Positions 1 through 64,000 are shown, counted from the stretch's first letter. The stretch is DNA of 64,000 bases from a candidate division WOR-3 bacterium (GCA_965649295.1 CBFGKH010000006.1:32001-96000), one strand, 5' to 3'. Notes: a model not told the origin generated them from the sequence alone. Translations and numbers: made by a program.

Positions 1-654
1 AGCAGCACTGCCGAGGAACAGCTCCGTGACCGCCAGGTCAACAATCGAACTGGCGCTATTCTTGCGACCGGGCGTGGCCCCGGCCGAATCAACGCAACAG
101 AGCCAGTTGCTCTCGTGGTCGGGCCGGTCAGCATAGATACGCTCCCACGCTATGCCGTCGCCTGGGTCACGGGGCAGCCGGTCAGCAGCATCCAGTGGTG
201 TCCCAAAAGTCGAAACCGTCTCACCGTAGGGCGACACTACTAGCACCGGATCGGACGTTGCCAAGCCATTGCCAATAGTAGTGTTGCGGGTCGTCAGTAT
301 CAGGGCCGAATCTCCGAACCGATAGGGCCTGACCCAGCCACCGACCGGATTGGGGTCGGTGTACTCTGAATCCAGGACAACCGCATACTGGCCAGGCCCA
401 AGCCAGGTGCTATTGATAATGAGCGTCGGATTGTCGGCCAGGATAGTCGAATCAGTCCAAGCAACCAGCCGGTCCGGCGAGTCGCCATCATCAATTACCC
501 AGTCGAAGAGGTCAACAGCTTCGGTGCTGCCATTGTAGAGCTCAACAAACTCGTTGCGGTCCTCGGGCCCGTGCGCGCCGCTGGTGCCGGCCGGGTTGGC
601 CATCACCTCGCTAATGACTACCGACCGACTGACCAGCAACAAGAGCAACAGCAT
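1..654 (-). CDS. Lamin-tail-domain (LTD) secreted protein, 5' part; runs off the window start
   Basis: Manual translation from ATG 654: MLLLLLLVSRSVVISEVMANPAGTSGAHGPEDRNEFVELYNGSTEAVDLFDWVIDDGDS, matching the LTD 'ISEVM.NP...EFVELYN' pattern. Absent from the ORF track because there is no stop in the window. Confidence 0.8.
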   Translation of the reverse strand, partial: MLLLLLLVSRSVVISEVMANPAGTSGAHGPEDRNEFVELYNGSTEAVDLFDWVIDDGDSPDRLVAWTDSTILADNPTLIINSTWLGPGQYAVVLDSEYTDPNPVGGWVRPYRFGDSALILTTRNTTIGNGLATSDPVLVVSPYGETVSTFGTPLDAADRLPRDPGDGIAWERIYADRPDHESNWLCCVDSAGATPGRKNSASSIVDLAVTELFLGSAA

Positions 655-721
655 TATGCCGATGATAGTCTAGCTGGACAGGCAGTCAAACAGCCCGGAA
701 GCGAGCAGGCAGAACCCGCGA

Positions 722-2303
722 CTAGTATCCCGTCGTCACCTTGCCGGTGAATCTGAACAGGCCGTCTTCGAGCTCGATCACGTCCGACGGCAGGTCCGCT
801 CTCGGGTTCCGGCCCGGTTCCCACCAGCCGAGTGTACCCGAGAAATGACCGGTGACCGCGTCACTGCGGCATCGGTCGACGTTGATGGCCGCGCCCACGC
901 CGACGAAGCCTGAACAAGCCATGTAGGCGCGCTCGCGGTCAACATCCATCCAGTAAATCACCGAGCCATCGGTTGATGTATTGAACTGTCCAGGCTGGTT
1001 GCCCGGGAAGGTTATCCTGACGGTGGCTGCGACATCTTCGCTACCGTCCGGGCAAAGCAACGCGTGGATGACTGACCCGGAACTGTAGCGCATCGCCTGT
1101 ACCGATGCCGCCTTCAGCAGTTCGCCCGACCGCCTGACCTGGCAGACCGCGCGCAGCAGCACCATGCTGTCACCGAACACCCGGAACTCTGCGTGACCGC
1201 CGTCGCGCTCCACTGGGTCAATCAGTGTCCCCCATCTCGGCTTTGGCCTCACCCGGGAAACAGGAGTCGGCCATTGCGCGGAAGAATGTCGTGTCCTTAT
1301 CGCACGACCACGCATCGCCGACCGCCCACGTGTAGCCACACACCACGTCGGCTCCGGCGTCAAGAAAAGCCTGCACCAACGCTGGTGTCGAGAAAGCGGC
1401 GTAGGCGCTAAAGCAGCAAGAGAGATAGACGATGGTCTTGGTCTGGTTCAACGGCAACGATTCGGTCGTGTTGAAGTCAGCGTTGGCACGGATGAATCCG
1501 GGCAGCAGGACAATGTTGTAGTACGGCTTGCCCACGAAGCGCACGATCGCGGCCTGGCGTAACTGGTCAGGGCCTGGTTTGAGGTAGCCAATAAGCTGGC
1601 TGACCGCCGCCTCAGCCATCTGCTTCTTGCCGTAGGTCTTGCCCAACACGATTCCTGCCTCGTCCACTGGGCTACCCGGAAGAACGGGAACGGTGGTGCC
1701 GTGCCCGCTCCAGAACAGAATGCTGGCACCAGGGTTGATCGCCCCCAGTGCCAAGCCCAGATCCACATCACTGCCACTGAACATGTCGTAGTTCTTCCAG
1801 TTGAGCTTGCGGCTAAAGATGCCTCGGATTGCGTCGCTGGCCCTTCGTGTCCCGGGCAGCTCGGTATCGAACGGAAGCATGTAGCTGGGAGCATCACCCA
1901 CCTCGCCGCCGCCGGCGCTGCGCGCGGCTGGCTCCTGCTGCAACGCGGCACCAGCGGAGCCAGTCGTATCGCGCCGGATGTCGCCGGTTCCGGCCAGCAG
2001 CCCGCTGGTGAAGAACGCCCAGACCGTGCTATCGAGCGCTATCTGCGCGGTATCAACGCCCTCCTGCGTCAGCAGGAACGCCTGCGCCTGCGCGCAGGCC
2101 GCGTCGATGTCGCCAGCTGCGAGCTGCGCCGCATAGATTCTCGATGCGGAATCAATTGCGGTTAGGTTCGCCTCGATGGTACGTTCCTCGAACCGGCTGT
2201 AATCAGCCGGCCTCGCCTGTTTGCAGGTCAACAGCAGGAACGGGGTCAGGACGAATACCGCGAGCGCGATTACGCGCCGGACACGGTTGACTGAAATCAA
2301 CAC
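722..2303 (-). pseudogene. Probable lipoprotein of about 526 aa, split by a 1-nt frameshift at a G5 run
   Basis: ORF 1218-2303 has a lipobox-like LLLTC and an AGGAGG SD; it stops just after ATG GGG GAC. Removing one G (C run 1229-1233 on +) joins it to the 722-1363 frame (TLIDPVERDGGHAEFRVFGD...). Confidence 0.55.
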
Positions 2304-2352
2304 TCCTCCTGGGTAAAAGTAAGATGTTAGTCATCCCTGTCCGGCAGTCAAA

Positions 2353-2382
2353 GCCTGCGCCCCGCTTCGGCGGGGCGCAGGC
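2353..2382. terminator. Hairpin terminator downstream of hydA
   Basis: 13-bp perfect stem GCCTGCGCCCCGC-TTCG-GCGGGGCGCAGGC. Confidence 0.7.
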
Positions 2383-2399
2383 GCTTGTTGTTCTTACGA

Positions 2400-4352
2400 C
2401 TAGACCAAGTAGTCGCCGCGGGGCGTGTAGTGGGTGTGGAGGTATTTGTGCGACACCTCGCCACACGGCCCGTCGGTCAAGAACTCCTCATAGAGCTTCA
2501 GCACATGCGGGTTCTCGTGTGACTTCCGAATCGGCAGACCCATGTCCTCGGCGTAGATTGCCTTGGCGCGGGCCGCGCGAATTGACGGACTGGTCGGAAT
2601 CGGCTGGCCGCCGCCGCCAAGACATCCACCCGGACAGGCCATGAACTCGATGAAGTGGCAGCTGGCAAACTTGCCGCCCGCTTTGATGTCATCCATCACC
2701 TTACGAGCATTGGCCGTGCCGTGGGCAACCGCAACCTTGAGCGTGACACCCTCGAGCCACTTCCAATCACTGCCCAACTTGCCTTTCTTGACTAGATTAT
2801 GGAAGAGCGCCGGCACCGGCCCAACTTGGGGTATCTTGATTTCCATATACTTGATACCCTCGAACCCGCGCACCGGCACGACATTGGCATCGGTGAAAAC
2901 GTCCTCTGCCTTCAGTCCGGTGACGACTTCGACAACCGTGCGCAACGCCGCTTCCATCACGCCGCCGGTCGCACCGAAAATCAGGCCCGCACCGGACGCA
3001 TCGCCGAACGGCAGGTCGAAGTGGGACTTAGGCATGTGCGGCAGGTCAATACCCGCTTCCTTTATCATCTGGGCCATCTCCCGGGTGGTAAGCCCGTAGT
3101 CAACGTCCTTGTACCCGGAAGAGTTCATCTCCGGCCGGTTGGCCTCAAACTTCTTCGCCGAACACGGCATCAAGGAGACGCAGACGATACTGGCTGGGTC
3201 AATGCCCTGCTTCTGGGCGTAGTAGGTCTTGATCAGTGCACCAAACATCTGCTGCGGCGACTTGCAGGAAGAGACGTAGGGCAGCCAGTCCGGATAGAAG
3301 TGTTCGATGAACTTCACCCAGCCGGGCGAGCAGGAGGTGAACTGCGGCAGGTAGGCCTGCTCTTTCTTGACCAACGCCTTGTACAGCCGAATGAGCAGCT
3401 CCGTCCCCTCTTCGATAATCGTCAAGTCTGCGGTTGTATTGGTGTCAAAAACCATGTCGAACCCGGCCCGCCGGATAGCAGTATTCATCTCCAGCGTCAC
3501 CGACGTCCCCGGCGGCAGTCCGAACTCCTCGGCGATTGCCGCCCGCGGGCTCGGCGCAGTCTGCATGACAACGTGCTTCTTCGGGTCATCAATCGCGGCC
3601 CAGATTTCATCCGACGGGTCCTTGGCCCGCAGTGCTCCGGTCGGGCAACGGTTGATGCACTGACCACAGTTGATACAGATGACGTCGGCAAGTTGCCGGT
3701 CCATGAAGGTTTCGATCCGAGTCTGATCACTGCGATGGGCAGCGGTCAGCACTCCGACCGACTGCAGGTCAATGCAGGTGCGCACGCAGCGCCGGCAGAG
3801 CACGCACTTGTTCATGTCCCGCACGACCGAGTAGGACGAACGGTCTATCTCGTAGCGTGGTTTGTCGGGATGGCCGAAGCGGAAGAAGTCAACGCCATAC
3901 TCTTTTGCCAGCGCCTGCAACTCACAGTTGTTGTTGCGGAAACAGGAGTAGCATTCACCGTAGTGCTTAGAAAGCAGCAGGTCGAGCACGTGGCGGCGAG
4001 CTTGGCGCACGCGCGGACTAGTTGTCTTGACCACGGTCGGCTCGGTAATCGGATAGGTGCAAGCAGTCTGAAGTGTCCGCTGCTTCTCAACCTCGACAAC
4101 GCAGATGCGACAGACACCAGCTAGGCAGAGGTCCTCGTGATAGCAGAGCGTCGGAATGCGAATCCCGGCCGACTTGGCAGCATCGAGAATCGTCGTCCCG
4201 AACGGAACCTTCATCTCAATGTCGTCAATCTTCACCGCCACCTGGCCGCCAATGTCGCCGGGCCGACCGGCGGGAACCACATGCGGCTTCTCGCTCGTCG
4301 GCACTGTGCTTGTCACCGCGACCTGGGTCGGTTTCTTCTTTCTATCTGCCAT
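2400..4352 (-). CDS. hydA: [FeFe]-hydrogenase catalytic subunit, group A (HydA/HndD-like)
   Basis: H-cluster motifs FTSCSPGW, MPCSAKKFE and EFMACPGGCLGGGGQP; N-terminal 2Fe-2S, His-ligated 4Fe-4S (HYGECYSC) and two 4Fe-4S motifs. Confidence 0.95.
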   Translation of the reverse strand: MADRKKKPTQVAVTSTVPTSEKPHVVPAGRPGDIGGQVAVKIDDIEMKVPFGTTILDAAKSAGIRIPTLCYHEDLCLAGVCRICVVEVEKQRTLQTACTYPITEPTVVKTTSPRVRQARRHVLDLLLSKHYGECYSCFRNNNCELQALAKEYGVDFFRFGHPDKPRYEIDRSSYSVVRDMNKCVLCRRCVRTCIDLQSVGVLTAAHRSDQTRIETFMDRQLADVICINCGQCINRCPTGALRAKDPSDEIWAAIDDPKKHVVMQTAPSPRAAIAEEFGLPPGTSVTLEMNTAIRRAGFDMVFDTNTTADLTIIEEGTELLIRLYKALVKKEQAYLPQFTSCSPGWVKFIEHFYPDWLPYVSSCKSPQQMFGALIKTYYAQKQGIDPASIVCVSLMPCSAKKFEANRPEMNSSGYKDVDYGLTTREMAQMIKEAGIDLPHMPKSHFDLPFGDASGAGLIFGATGGVMEAALRTVVEVVTGLKAEDVFTDANVVPVRGFEGIKYMEIKIPQVGPVPALFHNLVKKGKLGSDWKWLEGVTLKVAVAHGTANARKVMDDIKAGGKFASCHFIEFMACPGGCLGGGGQPIPTSPSIRAARAKAIYAEDMGLPIRKSHENPHVLKLYEEFLTDGPCGEVSHKYLHTHYTPRGDYLV

Positions 4353-4355
4353 TGC

Positions 4356-5537
4356 CTACTCCTTTACTGCGGGCACGCGGCCCAGGATTTCTGACCGGAA
4401 GTGCTCGGTAATGTCGAGGAACGCGTTGGCACTCGATTGGCCAAGTCCGCACTTGGACGCGCTCTGCATGGTTCGGCCCAGAGCCTGCAGCTCGCGCAGA
4501 TAGCCGATTGAGCAGCGACCCTGCTTCAATAGCCGCACCCCTTCCAGCAGTTTGGGATTGCCCTCGCGGCAGGGCGTGCACTGACCGCACGACTCCTCGA
4601 CAAAGAACTCAAGAAAGTTCTCGGCCACGTCGAGCATGTCGCGCTGCGGCCCGATGACAATCACCGAGCCGCCGGTTGCCAGGTCTTCAAACCCAAGCTT
4701 GCGCTCAAACTGGGAGCGCGGCACGGTCCGACCCGAAGCACCACCGACCTGCACCGCCTTGGCATCTTCACCCTGCACGAGTTTCAGCACCTGCCGGACA
4801 CTCGTGCCCCAGGCAACCTCATAGACACCGGGCTTGCGACAGTCGCCAGAAACCGATAGCAACTTCGAGCCGGTAGAGAAGTCGGTGCCGTGCTGGCGAA
4901 ACCACTCCGGCCCCTTGGCTAGAATCTGGGCACAGGCGATTAGCGTTTCGACATTGTTGACCGCGGTCGGCGCGCCAACCAAGCCGGTATTCACCGGATA
5001 GGGCGGCCGGTTGCGCGGTTCGCCGCGACTGCCTTCGAGCGACTCGATCAACGCTGTCTCCTCGCCGCAAACATAGGCTCCCGCGCCCATCCGAATCTCA
5101 ATATCAAGGTCGAAACCGGAACCGAGGATATTCTTGCCCTGCAGGTTTTTCTTACGCCGCTCTTCGAGCTTGGCCTCGAGCCCGGGCCGCATGTAGGTGT
5201 ACTCGGCCCGCAGGTAAATAACCCCGAGCGTTGCCCCAATGGCATAGCCGCCAATCGTAATACCGTCAAGGAGTGCGTCCAGCCTTTCGGAAAGCAGCAT
5301 CCGGTCCTTGAACGTGCCCGGCTCACCCTCGTCGGCATTACAGACAATGAACTTCTTGTGATACTGGACTGCCGCGCAGAGATTCCACTTCACCGCCGTC
5401 GGAAAGCCGGCCCCGCCGCGACCACGAATGCCCGACTCCCGCACCATCCGGATGACCTCCGCGCGCGGCATCGCCAACGCTTTCTTCAGACCCGAGCCCG
5501 GCTCATAGCGTTCCATAATATGCAGTACGCTACTCAT
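4356..5537 (-). CDS. hydB: NuoF-like FMN/NADH-binding hydrogenase subunit (short HydB)
   Basis: GRGGAGFP, CNADEGEPGTFKDR, GAGAYVCGEETAL and ESCGQCTPCREG...CGLG. Confidence 0.93.
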   Translation of the reverse strand: MSSVLHIMERYEPGSGLKKALAMPRAEVIRMVRESGIRGRGGAGFPTAVKWNLCAAVQYHKKFIVCNADEGEPGTFKDRMLLSERLDALLDGITIGGYAIGATLGVIYLRAEYTYMRPGLEAKLEERRKKNLQGKNILGSGFDLDIEIRMGAGAYVCGEETALIESLEGSRGEPRNRPPYPVNTGLVGAPTAVNNVETLIACAQILAKGPEWFRQHGTDFSTGSKLLSVSGDCRKPGVYEVAWGTSVRQVLKLVQGEDAKAVQVGGASGRTVPRSQFERKLGFEDLATGGSVIVIGPQRDMLDVAENFLEFFVEESCGQCTPCREGNPKLLEGVRLLKQGRCSIGYLRELQALGRTMQSASKCGLGQSSANAFLDITEHFRSEILGRVPAVKE

Positions 5538-6063
5538 GATGCCCGCCTTTGCCAGCTGCTGTCAGCAGTCCGTGAGTGGCGATGAACAAGCGCCGGTATT
5601 TCTCAATAACATCGGAGACCAGTTCCGGATGAACACCAGTATAGACATCATCGTTGACCAACATCGCCGGCCCGTGATCGCACATGCCCAGACAGTTGCA
5701 ATACTCAAGCGTGAACATCCGGTCCCGGGTCGTCTCACCGAACTTGATACCGAGCTCATTTTCGAGCTGCCGTGCGACCTCGCGCTTGCCGGCGAAGTCA
5801 CAGGACAGCGTCCGGCAGAGCCGGATGACAAACCGGCCCTTCGGCTCCGTCGAAAGATAGGAGTAGAACGAAACCACCCCATAGACCTCGGTGGGAAAGA
5901 CCCCAAGCTGACGGGCAATCTCCTGCATCGCGAAGTCAGAGATGTAACGGTATTTCTCCTGAATCGCTTCGAGTATCGGCAGCATCCCGTCGCGCTTGTG
6001 TTCGTATTTTTCGGCCAGCACGGCAATCTCATGCCGCAGCGATTCTCTTTCTGATGCCAGCAT
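5530..6063 (-). CDS. hydC: NuoE-like [2Fe-2S] hydrogenase subunit (HydC)
   Basis: CRTLSC...CLGMCDHGP ligands and VYGVVSFY. Confidence 0.92.
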   Translation of the reverse strand: MLASERESLRHEIAVLAEKYEHKRDGMLPILEAIQEKYRYISDFAMQEIARQLGVFPTEVYGVVSFYSYLSTEPKGRFVIRLCRTLSCDFAGKREVARQLENELGIKFGETTRDRMFTLEYCNCLGMCDHGPAMLVNDDVYTGVHPELVSDVIEKYRRLFIATHGLLTAAGKGGHHE

Positions 6064-6066
6064 ATG

Positions 6067-6447
6067 CTACTTCTTTCCGCCAAGCAAAGCCTTGACCTTG
6101 GCGACAAGGTCAGCCGGCGCGACCGGCTTAGAAACAAACTCATCAACGGGGGCGAACTCCGAGTCCCGGCCGTACTTGTAGCCGGTCACGTGGCCGATTG
6201 ACGAGAGGATGATAATCGGTGTCTGGACGCCCTTGCGGCGCAGGTCCTGGGCCACGACGAATCCGTCGTCCGGCTCCTCCATCATCACATCGAGGATGAT
6301 GAGGTCCGGCTTCTCTTCCTCGACGGCCTTCATACCGGTGACCCGACTATCGGCGCTGGCCACGGCAAAACCCTCGGCCGTTAGCACCAGCCGGATCGAG
6401 TCAACAATATCAGGGTCGTCGTCCACTATCAGTACCTTTGGCATCAC
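6067..6447 (-). CDS. Single-domain response regulator (receiver)
   Basis: VLIVDDD, LIILDVMM and FVSKP motifs; 3 nt from hydC. Confidence 0.9.
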   Translation of the reverse strand: MMPKVLIVDDDPDIVDSIRLVLTAEGFAVASADSRVTGMKAVEEEKPDLIILDVMMEEPDDGFVVAQDLRRKGVQTPIIILSSIGHVTGYKYGRDSEFAPVDEFVSKPVAPADLVAKVKALLGGKK

Positions 6448-6669
6448 GACTCCTTGGTTATCGCCGCCGGTCCTACTCGGGGAGCGAGACGGCAGCGCAA
6501 GCTATGTACCTCGAGACTTTAGGTCAAATACTACGGTTGTTGGCGAAATATGAGGGTGCGACCTAAAGGCCCAATTGTAACAATGAAAAGCCCGTTGGCA
6601 AGGCCTCCCACCGAAACATGTTCAGCCGTGTCGAGCCGCGTCCCGAGTGGGTTCTTGCCGGCTGTTGCC

Positions 6670-6698
6670 TTGACTAGCCATATTCACCCTCCTATAGT
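6670..6698 (+). promoter_or_regulatory. Sigma70-like promoter of smc, probably leaderless
   Basis: TTGACT-N17-TATAGT, 6 nt before GTG 6705, with no SD. Confidence 0.65.
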
Positions 6699-6704
6699 TG
6701 CGTC

Positions 6705-9700
6705 GTGCATATCAAAGAGCTGACGCTCATCGGGTTCAAGTCGTTTGCCGACAAGACAACCTTACGTTTCTCACCGGGCATGAATGCCATCATCGGCCCC
6801 AATGGTTGCGGCAAGACAAACGTGCTAGATGCCCTGCGCTGGGTGCTGGGCGAGCAGTCCTTTTCGATGCTGCGCTGCGCCAAGAATGAGGACCTGATTT
6901 TTGGCGGGACAGCGACCGTGCCGGCAAGCAACTACGCCGAGGTCCGGCTGGTCCTGGCCGAGGACGGTCGAGCGAACGCCATCTCAATCCGCCCAGCGGA
7001 CACCGCCAGCAATGAGAATGATGTCGGCCTGGCCGCCGGGGGAGCAACTGATAAGGAAACCGCCACATGCGTGAGCGAGATCGAGATCCGCCGCCGCTAC
7101 TACCGCTCGGGCGAAAGCGAGTATTTCCTCAATCGGCAGCCCTGTCGCCTGCGCGATATTCAGGATTTCTTCCTCTCATCAGGCGCCGGCACCAAGACGT
7201 ATTCGATTTTTGACCTACGCCAGATGCGCGAGATCATTGCCGGCAATATCCGCCGGCTGTTCGAGGAAGCGGCGACCTTGGCCCGTTACCAAGAGGCGAA
7301 AGCCGAGTGTCTGCGCAAGCTCAGCCTGACCGAGCAGGACCTTACCCGGCTGGACGACATCATCGCCGAGCGCGAACGTGTCGTGCAGTCGCTCGGACGC
7401 CAAGCCGGTCGGCTCAAGGCCTATGAGAAGTTGAAGGCCGAAGAGAAAGCCCTACGCCTGATCGAGCTGCGGACCGAGTATGACAGTCTGCGCCGGGAGG
7501 TTGAACAGGCCGAACTCGGTGTCGCCGCCTTAGAACAGGCCGATGCCGGCCGTCTGGCTGAGATTCACCGCCTCGAAGAGGAACTGGCGGTCCAGCGCAG
7601 CCGACTGCGGGACATGCAGGCCGCCCGCGACGCCGCCACGCTCTCGGTACGAAAGCAGCGCGAAATAGTGACTGCGCTGGAGAACGCCAATCTGCTGGCC
7701 GAGGAGCGCATCCGGTTTCTGCAGGACAACGCCACCACCGCTGCTGCCGAGCAGGCTGCCGCTACCGAGACTCTCGCCAGTCTGGAACAAGCCTTGGCAG
7801 CGGCAGCAGAGCGACTCGAAAAGGCAACCGGCGCGGTCGCCGCTGCGAGTGAGCGGCTGGCATCGTGCCGCGAACGAGTGCAAACAACCGAGGAAGGTCT
7901 GTTCCGGCTGCGTGAGCACGAGTCGGCGCTGGCTGGACAACTGGCCGAGCTACTGGAAAAACAGCAGCAACTGCGCCAGGAACTGGCCCGCCTTGAGGCC
8001 GACCGCGACAACCAAAGCGCAGCCCTAGCCCGACTGGGAACCGAGCTAGCAACCCTAAAGGAACGGTCGGCAAAGGCCACGGCTGCCAGGGATGCGGCTG
8101 CAGCCCGGCTGGCCGCGGCCAGCGACGAAATTGACCGCACTCGCCGCTCGCGCCAAGACCTCGAAGCCGAACTGGCGAAGATCAACGCCGCCCGCAGCGA
8201 CTGCCGGAATCGCCTCGCCAAGCTGCGCGACGAACAGGCCGCGGTCGAACGTGAGCTGGCCGTGCTGCGAACAGCACTGGCCCAAGACCAAGCCGAGACT
8301 GCCCAGCAATTGATTGGGGAGAGATTTGTCGGCGGGATTGAGAGTTTTCTCACAATTGAACCAGGTTGGGAACGGGCTACCGAGGCCGTGCTCTATGCAC
8401 TAGTTGACTTCCTAGTAACTAGCGGTGAGTTTGACCCGGCCTGGCTCGAAAGGCTTGCTGCGGCGCGGCCAGACCTGCGGTTTGGACTGCTGACGATGGC
8501 ACCAGCCAATTCGACCAGCGACGCGCCGCCTGCCAGCAAGGAGCCGCTGCCGCACCGGCTGCTCGAGCACATCCAGGTGCGGCCGGATGCGCCACCAGCG
8601 CTGGCCGCAACTCTGGCGCAGGCCCTGGTCTGCAATAGCCCAGCCGAGTTTGCTGAACTGGCCATTGCCCATCCGGACTGGATTCTTGTAACGCCGGGGG
8701 GCTGCTGTCGGTTTGCTGACGGTCGCGTGGTTCTAGAGAGTCGCGAACGGGGCAGACTGTCTCTCTCCAGTTTGGTCGCGGCCAGAACCGAGCGGCTTCA
8801 GCAGCTTGCCGCTGAGGTAACGGCGCTGCGCCAGCAGGATGCCGAGCTTGGCCGTCAGCAAGAAGAGCTGGACCGACAACTGAGCGCAACTGCGCTTGGC
8901 CTTTTTGAGGCCCAGAACGAGAAGGCATCGCTTGATGCCACCTTGGCTGCTGCCGAGATAAGTTGCGGCGAACTGGCACGCGACGCCGAACGGTTACAGG
9001 CCGAGCAACAGTCGGTGCTGAAAGCCGCGCAGGCCAATCGCGAGCGGCTGGTGCAGGTAGCCGGCGAGCTGGACGAGCTGGAACGCCGCATTCTGGCCAC
9101 TGAGATGGCATTGAGCACAACCCGCACCGATGTCGCCCGCATCGAGAAAGAGGTCAAAGAGCTGCTCGCCGCGGCCCAGCAGGCCCTGGCCGAGCTAGCA
9201 GAAAAGCGACAGCTAGTTGTCCGGCTCGAGGCTGAAAATGACTTTCTCCGCCGGCAACTCGACGAACACCGTCTTCGCCGCAATGCCCGCGAGCGCCAGT
9301 TGACCGCGGCTCAGGAAGAAATCGCCAGACTGACCGAGCAGATTGCCGGCCGGGCTGACGAGCTCGCCGCGGCCCAGCAGGCCCTGGCCGAGATCGAAGC
9401 TGCTGCCGCCACAATCAATCTCGGTGACGTTGTCGCCGCGACCGAGGCAATCGAAACCAACCTCGCCGAGCTGCGCCGCGCCCAGGAGCAGAGTACAAAC
9501 CTACTCCTCGAACAGCGGCAGAAGCTCTACAAACTGAACCTGCGGGTCCAGGCCTGCCTCGAAGAGGCAAAGACAAGCTACGCCACCGACTTGGCGAGTT
9601 ATGTACCGGCTACGGAGTCGGGAGTCACGACCACTGAGTTACTGGAGCGGCTGGCGCAGTTACGACGCCGCATCGAAGCGCTGGGCCAGGTCAACAGCTT

Positions 9701-10313
9701 GGCCGGCGAGGAATACGCCCGCGAGAAGGCTGACCTGGAGAAACTGCGGGCCCAGCGGGACGACGTTGCCCAAGCCAAAATCAATCTCAACGCCACGCTC
9801 GCCGGTATTGACCGCCACGCGCAAGAGCAGTTCATCGCCACCTACTCGCTTGTGCGCGACCATTTTCAGGCGGTATTCCGCCAGCTCTTTCTCGACGGCG
9901 AGGCCGATCTCGTCCTAACCGACCCGGCCAATCCGCTCCAGTCCGAGATTGGCATCGTCGCCCGGCCGCGGGGCAAAAACCCAAAGCTACTGGCCCAGCT
10001 GTCTGACGGCGAGAAGGCACTATTGGCCGTCTCGCTCCTCTTTGCTTTCTACCGGGTGAAGCCAGCGCCGTTCTGTTTCCTCGACGAGGTAGATGCTCCA
10101 CTCGACGACGCCAATGTCGGCCGGTTTGCCGACTACCTGCGCAACATCGCTGAGCAAACCCAGGTAATCATCATCACCCACAACCGGCTGACCGTCGAAC
10201 GGGCCAACGTTGTCTTCGGCGTCACTGCCGAGCAGCCTGGCATCTCGAAACTGGTCGCGGTGAATCTGGCCGAATACCAGACTGAAGAATCGCGAATGGC
10301 GAGTACCAAATGA
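6705..10313 (+). CDS. smc: Chromosome segregation protein SMC
   Basis: GFKSF, Walker A GPNGCGKTN, long coiled coils with hinge, LSDGEK signature and Walker B FCFLDEVDAPLD. Confidence 0.95.
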   Translation: MHIKELTLIGFKSFADKTTLRFSPGMNAIIGPNGCGKTNVLDALRWVLGEQSFSMLRCAKNEDLIFGGTATVPASNYAEVRLVLAEDGRANAISIRPADTASNENDVGLAAGGATDKETATCVSEIEIRRRYYRSGESEYFLNRQPCRLRDIQDFFLSSGAGTKTYSIFDLRQMREIIAGNIRRLFEEAATLARYQEAKAECLRKLSLTEQDLTRLDDIIAERERVVQSLGRQAGRLKAYEKLKAEEKALRLIELRTEYDSLRREVEQAELGVAALEQADAGRLAEIHRLEEELAVQRSRLRDMQAARDAATLSVRKQREIVTALENANLLAEERIRFLQDNATTAAAEQAAATETLASLEQALAAAAERLEKATGAVAAASERLASCRERVQTTEEGLFRLREHESALAGQLAELLEKQQQLRQELARLEADRDNQSAALARLGTELATLKERSAKATAARDAAAARLAAASDEIDRTRRSRQDLEAELAKINAARSDCRNRLAKLRDEQAAVERELAVLRTALAQDQAETAQQLIGERFVGGIESFLTIEPGWERATEAVLYALVDFLVTSGEFDPAWLERLAAARPDLRFGLLTMAPANSTSDAPPASKEPLPHRLLEHIQVRPDAPPALAATLAQALVCNSPAEFAELAIAHPDWILVTPGGCCRFADGRVVLESRERGRLSLSSLVAARTERLQQLAAEVTALRQQDAELGRQQEELDRQLSATALGLFEAQNEKASLDATLAAAEISCGELARDAERLQAEQQSVLKAAQANRERLVQVAGELDELERRILATEMALSTTRTDVARIEKEVKELLAAAQQALAELAEKRQLVVRLEAENDFLRRQLDEHRLRRNARERQLTAAQEEIARLTEQIAGRADELAAAQQALAEIEAAAATINLGDVVAATEAIETNLAELRRAQEQSTNLLLEQRQKLYKLNLRVQACLEEAKTSYATDLASYVPATESGVTTTELLERLAQLRRRIEALGQVNSLAGEEYAREKADLEKLRAQRDDVAQAKINLNATLAGIDRHAQEQFIATYSLVRDHFQAVFRQLFLDGEADLVLTDPANPLQSEIGIVARPRGKNPKLLAQLSDGEKALLAVSLLFAFYRVKPAPFCFLDEVDAPLDDANVGRFADYLRNIAEQTQVIIITHNRLTVERANVVFGVTAEQPGISKLVAVNLAEYQTEESRMASTK

Positions 10314-10364
10314 CAAACCGCGAACCCGTTTGCGCTTCTGGCATTACACCACCAGACTAGCCTC

Positions 10365-11252
10365 GTGGCTCTCTTTCACCGAATCGGCGCGGCAGCAAAA
10401 AGAATCTTTGCCGGACTTAGCAAGACCCGGCAGGCATTGCAGCGCGTGCTCGTCGCTGCCAACACCGAAGAAATCGAAGAAGCACTGCTCGGGGCCGACG
10501 TCGGCGTCAAAGCCACAGCTCTGCTCGTTGAGAAGGCCGCCCGAGCCGGCGAAAACCGCCGTGCAGTGCTCGAAGCCGAGATTGCTCGGCTACTACCGCC
10601 ACCACCGGCAAGCCCCAGCTCCCAAGGTCCAAGACCTAAAGTCATCATGGTCGTCGGCGTCAACGGCTCAGGCAAAACGACAACCGTAGGCAAGCTCTGC
10701 CGCCACTTTGCCGCAGCCGGCCAAAGAGTAATAGTTGCCGCGGCTGACACCTACCGGGATGCTGCTGCCGAACAGCTTCGCATCTGGGCTGAGCGGGCCG
10801 GAGTCGAGATTGTCCTCTCGCGGCAGGGCCAGGACGCAGCCGCGGTCGCATTCGACACGATCCAGAAAGCAATCGGCAACAACATTGACGTTGTGCTCGT
10901 TGACACTGCTGGTCGGCTGCACACCCGCAAGGACCTGATGGCCGAAGCCGCCAAAATCAAGCGAGTCTGCGGCCGGGCCCGACCCGGTGCACCTGACGAA
11001 GTTTGGCTGGTGCTAGATGCGACAGTCGGCCAGAACGGACTGCGTCAGGCCGCTGCCTTTCACGAACTCCTCGGCCTAACCGGCCTGATAGTTACCAAAC
11101 TCGACGGCACCGCCAAAGGCGGCATACTGATACCAATCGCCATGGAACTCGGCGTGCCCATCCGCTACATCGGCACCGGCGAGACAATGGACGACCTCGC
11201 ACCATTCGACCCGGCCGACTATGCCCGAGCCCTCTTTGCCACCGACGACTAG
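10365..11252 (+). CDS. ftsY: Signal recognition particle receptor FtsY
   Basis: GVNGSGKTTT, DTYR, DTAGR and TKLDGTAKGG. Confidence 0.96.
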   Translation: MALFHRIGAAAKRIFAGLSKTRQALQRVLVAANTEEIEEALLGADVGVKATALLVEKAARAGENRRAVLEAEIARLLPPPPASPSSQGPRPKVIMVVGVNGSGKTTTVGKLCRHFAAAGQRVIVAAADTYRDAAAEQLRIWAERAGVEIVLSRQGQDAAAVAFDTIQKAIGNNIDVVLVDTAGRLHTRKDLMAEAAKIKRVCGRARPGAPDEVWLVLDATVGQNGLRQAAAFHELLGLTGLIVTKLDGTAKGGILIPIAMELGVPIRYIGTGETMDDLAPFDPADYARALFATDD

Positions 11253-11255
11253 CAA

Positions 11256-12881
11256 CTAGGAGACTGGCTCGGCCGCCGCACTGTCCGCCTCTAACCAGGC
11301 CTCGAGAACCATAATCGCGTCACTCGCCGCCGCCTTCACAATCGCCGGCTCACGACTAAACGGCCAAGGCCGGACAATCCGCCGCAGCTCCGGCAGAATC
11401 CGCGTGACCCGCAACCGCGCCAGTCCGGTAATAGCCGCCGCCCGCAGACCAGGCTGAGGATCAGTCAGCACCGACAACAAGAAAGGCACCGCCACCGGAT
11501 TGCCAATCTCGCCCAGTGCCTGCACTACATTCTGCCGAACCAAATCACTCTCATCCTGCAGCCGGTCAAGGAGAGCCATCGTCGCGTGATAGTCACGAAT
11601 CCGGCCGAGTGCCGCTGCTGCAGTAGCCCGCACCACGGCATCCCGATCACGCAGCGCCCCAACCAGCGCCGGCACCGCCCGTGCCTCACAAATCTCACCC
11701 AGCGCCTGAGCCGCCACAACCCGTACGCCCACCGCAGACTCGGCCAGTCCCTGGACCAGCCGCTCACAGGCCCCTTTATGCCGAAGCCGACCCAGTAGGT
11801 CAATCACCCGCACCCGCACCGCGACCCCGGCCTGCCCGAGCAACCGAAACAACGGCTCAATCGCTGCATCTCCCTGCCGCTCCAGACTGTCAGCAGCAGC
11901 CGCCGCAATCATCGGGTCGTCGTCATCCAGCGCCGCAGTCAGCGCATCCGCAGCCCGAGCATGGCGGATGCGACCAAGCGCGGTCGCCGCTGCCAGACGG
12001 ACACAAGCCTCCTCGTCGCGCAAGGCAATAGCCAGCGGGTCAATCGCTGTCGGGTCACCAATTGTGCCCAGTAGCTCGGCCGCAGTGGCCCTGACTACCG
12101 GCGCATCATGCGCCAGCAGCCCGACGACCGGCACGATTGCCGCTTTGCCGCTGGACAAGATTCGCTCACGGGCACTAAGCCGAGCAGCGATGTCGCCACC
12201 AAGCAGAGCCCGAACCAGCGGCTCAATCGCTGCATCACTCACATATCGGAGTGCCGCGGCTGCTGCCTCACGCACGGTCGGATTGGGGTCATCGGCAGCT
12301 AGCCGGGTAAGGGCATCAACCGCACTCCGGCTGCCAATTCGGCCTAAGGCCCGGGCAGCCGCAATCCGCAACGCTGGACTATCATCAGCCAGCTCGTCAA
12401 TCAACGCCTCAGCAGTACGGGGATCAGCAAGCTCGGCTAGAGCCCGGGCGGCCGCAATCCGCACATTCTCATCAAGGTCTCGCAGCAGCTCCAGCAACGG
12501 CGCGACTGTCGGTTCAGTGCCAATCAAACCCAAAGCCGTAGCCAGCGCTGCCCGGACCGCTGGCTCGGGATCAGCAACATGGCTCGCCAAGAACCCAACC
12601 GCGGCCGAAAGCCGCAACCGACCGAGCAGCTCCGGCAACAGTGTGCCCGGCGAACCCTGCCAGTTGGCGATGTACTGCAGTACCGGCCCGGCCGCATCCG
12701 GGCCCAGTCCGACCAGGGCCTCGGCCGCCCTCGTCCGCACTGCCACGTCCGCATCGTCGAGCAACAGCACCAGCGCACCAGCGGCTTCAGCCCCTCCCAT
12801 CCGACGCAGTCTTTCGATCACCCGAATGCGGACTACTGAGTCAGCACTCGCCAGCCCGTTTAGCCAGTCCCTAACCGCCAC
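11256..12881 (-). CDS. HEAT/PBS-lyase repeat protein
   Basis: Many 'VR..AA.ALG.IG...AV..L...L.D' repeats. Confidence 0.9.
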   Translation of the reverse strand: MAVRDWLNGLASADSVVRIRVIERLRRMGGAEAAGALVLLLDDADVAVRTRAAEALVGLGPDAAGPVLQYIANWQGSPGTLLPELLGRLRLSAAVGFLASHVADPEPAVRAALATALGLIGTEPTVAPLLELLRDLDENVRIAAARALAELADPRTAEALIDELADDSPALRIAAARALGRIGSRSAVDALTRLAADDPNPTVREAAAAALRYVSDAAIEPLVRALLGGDIAARLSARERILSSGKAAIVPVVGLLAHDAPVVRATAAELLGTIGDPTAIDPLAIALRDEEACVRLAAATALGRIRHARAADALTAALDDDDPMIAAAAADSLERQGDAAIEPLFRLLGQAGVAVRVRVIDLLGRLRHKGACERLVQGLAESAVGVRVVAAQALGEICEARAVPALVGALRDRDAVVRATAAAALGRIRDYHATMALLDRLQDESDLVRQNVVQALGEIGNPVAVPFLLSVLTDPQPGLRAAAITGLARLRVTRILPELRRIVRPWPFSREPAIVKAAASDAIMVLEAWLEADSAAAEPVS

Positions 12882-12900
12882 CCCTATCCTCTTCTACTGC

Positions 12901-13251
12901 TCACCGCTCTTTCCGACGACCGGTTTCTGGACAGACCTCCGAACGGAGCCAGTCCAGATAGCGTTTAGAACCGACCGCAACCGGCAAGGCAATAAGCTCA
13001 GGAGTATCATAGGGATGCCTGCTCGTCACCGCCGAAAACAGCCGCCGCAAGCGCGAGCCGGTCGTCTTCGCCACCACCAGCCACTCGCGACTGGAGATCA
13101 CACGGCCCTGCCAGCGATAAGTACTCTGAACCGGCCCAACAACCTGCACACAGGCGGCCAGCCGTTCCTCAACAAGCGAACCAGCCAACGAACGGGCCAG
13201 CGCCAGAGTCGGAGTTGTTGTAAGAACAAAGAAATATCCCCTGGCCATCAT
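12901..13251 (-). CDS. cutA: Divalent-cation tolerance protein CutA
   Basis: LVEERLAACV, STYRWQG and HPYDTPE. Confidence 0.93.
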   Translation of the reverse strand: MMARGYFFVLTTTPTLALARSLAGSLVEERLAACVQVVGPVQSTYRWQGRVISSREWLVVAKTTGSRLRRLFSAVTSRHPYDTPELIALPVAVGSKRYLDWLRSEVCPETGRRKER

Positions 13252-13292
13252 CAGATAGTGCCACTAGAAGTGATAAACGTCAAGCCCTATAA

Positions 13293-13407
13293 TGTCATTC
13301 CAAGGAGCCCACTCTACCCAAAATGTCATCTCGAAGAGTGTAGCGACGAGGGATTGCCTCTCCTTTCTCCAAGGAATTCCACGTACGCAGACGCCGGTGG
13401 AATGACG
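13293..13407. repeat. Degenerate REP-like palindromic element (GTCATTCC...GGAATGAC)
   Basis: Terminal inverted repeat GTCATTCC/GGAATGAC, plus an internal second half-copy TGTCATCTCGAAGAG...CGACGAGGGAT. Confidence 0.45.
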
Positions 13408-13470
13408 GTGCGAATCGCCTCCTTTCAGGGCAATTTGACAGCCGGGCCTCGGCTCCTAGAATGAATAGCA

Positions 13471-14259
13471 ATGACATTGCAGAAACTACTGCCGGCAGTT
13501 CTCATAGCGGCAACCGGAGCGGTGATCCTGCGCTGCTCCGATGCACCGCTGATAACCCGTCAGGCCAGCCGCGTCGTTTTGGCCGAGACGTTCTCGACCA
13601 CTGAGTGAGCGTACTGTGAGGCCGCGGAGCGGTCTTTCGACAGCCTCGGACAGAGCTACGGTGACTCGCTGGTCCACGTGACCTGGTACCAGTCGTTTCT
13701 CCCGCTGCCCATTACCACGCCCGAAGGCGAGGCACGGGCCCTGCGCTACAACGTTCAGAGTATCTGGCCGTCGACCTACTTTGATGGATTCTACAAAGCA
13801 CCAATGGTCTCGGTCGAGGACTCGTTCTATACCGTCTATCGTGACTACGTTGACTTTGCCCGATCCCAGCCGGCAATCCTCGAAATAGGATGCGATACAT
13901 TGACAACCCGGCTTGGTCCAACGAATCTGAGCATCGGCCTCCGGATCACCCCAACCGACTCGGCAGTTGACGGTATGCGGACTCTGCAGCTTGTCGCGGT
14001 AGTATATGAAGACAGTGCTCCTTATCCGTCGTTCAGCGGTGATACCGCCTATGCTCGCTATTGTGCTCGAACCGTCATCGGTGGCGCCTGGGGAGTTCCG
14101 GTCAGTTTCCGTTTTGGTCAGGAGTTCGACACCGTGCTGACCACGCCCCTGGGTAACTGGACAACAGCACGCCTGGGCGCGGCGGTATTTGTTCAGGACA
14201 CGTCGAACCTGCGGGTAATGCAGTCGCTGCTTATCCGCCGGTTCCCGACCGGTCCTTGA
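13471..14259 (+). CDS. Predicted selenoprotein: Omp28-like thioredoxin-fold exported protein (possible lipoprotein), 262 aa, Sec46 (UAYC)
   Basis: ATG 13471 is in frame with ORF 13678-14259. Signal peptide, then RVVLAETFSTTE-TGA(13606-8)-AYC. SECIS-like hairpin GAGGCCG-CGGAG-CGGTCTT at 13618-13636. Confidence 0.85.
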
Positions 14260-14291
14260 AGAGTAATGTTGCTGATGTTGAGGAGTAGGCA

Positions 14292-14834
14292 ATGAAGCGT
14301 CTGTTTTGGTTGTTGGCTGTTTTGCTTGTGACTATTGCGATGCTCGGCGCGGCCGAGGAGGAAAAGAAGTATCCGAAGGCTCCGGATTTCACACTGAAGG
14401 ACATCAATGGCAAGGAGGTCAGGCTGTCGGAGCTGCTGAAGAACGGGCCGGTCTATCTGGAGTGCTGGGACCTGCCTTGCGTCAACTGCATTGCCGAGCT
14501 TGATGCGCTGGTACCGATCTATGACTCGCTGAAAGAACGCGGACTACAGATCGTCGCCCTGTCGGTGGACAAGCCCGGCGACGCTGCCCGGGTCAAGGCT
14601 TTTGTCAAGAGCAAGAAGTGGCCCTACATCGTTCTGCTCGACCAGCAGTCCAAGGTGAAGAAGGCCTACAGCATCGTCATCAAGCCAACCGCCTATCTCA
14701 TCAATACCGCTGGCGAGATCGTCTATACCCACATCGGCTATAAGAAGGGCGATGAAAAGAAGATTCGCGATGAGTTTCTGCGCTGGTTGCCCGAAAAGCC
14801 GGCTGCCGATGGGCCGGCGACCAAGGAGGAGTAG
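14292..14834 (+). CDS. TlpA/redoxin-family periplasmic thiol-disulfide oxidoreductase
   Basis: Signal peptide, APDFTLKD, WDLPCVNC and PTAYLI. Confidence 0.9.
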   Translation: MKRLFWLLAVLLVTIAMLGAAEEEKKYPKAPDFTLKDINGKEVRLSELLKNGPVYLECWDLPCVNCIAELDALVPIYDSLKERGLQIVALSVDKPGDAARVKAFVKSKKWPYIVLLDQQSKVKKAYSIVIKPTAYLINTAGEIVYTHIGYKKGDEKKIRDEFLRWLPEKPAADGPATKEE

Positions 14835-16326
14835 GCTGGGAGTCGGTTTTCGGTTCTGTCTTGTTGCCGGCCTGTTGCTGGCTATCGTCGGAGCGACTGA
14901 GCTGACGATTCAGGGTGTCAACCGGGCCGAGTTCTGGGCCTATCAGGAGAACTGGGCCACCAGCATTGAGGACAAGCTCGACCTGAACATCGGCTATGGA
15001 GACCTTGGTGCCGAGCTTGGTCTCTTTCTTTTTGAACCTTCCCAGCCCTGGACCGGCCTCCGCAAGCCGCTGCGGCTGCTCGACTATACGATTGCCTACA
15101 GCCCAGAGCAGTTCGAGCTGCTCTATGGCAAGTTCTTTCAGACGTTCGGCAAAGGACTGGCCCTGCGTGCCTATGCCGATGACGATTTCCGCCACTATAA
15201 GAGCCTGCACGGCCTACGCGGCACTGCCCATTTACCGTTTTCGACCGACATTGTAGTATTGGGCGGCCGGCTGCGCGAAATATTCTTCCAAGAGAACACC
15301 TACAAACTGCTGAATGCGGCTGACACCGGGTTCCAAGTTGTCGGCGCCGACCTTGAATCGCGGCCTCAAGACTGGCTGGGTTTCGGCGGACGTTATGTTC
15401 GCATCAATCGCGACTCGACCAAGGACCCGACACCGAAGGCTTTTACTGAACTATTTGGCGGCAATCTCGCCACGACCCTTGGGCCGGTTGACCTCTACGG
15501 CGAATACTGCCGCCGGCTTGGCACAAGACCGGGCATTGGCGGCCGGGAGACCGGCTACGGACTCTATCTGATCGGCACTGCTGCCTTTTCTGGTTACTCG
15601 CTGCTCGGTGAGTATCTCGACTACTACAACCTTGCCTTCCCGACCGGCACCTATCACTTCAACGACCCACCCACCCCAATCAAGTCCGGCGTAGCGCTGA
15701 ACCGGGGCGAAGATGAGCGCGGGTTTAGCATCGGCGCAACCGCCACCCCTTGGAGCACGCTCTATCTCGAAGCTGACTACGGCCGGCTGTATCGCCACAA
15801 AAATGCCGACGCTGGCGCAGTCGAGTGGGAAGGCAAAGCGCGCTACTCAGTGGGAGCGGACTGGACGTTTGAGGCAAAGTTCAATCATATGGTTCAGGAG
15901 AATGTTGAGCTGCACGTGCTCGATCGGGTTACTGATAAACCGACGATTCATGTCAACTATCTTCTCGGCGAGCACAGTTTTGCCCTCGAGGCCGAGTACA
16001 ATTGGGTCTATGAGGAACGCGACGACACGCCCGGTCGGGTAGCCGACACGATGCGCTATCACGAAACAGCAGTTGCCTTGAGCTACGGGTTCGGGGAAGC
16101 GCTGCTTTTCACTGCCGGCTGGCAAGGGGTGGACATGAAGCTGGACCGTCGCTACGCTGGCCAGCAGTCCTGGCCGATGTTTGAGGTGGTCTGGAATATC
16201 AACGAGCAGAACGTCCTGCGCTGTCGGATTGGCGCCGAGCGCGGTGGCTACACCTGCTCTGGTGGCGTCTGTCGGTTTGAATCGCCGTTCACTGGCGCCA
16301 AACTGCAACTTATCAGCCGGTTCTAG
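14809..16326 (+). CDS. DUF6029-like outer-membrane beta-barrel with C-terminal CxGGVC (start uncertain)
   Basis: Signal peptide, amphipathic beta-strands, GKFFQTFGKGLALRAY, C-terminal GGYTCSGGVCRFESPFTG and terminal Phe. Confidence 0.75.
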   Translation: MGRRPRRSRLGVGFRFCLVAGLLLAIVGATELTIQGVNRAEFWAYQENWATSIEDKLDLNIGYGDLGAELGLFLFEPSQPWTGLRKPLRLLDYTIAYSPEQFELLYGKFFQTFGKGLALRAYADDDFRHYKSLHGLRGTAHLPFSTDIVVLGGRLREIFFQENTYKLLNAADTGFQVVGADLESRPQDWLGFGGRYVRINRDSTKDPTPKAFTELFGGNLATTLGPVDLYGEYCRRLGTRPGIGGRETGYGLYLIGTAAFSGYSLLGEYLDYYNLAFPTGTYHFNDPPTPIKSGVALNRGEDERGFSIGATATPWSTLYLEADYGRLYRHKNADAGAVEWEGKARYSVGADWTFEAKFNHMVQENVELHVLDRVTDKPTIHVNYLLGEHSFALEAEYNWVYEERDDTPGRVADTMRYHETAVALSYGFGEALLFTAGWQGVDMKLDRRYAGQQSWPMFEVVWNINEQNVLRCRIGAERGGYTCSGGVCRFESPFTGAKLQLISRF

Positions 16327-16345
16327 TCTTTGGACAGGTGACAGT

Positions 16346-16483
16346 ATGAGGCGAAGAATCACATTTGTCGTGCTAGCGGTAGTCGGGGTTGCTGCCATCA
16401 TCCTTGGCATCCGGTTCGGCGACCCCGAGACAATTCACCGCTTTGCGGCCCAGATATGACTATCCTGCATGGGGCTCGTGTAG
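16346..16483 (+). CDS. Predicted selenoprotein: 45-aa CD1871A-like membrane peptide, Sec38 (ULSCMGL)
   Basis: MRRRITFVVLAVVGVAAIILGIRFGDPETIHRFAAQI-TGA(16457-9)-LSCMGLV-TAG. Matches the family ending 'ICxxCIG(L/I)'; directly precedes a 4Fe-4S membrane protein; hairpin GGGCT-CGTGT-AGCCC. Confidence 0.85.
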
Positions 16484-16503
16484 CCCACGAATGGCGGTAA
16501 CCA

Positions 16504-17763
16504 ATGGCTAAGCGTCGAATCGCTCCACACCGCATCGTCCAGGTCCTCTTCACCGTCGCCATCAACAGCTACATCCTGGCCTATGTCCAGCAGAAGGTGC
16601 TGTATCAAGGCGTGCTCAAGTCAATCCCCCAGCCGGTTCTCAACTGCTACGGCGGCCCGCTCTCGGTCTTTGCCTGTCCGATTGGCTCTACTCAGCAGAT
16701 GATTGGCCAGCACATTGTTCCCTGGCTGCCGCTGGGGATTTTTGTGGTGGTCGGTGCGTTTGTCGGTCGGGCTGCGTGCGGCTGGCTCTGCCCGCTCGGC
16801 CTGTACCAAGACCTGCTCTACAAGCTCCGGGTTGGGCCCCGGGCCAAGGCCAGACGCTGGCTCACGTTTGGCGTGATTGCCACAATCGCTGCTGCTATCA
16901 GCGCGGCGCTGGTCATTTTTGTCCGTCTCCCGGCTCTCAAAGTATTTGGCTATGGCTGGCTGCCCTTCACTCTGGCTGTGCTCCTCGTCGCCATTCGGGG
17001 CAAACTTGCCCTGCCCGCCCGGGTCTGGCTTGGAGGTTGGCTTGCCGCAATCGGACTTGGCCTGCTTGTCTGGTTCAGGTTCGAACCAGGGTTTGGCGTT
17101 GTGACTGCTGCAATCGGCATGGTGGTGCTCGGGCTGGCCGGCCGCTGGTTTGCCGCAGTGGTGGCGGCTGTTGCTGCGTTTGTGCTGACGTCAGTGGGGC
17201 CGGCGTTCGCGATCGGCCCGCTTTCAGGAGTGGCACTCCGGCTGGTGCTAGTCGCGGTCGCGCTAGGTCTGCCGCTGCTGCTTGATGTACTTCTTCGAGT
17301 CTCGCTGCCGTCGAGCCTCCTCAAGTTTGCGTTCCTAGTCCTGATTGCGGGCGTGGTGGCGTATGTCACTGCCGAACCCTGGTTCTGTAAGCTCTGTCCG
17401 CACGGCACGTTCGAGGCCGGCATCCCGCTTGTCCTCTGGGACCCAGTCAATGCCCTGCGCGGGCTGGTCGGCTGGCTCTACTGGGTGAAGATTGGGCTGC
17501 TGCTGGTGCTGGTCGTTGCCGCCATCGCTATCAAACGGCCCTTCTGTCGGATTATCTGCCCGATTGGCGCCATCTATTCGGTCTTCAACAAAGTAAGCCT
17601 GCTCCATTTGAAAAAGACCGAGGGCTGTACCAACTGCGGGCTCTGCCAGCGCATCTGCCCGATGGACATCGAGCCGCAGCGCGCTCCAAATCAGCTCGAG
17701 TGCGTCCGCTGTTTTGAGTGTGCTTGGCGCTGTCCCCGGTCGGGCCTGAAGATCCGGGTCTAG
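16504..17763 (+). CDS. Membrane polyferredoxin (NapH/RdxA-like 4Fe-4S binding protein)
   Basis: ACPIG, CGWLCP, FCKLCP, FCRIICP and two CxxCxxCxxxCP motifs; many TM helices. Confidence 0.88.
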   Translation: MAKRRIAPHRIVQVLFTVAINSYILAYVQQKVLYQGVLKSIPQPVLNCYGGPLSVFACPIGSTQQMIGQHIVPWLPLGIFVVVGAFVGRAACGWLCPLGLYQDLLYKLRVGPRAKARRWLTFGVIATIAAAISAALVIFVRLPALKVFGYGWLPFTLAVLLVAIRGKLALPARVWLGGWLAAIGLGLLVWFRFEPGFGVVTAAIGMVVLGLAGRWFAAVVAAVAAFVLTSVGPAFAIGPLSGVALRLVLVAVALGLPLLLDVLLRVSLPSSLLKFAFLVLIAGVVAYVTAEPWFCKLCPHGTFEAGIPLVLWDPVNALRGLVGWLYWVKIGLLLVLVVAAIAIKRPFCRIICPIGAIYSVFNKVSLLHLKKTEGCTNCGLCQRICPMDIEPQRAPNQLECVRCFECAWRCPRSGLKIRV

Positions 17764-17799
17764 CCCACCATTGCCGGCGGCCTCGCCCTGGCTACAATT

Positions 17800-18693
17800 G
17801 TGCCCTTGAGAAAACCAGCATGGCTTCGTGCCCGTCTTGCTGGCGGGCAGCAGTTCGAGCAAGTGAACGAGCGGCTGAACCGCTACGGTCTGCACACGGT
17901 CTGTTCGCAGGCGCGGTGTCCGAACCTGGCCGAGTGCTGGAATAGCGGCACCGCCACTTTTCTTATTCTCGGTGATACCTGCACCCGCCACTGCCGATTC
18001 TGCTCGGTCCGTACCGGCAACCCGCACGGCAACGTTGACAGAACCGAGCCCGGTCGGCTCGCAGCCGCCGTGGCCGAATTGGGCCTGGGCTATGTTGTGC
18101 TGACATCGGTTGACCGGGACGACCTGCCAGACCTCGGAGCCGAGCTTTTTGCAGAAGCGGTGAGGAGCATCAAGGGAACAAGAACAGTAGGCCGGTCCCT
18201 CGTTCCGCTAGTTGAAGTACTCACGCCCGACTTCGGTGGCAGAGCAGAGCTGCTGCGCCTGGTGGTTGAAGCCGGGCCGGATGTGTTTGGCCACAACCTC
18301 GAAACAGTGGCGCGACTGAGTCCACGCGTCCGCGACCCGCGCGCCTCCTACCAGCAATCCCTTGCCGTGCTGGCAACACTGAAAAGGCTCAACCCGGCAC
18401 TATTGACCAAAAGCAGCCTTCTCGTCGGGCTGGGCGAGACTGACGAGGAAATACTCCAGGCACTGCGCGACCTCCGTTCGGTAGGCTGTGACATCGTCAC
18501 TATCGGCCAGTATCTGCAGCCGGCCCACCACTGCCTGCCGGTCGCGCGCTATCTGCCGCCTGCAGAGTTTACAGCGCTGGCCGAGGCGGCACGGGCACTC
18601 GGGTTCAGACAGGCCTTCTGCGGGCCGCTCGTCCGCAGTTCCTATCACGCTGCCGAAATTGCGAGCTTGGCAGCGCCGACCAGCACCAGTTGA
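17800..18693 (+). CDS. lipA: Lipoyl synthase
   Basis: CSQARCPNLAEC, radical-SAM CTRHCRFC and VRSSYHA. The start may be TTG 17806. Confidence 0.95.
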   Translation: MPLRKPAWLRARLAGGQQFEQVNERLNRYGLHTVCSQARCPNLAECWNSGTATFLILGDTCTRHCRFCSVRTGNPHGNVDRTEPGRLAAAVAELGLGYVVLTSVDRDDLPDLGAELFAEAVRSIKGTRTVGRSLVPLVEVLTPDFGGRAELLRLVVEAGPDVFGHNLETVARLSPRVRDPRASYQQSLAVLATLKRLNPALLTKSSLLVGLGETDEEILQALRDLRSVGCDIVTIGQYLQPAHHCLPVARYLPPAEFTALAEAARALGFRQAFCGPLVRSSYHAAEIASLAAPTSTS

Positions 18694-20090
18694 TGGAGAG
18701 CAGCACCGCCGACAAAACACCGCCTGACCAAAGCCTGACCCCGGCCGCAGTTCGACGCGGACTGACCGTCTCGATTATCGAAGGCTCGTTTGCCACCCTC
18801 TACGCCACGCTCGCCGGCGGAATGTTTCTCAATGGACTGGCGCTGCTGCTCGGCGCCAACTCGTTCGGCATCGCCCTGCTTTCAGCAATACCGGCGCTGG
18901 TGACCGGCTTCGGATTCTTGGCTGGCTACCTCGTCCGTCAAGTCGGCGAGCGCAAGCGACTGGTCATCTGGACCGCCGGGTTTGGCCGGGCAGTCTTTGT
19001 CGTGCTGGTACCACTGCTCCTGCTGCGAGCAAAGGTACCGCTGGCACTCCTCTTTGCGACACTGGCCATATCAAGCATCCTGATGACGGTTGCCGGCACG
19101 ACCTGGCAGTCATGGATATCCGACCTGGTGCCGGATGAACGTCGGGGCCGGTTCTTTGGCCTACGCAACGCCATTCACGGGTTTCTTGGCGTGGCTACCG
19201 CCTATCTTGCCGGCCGCGGCATGGATGCCCTGAAGCTGCGCGGACTGGAGGCCACCGGCTATGGCCTGGCCTTCGGCCTGGCAGTGCTGTTTGGCCTTAT
19301 CTCAACACTGCTGCTGCGTCAGCCCGAACCGCGGATGGCCCCAAAACCAGCAGTGGGTCTGCGCGAGCTGCTCTTCGGCCCGCTATCTGAACCGCAGTTT
19401 CGGAAGTTTACCATCTTCCTCGCTGCCTGGTTCCTCACCGGCACCCTGGCATCGCCCTTCTACATCGTCCACCTGATGAAGAATCTGCATTTCTCGTTCA
19501 CCGCCATTGGTGTCTATTCGCTGGTGAGCGGCGGCAGTGGCGTGCTCTTTCAGCTCCTCTGGGGCCGGGCCATTGACCGGTTCGGCTCGCGACCGGTGAC
19601 CGTTCTCAAATTCTCGCTTGTCGGCATCATGCCCTTGCTCTGGGTCTTTGCCACGCCCTCGTTCCGGCTGCCAATCTGGATTGACGCGCTGATGAATGGC
19701 CTAGTCTGGTCTGGCGGCAGCCTCGGACTGTGGAACCTCCTGCTCGACCTCGCCGACAACCCCGCCCGCAAAGAGAGCTACTTCGCCATCTACTCGGTTG
19801 TGACCGGGCTTGGCGCATTCCTTGCCTCGCTCTTTGCCGGAGCCATTGCCCAAGCACTCTCCCAGTTCCACCTTACCATTCTCGGACGGACATTCGTCAA
19901 CTATCATGTAATGTTTCTCGCCGCCGGACTCAACCGGTTTCTGGTGCTGCCGCTGCTGCTCCGTGTCCAGGAACGCGACTCGAAACCGGTACGTCACGCG
20001 GTCCGGGCAATCGTCACCACTGCCCTGTGGCGGCTGAACGCCGGCAAGGATATTTTGCTCGATACCCTCGGCATCCGGCGCCAGGACTAG
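18690..20090 (+). CDS. MFS transporter
   Basis: About 12 TM segments; WQSWISDLVP..RRGRFFG and WGRAIDRFG. Confidence 0.88.
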   Translation: MMESSTADKTPPDQSLTPAAVRRGLTVSIIEGSFATLYATLAGGMFLNGLALLLGANSFGIALLSAIPALVTGFGFLAGYLVRQVGERKRLVIWTAGFGRAVFVVLVPLLLLRAKVPLALLFATLAISSILMTVAGTTWQSWISDLVPDERRGRFFGLRNAIHGFLGVATAYLAGRGMDALKLRGLEATGYGLAFGLAVLFGLISTLLLRQPEPRMAPKPAVGLRELLFGPLSEPQFRKFTIFLAAWFLTGTLASPFYIVHLMKNLHFSFTAIGVYSLVSGGSGVLFQLLWGRAIDRFGSRPVTVLKFSLVGIMPLLWVFATPSFRLPIWIDALMNGLVWSGGSLGLWNLLLDLADNPARKESYFAIYSVVTGLGAFLASLFAGAIAQALSQFHLTILGRTFVNYHVMFLAAGLNRFLVLPLLLRVQERDSKPVRHAVRAIVTTALWRLNAGKDILLDTLGIRRQD

Positions 20091-20178
20091 TCCTGCCTTT
20101 GACAGCTATCGCCGGGCGGCGATAATGTTCTCAATCCGCGGGCGTTTCCCAAAACCTCCGCAACAAAAGGAGCGTTCT

Positions 20179-21225
20179 ATGAAGAAGCTGTCCGTAGTAG
20201 CAATGCTCCTCGCAGCAGCGACGCTCGGCCTGGCGTTTGACCGCGTCGTCGTCATCGAGGAAGCATACCAAGAGGACTGAGGCACTTGCGTCGCTGCCAG
20301 TTCGGCAGTTGACCAGATCTGTTTCAACAATCCTGAGCGCGTCGCCGCCGTGCAGTGGCATGTCGACGCTGGTTACCCACAGTATTGCGCCGAGGCGCGC
20401 GCCAAGTGGTACCAGTATCCGCCGCCCTACAACGGCAGCTACGCCACACCCTGGGCCTGGATTGACGGCAAGAGCCGCGGTTACACCTACACCCAGTGGG
20501 CAAGCTACGTTACCTCACGGCTGGCAGTGCCCACCGACATCAGACTTGACCTGTCCGGCGAGTACAACCCAGCCACCCGAACCGGTACCCTTGTCGCGGT
20601 GATGTTCAACAGCGGAATGATGCCGCTCAACGCGGCCCTGCAAGTGGCAATCACCGAGGACAGTATCAACTATACCGGTCCCAACGGCGACCCTTGGCAT
20701 AACCACGTCTGCCGCGACTACGTGCCCGACCAGAACGGTTCACCGGTCTTGATTCCGTCGGGCGGCTATGACACGGTCACCGTCAGCTACACATTGAGCG
20801 CGGGCTGGCGCGAGCGGTTTGTCAAAATCGTCGCCTATGTCCAGAGCACCACTACCCAGCCCGACTCGTCCCGTCCGGTCTATCAGGGAGCCAGCGCGCC
20901 AGTGCTCTCCTTTGTCGGCGTTGCCGAACCGCGCATCCCAGACTCTTTCTACGACAACCTGACCGTGACTGCGGGGCCAAACCCGTGCCCGACCAGTGCC
21001 GAGTTTTGCTTCACCGGCCGGCCAGGCCAGAGCTACCGCCTGACCATCTTCGCTCCCGACGGCAGCCGGGTGCGCGAGTTCACCGGCACAATCACCACCG
21101 GGCAGAACAAGCTCAACTGGGACAGAACCGATACCCACGGTCGCAAGGTCAGCCGCGGCATCTATGGCTACCGGCTGGCTGCAACCGGCTGCGCCGCCAC
21201 TGGCAAACTAGTCATTACCGACTAG
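20179..21225 (+). CDS. Predicted selenoprotein: secreted Omp28-like protein with FlgD/T9SS-like tail, 348 aa, Sec34 (UGTC)
   Basis: SD AAGGAG and ATG 20179; signal peptide, then RVVVIEEAYQED-TGA(20278-80)-GTC in frame with ORF 20350-21225. TPWAWIDG cis-Pro motif and HNHVCR; hairpin GCTGCC-AGTTC-GGCAGT. Confidence 0.88.
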
Positions 21226-21255
21226 TCTCGACCCTCACTTCTTGCGGGGCAGGCT
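20903..21255 (+). repeat. Copy 1 of a 353-bp near-identical repeat (C-terminal domain plus start of terminator)
   Basis: Aligns ungapped to 22117-22469 with 11 mismatches by my manual count. Confidence 0.9.
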
Positions 21256-21392
21256 GATGCCTGCCCCGCTGCCATTGGTCAGGATAAGGATTAGCCAGTG
21301 TTGATTGACTGAGTGCCGGCATAGCCTAGAATAGAACCTGCTACGTTAAGGTGCTGTCCCGCACCAACGGACAAACTGTCAGGAGGCTTGGC

Positions 21393-22439
21393 ATGAAAAG
21401 ACCGTCCGCAATCATCGCGCTGCTCGCTGTCGCGACGCTGGCCGCCGCGTTTGACCGCGTCGTCGTCATCGAGGAAGCATACTGGGAAGGATGACCTACC
21501 TGTCCGGCTTCCAGCCGTGCGCTGGACCAGATAGCAATAGACTATGCCGGCTACGTCGCTGCGATCGAGTGGCACGGCGTATCCGGATATCCGTTATACT
21601 CGCCTGAGGCGCGGAATAAGTGGCGTCAGTACCCACCAACCGCACCACCCAACTCCTACTACACACCTTGGGCCTGGATTGATGGCGTGAGCCGCGGCTC
21701 TGCCTACAATAGTTGGAGCGGTTATGTGAGCCAACGCATCCTCGTCCCGAGCGACATCCGCATGACCACCACCGGCACCTACAACCCCAGTACCCGCCAA
21801 GGCACTATCACCGTCGTCCTGTTCAACAGCGGAATGATGCCGCTCGACGCGGTGCTGCATCTGGCGATTACCGAAGACAGCCTGTACTACGCCGCCCCGA
21901 ACGGCGACCAGTGGCACAATCACGTCCTGCGCGACTACGTGCCGACTGAGACCGGCACCCCGGTTTCGGTTCCGTCCGGCGGCTACGATACGGTAACACT
22001 CAGTTACACAATCGGTGCCGGCTGGGTAGAACGGATGTGTGCGCTCGTCACCTATGTCCAGGGTCCACTACAGCCCGACTCGTCGCGGCCAGTATATCAA
22101 GGTGGCGTGGCACCGCTGCTCTCCTTTGTCGGTGTTGCCGAGCCGCGCATCCCAGACTCTTTCTACGACAACCTGACCGTGACTGCAGGGCCGAACCCGT
22201 GCCCGACCAGTGCCGAGTTCTGCTTCACCGGCCGGCCAGGCCAGAGCTACCGCCTGACCATCTTCGCTCCCGACGGCAGCCGGGTGCGCGAGTTCACCGG
22301 CACAATCACCACCGGGCAGAACAAGCTCAACTGGGACAGAACCGATGCCCACGGTCGCAAGGTCAGCCGCGGCATCTACGGCTACCGGCTGGCTGGAACC
22401 GGCTGCGCCGCCACTGGCAAACTGGTCATTACCGACTAG
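21393..22439 (+). CDS. Predicted selenoprotein: paralogous secreted Omp28-like protein, 348 aa, Sec34 (UPTC)
   Basis: SD AGGAGG and ATG 21393; RVVVIEEAYWEG-TGA(21492-4)-PTC in frame with ORF 21687-22439; hairpin TCCAGC-CGTGC-GCTGGA. Confidence 0.88.
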
Positions 22440-22469
22440 TCTCGACCCTTGCTTCTTGCGGGGCAGGCT
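22117..22469 (+). repeat. Copy 2 of the 353-bp repeat
   Basis: See 20903-21255; offset is 1214 bp. Confidence 0.9.
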
Positions 22470-22559
22470 CCGTCCTGCCCCGCTTACTGTCCATTGACAG
22501 CTACCGGCCGACTGCTATATTCAGCCGCAGAACCGAACCCAACCAAGGAGACAAGAACA

Positions 22560-23324
22560 ATGAGACGTTTTCTGAGCATAGTTGCTCTGTCAGCGCTAGT
22601 CCTGTTCGGCTGCGGCAAGACAACCGTCGGCAAGGGCCGGATTGTTGACGTGCCGCCAATTCCTGACGGCGAGCTGAACCGCTACCAGATGTTCCTCAAC
22701 GGTGAGCCGAACGGCCAGTTCGAAATGATTGCCCGGCACGATATATTCAAGGAACGACCGGCCTGGCGTCTGGACATCGTGGCTCGCACCGCTGCTGCCG
22801 GCCTACAGACGACTGACTCCTCAGTAGTCTATGTCACCCGCGACAGTCTGGTGCCACTTTCGAGCTTCCGGTTCGTGCGAACCGGCAATGCCCTGATTGC
22901 GACCGCTGCTAACTACGTGGCCGAAGGCGTGGCAGTTACCACTTGGGCGGCCGGCGAGGAGAAACAAAGAATGCTGCCTCGCACCGGCTGGAGCTACGAC
23001 ACCGACCAGCTCACATTCCTGTGCCGAGCTTTGCGTATCTCGGCTGACAGGCCGGTGAGCATTCAGGTCGTAAGTCCAATGGGTCCACCTTCGGGCGGCA
23101 TCGTCTTCGAAGGAAGAATTGGTGCTCTCGCTGACCAGACTATTACCGTTCCCGCCGGGACGTTCGACTGCAACCGGGTAGTGATGAATATCGGCCCGCA
23201 CGTAGTTCAGGTCTGGTACGAAAAGACCGGTGCGCGGCGAATGATCCGCTACGAACAGCCCGGTACCGGCATAACAATTGAGCTAGTCTCGACCGAACGT
23301 TATGTCGAAGAAAGCAATTCCTGA
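22560..23324 (+). CDS. Lipoprotein, DUF3108-like
   Basis: Lipobox LFGC after ATG 22560; ITVPAGTFDC motif. Confidence 0.7.
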   Translation: MRRFLSIVALSALVLFGCGKTTVGKGRIVDVPPIPDGELNRYQMFLNGEPNGQFEMIARHDIFKERPAWRLDIVARTAAAGLQTTDSSVVYVTRDSLVPLSSFRFVRTGNALIATAANYVAEGVAVTTWAAGEEKQRMLPRTGWSYDTDQLTFLCRALRISADRPVSIQVVSPMGPPSGGIVFEGRIGALADQTITVPAGTFDCNRVVMNIGPHVVQVWYEKTGARRMIRYEQPGTGITIELVSTERYVEESNS

Positions 23325-23676
23325 CCAGACATAACCTTCCGATTACTGATGTCGCAGCGGCAGCCAACCTGCCCATCTGTCGCCTCGACACAATCGCCAT
23401 CTAGACGCATACCGACATAAGCCTAGCAAATACGTAACTTGTAATCCGACACGACTACTGCGCCACCATCACAATAGCACTGGCGACCGGCCTCGTTGGC
23501 GCGACAAGACAACGTCGCAGCTCCTATCACTCGTAACAACGTAAGTTAGATAGCAAGACCCGCGACAACCCCAGCCGCGACACCTTGCGCACACCAATCA
23601 TGACTTTCACCGCCATAATTCATATCCTAATTGAAATACAAACACTTAGCTCCCAATTTGCCAGCAACAATCGGCT

Positions 23677-23692
23677 TGGCACGGATAGTGCA
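23677..23692 (+). promoter_or_regulatory. Sigma54-like (-24/-12) promoter
   Basis: TGGCACG-GATA-GTGCA with GG-N10-GC spacing; IHF-like CAA-N4-TTA site just upstream at about 23639-23648. Confidence 0.55.
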
Positions 23693-23702
23693 CAATAAGT
23701 TG

Positions 23703-24071
23703 CGCATGACGGCTAATGGCTACACAGGACATTTCCTCGCCTCACCTCCGGCGAGCAGCGGTTTGCCATTGTCCCCGTCGAGATGGGCCTTAAGCTTCCG
23801 GGTTGGCTCCTGCCTTGGTCTCCAAATCACCGCAGATCCTAACGGTCTACAAAGCCTCAGCACGTCATTATGTAGCCTCCTTGCCAGCCCGGAAGCTGAC
23901 AATTCTGAGGGTCGGAGCAGTTCTCACTCTCTGCCCTGTGCAGTCACCCCTCAACACCGGACCGAAGCCATGTTACACCCCATCGGCCCGTGCCCCCTGA
24001 CCGCACAGACTTACTGAACCTGCACCGACCTGACAGCTGAAGGTGCCGCCGCGAGCGGCACCTTCCCTTTT
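23703..24071 (+). ncRNA. Candidate structured RNA of about 370 nt, unassigned
   Basis: Lies between the sigma54-like promoter and the terminator GAAGGTGCCGC-CGCGA-GCGGCACCTTC-CCTTTT; contains a 15-bp stem 23793-23807/23883-23897. Confidence 0.35.
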
Positions 24072-24112
24072 CTCCCAGTACTTGCTGCTGGCCATAACGC
24101 TGTTCTCTAGAG

Positions 24113-24264
24113 AAAAGACGCCCTGACTCACGCCAGGGCGTCACCAAAGGAGGTCGATGGCTCCTGAGTACTTGCCGCCGAAATCGCGGGAACGGCCGGG
24201 CGGGACCCATCTGTCGGCCGGCCCAAGTTGATCGTTGGTCTGACCACTACTGGTCAGTGCCAAC
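24113..24264 (-). ncRNA. Candidate sRNA of about 150 nt, unassigned
   Basis: TTGACA(24299-94)-N18-TATGAT(24275-70); 5' hairpin CGTTGG-CA-CTGACCA-GTAG-TGGTCAG-A-CCAACG; terminator GACGCCCTGGC-GTGA-GTCAGGGCGTC-TTTT. Confidence 0.45.
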
Positions 24265-24743
24265 GAGAAATCATATAGAACCGCACTAGGCCGTGTCAAG
24301 CGATTCACACGATGGCATTACTCATTGATAAACCGAATATTAGACAACGCTGACACTTGTCATATGTCTTCGCAATTACTACTGTCCTCGTAGGTCACTG
24401 TTCTTCATCCGGTTAGAGCCATAGCCCCCTGCGAGATCGGACGCAAACGGGCCTTTCTGATTGTAATATACTGACAGACAATATCTTACAGTTTATGGCC
24501 GCTCTTCATCGCTAACTGCGCAGTATGCTAGCCTCATCCGGGCAACGACATTCTGATCGGCCTGTTGTGGCATGGCCGCCTACGACCATCACCAAATCGA
24601 GAATCTCTCCCGCCAATCACCCATGGGTCAGCCGACCGCCTCATAGCAACCCTGCTTGGTTGGGCGCTTCTGAAGAATACCTGTTTCCAGCCGGGCTGCT
24701 GCGGGCTGTTGCCAAGAGTTTATCTGGCTTGTAGAATGGAACC

Positions 24744-25292
24744 GTGAAGGCGGCGCAGTATTCAGTCATAGCCTTCCCGAAGCTCGATAACGAAACGCAG
24801 CTTCAGCGTTTACGCGAGAAGTTCGGCTCATGGTCCTATGACCTGCGGCCCTATCTTACTATTGTCCCACCCTTCACGCCCCTGACATTGGACGAGCTGC
24901 AGCACATCACCGAACACATCAGCGCGGTACGCAAGAAGTTGCATCCTTTTGCAGTCAGCTTCAGCGAATGTGTGGCGGCCAAGGAAGCAATACTCCTCAT
25001 TGTCGCCGAAGGCCGGGAACGGATTACCGAACTGGTGCGAGCAGTTCACGGCAGCGAGGCGCTGACGATTGCCGGTATCCCTGAGCAGGAACCGGCACTT
25101 TGGCTGGGCAGGGTGGGCGACCCGAGACAGCTCGCTACCGCCGTTGCCGAGGTGAATCGCCTGCGCCGAACTATCGGCATCGTTGATTCTCTCTCGTTTG
25201 TTCGCGGTGCGGCCGACGACTCGATGCGGCTGGTACTGACAATGCCGTTTGGTATTGGCCGGGTTGATTATCACGAGCGCTTTCCAGCCTAG
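24744..25292 (+). CDS. 2H-phosphoesterase (2'-5' RNA ligase/YjcG-like) fold protein with degenerate active site
   Basis: LRPYLTIVPPF and EPALWLGR lie where the two PHxT motifs normally are. Confidence 0.65.
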   Translation: MKAAQYSVIAFPKLDNETQLQRLREKFGSWSYDLRPYLTIVPPFTPLTLDELQHITEHISAVRKKLHPFAVSFSECVAAKEAILLIVAEGRERITELVRAVHGSEALTIAGIPEQEPALWLGRVGDPRQLATAVAEVNRLRRTIGIVDSLSFVRGAADDSMRLVLTMPFGIGRVDYHERFPA

Positions 25293-25430
25293 CCAACCAA
25301 TCGTTGTTCGGCCACGTCCTAATTGCCAGCCGAGCGAGCGGGCTTGACCCGATTGCTAGTGACCTTCTATAATCTTTGAGTTGAGTATGGTTTTGACCGC
25401 AGAGCATTGAACCAAAGGAGCTGGCCAACA

Positions 25431-26078
25431 ATGCGTTTCTTCTTTCCATTGGTCCTGCTGGCCGGACTTGCCCTGGGCCAGAGCAAAGAACTACCGGTGA
25501 TGCCCTATGACTCGCTGATGGAGGACCGGGTTTCGATTGACGGCTATGTTGACCGCGAGGAGAATGAATACCCGGCCTCCTTCTACGACAAGGCGAGCGG
25601 CCTGACCGTCAGCTGGGGATTTGACGACTCGCTGGTCTATGTTGCGCTCGAGACCAAGGGCAAAGGCTGGTTTGCCATCGGGTTCGGCTCACCGAAGATG
25701 CACGAGTCGAACATGGTCATCGGCTACTACTCCGACGATTCGTCGGATGTCCGCAACCAATACGGCGTCGGCTACGGCCACTCCGACATCGTGCTACCAG
25801 ACACTTTCGACTTCGAGGCCGAAATTGACCGCGACGAGGAGACCGGCGTGACAGCGCTGGAGTTCTGCTATCCACTGAACTGGCCAGTGAAAGAAGGACT
25901 GGCTGTTGCCGGCTTTGCTCCGGGCGATGTCTTCGACATGATTCTGGCCCAAAATACAAAGTCAATATCCTTCACCGCGCCCCATACCCATAAGTCGGCA
26001 CTAAAGTTCCGCATGGCACCGATTCCGCCCAAGCCTGCTCCCGACAAAGGCACGAACCAGTCACCGGACAAGAAGTAG
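25431..26078 (+). CDS. Secreted DOMON-domain protein
   Basis: Signal peptide; GWFAIGFGSPKMHESNMVIG and a C-terminal H. Confidence 0.75.
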   Translation: MRFFFPLVLLAGLALGQSKELPVMPYDSLMEDRVSIDGYVDREENEYPASFYDKASGLTVSWGFDDSLVYVALETKGKGWFAIGFGSPKMHESNMVIGYYSDDSSDVRNQYGVGYGHSDIVLPDTFDFEAEIDRDEETGVTALEFCYPLNWPVKEGLAVAGFAPGDVFDMILAQNTKSISFTAPHTHKSALKFRMAPIPPKPAPDKGTNQSPDKK

Positions 26079-26144
26079 CGGCACCGGGCCGGGTTATCGC
26101 CTGGGATTGACTTCGGGAGCCTGACGGCTATTGTCTCACTCGTT

Positions 26145-27467
26145 ATGAGGATTCCACTGATTGCGCTGCTAGTTGGTCTGCTACTCACCGGCTGCGACGA
26201 GAGCCAGCGACCGGTTGCAACTGTCAACGGCGAGGTGATAACCGCTGCCGCACTGGCCCGACGGCTGCCGCCCAACCTCGACACTACGGCCAAGGCCGAA
26301 AGCATCAAGCTCGCGACCCTCAACAGCCTGATTGACAAACGGCTGCTCATTCAGGAAGCGCTCCGCCGCGGACTGGAGAAGAATATCGAGCATCAGCTCG
26401 AACTGGACAAGAAGTTTCTGGTCTTGCAGCGGCTGTATGATGCCGTTACCGAGGCTGCTGGTCGGCCCACTGACGCCCAATTGCGCGAGGCCTATGAACT
26501 GCTGAAGACCGAAGCCCACCTGCGCCTGATTACTGTCGCGACTGAGTCGCTGGCCAAGCTGGTCAGTGCCGAGCTGGCAGCCGGCGCACCGTTTGAGTCG
26601 CTGGCCGCGCGCTATTCGTCGCATCCGTCCGCTGCCAATGGTGGCGACATCGGCTTCGTATCGCCGTTCTATCTCGATGAACAGTTGTGGGGTCTTGTCG
26701 GCAAACTGAAGGACGGCGAGCAGACCCAACCGGTGAAGGTAGCCGACGGCTGGCAAATAGTTAAAGTGCTCGAACGGCGCCAGGCCAGTCCGGCACCGCC
26801 GAGCCTCGATGACAAGGATTTCCGGGAACAGCTACGTGCCCGACTGGCCCAACAGCGTCGCCGGGCAGTAGCTGAGAAGTATCTGGCCGACATGCGGGCC
26901 CGGATAACCTATAACGAGCCGGGCGTGCAGATTCTGATGTTCCGGCCGGTGGATTCACTCAGTGAGGAAGAGAAAGCGGTGCCGGTTGCCATTAAGGACG
27001 GCAAGAAGTATGTCAAAGTCGAACGGCTGCTCCGCGTGGCCCGCGGGTTTCCGGTCCAGCTCGATACGGCGCTGAAACGGTATGCCATCCGCCGAGAGAT
27101 TGAAGAAGACCTGATGTATGAGGACGGGCTCAAACGGGGCCTCGACAAGCTGCCGCGCGTCGCTGCCGAACTGGCCGAGCGCCGCGACGACCTGCTCTAT
27201 CAACTGGTCTATCAGCAGGAAGTGGCCGATCGGGCCTGCGTGACCGATGAGGAAATCCGTCAGTACTACGATGCCAACCGGCAGAAGTATGTCGAGCCGG
27301 ACTTTGAACGCCTGAAGAGCCTGATTCGTAACGAGCTCGAATGCGAGCGAGTCACCGCCCGGCAAAAAGAGTATTTTGCCGAACTGCGGAATCAGGCAAA
27401 GATTACAATTGATGAGAAAGTGCTGCGGTCGGTACGACCGGCGCCGCGCGAGAAGTGGCCGCGCTAG
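26145..27467 (+). CDS. Parvulin-type peptidyl-prolyl isomerase lipoprotein
   Basis: Lipobox LTGC; VATVNGEVIT and FESLAARYSSHPSAANGGDIG. Confidence 0.85.
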   Translation: MRIPLIALLVGLLLTGCDESQRPVATVNGEVITAAALARRLPPNLDTTAKAESIKLATLNSLIDKRLLIQEALRRGLEKNIEHQLELDKKFLVLQRLYDAVTEAAGRPTDAQLREAYELLKTEAHLRLITVATESLAKLVSAELAAGAPFESLAARYSSHPSAANGGDIGFVSPFYLDEQLWGLVGKLKDGEQTQPVKVADGWQIVKVLERRQASPAPPSLDDKDFREQLRARLAQQRRRAVAEKYLADMRARITYNEPGVQILMFRPVDSLSEEEKAVPVAIKDGKKYVKVERLLRVARGFPVQLDTALKRYAIRREIEEDLMYEDGLKRGLDKLPRVAAELAERRDDLLYQLVYQQEVADRACVTDEEIRQYYDANRQKYVEPDFERLKSLIRNELECERVTARQKEYFAELRNQAKITIDEKVLRSVRPAPREKWPR

Positions 27468-27503
27468 CTACAAGCCGGCGCCGAAGCCGAAATTGAGGAG
27501 TCA

Positions 27504-28346
27504 ATGATGATTAGAAAACTGCTGCCCGTGATGCTGATACTCGCTCTGACGGTTGGCTGTGAGAAACAGCCAAAGCCGGCCTTCACCGGCCCGGTGATTG
27601 CCACCGTCAACGGCGACAAGCTGACCAAGACCGAACTCGACAGTCTCGCGCCCGAAGGATTCGAGTTCAACCGGCAGAACCTCGAACAGATTCTCGACAA
27701 GTGGGTCTCGAATTCGCTGATGTATCAGGAGGCCGTGCGCCGCGGCATTGACAAGGAGCCGCAGGTTCGAGCCCATCTGCGCCGGCTCGAACGCGACTAT
27801 CTTGTAAACGAGCTGCTTGACCGACTGACCGCCCAGGTGACGGTCGGACCGGATGAACTGATGCAGTATTACACCGAGCACCGCGACGAGTTCACCTATG
27901 AAGTGAAGATAATGCGCATCATCTTGCCCGACTCCCTGACCGCGGCCCAGACATTGGCCGAATTGCGTGCCGGCGCTGATTTCAAGAAGCTAGCCAAGGA
28001 ACGCTCTCAGGACATCCTGCTGCCGGCTGGGCAGGAATCCAAGTACTTCTCGCGTTCGGTCGGTGACCCGCGGATGGGCGGCGACCCAACCCTCGAGGAA
28101 GCAATCTTTGCGCTGAAGCCCGGCGAGATTTCTGACGTCATTCCGACCCAGGAAGGCTACCAGATAGTCAAGCTGGTGGACAAGAAGAAGACCCGCGCCG
28201 ATGTCACGTTCGCCGAGCAGAAAGATTACATTCAGGCGATCCTCTCCTACCGCAAGAGTCAGGCCATGGTGGACAGCGTGCTAGCGAGCCTGCGGGCCAA
28301 GGCCAAGATTGAACTCAACCCCGACGCGTTCTTCGAAAAGAAGTAG
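27504..28346 (+). CDS. Parvulin-type PPIase lipoprotein (PrsA-like)
   Basis: Lipobox TVGC; FKKLAKERSQD and GEISDVIPTQEGYQIVK. Confidence 0.85.
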   Translation: MMIRKLLPVMLILALTVGCEKQPKPAFTGPVIATVNGDKLTKTELDSLAPEGFEFNRQNLEQILDKWVSNSLMYQEAVRRGIDKEPQVRAHLRRLERDYLVNELLDRLTAQVTVGPDELMQYYTEHRDEFTYEVKIMRIILPDSLTAAQTLAELRAGADFKKLAKERSQDILLPAGQESKYFSRSVGDPRMGGDPTLEEAIFALKPGEISDVIPTQEGYQIVKLVDKKKTRADVTFAEQKDYIQAILSYRKSQAMVDSVLASLRAKAKIELNPDAFFEKK

Positions 28347-28391
28347 CCAAACGAGCAGGAGAACCACTAAGAGCGCGAAGGCAGAACGGCG

Positions 28392-29678
28392 ATGAGACCC
28401 TTCCGGCTGGCACTGGTGATGCTTGGTCTGCTTGGTGCCTTGGTGGTAAGCCTGACCCAAGCCGCCAGCAGCGCCGACAGCATCGTTGCGGTCGTCGGTG
28501 ACCGCATCATCCTCGAAAGTGAGGTCCGGCTAGCCGCCGACTTTCTCCGGCTGGCCAGCCCAGACACCGGCCTTACCGACGCCGCCATCCGCGCCGCGGT
28601 GATTCAGCGGATGATAGATGACTTCGTGCTCGGCTTTCAGGCTGAGCAGGAGTCAATCACCGTCGAGCCAAGCGAGGTCGCCGAGGAGGTCGCTGTCAGT
28701 ATCGAGCAGGTCATTGAGCGCTTCGGCGACGAGGAGAGCTATCGGGCTGCCCTTGCCGCCGAAGGACTGACCGAGAAGGTTTTGCGCCAACGTTACGAGG
28801 AGGAGGCTCGGCGCAAGCTTCTCGCGCGCCGACTCCTCGACAAGGCCGGTCTGACCCAAATCTACATCTCACCGGGCGAAGTTGAACGGTTCTACAACGA
28901 GAACAAGGATTCGATTGCCCGGGTGCCGGGTCAGGCCGTGCTCGCCCATATGCTCTTCATTCCCCGACCGCCTGCCCAGGTTGAGTCTGCCGGCATGCGC
29001 CGGATGACCGAGATAATGGACGTCCTCGCGCGCGGCGGCGACTTCGCCACTGTCGCCAGTTCTTTTTCTGAAGACCGAGCCACTGCCAGCCGCGGCGGCG
29101 ACTGGGACTGGAAAGGGCTGACCGACCTGCCGCCCGATATCGCCACGGTCGCCAGTCAGCTAGCACCCGGTCAGACCGCTCCACCGTTCCGCACCCGCGA
29201 CGGCTTCATCCTGCTGCGGCTCGAAGAGAAGCGGGGCGAACGGCTCCGACTGCGCTCAATACTAGTCCGGCTGCCAGTGACACGGGCCGACAGCCTGCGC
29301 GCACGGGAACGGGCTCTGGAGGTACGGCGCAAACTACTCGCGGGCGCATCGTTCGACTCACTCGCCCGGTTATACAGCGAAGACCCGAGCACTGCCGACT
29401 CCGGCGGGTTTCTCGGCTGCTTCATGATTGATGGCCTGAGCGAACCGTTCCGGACCGTTGTCAGCCAGATGCAGACCGGCGATGTAAGCGAACCTGTCCT
29501 CTCTGAGCACGGCTATCATCTGGTCAAGGCAATTGTCCTGCAGCCGGAACGCGAGATGTCATACCTTGAGATGCAGGACGAGCTGCGCAACTACCTCTAC
29601 CAGCAGAAACTAAGCCAACGTTTACAGGAATACCTAGGCCGCATCAGCAAGAAGGTCTTCATCCGACGCTACGGCTAA
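28392..29678 (+). CDS. surA: SurA-like chaperone with two parvulin domains
   Basis: DSIVAVVGDRIILESEV N-domain and two F..(L/V)A..(F/Y)SED..(T/S)...GG motifs. Confidence 0.8.
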   Translation: MRPFRLALVMLGLLGALVVSLTQAASSADSIVAVVGDRIILESEVRLAADFLRLASPDTGLTDAAIRAAVIQRMIDDFVLGFQAEQESITVEPSEVAEEVAVSIEQVIERFGDEESYRAALAAEGLTEKVLRQRYEEEARRKLLARRLLDKAGLTQIYISPGEVERFYNENKDSIARVPGQAVLAHMLFIPRPPAQVESAGMRRMTEIMDVLARGGDFATVASSFSEDRATASRGGDWDWKGLTDLPPDIATVASQLAPGQTAPPFRTRDGFILLRLEEKRGERLRLRSILVRLPVTRADSLRARERALEVRRKLLAGASFDSLARLYSEDPSTADSGGFLGCFMIDGLSEPFRTVVSQMQTGDVSEPVLSEHGYHLVKAIVLQPEREMSYLEMQDELRNYLYQQKLSQRLQEYLGRISKKVFIRRYG

Positions 29679-30044
29679 GGCCCTGCCCGCGACATCGGCC
29701 CAAAGGGCTCGGGTAGCCGATTCCGAATCACCTAAGAAAACCCAGCCGGCAAGTCCACCGCAAGCTCAACCACAAAGAGCCTAAGTCATCTTACCAAAGA
29801 CCCATCACCAAACTCTGCGCTAGACCCAGCCCGAGACCGACCGTAGAAGAGCCGCTGAAACTGAACCGGAAAGAGCCTGTCAGGCCGACCCAAGAGCCAC
29901 ATCGTCAGCAGTTCTGGGGACGACTCCCGGGACAGTCCCGGGGATGGGGTGCGAAAAGTGTCCTTATCGCGTAAATATCTTCAACATCAGACGATACACA
30001 GAAATCCACCACTGGCGGCTGTGTACTTTGAAGTACACAAACTG

Positions 30045-30073
30045 CCGGCGGCGGGACAACTGCCCGCCGCCGG
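30045..30073. terminator. Hairpin between convergent genes
   Basis: CCGGCGGCGGG-ACAACTG-CCCGCCGCCGG. Confidence 0.6.
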
Positions 30074-30092
30074 AATTGCCGAACGGTCGAAT

Positions 30093-33000
30093 CTAGCGTT
30101 CGATAACGAGCTTGCGCGTCTCTGACCTTCTCGCCGACTCAAGCCGAACGAGATAGGTACCAGCCGGTAGCGAACGGAGGTCAACGGTCATGGCTGCTGC
30201 GGTTGTCTGTCCGAACCGCTGGGTCAGGACACGGCGGCCAATTGCATCATAGACCGACAACGTCGCTTGGCCGGTGAATGGCCCAGTAGTCAGGCGCAGC
30301 CGGCCGGAACGTAACGGATTCGGGCCAATCATCAGGCGCCCATCAGCAGTTGCGGGTCGGTTGGTAGCAACACCATCCTGGCTCGAACGAAAACCAGCGT
30401 AGGTCTCTGGCCAATCCATCCAGCGCCAGAACTCAAGTGTCCGATTGCCCTTGAGGGCAAAGAGAACGCCTGGTTCATACCAGACAAGATCACCGCCAGC
30501 CCTGACCTTGCGCTTTTTGCCTGTCACCCGGCCCCATTGCGGCATCGTGTCGAGTTCGCGCCAGGAATCGTTGGCCACATAGTAGCGATAGTACTCCTGA
30601 GTGTTGCCGCCCTTGAGCGCATAGAAACCGTCACCCGACCAGGCTCCGGCAGCGCCCTCGCCCGACTTCTTGCTGCGGCCGAAATAGCGGCTGACAAAAG
30701 GCATCCCGCGCAACGTGTCACTGCTCCAGGTGCGCGTCGGCACATCATAGCGATAGAGCCGGTGGAACTTGGCCTGGTGAGCATAGATGGCGGTTGCGCC
30801 GTCACTGACCAGGAACGAACCTTTGCCATACTTATCGCTGGCGCTGGTCGGCGCTCTTGGCTCGTTCTCCCACCTCTTGGTTACGGTATTGAAGCGGTAG
30901 AACTCATTCTTATCACCCTTGAGCAGATAGACATAGCCGGTATCGGCCCAGTTGACATAGGCGAGGTCGGTGCCACCTTTGACTTTGTAGCCACCGGCCG
31001 GGACATTCGCCAACGGCTGCCAGGAATCGGCCAAGGCATCGTAGCGGTAGAACTCAAGCGTGTTGTTACCCTTGGTCGCGTAGATGTAACGTTCGCCGTC
31101 GGTCACGGCCCGTGCGCCTCTGGCCGGCACTTTGCCCTTTGGACCGAGAAGGAAATCGGCCCTTGGCGTCCAACTGTCTGCCAGCGGATTGTAGCTGTAG
31201 AAGCTGACGGTCTTGCCACCCTTGAGCGCATAGACCCTGCCGTCGGCAGGATGGAACACGAGCCAGCCGCCGTCCTTGACCGTGTTCGCTCCTGGCGCAG
31301 CCGGTAGAGACTGAAGCTCAGACCAGCCATAGGTCGGCATTGCCACCTGGACCCGGAAATGACCGCTGATAGTGTCGTTGGCTCTGTTCTGGTCTTGAGC
31401 CGCAGCCAGCGAGCAGCGCACCGTGTAGTAGCCAATCGGCCGCGGTGGCAGCCAGTCGTCGAAAACGAGTGTCGGTTCCTCTTCGGCCCCGATCGCCACC
31501 CCAGTAAGCCGTGACTCGTAGCAAATCCTGCCGTCCTGCTCGATGGCAAGCACGGCGTCAACCAGTGTCGGCAAAGTTCCGATGTTACGAACCCGCACCT
31601 TCGGCGTAACCGTTGCGGCCGTGTCAACCACCGGGCCGGGCGATACTATCTGCCGAGCCGCTACATCAATCTGGCCCGCAAAGAAGGCTGCCTCGACGAC
31701 ATCGTTGGCTGGCTCGCAGTCGCCGGCCATGGCCACTGAGCAGCGACCCAGATGGTCGCCCGCCGGAATATCAATCTCCGGGAAGACAACGGTCGTCTCT
31801 GCCCCAACCGGCAGACCGGCATCGAGTGTCAACGTCGCTTCCAGGCCTGGCAACCCTGGAATCGAGTAGTAAGCTGTCACCGGCGACCGAATATTGCCCG
31901 GATCGGATTGACAAGTCGGCAGCGCGGCGCGAGCAGCCCAGTCGGAACCGAACAGACCGGCGCCTCAATGGCGCTGGCCCCGACATCGCGGACAGCTACA
32001 AAGGTCGTGCTGGTACGGAGGTCATTACCTGGGTTGGCATCACTGGTAAGTTCGGTCGAGCAACGGACAGTAGCCGGCCCGCGCAGAACCGGCAGCCACA
32101 AGGGGAATACTACGTTTCGGTATTCGGCCGCGGCTAGGTTCGTCACGGCAACCGACTGCTGGTAGTCGGGAGCGATGGCCAGCTTCACCTGACAGCTCAC
32201 CGTCGCGTTACCCGGATTGTGGACACGCACCGTGGGCACGAGCGACTGACCCGAGTCAACGGTTGCGGCCGGAGCAACGATTGCGACCGGCGTCACGTCC
32301 AGCACCCGCACCATCACTGTCGTCGAAACGGTATTGTTGCCAATCGACTGGTCACCCGGAAGTTGCGTCGTCGCCGTCACTGTTCGGTTGCCGCGCGGCC
32401 GCGCAATCCAGACCGGAAAATCAAGCACCCGCTCCTCACCCGGCGCGAGATCGGTAGCAGTAACTGTGTTTGAGTAACCGCCGCTGATTGTCAATAGCAC
32501 CGGGAAGCTGACCGTTGTGTTGCCGTTGTTACGCACCCGGACACTTGGAGTTACCGCCGTGCCAGAGTCAACCAATGGGCCGGGTGAGAGTATGACCAAG
32601 GCCTGGGCATCAAGCAGTCGGACAAATCCTGTCGTGGTAATCAGATTATTGTCCGGCATCGTGTCGCCGTCGAGCATCGTCGAGCAGGTGACGCTGAAGT
32701 CGCCGAGCGGAGAAGCAGTCCAGTTGCTGAAGCTGACCGTGGTCTGGTCGCCGATACCCAGTTCGGTTCGGAACTGAGTATTGCTGTAGCCATTGGAAAC
32801 GTTAAGACGGACATTGTAGCGGATGGCCGGCACCGGCCCGTTATTGCGAACCACTACCTGCGGAGCCAGGTTTGCCAGGTACGCGACCGTGTCGCGCGGA
32901 GCGATGATCGTCACCGGCTCAATGTCAGGGAATACTGGAATATAGGTAATCAGGATATCCACGGCAGTAGTCATTATCGTCTGTTCCGGTGGATTGACTG

Positions 33001-33769
33001 AGTTGCTGCGGCCGCGCTTGCCCCGGTGCTCACCGGTTGAATGGAACCGATACCACATCGAGGCTTCGACGGTACCGTCCTGGTGATAATACGAGACGAG
33101 CAGGCTATTGCCATGGACGTGCATCACCGGCGTCTCCATCGGCAGCGAAATCCAGCCCTCGAGTTCTGGCAGAATGAGCGTTCCCTCGCCCCAAGTAAGA
33201 GTGCCAGGATTGTCCCAGGCTCCAGAGCTGAACGCAGTCGCAGTCGTGTCCTTCAGCCAGTGACTGGCAAACATGATTGTGTCACCACCCTGCGCGTCGC
33301 CGTCGCTATAGAACCCAAGCGCGGTAATCCAGCCATTGAACATCAGTTCGGTCGAAAGATAGAGATACTGGCAGCGAAAGTAGGGGACGTCAGCGCCCCA
33401 AATGTGGTTATCAATACCCGGACCGTTACCGACTATCCGCGTGGACTCGACACTGAACGTCGGAACTGGTTTGACCTTAGGACTGGCTCTGCCCGCAAGC
33501 ACGACCGCTTCCGGTAAGTCAACCCAGTTGTCGTTTTCGTCCTTACGGTGGAGCGGACCGGATACGAGCACTGAATAGGTGCCGTCGTGGTTGTCGAAGG
33601 TCTTGGAGCACTCGGTGCGCAAGCGCACAATTTCATCTGTGGGCTGCCAACGACCAAACAGGCCGCCTTCACTCCAAAGTGAACGTTGGCCGCCAAACGC
33701 CATCGCGCCAAACCCGACTGGCAGAACCCCCATTGCCAGCACAACTACGATTGTCACTGAGCGGTTCAT
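30093..33769 (-). pseudogene. Large secreted CARDB-repeat plus Kelch-like propeller plus T9SS-like tail protein (about 1223 aa), frameshifted by a 5-bp duplication
   Basis: ORFs 31877-33775 and 30093-31880 join if one CGGAT copy at 31899-31908 is removed, restoring VNPGNIRSPVTAYY, which resembles sister repeats VHNPGNATVS and VRNNGNTTVS. Confidence 0.78.
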
Positions 33770-34226
33770 AACCACTCCTCCTTAAATTCGCGCGCTACTG
33801 GCGATTAGCGCGCCTTTCCTGCCTCATCAAAAATGGTCTCCAATTCGCGCCACCGGCCTGATCCCAAGACCATGTGGCATCGTCTTGCCCGCACCGTAAC
33901 CACGGCTGCCTCTGCGGGCAATCAAGTGGCGAGTTGTGTTATTTAGGGGTCGGCCTGGCGCCGAGACGGTCTTTGCTCTGCGGAGCCACTAGCGGAAGCC
34001 GCGTAGTCGCCCCCTCACACATGCGCAAAGCCAGCACACGTATGCAACACCCCTCGTCTGCAGGCGGTTGTCCGCCTACTGACGTGATTGTAGTGCTGCG
34101 GCTTGTGTCTGTCAAGCCCCAGCGCTTAGCTGCAATGCGCAGACGAGTAACCTCGGGTTGACTCCCGGCCCCAGCCGGCCGCATACTGGTGATAGATTTG
34201 CCCCGGTTTTGTGTCTATGAAGACGA

Positions 34227-34862
34227 ATGGAAGTAGCAGTGGCCCGGCTTGCTGATGACGACGCTGGTGGCGACGTGCGACCGCCTGACAAGCAGTGCTG
34301 CCCGCCAGGCGAAGCGGCCACAACCAGCTTACCGGAAGAGGATAGCAGACTGGTGCTCCGGGCCCAGGCTGGAGAACTGACGGCCTTTGATGAACTGGTG
34401 CGGCGGCACGCGCGGCCACTCTACTGCTACCTCTGGCGGATGTGCCGCAACCAGGCCGAGGCGGAAGAAATGGCGCAGGAGTCTTTTGTCCGGGCCTGGG
34501 AAGGGCTGGCCCGATTCCGCCGCCAGGCAAGCTTTCGCACCTGGCTCTTTCGGCTGGCGACGAACCTCTGCCTGAATCGGCTGGCTCGAACCAAACGTTT
34601 TGCCGCGCTCGACGAAGAAGCACCCGGGCCAGCGACAAGCGAGCCAGAGCAGATTCATGCTCAGCACCGGCAGTCAGAAATGATTCAGGCCGCGCTGCTG
34701 GCGCTGCCTGCCGACCAGCGGGCAGCGCTGGTGCTCTACGCCTACGACGAGCTAAGTTATCAGGAGATTGCCCAAGTCATGGGTCGGTCCGCGGCCGCGG
34801 TCAATGGCCTGATCTATCGGGCGCGGGACGCGGTGCGGACTGCATTAGGAGCAGAAAGATGA
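34227..34862 (+). CDS. ECF sigma-70 factor
   Basis: AEEMAQESFVRAW, FRTWLFRLATN and LSYQEIAQVMG. Confidence 0.93.
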   Translation: MEVAVARLADDDAGGDVRPPDKQCCPPGEAATTSLPEEDSRLVLRAQAGELTAFDELVRRHARPLYCYLWRMCRNQAEAEEMAQESFVRAWEGLARFRRQASFRTWLFRLATNLCLNRLARTKRFAALDEEAPGPATSEPEQIHAQHRQSEMIQAALLALPADQRAALVLYAYDELSYQEIAQVMGRSAAAVNGLIYRARDAVRTALGAER

Positions 34863-35164
34863 ACGGACAGACCAGAACTCAGAGGCCAACAATGACCGCC
34901 GAAGATGCCGAGCTGGCAGCGCTGCGGGGAGAGGCCCAGCCGCCGGTACCAGCCGGTCTTGAGGCGCGCGTCATCCAGCGCGTACGGGCACGCGCCAGCG
35001 CAGCTAGACCATCACCGCTGCGAGGTTGGCAACTCGTGTTGCTGCGTGCTGCTGCAGTCGTGCTGGTCTTCTTCGGAATCTGGCTGGGAACGAGATTGGG
35101 CTATGCCATCTGTGGCGACCGGGTGCAGCAGTATGAGCAGCTCATTGCCGAGGAGGGGCTATGA
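34859..35164 (+). CDS. Putative single-TM anti-sigma factor
   Basis: ATG overlaps the sigma stop; VPAGLEARVIQRV followed by one TM helix. Confidence 0.65.
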   Translation: MNGQTRTQRPTMTAEDAELAALRGEAQPPVPAGLEARVIQRVRARASAARPSPLRGWQLVLLRAAAVVLVFFGIWLGTRLGYAICGDRVQQYEQLIAEEGL

Positions 35165-35640
35165 AACGGTTCCTGCTTCCGCTGCTACTCGGTTTATCGC
35201 TGGCAGTGAACGCTGGTGTGGTTGTGGTGATTGTCCGGGAACGGGTGCGCATCCGGCGGTTTGAAAACCAGTTGGCGGCCAAGCTGCGTGACGGCCGAGC
35301 TGGAGTTAGGCAGTTCTTTCGTCTTATTGATGATTGGTCCAAAGTGCGCAGGCCTATCTTCGCCGCGATTGATACTGCTTATCAGGAACTCGGCCGGCTC
35401 GGACTTCAGCCGGACCCGGACTCGGCAGCGGTCGAGAAGGTGCTATCCCGGCTGGGCGAGCAGTTTCGGCTAAAGAAGCTGGCCGAGTTGCGGCTCAGCC
35501 GTGAGTTTTGGGCTCTGTACCGGCCCGAGGCCAAAGCACAACAGCAGGCCCGAATCAGGGCGATGCGGCAACTGGGCAGGAGGGGTGAAGGCAGGCATGT
35601 GGCGACAGACACTGCGACGAATGCGGGAGGTGAGAAATGA
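35161..35640 (+). CDS. Periplasmic heavy-metal sensor / Spy-CpxP-like helical protein
   Basis: SLAVNAG anchor, helical body and PDPDSAAVE motif. Confidence 0.6.
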   Translation: MKRFLLPLLLGLSLAVNAGVVVVIVRERVRIRRFENQLAAKLRDGRAGVRQFFRLIDDWSKVRRPIFAAIDTAYQELGRLGLQPDPDSAAVEKVLSRLGEQFRLKKLAELRLSREFWALYRPEAKAQQQARIRAMRQLGRRGEGRHVATDTATNAGGEK

Positions 35641-36059
35641 AGTCGCGATGGTTGATGGGACTGCTGGTCGTGTCGCTATTGGCCAATAGTGTCGAACTCG
35701 TCGTGTTTGGTGTCGGGTTCGTGCGCCGCCGCGCTGAACAGCACCGACTCTTCAAGAGCTTGCAGGCCCGCGCTCCGCGTTGGCACAAACGACCGTTGCT
35801 CAGTGCGTACCACCCCGCCTGGGACTCGCTTGGCCGGCTGCTGGCCGCGGCCGACAGTGAACTCTGGGCGCTGAACGAGCAGCAATCCCTTGACTCGGCA
35901 CGACTGGCAGCAGCAGTCGAACAGGTAGTGAGCCTGGAACTAGCAATGACCCGGCAAATCTTTGCCAGCGTCCAGGCACTGCACCGACCCGAGTATGACA
36001 GCATTCGTCCGGCCAAGCTGCGACAGTGGCAAGAGTTTACCGGCCTTGACCGGCACTAG
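35637..36059 (+). CDS. Second Spy/CpxP-like helical protein
   Basis: SLLANS anchor and LDSARL motif; translationally coupled to the previous gene. Confidence 0.55.
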   Translation: MKSRWLMGLLVVSLLANSVELVVFGVGFVRRRAEQHRLFKSLQARAPRWHKRPLLSAYHPAWDSLGRLLAAADSELWALNEQQSLDSARLAAAVEQVVSLELAMTRQIFASVQALHRPEYDSIRPAKLRQWQEFTGLDRH

Positions 36060-36178
36060 CTTCCAAACCAGTTGACAGTAGCGCCGACTAGAGAATAATG
36101 GCGGGATAGCAGAAATCCGAAGCAGGGCTTCGGACGCCAGACTGGACGACTGCTGGACAACCTGATGAGGAGAATCGC

Positions 36179-37516
36179 GTGAGCAAGACTATTGCTGCCT
36201 TACTGCTGCTTGCCCTGCTGGTGCCGACCTTTGCCCAGCCCGCCAGCCCAAATCCGGCGCTCGATGCGGCAGTCCAGGCAATCGAACTGATGAACCGCAA
36301 TCTCGGCCGCTGGTTCGTTATCGTCATTGTTGCCCTGGTGCTGTTTGCCCTCGTGGCTGCATGGCGCATCTGGGGCTACAGCCGGCGGCTGCTGGAGCTA
36401 GGCGAGCTGCGCAGTTCCACCGAACGCCGGCTGGGCGAGCTGACCGATGAACTGCTGCGCCTGCGGACCAAGCTCGTCTCAATCGGCGATCACGTTGACC
36501 GGACCGAGAAGGACATCGCCCTGCTGCGCCCTGAAGCTGCGGCCGACCTGGCAGCCCAGCTCAGTGGACTTGAAGAGGCAATTGCCGGCCTTACCGCACG
36601 GCTTGATACTGAGCTTGGTGAAGTGCGGCGCCAGTTGACCGAACTGGAAGCAAGAATTGCGGCGTTGACTGCGGCTGAGCCGCCCAAGCTCGAGGTTCCG
36701 ATTGAAGTCATGACGGCAACTGCGGCAGCTGAGGCCGCACAAGCCGCAGCAACCCAAGCAGCCCAGCAGGCAGAAGCGGCAGCAACCGAGAGTCGCGAGA
36801 CCGCTGCCCAAGCCCTTGCCGCTGTCCAGCGCCTCGAGGAGGAGTTTAGTAAGCAGCTTACCGAGCTTAGACTGCAACTAGCAGCAGTCCAGCCGCTGCC
36901 AACAGAGCCGGCAGTTGACGAAAGTCGGCAGCCGGCGGACACGGTTTCTGTGCCCCCAGAACCAGTGGCCACGGCGCCAGCCGAGACCGATGACGAAGCA
37001 GCTACTGGCGACGAGCATTTTGGGGCCGGTGAGTATGGCGAGGCCGTTGACTGTTACTCACGCTGGATTGAGAAGAACGAAGCTAACCCTGATCGGAATC
37101 GGCTGCTGGCAGTGCTGCACAACCGCGCGGTCGGTTATCTCCGCCTCGGTCGCTACCTCGATGCGCTGAATGACGCGGCCGCGATTGAACCATTGGTTGA
37201 TGTCTCGCCCAAGGCTGCCGGTGCAGCCCGGATGCTGACCGGCGTTGTCCACCTGTATCAGGGCCTGGTTGACGAGGCGCTTTCCGACTTTGAGCAGGCA
37301 CTGGTCGTGGACCCTTCTGCTCGCAAGACCCTGGCCAAAGACGAAGACATTGCCGCCTGGATCGAACAGAATCCAGCGGAAGCGAGAGTGCTTCAGCGCG
37401 GTCTGGACAGACTGCTGGGTCGCGAGAAACCCACACGAGCAGACCCGACAGCCGAGCGGCCAAAGGTCAAAAGTCAGAAGGCCAAAACCAGACCTGGAAA
37501 GCAACGACGGCGCTAG
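36179..37516 (+). CDS. Membrane-anchored coiled-coil plus TPR protein
   Basis: Signal peptide, TM helix, heptad region and C-terminal TPR-like helices (HNRAVGYLRLG; ALSDFEQAL). Confidence 0.75.
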   Translation: MSKTIAALLLLALLVPTFAQPASPNPALDAAVQAIELMNRNLGRWFVIVIVALVLFALVAAWRIWGYSRRLLELGELRSSTERRLGELTDELLRLRTKLVSIGDHVDRTEKDIALLRPEAAADLAAQLSGLEEAIAGLTARLDTELGEVRRQLTELEARIAALTAAEPPKLEVPIEVMTATAAAEAAQAAATQAAQQAEAAATESRETAAQALAAVQRLEEEFSKQLTELRLQLAAVQPLPTEPAVDESRQPADTVSVPPEPVATAPAETDDEAATGDEHFGAGEYGEAVDCYSRWIEKNEANPDRNRLLAVLHNRAVGYLRLGRYLDALNDAAAIEPLVDVSPKAAGAARMLTGVVHLYQGLVDEALSDFEQALVVDPSARKTLAKDEDIAAWIEQNPAEARVLQRGLDRLLGREKPTRADPTAERPKVKSQKAKTRPGKQRRR

Positions 37517-37534
37517 GCAGTTCTCCGCTGGCGA

Positions 37535-38560
37535 ATGGGCATCTCCCATCCCTTAGCCGTTGCGCTCGTCTCCGGCGGCCTCGACTCAACCCTGGCCGCA
37601 GCCATCGTCAAGCAACAGGGAATCACCGTCGTCGGCATCAACTTCCAGGGCGGCTATTGTCCTGGTCCGTGGGAGGGACTGAGTCGGGCTCAGGTTGCTG
37701 CTGGTCAGATTGGCATCGAACTTGTCACCCTGCCGATTGATGCTGACTTCATCGCCATGGTGAAGAAACCAAAGCACGGTCGGGGCAAGAATATGAACCC
37801 GTGCATTGACTGCCACATTATGATGATTCGCAAGGCTTGGGAATATGGCCGCACCCGCGGGGCAGAGTTCATCGTGACTGGCGAGGTGCTGGGACAGCGA
37901 CCGATGAGTCAGAACCGGCGGTCGCTTGACCTAGTTGCGGCCGAATCAGGAATCGGTGACAGACTGGTGCGACCACTTTCGGCCCAGCTTCTGGAACCGA
38001 CCTGGCCCGAACGCACCGGACTGCTCGACCGCAACCGACTCTATGACATTCAGGGCCGAACCAGAGACCGGCAGGCTGCACTGGCGCGAGAGTTTGGCAT
38101 CAACGACTATCCGCAGCCGGCCGGCGGCTGCCTGTTGACCGAGAAAGTCTTCTCCGCGCGACTTCGTGAGGCCTTTGCTCACGGCGAGGACTCAGTTTTC
38201 CATATCGAGCTACTGCGCATTGGCCGACATTTTCGTCTCGAATCGGGCAGCCGGGTCGTGCTGGGCCGCAACAAGCAGGAGAACGCCGAGCTTCTATCCC
38301 GGCTACCTGACTCGGCCGCGCTGATTGATGCCACTTCCTTGCCTGGCCCGCTGGCCCTGCTTGTGCCCGACTCCGGCGAGGCCGATCGCCTGCTCGCAGC
38401 GCGACTCTGTGTCGCCTACTCCGACAAGCGCGATGCCGGTGCCCAGCCGGTGAGAATAGCCAGCATGCGCCGATCCGTGACCGAGCTCGCCGCCGACCGC
38501 ATCGTCACCGTCACCGCCCTTGGACCTGATGATATTCGCCGGCTCGCCATCTCCGGCTGA
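37535..38560 (+). CDS. ThiI/MnmA-like PP-loop tRNA sulfurtransferase with DUF814-like C-terminus
   Basis: SGGLDS, NPCIDCH, TGEVLGQRPMSQ, PAGGCLLT and GRHFRL. Confidence 0.82.
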   Translation: MGISHPLAVALVSGGLDSTLAAAIVKQQGITVVGINFQGGYCPGPWEGLSRAQVAAGQIGIELVTLPIDADFIAMVKKPKHGRGKNMNPCIDCHIMMIRKAWEYGRTRGAEFIVTGEVLGQRPMSQNRRSLDLVAAESGIGDRLVRPLSAQLLEPTWPERTGLLDRNRLYDIQGRTRDRQAALAREFGINDYPQPAGGCLLTEKVFSARLREAFAHGEDSVFHIELLRIGRHFRLESGSRVVLGRNKQENAELLSRLPDSAALIDATSLPGPLALLVPDSGEADRLLAARLCVAYSDKRDAGAQPVRIASMRRSVTELAADRIVTVTALGPDDIRRLAISG

Positions 38561-38617
38561 ACTGGCTTCGGCCAGAAGCCATTTGACCCCTGCCCGGGCA
38601 GGGCTAGAATGAGGTTT

Positions 38618-40030
38618 ATGAGAAACTGTCTGCTACTCCTGCTCGTGCTGCTGCCGCTACCGGCAACTGCCCGACTCCAGGTCGGACAGACCGCACCAAA
38701 CTTCACCCTGCCCGACACGGCCTGGGTGAACCATCAACTTGTCGAGTTCCGCGGCCAGGTAGTACTGCTCAACTTCTGGGCCTCGACCTGAGGGACCTGC
38801 CGCGCGGAGTTGCCGCGCCTCTCCATCCTTCAGAACGACTACGGCCCCCACGGCTTCGCCGCCATCTCCATCAACCTCAACGAAGATATGATGAACGTTG
38901 TCCGGGTCTATGCCCGGCAGAACTCACACCTCTTTCTCCGCGACCCTGGCACAGTCTGGAGTGTTTACGCCCAGAACAACTATATCCCTTTGAACTACGT
39001 TCTTGATACTGCCGGCGTAATCCGCTATTGGGAGGAGGGCTTCGACGAAGCCGCCCTGGTGAGCGTGATTCGCCAATACCTGCCTGACCCGATTGACCAC
39101 GATGTTGGGGTGTTGCGTGTCATTGCACCCAGCGGCACGTTCGATTCTGGTGCAGTTGCTGTCCCGGCCTGCTCGGTTTACAACTACGGCGACCGGGTTG
39201 AGAACTATCCGGTACGGCTACAGATTGGCAGTCGTTATGACACGACCGTGCTAGTCACTAACCACCTGCCAGCAACCGGCCGCCGCGTCGAGTTTCCTGC
39301 CTGGACCGCACTCGAACGCGGCCAGCTCACCGTAGCCGCAACAGCCGAACTTGTCGGCGACGACATCGGCAGTAACAATACCGCGACCGGACTGACCATC
39401 GTGAATGTCCGCGACTTTGCCCTGACAGCGATTTTCGCACCACAGGACACGGTTGACTCAGGGACTACTGTCGTTCCCCTAGTCGAAGTACGCAACCTCG
39501 GAACGGTTGCCGATATGGGCCGGGTACGACTGACCATCGGCAGCGACTACGTTGACAGCGTCAATGTACCCCTGCAGCCAGGCCGCTGGGACACGGTTGC
39601 GCTACGAACTTGGACCGCCGGCGCAACTGGAGTCCTGCCCCTGCGCTGCACGCTAATCACCCGGCTTGCTGATATGAACCCCGCCAATAATCTGCTTGAA
39701 CGTACGGTCGTTGTGCTCGGCCTGGGAGTGGCCGAAGAATCCAAGACTATGCTAGAACCGTTCCGTCTAGAGCCAGCCACAAATCCGGCAGCAGGCCACG
39801 TGCTATTTGCCATCACACTACCCAACCCTCAGTATGTGGAAGCAACTCTCTTCGCGGCGAACGGAACACTAATCCGGCGGCTGTGGTCTGGTCCACTGCC
39901 AGCAGGCCAGCACAAACTTCGCTGGGACTGCCGGGACGAAGCCGGCAACAGAGTCGTCCCTGGCCGGTATTTCTGCTGCGCAGTAGTCGGCGACAGAACA
40001 AGGAATACTGGCGTTACAACCACCAGGTAA
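38618..40030 (+). CDS. Predicted selenoprotein: secreted TlpA/redoxin plus two CARDB domains plus FlgD/T9SS-like tail, 470 aa, Sec58 (UGTC)
   Basis: APNFTLPD...VVLLNFWAST-TGA(38789-91)-GTCRAELP joins ORFs 38609-38791 and 38810-40030 in frame and matches TlpA 'NFWAxWCxxCRxE.P'; hairpin GCGCGG-AGTTG-CCGCGC. Confidence 0.92.
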
Positions 40031-40137
40031 CTATTTCGAACCCGACCGGTTGGGGCGCGGTCTTGCCGCGCCCCAACCCTTTGCCCGGACGCGTGGTTGT
40101 GATAGATTTCACAGTTCAGCGGTCATCATGGTTTTAC

Positions 40138-40385
40138 TTGACAAGCGGTATCTGGACTCCTACAATCTATCCGAGGCTGAGCTTCTGGGAGAGGCGAAAG
40201 CTGACGCTCCTGTGCCGTGGGGCGCAGGGCGTGGGGTGCAGCTAAGCCGCAGAATCGCAATGGAGACCGCGACCTCCCGAAACACAACCTCACCGGTCTT
40301 TAGCTAAAGACATACCGGAAGCGGTTCCGGTGGAGACAAGTGCCGTTAGCTTTGGCGGCACGTGAGGCTAAACTAAGGAGGCAGT
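40138..40385 (+). promoter_or_regulatory. Sigma70-like promoter plus a structured 5' leader of about 210 nt
   Basis: TTGACA-N17-TACAAT (40138-40166), followed by several stem-loops before SD AAGGAGG. Confidence 0.5.
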
Positions 40386-41354
40386 ATGAACCGCAACAAA
40401 CCGCTAGTGCTCGCAGCGGTTGCGCTGCTGATGGCGTTCTTCGCTGTCGGCTGCGACAGGCTGTGGAACGATCAGCCTGGCAAGACCAATGCAGCGTGGC
40501 ACTGGGTACCTGGTGGGCCGGCATATGTTGATTGGATGATGTCAGGAAGCTCAATCATCGGTCAGGTCAAAATTGAGCGGCCGACAGGTCCGCAACTCAA
40601 TGCCGGGTTCCAGATGTTCGGTACCCGGAAGATGACCAAGACCCATGTCCACGTCGCGACTTCGGCAATCGGCATTCCCTCCAACGTGAATAACTGGCAG
40701 TACAAGGTGACGCACAACCCGGCTAAGACCCAGTACACGCAGCCAGTCGCCTGGCAGTCGGCCTGGGACGGAGCCAACAAGCTGTACGTCGGCATGTACG
40801 CCCAGTTCACCGGTGGCGGGGACTGCAGCACGTGGAAGCAGATCTACACTTGGACGGTCACCATCCCGTACAAGGACGTTGACCTGCCCTACCACATCGT
40901 CACCTTCTTCGGCCAGCACCCGAACGGAACCTACAGCTACTGGAAGTTCAAGTTCAGTGGCATCGGGCCCGGATATGACGTTGTGGACGGTCAGTGGTAT
41001 GCTGGCTGGTGCATGGAGCAAACTCACTACATGAACCAGAACCAGAACTACCTGGCGGTACTCTGGTCAACGCTTGAGGCCCGTCTGCCCATCCGTCTGC
41101 AGAATGCCGGCTGGGACAATGTCAACTACCTGCTCAACAACAAGCATCCGAACGCGACGCTCTGGGACATCCAGGCCGCAATCTGGTACCTGCTGGGCAA
41201 CGGTGGCTATCCGTCGGACCCTGAGGCTCAGGCAATGGTGGCAGACGCCCTTGCCAACGGCGACGGGTTCAAGCCTTCGGGCGGTCAGTTGCTCGCGGTT
41301 GCTCTCGAACCGATCTGCGAACGGCAGGTAGTGTTCATTGAGCTCGATCCGTGA
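40386..41354 (+). CDS. Lipoprotein with a thioester-domain (TED)-like C-terminal half
   Basis: Lipobox AVGC; YAGWCME, IQAAIW and terminal RQVVF. Confidence 0.65.
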   Translation: MNRNKPLVLAAVALLMAFFAVGCDRLWNDQPGKTNAAWHWVPGGPAYVDWMMSGSSIIGQVKIERPTGPQLNAGFQMFGTRKMTKTHVHVATSAIGIPSNVNNWQYKVTHNPAKTQYTQPVAWQSAWDGANKLYVGMYAQFTGGGDCSTWKQIYTWTVTIPYKDVDLPYHIVTFFGQHPNGTYSYWKFKFSGIGPGYDVVDGQWYAGWCMEQTHYMNQNQNYLAVLWSTLEARLPIRLQNAGWDNVNYLLNNKHPNATLWDIQAAIWYLLGNGGYPSDPEAQAMVADALANGDGFKPSGGQLLAVALEPICERQVVFIELDP

Positions 41355-41381
41355 TGCGAGCATAAGCACTAACACAGAAGC

Positions 41382-41414
41382 GCAGGGGGGCGGAGACGCC
41401 CTCCTGCAGTTTTT
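41382..41414 (+). terminator. Intrinsic terminator
   Basis: GCAGGGGGGCG-GAGA-CGCCCTCCTGC followed by AGTTTTT. Confidence 0.7.
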
Positions 41415-41575
41415 GCCGGCGGTTCATATGTGCTGCCGGCGGCCCCCCCCATTACTCCGGCACCGACAATCCCATTCGACCAGGCTGTGCTGAACCACCA
41501 ACGGTGACCAGCTTGACCCTGACTGACCCACAAACTAGCATATACTGTCTGTTCCTACGCAATCCAGGAGGACCC

Positions 41576-44173
41576 TTGAGTCGTTTCGTTCTATTACTCT
41601 GCGTCGGAATCACCTTGGCGCTAGCTGGTGAGTTCCTTGGCCTTGTGCCTGCTGCCCGGCCAGATGAAATTGCCGGCAACTACCGTGTGGTTGGTCAGAC
41701 TGCCAATGGCGTACTCGTCATCGGCAACACCGCTAGTGAGAGAGATTTTGCCAACCGCGCCGGCCGCTACCTTGCCGTTGACCTAAAGGAGCACGAGTTC
41801 TATCGTGTCCGGTTGATTGAACCGGCGGCACGACCTGCCCTCGCCGCGGTCAGTCGCATTCTCGACTTCGATGGCAACGAGTATCTCGTCCAAATCAGGC
41901 CAAGCGAGGTCGAGAAGCTGATGAACCTGCCGGCTGAGCTTGCTCGCCTCAATCTCCGCGGCTGGGTCTTTACCGACAAACATCCGCAACTGCCTCGCGT
42001 TCTCGCCAATCCGCTCATCGAGCAGCTAGTTGCGAGCGTCAATCCCGATTCAGTGCTGGCCGTTGTCCGGCGCTTGCAGAACTACCGCAACCGCTACTCG
42101 ACCGGCGACTCCTGCCGCGCTGCTGCCCAGTGGATCAAGACGAAACTGAACGCCTACGGCTGCGACACGGTGATTCTTGAAAACCATACATCCGGTCATG
42201 CGCCCAACGTCATCGGCATCAAATATGGCACCCGTGGCCAACGCAACCCCTATGCGATTGTCTGCGGCCACTTTGACTCCTATGCTGCAACTAACGCGCC
42301 CGGTGCCGACGACAATGCCTCCGGCACTGCCGCCGTGATTGAAGCAGCCCGGGTGACGCAGGGCTACCGGTTCACCAACGACCTCCGCTTCATTGCCTTC
42401 TCCGGTGAGGAGTTCGGTCTCTACGGTAGCGACTACTACGCGACCCAGGCCCGCAACCGCGGGGACTCGATTCTCGGCGTAATCAACTTCGACATGATTG
42501 GTTACGTTGACGCTGCGCCGGAGTATCTTGACCTCGTGACCAAGATTGCCAACCCGCCCTGCGGCCCGTTCTCGGCCTGGTTCACGGCGGTTGCCGACAC
42601 CTATACCACTCTGCGCTGCTCAACGCAGATGGTTAGTGACAACCAGAACTCGGACCACGGCCCGTTCTGGAGCAACGGCTACGTCGCCTTCTGCGGCATC
42701 GAAGACTTCTGGCCGACCAACCCCCACTATCACACGAGCCACGACTCAATCGGCGCCGGTTACAACAACAACGCTTTCTGCACCGAGGTCACCAGGTCCG
42801 GCGTCGCCGCGCTTGCCACACTCGGGCAGCCGGTGCCACTAAACCAGCCGCTTGTCGGTATCCGCTCCACCCGCGTTGACGACGCGGCTGGCAACAACAA
42901 CAACCGCTGGGATGCCGGCGAAAGCGTTGCCGTCTATGTCATCCTCCGAAACTTCGGCATGGTTCCCGCCACCAATGTCAGCGCCACTGTCAGCACCAGC
43001 GACCCCTATGTGACGCTCTACAGCACGACCGCCGCTTACGGCACCATCAACGGCCTCGACACCGCTCTTCCGCAGGCTCCGTTGACGATGCGTGCCGCTC
43101 CGACTACGCCCCGCGAGCACGAAGCAAGCTTCACGCTCAATATCACTGCTGCCGAGACAACCTGGGTCACCAGCTTTGTCCTGCGCATCGGCGAGTATCT
43201 TGTCACCGACCCGATACCTGATGGCCCCCGCCAGCCGCCGCTCTACTGGGCCTACGATAACATTGACACTGCCTATCCACCGCATCCGACTTACAACTGG
43301 GTCGAGATTCGCTCGCAGGGCACTCGCCTCAGCTTTCCTCAGAATGATAACGTCGTGCTGGTCAACCTGCCAGCCGGTTTTGGGCCGATAAAGTTCTACG
43401 GCAACCGCTACACTCAGATATCGGTTTCTGCTGATGGCTGGATTGCGATGGGCAACTACACCACCAGCAACTACTCCAACACCGGCCTGCCCAATACTGC
43501 TGCGCCGCGGGCTGCGGTCTTTGCCAACTGGGACGACCTCTACCCTGAATACGGCGGTTCCGGTTACATCTACTGGTATCATGACGCCGCTAACCACCGG
43601 CTGATTGTCGAATATGACTCGGTTGCCTATTACAATCCGACTTCGGTTCGTGACAAGTTCCAGGTGATATTCTACGACACCACCCTGGCCTCACCTGACG
43701 GCAACAACGTCATCGTTGTCCAGTATAAGACCGCCAACCGCTTATCCAGTTCAACCACTGGCATTCAGGACCAAACTCAGACCATCGGCATCCAGAACCT
43801 CTACAACGGCAGCTACAGTCGCGGCGCGGCCACGATTGTCCCGGGCTCGGCCGTAAAGTATGTCACCGACGCACCAGTCGGACTGGCTGAAATACCACCC
43901 AGTCGGCCGCTCGCCGAACCGGCGCTGACCATTGGCCGGCACCCGCTACTTGGTCCCACGCGTATCGCCTTTCTACTGCCAACCGAGGGCCAGCTTGAGC
44001 TAGCGCTGTTCGACCAGTCCGGTCGCCGGGTCAGTCTGCTTGCCACCGGCCGTTACAGCTCTGGCTGGCACTCGCTTGAGTTCGACCCTACTGGTCTCCG
44101 GGCCGGAGTCTATTTCCTGCGCCTGACTGCGGCCGGCCTGAATAGAACCGTCAAGGCTGTTATCGCCCAGTAG
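41576..44173 (+). CDS. Secreted M28-family aminopeptidase with extra beta domains and T9SS-like tail
   Basis: GHFDS, GADDNASG, GEEFGL, NFDMIG, SDH and YHT; TTG start after AGGAGG. Confidence 0.9.
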   Translation: MSRFVLLLCVGITLALAGEFLGLVPAARPDEIAGNYRVVGQTANGVLVIGNTASERDFANRAGRYLAVDLKEHEFYRVRLIEPAARPALAAVSRILDFDGNEYLVQIRPSEVEKLMNLPAELARLNLRGWVFTDKHPQLPRVLANPLIEQLVASVNPDSVLAVVRRLQNYRNRYSTGDSCRAAAQWIKTKLNAYGCDTVILENHTSGHAPNVIGIKYGTRGQRNPYAIVCGHFDSYAATNAPGADDNASGTAAVIEAARVTQGYRFTNDLRFIAFSGEEFGLYGSDYYATQARNRGDSILGVINFDMIGYVDAAPEYLDLVTKIANPPCGPFSAWFTAVADTYTTLRCSTQMVSDNQNSDHGPFWSNGYVAFCGIEDFWPTNPHYHTSHDSIGAGYNNNAFCTEVTRSGVAALATLGQPVPLNQPLVGIRSTRVDDAAGNNNNRWDAGESVAVYVILRNFGMVPATNVSATVSTSDPYVTLYSTTAAYGTINGLDTALPQAPLTMRAAPTTPREHEASFTLNITAAETTWVTSFVLRIGEYLVTDPIPDGPRQPPLYWAYDNIDTAYPPHPTYNWVEIRSQGTRLSFPQNDNVVLVNLPAGFGPIKFYGNRYTQISVSADGWIAMGNYTTSNYSNTGLPNTAAPRAAVFANWDDLYPEYGGSGYIYWYHDAANHRLIVEYDSVAYYNPTSVRDKFQVIFYDTTLASPDGNNVIVVQYKTANRLSSSTTGIQDQTQTIGIQNLYNGSYSRGAATIVPGSAVKYVTDAPVGLAEIPPSRPLAEPALTIGRHPLLGPTRIAFLLPTEGQLELALFDQSGRRVSLLATGRYSSGWHSLEFDPTGLRAGVYFLRLTAAGLNRTVKAVIAQ

Positions 44174-44192
44174 CCGCTGAGCGGTGTACAAA

Positions 44193-44222
44193 GCGAGGCG
44201 CGGCCAGTTGGCCGCGCCTCGC
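44193..44222. terminator. Bidirectional hairpin terminator
   Basis: GCGAGGCGCGGCCA/TGGCCGCGCCTCGC inverted repeat between convergent genes. Confidence 0.7.
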
Positions 44223-44238
44223 GTAGTGTCCGGTTAGC

Positions 44239-46065
44239 CTAGCGGACGAGCACGAGCTTGTGGATCTCGTTCGCCGAACTCGTATTGAGCTTCACGAAGT
44301 ACATGCCCGCGTTCAATCCGTCGAGCGAGACCTGCACATCGCGGCCGCAGAGCTCGACCGACTTGACGATATTGCCCGCGAGGTCATAAACCTGAGCCGA
44401 GCCCTTGCCGAGCCTGGCTGACAGATCAATGACGTTCTTCGTGTAGGGTGTCGGCAGCGAAAGCCGCGGACTGGCAACCTCGGGCCGGCGACCTTCGTTC
44501 ACGCCGAGATACGGCGGATAGTAGAACAGCACCGACACGTTCGCAGCCGGAACGTGGTTGGCCGGCGCACCGTTGTAGCAATACTGATGGAACCAGTTCG
44601 AGGCACCAGTCAGGCCCTGGATACCAATCGTGTTCGAGTTAGTCGTGGCCGGGACTGCCTGATAGTTGAAGCGAATCCGGCCTTGATTATCAATGATGCA
44701 CTGGGCCGTCAGCGTACCCGTGCCCGAGTAGGGCGGAACATTGACGAACGCGAAGACCGTGTAGTCATTGGTCGGGCTGTTGTACTGATAGACCGTCCCG
44801 CCCGCGCCCGGGTTCATATCGTCCCAGTAGAAGGCAATCATGTTCGGGATTGACGCCTGCGGAAGGGTGGCATTCGTATAGGTCGTAGCTGTACCAGTCT
44901 CAAGGAACCCGTTGGTGCAGATGTTGATACCATTCAGGTTCTGCCCGTAGTAGGGGAAAGTGAACGGCAGAGTGCGAACGCTGTAACCGTCGTCACTCGA
45001 ACCAGTCCAAGTCGTAATCGGCGTACCCGCGGTCGGGTCAATCCAGTTGTAGGTGACCGTGTCGCCTTCCTGAGTTGACTCGTAGATGTAGCCGAACCCA
45101 TCTGGGTCTGAGCCACGGCGGCAGATTGCCCGCGCCGTGCGAACGTCATTCGCCGGATTCTCGTCACCGACCAGCGCGGTCGAGATGGTCGTAATCAGTA
45201 CGTCGCCGACGTCGGGTACAGTCGAGCCGATGTTAATGCGGGCGGTGGCATTCGGCGCCAGGCCAGTAATTGTCGTATCGCCCTCGAACAGGTTTACGCC
45301 CGCGAGCGAGTCAAGCACCTCGTAGTGCACATCAAACGTCTCGGTGTTGGTCCCATAGTTCTTGACCATACCCTCAAACACCGCGGTCTCACCAACCCGG
45401 ATACGACCAGACGGGCTGACCGACAGTACGCCGACGTCATGCGCCAAGCTCTGGGTCGTGATGATTGCCCGGATATTCCAGTTGTAGTTCAGGCCATAGT
45501 CAGCAAGCTGTGACCACGCGCCCTGGAAGTAGATCCAGCCACCGCGGGTCGGCACCATCGGCCCAGCATCAACGCCGAGCGGATAGACACCCGCCGCGTG
45601 GGTCATTCGCGGACCAAGCCAGAAATCTTCATTGGCGTTCATCGGAATCGGCGCGGCAAAGTTAACCCGCTTCCAGACCGAATCGCCCGCACCCGGGTAA
45701 TTGGCTGAGTCAAGCAGCGGCCCCGGCTGGGAAGTCGACCCTGCGCCCCAAACGAAAGCCTTCTCATTGCTCGAAGCCTGATACTGGAAGAACAGCAGGG
45801 CAACAAGCTGACAGTTCTCGGTCGGAGTGAATCGGACTGCACCGGTGTAGGTACCGCCGGCAGTCAGACCGATGGCATCAGCGTTCGGGCCGTCATAGTG
45901 CAACGTCTCCTCGTCGTCAACGCCGCCCCAGGTCGGCTCGAGAATCATCTCGCGCGGGCCAAGATTGGCCTTGGCGAATACCGCCAGGTCGGCCGAGGCC
46001 TTGGCAAACACCGGCACGGCAAATGCCAGCAGCAAGGCCGCCATTACGATCACGTGTCTCTTCAC
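44239..46065 (-). CDS. Secreted multidomain protein (CARDB plus beta domain) with T9SS-like tail
   Basis: Signal peptide; shares a 'YNW..., LPF.F.YYG..., ..WDD' domain with the adjacent M28 protein; ends AGMYFVKL...KLVLVR. Confidence 0.8.
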   Translation of the reverse strand: MKRHVIVMAALLLAFAVPVFAKASADLAVFAKANLGPREMILEPTWGGVDDEETLHYDGPNADAIGLTAGGTYTGAVRFTPTENCQLVALLFFQYQASSNEKAFVWGAGSTSQPGPLLDSANYPGAGDSVWKRVNFAAPIPMNANEDFWLGPRMTHAAGVYPLGVDAGPMVPTRGGWIYFQGAWSQLADYGLNYNWNIRAIITTQSLAHDVGVLSVSPSGRIRVGETAVFEGMVKNYGTNTETFDVHYEVLDSLAGVNLFEGDTTITGLAPNATARINIGSTVPDVGDVLITTISTALVGDENPANDVRTARAICRRGSDPDGFGYIYESTQEGDTVTYNWIDPTAGTPITTWTGSSDDGYSVRTLPFTFPYYGQNLNGINICTNGFLETGTATTYTNATLPQASIPNMIAFYWDDMNPGAGGTVYQYNSPTNDYTVFAFVNVPPYSGTGTLTAQCIIDNQGRIRFNYQAVPATTNSNTIGIQGLTGASNWFHQYCYNGAPANHVPAANVSVLFYYPPYLGVNEGRRPEVASPRLSLPTPYTKNVIDLSARLGKGSAQVYDLAGNIVKSVELCGRDVQVSLDGLNAGMYFVKLNTSSANEIHKLVLVR

Positions 46066-46251
46066 TTCGGACTCCTTTAGGTTTGTGATTTTCTACCGTG
46101 GTCCTGCGCGGGGCACCACACCTAACCGCGCCTTGGGGAACCGGCCATTGCCGGCGCCTCAGCCACAAGCCCATTATACACCCCCTTAACAGTCCAAGTC
46201 AAGGCCAGAACCGAGCCAGCCACGAGTCGCTGCAACAAAGAACTGCCGCCG

Positions 46252-47610
46252 CTACTCAGTTGGAAAGACCGACAACTGCGGCGACCGGTAGTACCGGGCT
46301 GCGCGACCGCGGCCACGCAGGACCAGTCGCTGCTTCTTGACGAGACCTGCCAGCAGATAACCGGCCTGGGCTGGACTGATTCGCAATAGTGTCCGCACAA
46401 TCTCGTTCGTGACGTAGCGCTTCTCTTCGGGCCCGGTCAAGCTTGCCAGGTATTCGAGAATTGCGCTCTCGGCGTAGGCCGCCTCGGCCCGGCGAAACAG
46501 CGAGTAGCTGACACTGCCCCGCAGCTGCTGATAGACCTGCTTTGACAGCCGATAGACACGGCCCTTCTTTTGGCCGAACGGTTCAAGCAATCCCTTCAGC
46601 ACCATCGAGCTAAGAACCTCGCGCGTCTCGTTCTCGCCGCGCTGGAGGATGCGCTCGGCCTCGCCAAGATCAATCTCGCGGTTCCGCTTCAGATACGATA
46701 GCACCAGCAGCTCATACAGCGTCGGCTCCCGGCCCTCCTGGTGCCGGTTCATCACAAACCGCGCAAAAGTCTCGTCAATCCCGCCCGCGCCCGACGCTGG
46801 CTTCCGTCTGGGCCCAGTCTCCTCAACCCGGCCGCTGCGCAAGACCACCCGCACGAAATCGGCGCCAGCCTCATAACTCGGCGGCTCCTTACCATAGGCA
46901 AGCAGGATATGATACATCCGCCTGACACCCATTCCGGCTCGCTCGACCAGCCGAATCTTCTGCAGCAACTGACAGAGCAGCCGGTTGCGGCTGACCGGTT
47001 CGTGGCCAAGAATGTTGGCAACCGTCACATCGCCCCAGAATCCACCGGGGTTGGCAATCTCAATCCGGTCGGCAAAATGGCGCACATAGACCGGCGCACC
47101 AATCCGGTAGTCACGATGGGCAAAGGCATTGAGCAATGCCTCGCGACAGACCTCCTCGGGAAAATCGGGAATCTCGAAGTGAAACAGGCCGAACTTCAGG
47201 GTCGTTATCCGATTATGCGGCTCGATTGCCGCGGCAAACTGCTCAAGCACCCCCAGCAACGGCCGGGCTGAGTCAACGCGGCGGTCGTATTCAGTGTCGC
47301 TTTTCATGTGCAGATAGACCGCCTCATGCCCGGGCAGTGCCTTTCTGATTGCTTCCTCCTTACCCACCACCAGCAGACCCGCCACAGTCAGCCGCAACCC
47401 ATCGTCTGGCACCACCGCTCCCAGCCGCAAGAGCAACTCCTCATCACCCAACCCGAGCAGCGCCGAAGTCGGCTCCTTACCGGCCAGAATCCGCCGCAGC
47501 CGCTCGACCTCCAGCCGATCAATTGCCTCCGGCCCCAGCTCAAGCACCTGGGCCGAGAAATCAGGCTCCGAAACTGCACTGTCGGTTGGAACAGCCATTG
47601 CTTGGGCCAA
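46252..47610 (-). CDS. HATPase_c_4 / RecG-C-terminal-like ATP-binding HTH protein
   Basis: REALLNAFAHRDY, IEIANPGG, SRNRLL, VERAGMGV and C-terminal winged-helix regions. Confidence 0.8.
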   Translation of the reverse strand: MAQAMAVPTDSAVSEPDFSAQVLELGPEAIDRLEVERLRRILAGKEPTSALLGLGDEELLLRLGAVVPDDGLRLTVAGLLVVGKEEAIRKALPGHEAVYLHMKSDTEYDRRVDSARPLLGVLEQFAAAIEPHNRITTLKFGLFHFEIPDFPEEVCREALLNAFAHRDYRIGAPVYVRHFADRIEIANPGGFWGDVTVANILGHEPVSRNRLLCQLLQKIRLVERAGMGVRRMYHILLAYGKEPPSYEAGADFVRVVLRSGRVEETGPRRKPASGAGGIDETFARFVMNRHQEGREPTLYELLVLSYLKRNREIDLGEAERILQRGENETREVLSSMVLKGLLEPFGQKKGRVYRLSKQVYQQLRGSVSYSLFRRAEAAYAESAILEYLASLTGPEEKRYVTNEIVRTLLRISPAQAGYLLAGLVKKQRLVLRGRGRAARYYRSPQLSVFPTE

Positions 47611-47652
47611 TCCTACGGCTTCAACCCATCGCCGTCAACCAGTTCAGCCAGG

Positions 47653-49005
47653 TCAGTCCTCGCCGACCGCCCGTCGTATTGACCGCTCCAACCGCGCCCG
47701 CAGATTGGGCGTGAAACCGGCATGGATGTCGCTGATTCTTCCCTTGCGATCAACCACCACCACTGTCGGAAAACCGGTAACGCCATACTTCCGGTACGTC
47801 TCGCCGCAGAGTAGGTTGAGATACGAAAGCCTGAGCTTCTCGACCACGAATCGAGCATCAGCCACATCCTTGTCCGTGTTCATCCCGATAACCGTCACCG
47901 CCCTTGCCGGATACTCCCGGGCCAGCGAGTCGAGCACCGGCATCGCCCGAATACACCACGGACAGGCCCGATACCAGAAGTCGAGCAGCAGCACCCGGCC
48001 CCGGAAGTCCTTCAGTCGCCGCACCCGACCATCGAGGTCTGGTAAGGTCCAAGCCGGTGCCGGTTGGCCGATAAGTTCAAGCCGAGACCTGGTCTGGGCC
48101 AAAAGCTCTGGCACCGACTGCTGATGTCTAGCCTGCTCCTCACGCAACAACCCGACAACTGCCGAATCACTCACCCTTGCCATTGCCCTAACCAAGACGC
48201 TCTCGGCCTTGTTCCAGACAACCGACAACGTGTCGTGGTGCTCAAGCGCCGCGTCGGTAATGCTGTCATACTCCCGCTTTGCCGCAAAGAACCGACCCAG
48301 GTCCGCCACCAACGTTCGGAGTCGGTCTGCCTCGAAACTCCCGACCGAGTCAAGTACCGCAACCGAAGTCTGCCGACTCTCACCCAGCCCAGCATCGCTG
48401 CGCGCCTGACTCTCCCGCCGCACCACAAGACCCTGCCGAGTATTGAACAGCACCTCGGCAGTTGAACGAATCCCATAAACGCTATCCAGCGGCGATGAGT
48501 TCTCCATCCGGAACAGCCAGATGCTGTCGCGCAGGTTCTTGTTCTCCAACTTGACAAAACTTGCCTCTTTCAGGCTCGTATCGGTCACGATCAGCCAGCC
48601 ACGCTTGGCCCGTACCGTGTCCGGCGGCAGCGGCGGGAACAGTGACTGCGGGTCAGCATCACCGGCCTCCTGCAGTTTTCTCACTTCGCGGTCTAGCTCG
48701 AACAACGCCCAGCTCACCTTTCCCGGCAGCTCAGTGCGCGTTCCATCCGGTTTGGTCTGATAGCCCTTATCCTCAGCCCGACCAACCAGTTGCCAGACCG
48801 GAAAACCGGCAACCGAATCAATCCGACCGACAACGTAGAACTCCCATTGTCGCGTTCTTCGGCGCGACCCTTGGCCGAAGTGCGACTCGCTCGTCACCGT
48901 GTAGCAGAGCTTCTTCCCCGGTGCCAACTGATAGGACGGCATCACAAATTCGGCTGCCACCACTCCACTGGCGAGCAGAATCATCAACCATCGTCCTGTC
49001 ACCAT
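47653..49005 (-). CDS. Exported protein with a C-terminal TlpA redoxin domain (Cys form)
   Basis: APAWTLPDLDG, LLLDFWYRACPWC and GFPT. Confidence 0.85.
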   Translation of the reverse strand: MVTGRWLMILLASGVVAAEFVMPSYQLAPGKKLCYTVTSESHFGQGSRRRTRQWEFYVVGRIDSVAGFPVWQLVGRAEDKGYQTKPDGTRTELPGKVSWALFELDREVRKLQEAGDADPQSLFPPLPPDTVRAKRGWLIVTDTSLKEASFVKLENKNLRDSIWLFRMENSSPLDSVYGIRSTAEVLFNTRQGLVVRRESQARSDAGLGESRQTSVAVLDSVGSFEADRLRTLVADLGRFFAAKREYDSITDAALEHHDTLSVVWNKAESVLVRAMARVSDSAVVGLLREEQARHQQSVPELLAQTRSRLELIGQPAPAWTLPDLDGRVRRLKDFRGRVLLLDFWYRACPWCIRAMPVLDSLAREYPARAVTVIGMNTDKDVADARFVVEKLRLSYLNLLCGETYRKYGVTGFPTVVVVDRKGRISDIHAGFTPNLRARLERSIRRAVGED

Positions 49006-49603
49006 TTTACTGCTCCTCTCGGTAAGACCGACGCTTTTCTATTCGCCATGCATCCCTGGTTCCCTCGTCACCCTCTTTGCCAGAATCTACACCGACCAAT
49101 CCGGGTGGTCAACGCAAAGAAACGGATAGGCCTGATGGCTGGGCCAATCAGGGACGGGTTTGCAGTCAGCCATCATTAGCCTGACGGGAACCCACCCCCA
49201 AACAGGGACATAACCCCTGGCCCAAGCCCAGCCAAGGTGATTGTAGGAAAGCAGCCGCCGGGCATGGTTACAGACGACAACCAAAGCCCAACCGGAAAGA
49301 GAAAAGCAGGCAGCCTGGCCAGCACCTTCAGGAACTATTCTCGGAAGAACGAGGGGAACTGTCTGGGGGATGGGGTGTCAAGAAATGCTCCCAAGACCTA
49401 ACCCAATGCTTTGGAGTCAGTTACATCAAGCTATCACCTCAGCCGGTTGTGAACTTAAAAGTACACAAACCGACCTTGGCCGGCACTCTTCTCCTCGGCT
49501 TCTGACCCACGCCCACTTGCGGTCAGAATTGCTCAAACCGGGTTCGTTGCCCGCCATTGCAGCTTGACAATCTATGGCTAGTAGGCCAGAGTGTTAGATA
49601 GCG

Positions 49604-50725
49604 ATGTTCAGGACTGCTGCTGCCTCGCTGCTGCTCTGCTCGCTGGCTACTGCCCGCTTCGAGTTTGGCGGTCAGGCATCGGTTTGGCTTGGTGCCGGCT
49701 ACAATACGGCCTGGTTCGGCCAAGGCGGGCTCCGCTATCTTCCTGACCTGCAGCTCTCGCTGCCGCTAAACGAACAATTCACGCTCGACGCCGACGCATC
49801 AGCCAACGGCCATATTTCCGGGCTTGCGCGAACCGTGCAGACCGAATTCGATGCCCGGCTGAAGCCATATCGCGCGTACCTGCGCCTCTCCTCTGCCCGC
49901 TTCGAGAGTCGCATAGGCCTACAGCAGCTCAACTTCGGTTCGGCGATACTCCTGCGGCCGCTGCGATGGTTCGACCGGCTCGATCCGCGTGACCCGCTCG
50001 GGATGACCGACGGCGTCTTGGCACTGCTCGGCCGCTACTACTTCCAGAACAACACCAACCTCTGGGCCTGGGGTCTCATCGGCAATTCGTCGCCCAAAGG
50101 CTGGGAGCAGTACGGGTCCGAACGCTGGGCGCCGGAGTTCGGCGGCCGGGCACAGTTGCCGGTGCCGCGCGGCGAACTGGCCGCGACCTTTCACCATCGT
50201 CGCTTCAATACCCAAGTGCCCTACTGGCAGCGAGTCGCAACGCTAGCTGTCACTGAGGACCGGCTTGGTCTCGACGGCAAGTGGGACCTGGGCATCGGCC
50301 TGAGCTTCGAAGCCAGCCTTCAGCGCCAGCACTTTGGCCGGCCCGGTGACTACCTGGACTGGCAGCGGGCTGTCACTCTTGGTCTCGACTACACCTTTGG
50401 CATCGGCTCGGGGTTCGGACTGCAGGTTGAGCAGATGGTCACGGCTCGGGCTGACGAACCACTTGGCCGCAGCTACTCGGGCGAGCGTCAGGTCACGGCC
50501 CTCGTGCTCTCCTACCCGATCAGCCTGCTCGACAACCTGCGCGGGTTCGTTTACTTCGACTGGCGGGAACACAGCCTGTATCGGTTCGTGAGCTGGCAGC
50601 GAACCTATGACCGCTGGCTCTGGAGCGTATCCGCGTTCTGGAACCCGGACCGGCCGAGCGCATTCGTCGGTACAACCAACACCGCCGGCAAAGGGCTCGT
50701 GTTCACCCTTGCACTAAACCATTAG
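49604..50725 (+). CDS. Outer-membrane beta-barrel-like protein
   Basis: Signal peptide, beta-strand pattern and RIGLQQLNFG...FDRLDPRDP; first gene of the ABC cluster. Confidence 0.65.
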   Translation: MFRTAAASLLLCSLATARFEFGGQASVWLGAGYNTAWFGQGGLRYLPDLQLSLPLNEQFTLDADASANGHISGLARTVQTEFDARLKPYRAYLRLSSARFESRIGLQQLNFGSAILLRPLRWFDRLDPRDPLGMTDGVLALLGRYYFQNNTNLWAWGLIGNSSPKGWEQYGSERWAPEFGGRAQLPVPRGELAATFHHRRFNTQVPYWQRVATLAVTEDRLGLDGKWDLGIGLSFEASLQRQHFGRPGDYLDWQRAVTLGLDYTFGIGSGFGLQVEQMVTARADEPLGRSYSGERQVTALVLSYPISLLDNLRGFVYFDWREHSLYRFVSWQRTYDRWLWSVSAFWNPDRPSAFVGTTNTAGKGLVFTLALNH

Positions 50726-50734
50726 GAGACAAAG

Positions 50735-51457
50735 GTGAGCCAACCCCAAGCAGCGAGTGATGGTGTGATAGTCAGCACCGACAGGCTCGTGCGCAAGTTC
50801 ACAGTCGGCCGCACCGAGCTCGTTGCCCTGAAAGAAGTAACGTTGCAGTTCCGCCGCGGCGAGTTCGCTGGCCTTGTCGGCCCATCCGGCTCAGGCAAGA
50901 CCACGCTCCTCAACATCATCGGCACGCTCGACACCCCAACCGCTGGTTCGGTCACGGTGCTGGGCCACCAGGTTGAAAAACTCACCGCCACCGCAGCCGC
51001 GGCCCTGCGCAGCCGACGCATCGGCTTCATCTTCCAGACCTTCAATCTGCTGCCGGTCTATACTGCCTACGAGAATGTCGAGTTTCCGCTGCTGCTACTT
51101 GGCCTCACCGCGGCCGAACGCCGCAAGCTCGTCACCGAAGCGCTCGAATGGGTCGGTCTGGCTGACCGAGCCGGCTCACGGCCCAATCAGTTGTCCGGCG
51201 GCGAGAGTCAGCGGGTCGCCATTGCCCGTGCCATTGTCAAGCGCCCCGAACTGGTGCTGGCCGATGAACCGACCGCCAACCTCGATGCCGAGAACTCCCA
51301 CCACATTCTCCGGACAATGGTCAAACTGAATCAGGAGCTGGGAACGACCTTTATCTTCTCAACCCACGATGAGAAGGTCATCGGCTACCTGCGGCGCAAG
51401 ATATCGCTCTTCGATGGTCGGGTGGCCGCTGACGTCACTAAGACCCCCGACGCCTGA
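50735..51457 (+). CDS. ABC transporter ATP-binding protein (LolD/MacB-like)
   Basis: GPSGSGKTT, LSGGESQRVAIARA and LADEPTANLD. Confidence 0.93.
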   Translation: MSQPQAASDGVIVSTDRLVRKFTVGRTELVALKEVTLQFRRGEFAGLVGPSGSGKTTLLNIIGTLDTPTAGSVTVLGHQVEKLTATAAAALRSRRIGFIFQTFNLLPVYTAYENVEFPLLLLGLTAAERRKLVTEALEWVGLADRAGSRPNQLSGGESQRVAIARAIVKRPELVLADEPTANLDAENSHHILRTMVKLNQELGTTFIFSTHDEKVIGYLRRKISLFDGRVAADVTKTPDA

Positions 51458-52629
51458 TGCTCACCATCATCAAACTGGCAATCCGCAACCTGCGTGGCGC
51501 CGGGATTAGAACCTGGCTCAATGCCATCGCCCTCTCGTTCGCGTTTGTCGCCATCATCTTTGGCCAGGGAATGCTGCAGGGCATGAACCGGCAGGCCGAA
51601 GATGCCTCCATTGCCTACGAGTTTGGCGGCGGTCAATACTGGCACTCAGCCTACGACCCCTATGACCCACTGACCCTCGCCGCTGCCCACGGCCCGCTGC
51701 CCGCTGCGCTCGAATCTCTCGCCGCCACCCGCCGAGCCGTACCGATTCTCATTGTCCAGGGCAGCATCTACCCCCAGGGCCGCTTGAAACCGGTGCTGCT
51801 CAAGGGCATTGACCCCGACCAACAGGTTCTCGCCATCCCGACCGCAGCGCTGGCCGACACCACGACCGAGCTGCCGCTCCTCATCGGCACTCGCACTGCT
51901 GCTGCCACCGGACTTGGTGTCGGCGACGAGGTCACGGTGCAGTGGCGTGATGCGGCCGGCGCATTCGACGCCCGCGATGGTCGCATTGTTGCCATAATGA
52001 ACACCAGCGTGATGACAGTTGACGTCGGCCAGGTCTGGCTGCCGCTTGCGACGCTCCGTCAACTTGTCGGCCTGCCGAATGAGGCCACGATTGTCACGGT
52101 TGCCAAAGGAACAGACCGACCGCCATCAGTTGCTGGCTGGGTCTTTCGACCGCTCGACTATCTGCTCGCTGACCTACGGCTGATGGTGAAGTCGAAAACC
52201 GTCGGGCAGACAATCATGTTCACTGTCCTGTTCCTGCTCGCAATGCTGGCCATCTTCGACACCCAGGTTCTCGCTGTCTTCCGCCGGCGACGTGAGATTG
52301 GCATGCTGGTCGCGCTCGGCATGACCAAAGCCAAGGTCATTCTTCTCTTCACCCTCGAAGGCGCACTGCACAGCATCCTTGCCGCGCTGCTCGGCCTGAG
52401 CTACGGTGCGCCGCTATTCTGGCACCTCAGCCGCTACGGCTTTGGCCTGCCGGGCGGCGAGTCCTGGGGCTACGCCCTTGGCGATCGGCTCTACCCGGTC
52501 TTTGGTGCCGGCCTGATACTCGGAACAACATTGCTCGTCTTCGTTACCACCACCTTTGTCGCCTGGCTGCCCACCCGACGCATAGCAAAACTCAGACCGA
52601 CCGATGCACTCGCCGGCCGAGAAACATGA
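51457..52629 (+). CDS. FtsX/LolE-like ABC permease
   Basis: LAIRNL...; RRREIGMLVALG; 4-TM topology. Confidence 0.88.
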   Translation: MLTIIKLAIRNLRGAGIRTWLNAIALSFAFVAIIFGQGMLQGMNRQAEDASIAYEFGGGQYWHSAYDPYDPLTLAAAHGPLPAALESLAATRRAVPILIVQGSIYPQGRLKPVLLKGIDPDQQVLAIPTAALADTTTELPLLIGTRTAAATGLGVGDEVTVQWRDAAGAFDARDGRIVAIMNTSVMTVDVGQVWLPLATLRQLVGLPNEATIVTVAKGTDRPPSVAGWVFRPLDYLLADLRLMVKSKTVGQTIMFTVLFLLAMLAIFDTQVLAVFRRRREIGMLVALGMTKAKVILLFTLEGALHSILAALLGLSYGAPLFWHLSRYGFGLPGGESWGYALGDRLYPVFGAGLILGTTLLVFVTTTFVAWLPTRRIAKLRPTDALAGRET

Positions 52630-52708
52630 CCAGAACTGACCGCGGCCCCTTCTTGCCGTCCTCCAACCCGGCTGGCCGATGGTCTGGTCTTTCCTCATTT
52701 CTAGGCTG

Positions 52709-53968
52709 ATGATTTGGTTTCTCGCCAAGGGTCTGCTGCGTGACCGCTCGCGCAGCCTGTTTCCGCTCTTGACCTGCGCCATCGGTGTCGCTCTTGTCGT
52801 CCTGATGGACGCCTATCTACGGGGCGCTACCGACTCGATGTTCAAGGCAACTGCCAGTTTTGTCTGCGGCCATCTCCGCGTCACCACCCGTGCCTATGCC
52901 CGAGCCGGTGCCGATGCGACCAACGAACTCGCTATCATTGGTCTCGATAGCCTGCTGGCCGAGCTCCGCCGCGACTTCCCGTCGGTCACCTGGACACCGC
53001 GCATCCGTTTCAGCGGCCTGATTGACGTGCCCGATAAGAACGGTGAGACCCGGATTCAGTCTCCTGCGGCTGGCCTAGCAGTTGACCTGTCGCCGGCAAG
53101 CCCAGAGCACCAACTGCTCCGACTAGCCAAGTCGCTTGCTGCCGGCCGCCTGCCCTCCTCGCCGGGTGAGGCACTAGTCGCTGACGACTTCGCCCGCCGA
53201 CTCGGCTTGCGCCCCGGCGACCGGTTCACCTACATCGGCTCGACGATGAATGGCAGCCTGGCGACCTACACCTTCACCCTCGCGGGCACGATTCGTTTCG
53301 GTATCAGCCTGATGGACCGCGGTGCCGTGCTCGCCGACATCCGTGATGCCCAGCAGGCCCTCGATATGGCAGACGCAGCAGACATGGTCCTGGGATTTCT
53401 GCCCGGCAGTTACGACGACCGGCTGGCCACCCAGTTGGCCAGCCGCTACAAATCGGCCGCGACTGACGACTATGCTCCGGTCATCGAGACGATGCGCCAG
53501 GCCAGTGGCATGGGCTCGCTGTTCGACATAATGGCGCTGGCCTCAGCGCTCATTATTGGTATCTTTGTTACCGCGATGGCGGTCGTGCTCTGGAATGCTG
53601 GCCTGATGAGCAGCCTCCGTCGCTACGGCGAGATTGGTCTGCGCTTGGCAATCGGCGAATCCAAGGGCCACGTCTATCGCTCGCTGCTGGTCGAGGCGTT
53701 CCTTGTCGGTCTCGTCGGCTCCGCGATTGGCACCATTATTGGTCTTGGCTTCAGCTACTACCTGCAGGAAGTCGGTATCAACATCGCCGGAATGATGCCC
53801 AATGCGACGGTCGTAATTGATGACATCCTCCGTGCTCGGATTGGGCCACTCAGCACAGTCATTGGGTTTGTGCCCGGACTACTCGCCACTTTCATCGGCG
53901 CCGCGATATCCGGCCTCGGCGTGTTCCGGCGCCAGACCGCCTTTCTGATAAAGGAGCTCGGCGCATGA
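52709..53968 (+). CDS. FtsX/LolC-like ABC permease
   Basis: RRYGEIGLRLAIG; 4-TM topology with a periplasmic domain. Confidence 0.88.
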   Translation: MIWFLAKGLLRDRSRSLFPLLTCAIGVALVVLMDAYLRGATDSMFKATASFVCGHLRVTTRAYARAGADATNELAIIGLDSLLAELRRDFPSVTWTPRIRFSGLIDVPDKNGETRIQSPAAGLAVDLSPASPEHQLLRLAKSLAAGRLPSSPGEALVADDFARRLGLRPGDRFTYIGSTMNGSLATYTFTLAGTIRFGISLMDRGAVLADIRDAQQALDMADAADMVLGFLPGSYDDRLATQLASRYKSAATDDYAPVIETMRQASGMGSLFDIMALASALIIGIFVTAMAVVLWNAGLMSSLRRYGEIGLRLAIGESKGHVYRSLLVEAFLVGLVGSAIGTIIGLGFSYYLQEVGINIAGMMPNATVVIDDILRARIGPLSTVIGFVPGLLATFIGAAISGLGVFRRQTAFLIKELGA

Positions 53969-54768
53969 GTTCACTTGGTGCCTTGGTTGTTACTAGCCCC
54001 GCCCTCCGCCGTCTCTGCCTTGGTGTCATTCTCGCCGCTTTGTCTCTTGGTGCCTTGGTGATTACTCCTCCTGCCCGCGCTGCTGAGCCGCCGAACGGTG
54101 ATTGGATTCTCCGCCAGCTGGACGAGAACGCCTACGCAACGACGCGCGTGGCTGTCGTCCAGATGGTCATTCACCTCGCCCGCACGACTCGCACGGTGAA
54201 GGCGAAGTCGTGGGTGTCTGGCTTGGACAAGTCATTCACCCAGTTTCTATACCCGGAGCGCGACAAAGGGACCAAGCTGCTCAAGCTTGGCGATGAACTA
54301 TGGCTGTACACCCCTGCGACCGACCGAACAATCAAGCTCTCCGGCAGTATGCTCCGCCAGTCAGTGATGGGCTCGGACTTGTCCTACGAGGACCTGATGG
54401 AGGCCAGTCGGCTCGCCGGCCGCTACTCGGCCACTGTCGTCGGCGAGGACACGGCTGCGGGCCGGCAGTGCTGGGTGCTGGCTTTGACCGCGAAGTCCGG
54501 TGACGCTAGCTACGCCTCGCGCCGGCTTTGGGTGGACAAGGAACGGTTCGTGCCGCTGCGCGAGAACCGCTACGCCAAGAGCGGCAAGCTGCTCAAGACC
54601 ACTGTCGTCAGCAGTGTTCGCCGGATTGGCAGCCGTTGGATACCTGACCAGGTCTCTTTCAAGGATGCACTGAGGACTGGCGCCGGCACCGACTTCATTC
54701 TCGACTCAATCTGGCTCGACGTGCCAATACCAGCCCACCTCTTCTCCAAGGCCGCGCTCAAGCAGTAG
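53965..54768 (+). CDS. LolA-like outer-membrane lipoprotein-sorting protein
   Basis: PERDKGTKLL, LWLYTP, MGSDLSYED and GKLLK. Confidence 0.85.
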   Translation: MSSLGALVVTSPALRRLCLGVILAALSLGALVITPPARAAEPPNGDWILRQLDENAYATTRVAVVQMVIHLARTTRTVKAKSWVSGLDKSFTQFLYPERDKGTKLLKLGDELWLYTPATDRTIKLSGSMLRQSVMGSDLSYEDLMEASRLAGRYSATVVGEDTAAGRQCWVLALTAKSGDASYASRRLWVDKERFVPLRENRYAKSGKLLKTTVVSSVRRIGSRWIPDQVSFKDALRTGAGTDFILDSIWLDVPIPAHLFSKAALKQ

Positions 54769-54908
54769 CCTGCCCGCGGTCACCGGCTCCGGCGCGGCTG
54801 ACTACAAAGACCCCACTAACACCAAGCCCGGGCCCGGTCTTGGTCGAACCCCGCGACCGTCGGTTCCAATCGCGATACGACCCTCCTTGTGCCTTCGGGT
54901 TTGGTGCC

Positions 54909-55799
54909 TCAGGGCTTCTTCTCATCTGCTCCCAGCGCCTGCGCTAGGGCTTCGGCTGCCTGGCCAAGCCCGCTAACGTAGTCAACCCGACCGGTCGAGT
55001 CGGTCAGCAGGGGATTGAGCACAATCACCCGAACGCCGGTCTCGGCCGCCAGCATCTTCGGCAGGGCTGACGGCAGTTGGGGTTCGGTCGTCACAACCCG
55101 AACACCGGTCTCACGGATTAGTCTCGTCAAGCCGGCCAGTTCTCGAGCTGAAGGTTCCTGTCCCGGCTTCGGCTCGACAGTGGCAACAACCTCGTACCCG
55201 AACCGGCGGCAGAAATATGGCCAGGCGTCGTGGAAAGAGATAAACCGCCGGTCCTTGACCTGCCCAGCCTGAGCCAGAATTGCTGCGCTGAGACTGTCGA
55301 GCCGCTGGGCATAGGTCTGTGCTCGCTGCCGGTACAAACTCTCGGCCGGCGGGTCAGTTGCCGCCAGTACATCGGCCAGCCGCTTGACCAACCGCTTAGC
55401 ATACTCCGGGTCAAGCCAGATGTGTGGGTTACCGCCGTGGCCCTGCTCGTCATCAGCGATAACGTCATCAACAACATCGGCCACCGCCACAACCCGCAGC
55501 CGGCGGTTGCCCGCATTCTCAACCACCGGGTCAAGCCACTCCTCAAGACCAAGTCCAATCTGAAGCAGCACATCGGCCCTGGCCAGCGCCTCCACCGCTG
55601 CTGGCCCTGGTTCAAAGGTGTGGGGACTCTCGTTTCCCCTAAGCAGGGTTGTGACAGTTACTCGCTCGCCGCCGACCTGATTGGCCCAGTCTGCGAGCAC
55701 CCCCAGTGTTGCCACGACTCGCACCTTGGTTGAGTCTTGCCTTGGCGCTGGCCCACAACCTGTCCAGAGCAGAAGAAGGAGAATCATCATCGGTCGCAT
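54909..55799 (-). CDS. Zn/Mn ABC transporter substrate-binding lipoprotein (ZnuA/TroA family)
   Basis: SPHTFEP, NPHIWLDP, HDAWPYF and EPS motifs; lipobox WTGC. Confidence 0.9.
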   Translation of the reverse strand: MRPMMILLLLLWTGCGPAPRQDSTKVRVVATLGVLADWANQVGGERVTVTTLLRGNESPHTFEPGPAAVEALARADVLLQIGLGLEEWLDPVVENAGNRRLRVVAVADVVDDVIADDEQGHGGNPHIWLDPEYAKRLVKRLADVLAATDPPAESLYRQRAQTYAQRLDSLSAAILAQAGQVKDRRFISFHDAWPYFCRRFGYEVVATVEPKPGQEPSARELAGLTRLIRETGVRVVTTEPQLPSALPKMLAAETGVRVIVLNPLLTDSTGRVDYVSGLGQAAEALAQALGADEKKP

Positions 55800-55891
55800 G
55801 GCGCCATCATAGGTAGTCAACTGCGGCTGTCAATCTGCTGGCTGGACTTGACAACTCCGAACCGGCGGTTAGAACTGTGGCGGAGGCAACT

Positions 55892-57088
55892 ATGCCCAAA
55901 CACCACTTGCTGTCACCAGGCTCGGTCGGGTTCCTAGTGCTGGTTCTGCTGCTCGCACCCGGCTCCGGCCTGGCCCAGAGCAGTTCCGACATCCACGAAG
56001 GCCGCGGCAGTTTTCTGATTCAGCAGATACCGCTCGGCATCTGGTATGGCGTCGGCACCGGGCTCTTTCTGACCAACGAGAGCACGCCGGCCAAGACCAC
56101 GACCGCCATCACCCTGCTCAGCGCCTCTGCCTTCTACTTTGTGCCAATGGCCATCATCTGGAACAAGCCGATGTCCAATGCTCAGGCCCATCTTTCAGTG
56201 GCACTGGGCTATCGCGGCATTCCTGCCGGGTTTGCTCTCGGCGACCTGCTCAATGTCGGTCGCGAGCGAGTCTATGACCCCTACTCGCACGTCTATTACG
56301 ACCGCTACAATTTCCGACCGCGGTTTGGTCTGATGGTGGCAACCAGCCTCGCCAGTCAAGTCGGCGGCTACTTTCTTAGCCGTGACCTGTCGCTTGGCCG
56401 TGCCACGCTCGTGACCGCATATGCTGACTTTGGCTGGGCCGACGGCCTATTGGTCTGGACTGCTGCCCGCAACGCAACTGACGATAGCGACCTCAAAAGC
56501 TCGCCATTCTTTCTTGCCGGCCTCAGTGCCGGCACCGCCGTCGGCTGGCTACGCCAGCAGCGGCTCGACCCCACCGAAGGCCAGGTCACTTTTGGCCGTG
56601 TTGCCGGCACACTCGGCGCGGTAATCCCGCCTGCCCTCATCTGGTCACTAACCGGCTGGGGCAACGAGGGCAAAGAACCGGCCTGGCTTGCCTCACTCGC
56701 AATAATTGGCAACCTCGCCGGTGTCTATCTGGGCGAACAGACCATCCGCGATGTTCCGCTCTCAACTGGTGACGGCTACATCGTTGTTGGTTGCACTGCC
56801 GGCGGCGCACTGGCTGGAGCCGGCCTTGGCTGGGGGCTGGCTGATGACGACGCCCCTGACATGTCCCGACCAATCATCGGTGTCGGCACACTCGGCGCAG
56901 CCATCGGGATGGGCATCGGCGGCTGGCTGACTCACGTCTGGCCGAAAAAGGTTGCCTACGACCCAAAGCCCGAGTGCGACCGCTGGGCCCGAGTCCACCT
57001 GAACCTCGGTGCGGGCATCAGTGCCGCGTCGGGCTGTCTCATCAACCGCGAGTTTTTTGCTCCGCACCTGGTAACTATCGAGTTCTAG
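55892..57088 (+). CDS. Hypothetical Gly-rich multi-helix membrane protein
   Basis: Long ORF with SD GGAGG, signal peptide, repeated Gly-zipper helices and terminal Phe. Confidence 0.65.
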   Translation: MPKHHLLSPGSVGFLVLVLLLAPGSGLAQSSSDIHEGRGSFLIQQIPLGIWYGVGTGLFLTNESTPAKTTTAITLLSASAFYFVPMAIIWNKPMSNAQAHLSVALGYRGIPAGFALGDLLNVGRERVYDPYSHVYYDRYNFRPRFGLMVATSLASQVGGYFLSRDLSLGRATLVTAYADFGWADGLLVWTAARNATDDSDLKSSPFFLAGLSAGTAVGWLRQQRLDPTEGQVTFGRVAGTLGAVIPPALIWSLTGWGNEGKEPAWLASLAIIGNLAGVYLGEQTIRDVPLSTGDGYIVVGCTAGGALAGAGLGWGLADDDAPDMSRPIIGVGTLGAAIGMGIGGWLTHVWPKKVAYDPKPECDRWARVHLNLGAGISAASGCLINREFFAPHLVTIEF

Positions 57089-57091
57089 CCG

Positions 57092-57562
57092 ATGCACCGC
57101 TGTCTGTCGCTTCTTTTCTGCCTGCTGCTGGCCGCAGCCTGCCAACACTCCTACTACTGTGGCCTCGACCCGTCTTCCACCCCGGCCAGACCGGTCTTTG
57201 ACTTTGGCACCAGCGCCAACCTCGCTGGCACGGCCAAGGTCAACGCCGTGACTATCTCTGGCACGCCGCCCCCAGACGCCTGTGCACCGGACTGGCACCT
57301 GTTCTGGTCAATTGCCACCAGTGGCAGCGAGCCATACCGAGAACTGGACAAGCTCGAATACGGCGCTCTGCCGGCCGGCTTTCAAGTTATCGTGCCGGCG
57401 GAAACGCTCCTCGCCGAATACATCTACGAAGTCCACATCGGCTATCACGGCATCGGCACTGACTGCTACTTTGAGATTTCCGCCGACTCGCTCGGCGTAA
57501 GAACCATTCGGCCCCTGACCGAGGCCGAATACCGCGCCATCGTCTTTTCGCCCGGCGGCTGA
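57092..57562 (+). CDS. Hypothetical lipoprotein
   Basis: Lipobox AAAC; 3 nt after the previous gene. Confidence 0.65.
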   Translation: MHRCLSLLFCLLLAAACQHSYYCGLDPSSTPARPVFDFGTSANLAGTAKVNAVTISGTPPPDACAPDWHLFWSIATSGSEPYRELDKLEYGALPAGFQVIVPAETLLAEYIYEVHIGYHGIGTDCYFEISADSLGVRTIRPLTEAEYRAIVFSPGG

Positions 57563-57619
57563 GGCAACTAGTGACCGGTGCCGGGTGCGCCCACTATCTC
57601 TTCTGAAAGGAATCCGACC

Positions 57620-57958
57620 TTGAAACAGCTACTCGGAGTCTGCGGCATTGACTGTGCCGCCTGCAATGCCCGCATTGCGACCCTGACCAACGACGATACC
57701 TTGCGCGCCCGCACCGCGGCCGAATGGTCAAAGCTGTTCGGCCACAACTTCAAGCCCGAGGAAATCAACTGCGCCGGCTGCAACGCCGATGGCCGGCACG
57801 TTTACTACTGCGACGCGATGTGCGAAATCAGGAAGTGCGGCCGCGACCGCAAGGACCTAACCTGCGCCGAATGTGGCGACTTCGCCTGCGCAAAGCTGAC
57901 TGCCTTTCTAAAGCAGGTGCCGGAGGCCGAGAAGAACCTCAAGGCACGCCGCGGCTAG
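57620..57958 (+). CDS. DUF3795-like Cys-rich protein
   Basis: CGIDCAAC...CAGC...CEIRKC...CAECGDFAC; TTG start after AAAGGA. Confidence 0.8.
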   Translation: MKQLLGVCGIDCAACNARIATLTNDDTLRARTAAEWSKLFGHNFKPEEINCAGCNADGRHVYYCDAMCEIRKCGRDRKDLTCAECGDFACAKLTAFLKQVPEAEKNLKARRG

Positions 57959-58008
57959 CCGAAGCCACCGAGCTGACAAGCGGACAGCGCTCCAATCCTG
58001 ACCCGGAA

Positions 58009-59721
58009 CTAGCTGACTATCAGCCGAACCGGTCGGGCCATGCCGTCGCGCAGAAAATAGACACCAGGCCTGATGGCTGTCGGCAGGGTAACGGCGTTAC
58101 GGCTGTCGGCTCGGAGAACGGCAACCTGCCGGCCGCTCTCGTCGAATAGGCCAACGGCTGGTCCGAATGAACTACCGAGGCGCACCTTTCCGCCAGCCCG
58201 GACAACTGTCGGCATGACCGTCACTGCTAGATAAGTTCGTCCCGGTCGCTCCTCGGCAATTCCTGCTGACGGCGCGACATAACGACCGGTCCGCTGCATG
58301 TCAAACTGATAGGTCGGCCACTCCCAAGCCTGCCGGTTGAAAGGCACCCCCGCATTCCATACCGACACCTGAAGCTGTCCCGCCTCCGACGACACACCGA
58401 CAATGTCCATCGTGTCATCGCCATTCACATCAGCGACGGTCGCGCCGTTCAGATAGGTGAACCCATACGGCCGCAGCGGCCAGCCGCTGACCAACGAGCC
58501 GTCATGATGAACTGCCCAGAGAAACCCAAGCGTGTCCGCACTCGTTATCATGTTGCTCGTGAAGATAATCTCCATATCCCCATCACCGTCGAGGTCGCAG
58601 ACTGTCAGATTCCCCTCAGCACCGGCTCCACTCTGGGAAACATAGGGAAACCCTGGCAGCAACAGGCCATTCGGATTGAACGCATAGAGCACCGGCATCG
58701 GCACCATTCCTCCGGCAATGCCGTGAATCACTTTCAGTTCACCGTCGCGATACAGGTCGGCAACCGTTGGCGGACAGTAGGTCCAGTTACTGTAGGAAAA
58801 CGGCCAGCCGGGCTGGATGACGCCGTTGTGGCGAACGACATAACAACCGCCCCCGTTCTGATGCATCCCAAAGACAATCTCCAATGTGTCATCACCGTCA
58901 ATATCGGCAAGCGCCGGCGACTGATACGAAAAAGAGCGACCATTGGGCTGGGTCAGCGGCCAACCCGGCAGGAGACTACCGTCGGGGTGAAAGAGATAGC
59001 AAGAGTAATAGGAGAAGGCAACAATCTCCGGTGTTCCGTCCCGATTGATGTCAGCCACTCCGCACCCGGCTGCTGGTACATGGTCAAGTGGCTGCGGCCA
59101 GCCCGGCAGCTCAGTCGCGTTGTGCCGCAGCACATGCACTTTCCCAATCGGATAGTTGCGCTCAAGCACAATCACTTCGAGGGTGTCGTCACCATCAACA
59201 TCGGCCAAGGTCGGCGAGTCCTCAAAGTTACCGTTCTGACCCCGATACGGCCAGCCCGGCTTGATTCGGCCGTTCTCACCGATGAGATAGACCGCACCGC
59301 CCGACACGAGCCCGCGCGTCGAAACCGCCACTTCGATTTCGCCGTCTCGGTCAACATCGGCGGCTGCTGCCGCATACTGGCATGAGTCACCGCTCAGGGC
59401 CACTGGCCAGCCCGGGTAAGGGGTGCCGTCGTAGCGCCAGCAGTGGACACTGGTGTGTGCCGGCATTACCAACTCCAACCGGCCGTCGTTGTCGAAATCG
59501 GCGAGCGTAATGCCCCGCGCTGGCGAGAACAGCCCAGACTGCACACGAAGCGGCCAGCCCGGCAGTTGCTCCAGTTCATCACGACCGACAACCGGTATCG
59601 GCTCTACGGCCATCTCGACACTCTGCAGACCGGCTAGCACCCCTTCCGGGCCAGAAACGCTCATCCGCAGGAGATTCGCACTAACCAGCCCCAACAATAC
59701 AGCTATCATGGCAATGGGCAT
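58009..59721 (-). CDS. Secreted FG-GAP/VCBS-repeat propeller protein with T9SS-like tail
   Basis: Seven 'ADxDxDGxxEI...PGWP' repeats; ends PGVYFL...RLIVS. Confidence 0.85.
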   Translation of the reverse strand: MPIAMIAVLLGLVSANLLRMSVSGPEGVLAGLQSVEMAVEPIPVVGRDELEQLPGWPLRVQSGLFSPARGITLADFDNDGRLELVMPAHTSVHCWRYDGTPYPGWPVALSGDSCQYAAAAADVDRDGEIEVAVSTRGLVSGGAVYLIGENGRIKPGWPYRGQNGNFEDSPTLADVDGDDTLEVIVLERNYPIGKVHVLRHNATELPGWPQPLDHVPAAGCGVADINRDGTPEIVAFSYYSCYLFHPDGSLLPGWPLTQPNGRSFSYQSPALADIDGDDTLEIVFGMHQNGGGCYVVRHNGVIQPGWPFSYSNWTYCPPTVADLYRDGELKVIHGIAGGMVPMPVLYAFNPNGLLLPGFPYVSQSGAGAEGNLTVCDLDGDGDMEIIFTSNMITSADTLGFLWAVHHDGSLVSGWPLRPYGFTYLNGATVADVNGDDTMDIVGVSSEAGQLQVSVWNAGVPFNRQAWEWPTYQFDMQRTGRYVAPSAGIAEERPGRTYLAVTVMPTVVRAGGKVRLGSSFGPAVGLFDESGRQVAVLRADSRNAVTLPTAIRPGVYFLRDGMARPVRLIVS

Positions 59722-59983
59722 ATGTCACCTCTTTTGGCCGACAGTTCAACAACTTATAGCGGATGACAAGCAGAGGGTCAAGCCACCAATCCGACGGCTG
59801 AATCTCCCGACAGAACCGCAGGTCTAAACTCAGACTTGGAGATGTAAGATGAAGAACACCAATCGCACCACCAGCCCCCCTGTCAGCAATAGTAAACTGA
59901 CAAGGATGACTGGTGGTGCGTTTCTCTTTGGCTTGTCCACTGCTTACCGACTGCGTGCCCATCGGCACGGTCAGGAGGTTACC

Positions 59984-60835
59984 ATGAAAAGGATCGTCGG
60001 TCTGGCAATTATCATTTCGCTCGCGGGCAGTGCGCCGGCCCAGAGCGTCAATCTTCCGAACAATTACGGCGCGTCGTTCCCTATTCCCAACCCGGCAGTT
60101 GTGATGTCGCCGGTTCTCGATCCCGCTGACTTTTCGCTTGGACTACGGAGCCGGTCATCTTCCGATGAACTAGTCACCATTCCCACCCCCCTTGGCCCGA
60201 ACCGGTCGGTAGTCAAGCCTGGTGTCGTCAATCCTGATGACCCAGCGCCGGTTGATATTGAGAACCCACCGCTGCGCCGCGCAAGCGACGCCGGGATTGA
60301 CGGACCAGTACTGATTCCCATCCCGGTCCGTCCTAACCGCTCAGTTGTCCGTCCCAGCACAATCAATCCTGATGACCCGGCACCGACCAATCCCTATGCT
60401 GTTGTTCGTCCGTCCATCATCAACCCTGATGACATTGGCACTGACATCCAGACTCCGCCCTCGGTAGTCCGGCCCGGCATTATCAACCCTGATGACCAGC
60501 AGGTTAGTGATGTTCCGGCTATCGAGGAAGGTCGCTATCCCCTGTCTCGCGTGGGTCCTAATCTTGCTCTCGATGTCCGTTCCCGTAGCCCGTTCTTCAG
60601 TGACCGTATTGAACTGGCCTTCGGGCCGTCCCTTGTCGGTCGCACTCTCGCAGCCGAGCTATACGACATGAGCGGCCGACAGCTCCTCCGGTCGGCACTG
60701 CGCGCCGGCGCTTCATCCACCCTCAGTTCACCACTGCTGCGCGCGCTTCCTGCCGGTAACTACCTGCTCAAGCTCACCTGTGACTGCGGCCCGGACATGT
60801 ATCGGCTCTTGAAGGTCTCCAAGCCGCTGGACTAA
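59984..60835 (+). CDS. Secreted Pro-rich repeat protein with T9SS-like tail
   Basis: SD AGGAGG, signal peptide, VV(R/K)Pxx(I/V)NPDD repeats; ends LPAGNYLLKL. Confidence 0.75.
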   Translation: MKRIVGLAIIISLAGSAPAQSVNLPNNYGASFPIPNPAVVMSPVLDPADFSLGLRSRSSSDELVTIPTPLGPNRSVVKPGVVNPDDPAPVDIENPPLRRASDAGIDGPVLIPIPVRPNRSVVRPSTINPDDPAPTNPYAVVRPSIINPDDIGTDIQTPPSVVRPGIINPDDQQVSDVPAIEEGRYPLSRVGPNLALDVRSRSPFFSDRIELAFGPSLVGRTLAAELYDMSGRQLLRSALRAGASSTLSSPLLRALPAGNYLLKLTCDCGPDMYRLLKVSKPLD

Positions 60836-60891
60836 TCCGGCGGTTGCGAGCAGCGGGCGGGACATCCCGCCCGCTGCCGCTTTCTACTGTT

Positions 60892-62553
60892 CTAGAACCG
60901 AACGATTTTGGCAATTGCCACGGCCTGATTCGTCTCCGCCCGAATCACACTGACCCCAGCCGGAATCGGCGCTGGCAGCGCAAAACTGTGCTGCCCAGCC
61001 CCAAGCTCACCCGCGGCGATGTTCGCCAGCACTCGGCCATCAATGGCCACCAGTCGAATGGCAACGCTGGCATCCCTGGTCAGTTCCAGCTCAACCCTGC
61101 TGCCGCATACCCAGAGCTTCAGCTCCAAACGTTCTCCACTAGATTCCCTGCTGTTCCGAATTCCGGTCGCCGACGTGTCGTAGCAGACTGAGTCATAACC
61201 CACGACCACAAGCTGCATCGGCATCGAGTCCAGCTCAGGCATGGCCAGCGTGTCTTGGAGATACCAGCGAATCCAAGGCATCTCGGCCAGCATCGGCATC
61301 TGCGGCTCAGCACACACCGGTCGGTTGCCGAACACATCGAACGTCGAGAGAATCATGTCGTCCCCGCCGCCCAGCAGCGGCCACGAGTTCGAGTAGCCGG
61401 CAACCGCGTATCCGCCTCCTGCCATCTCCACCACTGGCAGCCCGACTTCATCATTCCGGCCCGGCCAGTATGGACTCGGATGCGACGAGCACCACATCGG
61501 CTGGCCATTCTGGTCGAGCTTGAGCAGGAGCAGATTCGCGTTCGGCACTCCCGGCCCAACACTTCGGGTCAGTCCGGTAACAGCGCTGCCACCATCCATT
61601 GTTGCGACCAGTTCTCGGTCAGCTAGTGCCTGCTCATCGCCCATCGGCCAGCCATAACTCCATGCCCAGACGAGACCACCCCCAAGCTGGAAGCAGGCAC
61701 TGAAGATGTCTGACACCTGTCCCGGTACCGTACCGAAGCTGTGCGTGTAGCCTGACACGAGAATCTGTTGCTGCTGGTCAACCGCAACCGACCAGGCTAC
61801 ATCATCACTGATTTCGCCCGGCACAATCGCCGCCCATTGCACCGCGCCCATCGGGTCGAGCTTCATCAGGAACGGGTCGTACTGACCTGGCCCAGTCGCC
61901 TTCAGCTTGCCCACGACCGCAAAACCCAAATCCGGCGTTTCGATAATCGAGTGACCGATATCCTCAATATGTTGCGGCACTCCCCAGTAGATTCGAAACC
62001 ACATCGGCCTTCCCATCGGGTCCAGCCGCAGGACAAAGATGTTCGGCATCGGGTTCGCACCGTAACTGGCGGTCCAGCCGGTAACCGCAAACCCACCATC
62101 ATGGGTCGCGCAGATTGAAAGTGCCTCTTCGTCGCCATAACCGCCATAGACCCTGCCCCACAGGAACGCACCGTTCGGCCCGAGCTTGATGACAAAGATG
62201 TTCTTGTTCGGCGTCCCGAATCCATAACTGCGGGTCCAGCCGCAGAGCACGTAGCCGTCTGGCACGCGCACCATCGAATAGGCTTCGTCATCAAGGAGCC
62301 CAACCGACACCGCTGCCCAAACTGGATTACCAAGCGGGTCGGTTTTGACCACAGCGACGTTCGAGTTCTGCGGCACCCCCGGGCCAAAGCTCCTTGTCCA
62401 TCCCCCAAGGCAGAACCCATTGTCCACGCCTTCCACCAGGGCATACGCCCGTTCATTCATCGCTCCGCCATAGAGACGAACCGGAAAAGTCTGACCGACC
62501 GTAACTCCTACCAGCCCAGCGACCAGACACCCGCCCACTACGAAATGTTTCAT
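60892..62553 (-). CDS. Secreted beta-propeller repeat protein with T9SS-like tail
   Basis: Repeats of 'DE.A.S....DGG..V.G.T.S.G....I...KLD..G...W'. Confidence 0.82.
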   Translation of the reverse strand: MKHFVVGGCLVAGLVGVTVGQTFPVRLYGGAMNERAYALVEGVDNGFCLGGWTRSFGPGVPQNSNVAVVKTDPLGNPVWAAVSVGLLDDEAYSMVRVPDGYVLCGWTRSYGFGTPNKNIFVIKLGPNGAFLWGRVYGGYGDEEALSICATHDGGFAVTGWTASYGANPMPNIFVLRLDPMGRPMWFRIYWGVPQHIEDIGHSIIETPDLGFAVVGKLKATGPGQYDPFLMKLDPMGAVQWAAIVPGEISDDVAWSVAVDQQQQILVSGYTHSFGTVPGQVSDIFSACFQLGGGLVWAWSYGWPMGDEQALADRELVATMDGGSAVTGLTRSVGPGVPNANLLLLKLDQNGQPMWCSSHPSPYWPGRNDEVGLPVVEMAGGGYAVAGYSNSWPLLGGGDDMILSTFDVFGNRPVCAEPQMPMLAEMPWIRWYLQDTLAMPELDSMPMQLVVVGYDSVCYDTSATGIRNSRESSGERLELKLWVCGSRVELELTRDASVAIRLVAIDGRVLANIAAGELGAGQHSFALPAPIPAGVSVIRAETNQAVAIAKIVRF

Positions 62554-63065
62554 CGAGACCTCCAGGTTACTCGCTATATGAGCCAAACAGACCACTGGCC
62601 GTCTGACAGCGGATTTGTTGACAGACACCTGTTCCACCTTCACCGCACTGTCTTCAGCACGATTCGTGCCCACAAGTGTCTGAGTGCCAACTCACGCAGC
62701 TACAGGGGTTGTACGTCTAGAGCGCCAAACAGCCCAGCTTCAGCCTGTCTCCTTTGGGCAACTATGAAGCCGAAGGGATACAGGTTCCTGACTAGGCCTT
62801 CTACCTTAATGCATCAGCTAACCCCTTCATAGAAGGGACGTTGGCGTCAGGGATCAATCCGCCAGCGCTTGGACTCATCACTCCGGGGGTCACTCCCCCC
62901 ACCGGTACCGATGTCATGTTTAGGATAATGGCCGAGTCCAGTCGCGACTCGACTGCTAGAAGCAGAGGGGTGACCTGCTGCCGGCACAGCCGACAAGGGT
63001 CTGCCCGAACTACCATCCAGCCTTGACTATGGTTGTTTGCCCTGCTAGCCTGACACAAACCGGAG

Positions 63066-63773
63066 GTGACATTGCGCTACCTGTTCACGTTGCTGCCGCT
63101 AGTGTTCGTCCCGCTTCTTGTTACTGGCTGTGCATTCACAGTCGCTCAGTCACCGGAGACCGTTGCGCCGGGCCGAGTCTTCGCCGGTGGCCTCGCATCT
63201 TTTGGTTCTAACACCGGGGCGGGTACCGTAAGACCACTGCTCGCTGGTTCGGAGCTCGGCGTCTATGGCCGCGCCGGCCTGGCTCGAAACCTTGATGCCG
63301 GTGTCAGATTGTCTATCCCAGCCGGACTGGGCGCTGACATCAAGTATGCGCTGCTCAGCCGACGTCAACGGCTGGCTGTCGGCATTGGTGCATCGTTTCT
63401 GCCCTGGGTGGTTCCGCCGCTAGTGGACAGCAGCAGACGAATGTCAGTCGGCATCTACCCACTCCTTGTCGGTGGCACGCCGAACCTGTTCGGCGGCGTG
63501 CGCGGCATCGGCCTTGTCCACTTCGACCGCGGCGCCTTGGCCCGCTACCATTACCTGGCCGGACCACAGGTCTTTCTAGGCACATCTTTGGGTCGGCGCC
63601 GAATTCGAGTACTCCCTGAGCTCCATGCCCACTGGCTTGCGCCGATAAAGAACGCCGACCCGCAGTTCGGCGTCGGCCTCGGCCTTGCCGTCCAGTACCA
63701 GCTCAAGGGCAGTCTCAAAGACTACCAGCGACTGCTCCCCAAGGCCGGCGACCTGCTCGACAAAGTCCGCTAG
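63066..63773 (+). CDS. Hypothetical lipoprotein / beta-rich outer-membrane protein
   Basis: Lipobox VTGC and beta-strand pattern; the start may be TTG 63072. Confidence 0.6.
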   Translation: MTLRYLFTLLPLVFVPLLVTGCAFTVAQSPETVAPGRVFAGGLASFGSNTGAGTVRPLLAGSELGVYGRAGLARNLDAGVRLSIPAGLGADIKYALLSRRQRLAVGIGASFLPWVVPPLVDSSRRMSVGIYPLLVGGTPNLFGGVRGIGLVHFDRGALARYHYLAGPQVFLGTSLGRRRIRVLPELHAHWLAPIKNADPQFGVGLGLAVQYQLKGSLKDYQRLLPKAGDLLDKVR

Positions 63774-63781
63774 CCAACAAA

Positions 63782-63821
63782 AAGCCGACGGGAGAGCGGC
63801 GCTGCTCTCCCGTCGCGGCTT
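63782..63821. terminator. Bidirectional hairpin terminator
   Basis: AAGCCGACGGGAGAGC...GCTCTCCCGTCGCGGCTT between convergent genes. Confidence 0.65.
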
Positions 63822-63832
63822 GGTGGTTCTTC

Positions 63833-64000
63833 TTACGGGGTTACCTCCATGAACACGAGCTGCAGATTGCTCGGACAATCCAGCACGACCGCAATCTTGT
63901 CGCCCGGTGTCGGAATGAAGCCATCACCGTTCTGCTGGGCATCATCCGCCATCGCCCGGGCTTCGGCATCGGTCGGATAGCCGCCATTGCCCAATAGATA
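63833..64000 (-). CDS. 3' end of a paralogue of the TED-like lipoprotein at 40386
   Basis: Translates YLLGNGGYPTDAEARAMADDAQQNGDGFIPTPGDKIAVVLDCPSNLQLVFMEVTP-TAA, colinear with the C-terminus of 40386-41354. Confidence 0.8.
   Translation of the reverse strand, partial: YLLGNGGYPTDAEARAMADDAQQNGDGFIPTPGDKIAVVLDCPSNLQLVFMEVTP

Follow-up and report, generated by a model that had tools for sequence, protein, structure and literature searches.

Introduction

Periplasmic formate dehydrogenase is an exported selenoprotein, and it is not the only precedent for selenocysteine (Sec) outside the cytoplasm. The GOS survey lists "secreted" serine protease domains among its selenoproteins (PMC2398784), and UxxC selenoproteins of both the Omp28-related (GOS_C) and the redoxin/TlpA kinds are already catalogued (PMC2398784; PMC13188914). 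The former kind corresponds to the model NF045500, listed as "hypothetical protein GOS_C" and assigned a thioredoxin-like fold (PMC2398784; Table 1 of PMC13188914).

Here we follow up a sequence-only reading of a 64,000-nucleotide stretch of DNA (hereafter the window) from an uncultured hot-spring bacterium, which belongs to candidate division WOR-3 by database names. We conclude that five in-frame TGA codons in the window are very probably Sec codons in redox proteins of the envelope or secreted from the cell. The sequence-only reading had set exported selenoproteins against the metabolic enzymes that are best studied; all five products do appear to be exported, but the "secreted" serine protease domains of the GOS survey show that this is not without parallel. 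Because the GOS_C and redoxin/TlpA UxxC kinds were already catalogued, the novelty of the locus is also lower than had been claimed.

Results

Five in-frame TGA codons and their conservation

Translation bore out the proposal that TGAs at 13606, 16457, 20278, 21492 and 38789 stand in place of the first Cys of a CxxC motif: all five are in frame and flanked on both sides by open coding sequence, and they share a U-x-x-C context (Table 1). Otherwise TGA is a normal stop in this genome: of the 1149 open frames with 300 or more codons, 430 end in it.

Table 1. Genes, Sec codons and SECIS hairpins in the window (positions counted from its first letter).
Feature	Position	Strand	Details
Omp28/HBP35-like lipoprotein gene	13471..14259	+	262 residues; putative Sec 46 (U-AYC); ordinary TGA stop at 14257
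UGA (predicted Sec) and SECIS	13606..13636	+	TTE-U-AYC; 7-bp stem 13618-13624/13630-13636, loop CGGAG
ResA/TlpA-like redoxin gene, Cys form (C-VN-C)	14292..14834	+	Pfam AhpC-TSA 77.8, Redoxin 58.9 bits
DUF6029 protein gene	14752..16326	+	Pfam DUF6029 67.3 bits; weak Porin_4 match of 19.7 bits, under cut-off
CD1871A-like membrane-anchored peptide gene, putative Sec form	16346..16483	+	45 residues; MRRR then hydrophobic helix; ends QI-U-LSC-MGLV
UGA (predicted Sec) and SECIS	16457..16486	+	QI-U-LSC; TAG stop 8 codons on; stem 16472-16476/16482-16486, loop CGUGU
NapH/NosR-like membrane polyferredoxin gene	16504..17763	+	CxxxCP motifs, two 4Fe-4S motifs; Pfam Fer4_5 50.1 bits
Omp28/HBP35-like thioredoxin-fold gene	20179..21225	+	ED-U-GTC; C-terminal Ig-like sorting domain
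UGA (predicted Sec) and SECIS	20278..20309	+	ED-U-GTC; stem 20293-20298/20304-20309, loop AGUUC
Tandem paralogue of the 20179 gene	21393..22439	+	72% identical; EG-U-PTC
UGA (predicted Sec) and SECIS	21492..21526	+	EG-U-PTC; stem 21510-21515/21521-21526, loop CGUGC
TlpA/ResA-like redoxin gene	38609..40030	+	473 residues; FWAST-U-GTC; middle beta-rich domains; C-terminal FlgD-Ig-like sorting domain
UGA (predicted Sec) and SECIS	38789..38818	+	ST-U-GTC; stem 38802-38807/38813-38818, loop AGUUG

In aligned relatives from genomes that are 35-65% identical, coding conservation flanks the TGA on both sides, and the TGAs of related genomes occupy the same alignment column. All four protein families also have homologues in which Cys takes the Sec position (L027, L034, L064-L066, L091 and L094-L096, together with P0037 and P0041 of the 20278 family, plus 24 Cys-form peptides); the column holds either TGA or Cys, and Trp was never found in the aligned homologues. 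The 13606 family has TGA in 16 of 19 aligned relatives and Cys in the other three. For the 20278 family, 32 of the 33 strong matches among 40 related genomes contain one TGA, the exception not covering the site; U occupies the column in all 11 aligned orthologues, and TGA was found at 11 of 11 further loci, one of which, 35% identical, is from a Candidatus Stahlbacteria MAG. Full-length orthologues of the 38789 gene have one TGA in 13 of 15 cases and none in two, with U in nine and Cys in two (WQST-C-GHC) of the 11 that were aligned. Small-peptide loci in relatives have TGA (24 of 29), Cys (4) or no match (1), and among 43 genomes of one and the same family the best match carries TGA in 41. 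Sequencing error can be discounted, as dozens of genomes assembled independently of one another have the same TGAs.

The genome, a draft of 19 contigs, also contains the machinery that Sec insertion would need: selA (575.6 bits), selB (345 bits), two copies of selD with one in-frame TGA in each, and tRNA-Sec (72.9 bits; called by ARAGORN as SeC with anticodon TCA), all above their curated cut-offs. On machinery, on the residue found in homologues and on error, the matters by which the sequence-only reading was to stand or fall, the outcome favours selenocysteine.

SECIS hairpins

The five hairpins described from the sequence are present with the loops given in Table 1, four of which read GU, and the distances stated for the loop G (+18, +19, +20, +23 and +18) are right if counted from the A of the UGA. 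How much does such a hairpin prove? We defined a strict hairpin as a stem of 5 bp or more, three or more of them G-C, closed by a 5-nt loop that starts between +13 and +30 and has G as its second base. In this genome a strict hairpin follows 177 of 7071 in-frame Cys codons (2.5%) and 28 of 1187 TGAs preceded by open coding-like sequence; ranked against the Cys-codon controls, the folding energies of the five lie only between the 9th and 39th percentiles. Given this background and these ordinary energies, one strict hairpin proves little; a single occurrence is unremarkable, but five of five are not. The claim of a shared SECIS architecture therefore stands for all five, though the architecture is that of an ordinary bacterial SECIS and is non-discriminating by itself.

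Comparison across relatives was more telling. A strict hairpin is present in 64 of 64 TGA-form genes and in one of 29 Cys-form genes; all 24 Cys-form small peptides lack it. Stems in two families show compensatory changes. The consensus helix of the 13606 family (17 sequences) has eight pairs, five of them with compensatory changes, and 97.5% of its cells are paired, a value reached by none of 500 shuffles. For the small peptide (25 sequences), 96% of the helix cells are paired, again unequalled in 500 shuffles, and pair 18-28 is GC in 10 sequences, CG in 10 and UA in five; in the window the SECIS loop and 3' arm contain the TAG stop of this gene (16481-16483), and the last three stem bases are outside the gene. 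All 12 TGA forms of the 20278/21492 family have a strict hairpin, but in two registers 3 nt apart, which is why the consensus fold is weak, and the 6-bp helix of 38789 is nearly invariant and so has little covariation to offer (one compensatory change in 10 sequences).

Omp28/HBP35-like proteins and the 38789 redoxin

No Pfam family matched the product of the 13606 gene, yet its AF2 model (pLDDT 87.7) still matches the Omp28 domain 2r2c with a TM-score of 0.67-0.77, as well as 2axo and HBP35 (5y1a). The model puts U46 at the N-terminal end of helix 47-66, past strand 36-43, and throughout the family (P0001) Cys22-Ser23 is invariant downstream of a hydrophobic stretch, Cys22 being lipobox-like. 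The 20278 and 21492 proteins match Pfam Omp28 (PF11551) with 48.2 and 40.6 bits, both over the gathering score of 34.9, and HBP35 is the top PDB match of the AF2 model of the former (pLDDT 84.9). For each of these genes an alternative upstream start is likewise open (ATG 20125 and GTG 21351, respectively). In two models U is placed at the N-end of helix 1, past strand 1 of a thioredoxin-like domain, and the PDB matches across models are HBP35, 2axo, the Omp28 domain and thioredoxin. A related strain has a contig that joins 20232 to 21447, leaving one gene in place of two.

Matches to curated selenoprotein models were all far under cut-off. The three Omp28-like proteins score 47, 37.6 and 25.4 bits on NF045500 (Omp28-related selenoprotein; cut-off 200), and the genome has no member above that cut-off, its best match (74.6 bits) being a Cys paralogue; on these scores, the three are subfamilies separate from NF045500. 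The 38789 protein scores above the gathering thresholds of Pfam Redoxin (PF08534, 53.4 bits) and AhpC-TSA (PF00578, 51.2 bits) and contains the motif W-A-S-T-U-G-T-C, but on NF041054 (ResA-like WAxxUGC motif protein) it scores 40 bits, or 34.2 in the genome scan, below the cut-off of 300.

The small peptide and its neighbours

With C read for U, the small peptide scores 24 bits (E 2.7e-5) on NF040920, the CD1871A family, under the cut-off of 32, whereas Cys-form relatives in the phylum score 33-41 bits. Its Sec form was found neither in the 119-family table of PMC13188914 nor in our searches. A NapH-like gene lies directly downstream, an adjacency kept in relatives, and at 18 of 20 further phylum loci the Cys-form peptide likewise has a full-length NapH-like copy alongside, the two genes mostly overlapping by 1-4 nt; NCBIfam NapH-type matches of the window's polyferredoxin were all under cut-off. 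On the other side, the redoxin at 14292 adjoins the orthologue of the 13471 gene at 16 of 16 loci, and the DUF6029 gene, whose start is probably later than 14752, is kept beside both of its neighbours (16 of 16 and 23 of 24 loci). From these adjacencies we infer a conserved module of five genes, encoding an Omp28-like selenoprotein, a ResA-like redoxin, the DUF6029 protein, the selenopeptide and the NapH-like polyferredoxin. Tentatively, and with low confidence, we take such a module to serve as a route passing reducing power outward from the membrane iron-sulfur protein.

Export and further candidates

Hydrophobic N-termini, a lipobox-like Cys, sorting domains, type IX genes and the fold match to HBP35 together lead us to infer, in agreement with the sequence-only reading, that all five products are probably envelope or secreted proteins. 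The FlgD_ig model (cut-off 27) is exceeded by the 38789 protein (30.6 bits) and not by the 20278 and 21492 proteins (21.6 and 20.9 bits). Database homologues of the latter pair are annotated with PF18962 and named "T9SS type A sorting domain". The genome encodes SprA (445.8 bits, above its cut-off) and two full-length PorU-like genes (369 and 340 bits, short of the cut-off, 420). Type IX cargo includes HBP35, which has a CxxC motif, and the two tandem paralogues are apparently cargo of this kind.

A crude scan of the genome, together with checks in relatives, pointed to at least seven more Sec candidates, all with signal or membrane-anchor sequences and none matching any curated NCBIfam selenoprotein model. 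They include a candidate for a second small selenopeptide, whose gene neighbours selD; a family of sorting-domain proteins, present in multiple copies, with the putative Sec in an N-terminal "NGDFE" domain; and three single genes in which the motif is CxxU or CU.

Discussion

Alternative explanations

Are the TGAs simply what annotation takes them for, that is, ordinary stops between a short upstream open reading frame and a separate downstream gene, or the marks of a decaying pseudogene? Gene callers certainly treat them so. The sequence-only reading held that all five genes are split by standard callers, and this is shown for two of the five, the products of which are truncated to 291 and 237 aa in the protein collection. 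Among the best 120 homologues of the 20278 gene, 118 cover 62-84% of the gene and lack its N-terminal fifth, and four of the five TGAs have start codons downstream. However, amino acid conservation runs straight across the TGA at the identities given above, products truncated there would lose both signal peptide and CxxC active site, full-length Cys forms exist, and decay would not hold a TGA to one column in dozens of genomes; we consider this explanation extremely improbable. Open frames alone cannot separate Sec from another residue, so UGA might instead be read as Trp, Gly or Cys, either through a code change across the lineage or through leaky near-cognate decoding, and selenium scarcity could conceivably lead to some misreading of Sec codons. 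Against such decoding stand the many long frames that TGA terminates, the first gene of Table 1 among them, the alignment of the in-frame TGAs with Cys only, the full selA/selB/selD/tRNA-Sec set and a hairpin that tracks the TGA form of the genes, which together make it very unlikely.

That the TGAs are assembly or sequencing errors would be a natural worry for a draft metagenome-assembled genome, but the probability is negligible: the same codon stands in the same column of independently assembled genomes, and the region is covered, at 90-99% identity, by hot-spring metagenome contigs from two studies. Among 40 of the 766 difference rows, none fell at 13606-13608, which is a weak check. Selenocysteine accordingly remains our preferred reading of all five codons.

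Proposed mechanism and significance

The mechanism of Sec insertion itself would be ordinary: SelB and Sec-tRNA(Sec) would be recruited by a short stem-loop beginning 9-16 nt past the UGA, with a 5-nt loop bearing G (mostly GU) at positions 2-3. Judging from the sequences, selenium would enter five extracytoplasmic proteins in place of the N-terminal, nucleophilic Cys of CxxC. The lipoprotein and the tandem paralogues would each combine a thioredoxin domain with a beta-sandwich, as in Porphyromonas HBP35/Omp28; the fourth product would be a TlpA/ResA-like redoxin with a sorting domain, and the fifth a 45-residue membrane-anchored peptide with U-x-x-C next to its C-terminus. We propose that they carry out selenol-based thiol-disulfide (selenosulfide) exchange, both within the envelope and on the surface of the cell.

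If so, selenium is apparently spent mainly on redox proteins of the envelope and surface and not on central metabolic enzymes. We can well imagine, yet stop short of favouring, a broader picture in which the selenoproteome of the WOR-3 lineage is mostly extracytoplasmic, the CD1871A-like selenopeptide represents an uncatalogued family and the module forms a trans-envelope selenol/thiol redox relay. The tie between a tiny selenopeptide and a NapH-like iron-sulfur membrane protein offers a concrete, testable system. There is also a consequence for annotation: since nearly every public record of the 20278 family is truncated at the Sec codon, and the piece lost comprises signal peptide and active site, predictions of localisation and function are skewed across the candidate phylum.

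Comparison with known systems

The three Omp28-like proteins of the window share with GOS_C/NF045500 a thioredoxin-like fold with U-x-x-C, kinship with Omp28, Cys homologues and a bacterial SECIS right after the UGA, but two of them are extended by a C-terminal sorting domain and the remaining one is a predicted lipoprotein. HBP35 (PDB 5y1a) and Omp28 (PDB 2r2c) of Porphyromonas gingivalis have the same thioredoxin-like domain followed by a beta-sandwich, with a further C-terminal domain in HBP35 (Foldseek E 1.9e-12 and 2.3e-10, TM-scores up to 0.71), although they are only 11-13% identical, come from a different phylum and have Cys where Sec is predicted here. With ResA-like NF041054 the 38789 protein shares the Redoxin/AhpC-TSA domain, W-A-x-x-U-G-x-C and an N-terminal signal-like segment, but it is longer by some 300 residues, which make up beta-rich domains and a sorting domain.

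For the small peptide, "UXX-star" and "KCU-star" are probable parallels in gene layout, as both, judging by their names, would have a Sec codon a few codons before the stop and a hairpin running past the coding region. They are nevertheless different protein families, going by their entries in Table 1 of PMC13188914. The nearer relative is the CD1871A family (NF040920), whose members, like the window peptide, are about 45 residues long, have a hydrophobic helix towards the N-terminus and carry CxxC(M/I)G(L/I) at the C-terminus. CD1871A-type Cys forms occur across the phylum adjoining a NapH-like gene, whereas in the window the first Cys is replaced by the predicted Sec, the SECIS straddles the gene's own stop, and a 20-nt spacer takes the place of the usual overlap with the downstream gene.

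The selenocysteine machinery and the five genes

The sequence-only reading held that TGA lies in frame within five genes of the window, and each frame does run through its TGA when that codon is translated as U (selenocysteine, Sec). The window's own genome (G000, rated 100% complete with 0.58% contamination, the window being C6:32001-96000) contains selA (575.6 bits, on the window's contig), selB (345.3 bits), tRNA-Sec (72.9 bits; SeC with anticodon TCA according to ARAGORN) and two selD genes, each with one in-frame TGA. Could TGA instead have been reassigned throughout the genome? Of the 1149 open frames in G000 with 300 codons or more, 430 end in TGA; since the codon thus also serves as a normal stop, a code change is excluded. 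We consider it very probable that UGA is decoded as Sec at all five sites.

Selenocysteine genes, candidates and neighboring features (window coordinates unless a contig of G000 or of a related genome, G002, G003 or G008, is named; U, Sec)
Feature	Location	Strand	TGA	Context of the TGA	Remarks
Selenoprotein gene, 262 aa	13471-14259		13606	TTE-U-AYC	Ends at an ordinary TGA
Selenopeptide gene, 45 aa	16346-16483		16457	QI-U-LSC-MGLV, then TAG	Begins MRRR plus hydrophobic helix
NapH-like polyferredoxin gene	16504-17763				Long ORF
lipA and MFS transporter genes	17800-20090				Lipoyl synthase, 380.8 bits
Selenoprotein gene, 366 aa from 20125	20125/20179-21225		20278	ED-U-GTC
Selenoprotein gene, 362 aa from 21351	21351/21393-22439		21492	EG-U-PTC
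Selenoprotein gene, 473 aa	38609-40030		38789	FWAST-U-GTC
ResA/TlpA-like match	47731-48117 (G000 C6:79731-80117)	minus			No in-frame stop
selD	C1:318451-319377				Sec-containing
Second selenopeptide paralogue, L136	C1:320354-320521	minus		SSGI-U-IPC-MGLGK, then TAG	Hairpin spans stop
Omp28-like genes	C1:321164-323807				Cys-type
Paralogues L133-L135	C2:194854-196773; C3:248660-253654; C9:82030-83955	minus; minus; plus		G-U-G/T or C-U-M	Putative signal peptide, type IX sorting tail
Single gene L128	C3:126549-127298	minus		PYCGG-U-YNG	Putative signal peptide
Single gene L129	C8:60999-61934	plus		YRC-U-GDNC	Putative signal peptide
Single gene L131	C4:55334-56758	plus		RGC-U-FNRD	Putative signal peptide
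Short TlpA-like genes of relatives (examples)	G003:C12:3313-3771; G002:C2:18327-18800; G008:C22:26403-26876				Open frames ~270 aa

Conservation of the TGA codons

The search covered 40 related genomes representing five families within one order. Outside G000, the protein of the 20278 gene (genes are named by their TGA) had exactly one TGA in 32 of its 33 strong matches, and the remaining match, without it, spans residues 104-366 only. One TGA was likewise present in all 15 matches to the 13606 protein (E up to 4e-42) and in 13 of the 15 full-length orthologues of the 38789 protein, the other two having none. In family alignments the TGA falls in a single column with both flanks conserved: U occupies it in 11 of 11 members of the 20278 family (no Cys), 9 of 11 of the 38789 family (Cys in two, as WQST-C-GHC), 16 of 19 of the 13606 family (Cys in three) and 24 of 29 loci of the small-peptide family (Cys in four; the last locus lies at a contig end and is unmatched). 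A species-level genome collection added 11 loci of the 20278 family, including one in a Candidatus Stahlbacteria MAG at 35% identity, and every one has both TGA and hairpin. In the database, two homologues that span the whole 20278 protein have Cys at the site (SET-C-DGC and SEV-C-DGC). Among its best 120 homologues, 118 cover 62-84% of the query and start after the TGA; their records, from candidate division WOR-3, bear the name ‘Omp28-related outer membrane protein’ or ‘T9SS type A sorting domain-containing protein’, and two of the 118 are the window's own products, truncated.

The 21492 gene is 72% identical to the 20278 gene. A hot-spring metagenome contig of a related strain joins 20232 to 21447, skipping 1214 bases of the window, so that strain has one gene where there is a tandem pair of Omp28-like selenoprotein genes here.

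Hairpins downstream of the TGA codons

RNAfold and a pattern scan recovered the five claimed hairpins, with their 5-nt loops and with the loop G at the distances claimed when counted from the A of UGA. No single hairpin is beyond chance. A strict hairpin (5-nt loop with G at position 2, at least 5 bp including at least three G-C pairs, loop start at +13 to +30) occurs after 2.5% of control in-frame Cys codons (177 of 7071) in G000, the G+C content of which is 60%, and after 28 of 1187 TGAs that have open coding-like sequence upstream. Folding energies of the five lie at the 9th to 39th percentile of controls, and we rejected the energy of a single hairpin as a discriminator because it does not separate sites from controls. 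As single hairpins are unexceptional, the case for Sec rests on comparative evidence.

Across the four families a strict hairpin follows 64 of 64 TGA-form genes (17, 12, 10 and 25) and 1 of 29 Cys-form genes (0/3, 1/2 and 0/24). The 13606 family has an 8-bp consensus helix with compensatory changes in five pairs and 97.5% of cells paired, a level reached by none of 500 shuffles, slid controls giving 29-58%. In the small-peptide family the paired fraction of cells is 96%, likewise unmatched by any of 500 shuffles, and one stem pair is GC in 10 sequences, CG in 10 and UA in five. The 38789 helix shows almost no variation, and every member of the 20278/21492 family has a hairpin in one of two registers 3 nt apart, which accounts for the weak consensus fold of that family. 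Loop positions 2-3 among the 64 picks, eight of which in the small family are an alternative overlapping register, read GU in 41, GG in 16 and GC in seven. In the E. coli fdhF element the G and U of the apical loop, ~20 nt past the UGA, are the SelB contacts. The sequence-only reading had proposed a shared SECIS architecture; the five hairpins are indeed present, but they are standard bacterial SECIS elements and their architecture holds nothing new. An Rfam scan of the whole window at gathering thresholds gave zero matches, which is uninformative since Rfam coverage of bacterial SECIS is uncertain.

The small selenopeptide and its neighborhood

The 45-aa selenopeptide gene is tiny, a point that the earlier reader had not spelled out, and is followed, in a different frame, by the NapH-like polyferredoxin gene, a separate gene; lipA and an MFS transporter gene lie between the latter and the tandem selenoprotein genes. 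The peptide belongs to a conserved run of five genes, encoding an Omp28-like selenolipoprotein, a Cys-type ResA-like redoxin, DUF6029, the selenopeptide and the NapH-like polyferredoxin. Redoxin and DUF6029 flank the 13606 orthologue at 16 of 16 loci, DUF6029 lies upstream of the small gene at 23 of 24, and a NapH-like gene lies downstream of it in the relatives examined.

Cys-form peptide genes adjoin a full-length NapH-like gene at 18 of 20 further loci across the phylum, and the two genes mostly overlap, by 1-4 nt. In the Sec form a spacer (20 nt in the window) replaces the overlap and accommodates the 3′ arm of the hairpin; the TAG stop falls within that arm and the loop. TGA is present in the best peptide match of 41 of 43 same-family genomes; beyond the order, matches lack it, with the exception of one weak match. 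The NF040920 profile retrieved only Cys forms from 272 genomes of the phylum, Sec forms being recovered by protein query.

Further candidates

Genome-wide scans for Sec by codon or hexamer scores were noisy, each filter losing two or three of the five known sites, and the further candidates in the table are leads from crude scans combined with checks in relatives. The second selenopeptide paralogue sits between the Cys-type Omp28-like genes and the Sec-containing selD. Paralogues L133-L135 have one in-frame TGA in an N-terminal ‘NGDFE’ domain, at residues 186-191; this domain is outside every Pfam or NCBIfam family, and in relatives almost all of the ~60 matches, spread over 30 of 31 genomes, have one TGA. 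In the single genes L128, L129 and L131 the U lies in a CxxU or CU motif, and orthologues in relatives retain the TGA in 7, 7 and 3 matches, respectively; farther matches of L128 and L131 are without it. Two other loci were false candidates: at L130 LigT is followed by NfeD in the same frame, and at L132 the gene start lies past the TGA. These results indicate at least 14 Sec candidates in G000, counting the two selD genes, and 12 have a signal or membrane-anchor sequence; the tally is not a census because the scans are biased and incomplete. The extracytoplasmic bias of the selenoproteome merits a proper one.

Protein identity, export and possible roles

Pfam assigns an Omp28 domain to each of the tandem proteins, and Redoxin/AhpC-TSA and FlgD_ig domains to the 38789 protein. 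NCBIfam matches to NF045500 (‘Omp28-related selenoprotein’) and NF041054 (‘ResA-like WAxxUGC motif’) were weak and far below cut-off, and no protein in G000 exceeded either cut-off; the small peptide has a sub-cut-off match to the ‘CD1871A family CXXC motif-containing protein’ (NF040920). Confident AlphaFold models of the 20278 and 13606 proteins from orthologue alignments (pLDDT 84.9 and 87.7) place U at the N-end of the first helix, past the first strand of a predicted thioredoxin-like domain, with a beta-sandwich next.

Two observations concern related redoxins. The ResA/TlpA-like match at 47731-48117 (33.2 bits to NF041054) is presumably a Cys-type redoxin. In relatives, short TlpA-like genes match residues 1-160 of the 38789 protein. 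Many of them contain one TGA, pointing to another subfamily of Sec-containing redoxins in the order, with none among the G000 matches listed.

Each of the five products opens with a short charged segment and then a hydrophobic stretch, past which the 13606 family has an invariant, lipoprotein-like Cys-Ser; three of five end in putative Ig-like sorting domains, and G000 encodes SprA and two PorU-like proteins of type IX secretion. From these features we infer that all five are exported.

What might Sec do there? That a local SECIS directs decoding of UGA as Sec is strongly supported. Sec would be the attacking residue of the U-x-x-C redox center, because this role is established for thioredoxin-fold selenoproteins, and it may speed thiol-disulfide (selenosulfide) exchange in an oxidizing extracytoplasmic setting. 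More speculatively, and we regard this as rather doubtful, electrons might pass from the NapH-like iron-sulfur protein to the peptide and periplasmic redoxin and on to the surface Omp28-like proteins; a complex prediction for the Cys-form peptide and NapH-like neighbor of a relative, using alignments, scored 0.05 and is uninformative either way on binding. Alternatively, the module could serve in surface peroxide defense, or in binding heme or soft metals. The best fold matches of the models are HBP35 of Porphyromonas gingivalis, thioredoxin-like 2axo, the Omp28 domain 2r2c and a thioredoxin; the heme idea derives from HBP35, which is known as a hemin-binding protein.

Comparison with catalogued selenoproteins

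The table of a 2026 review lists 119 prokaryotic selenoprotein families, among them GOS_C (NF045500, UxxC), ‘Redoxin family protein’ (PF08534, UxxC), a UGC-containing TlpA family and Prx-like oxidoreductases (PMC13188914). A 2008 study ascribed a Trx-like fold to GOS_C and reported 74 Sec and 312 Cys sequences of it (PMC2398784). A text search of the review gave no occurrence of NF040920, ‘CD1871A’ or ‘Omp28’ (PMC13188914). Our literature search returned no paper treating Omp28, WOR-3, WAxxUGC or CD1871A proteins as selenoproteins, and for selenocysteine with type IX secretion one listing, apparently unrelated; the Haft and Gwadz preprint (10.1101/2022.07.06.499078) mentions none of these terms. 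The small selenopeptide thus looks uncatalogued in the sources searched, and a 2025 mSystems paper, a groundwater MAG study and the supplements of PMC2398784 may bear on its novelty. Given that the GOS_C, redoxin and TlpA kinds are catalogued, four of the five genes add new members, all below the curated thresholds, to kinds already known. The mechanism of Sec insertion is ordinary, and the novelty is modest for these four genes and higher for the peptide.
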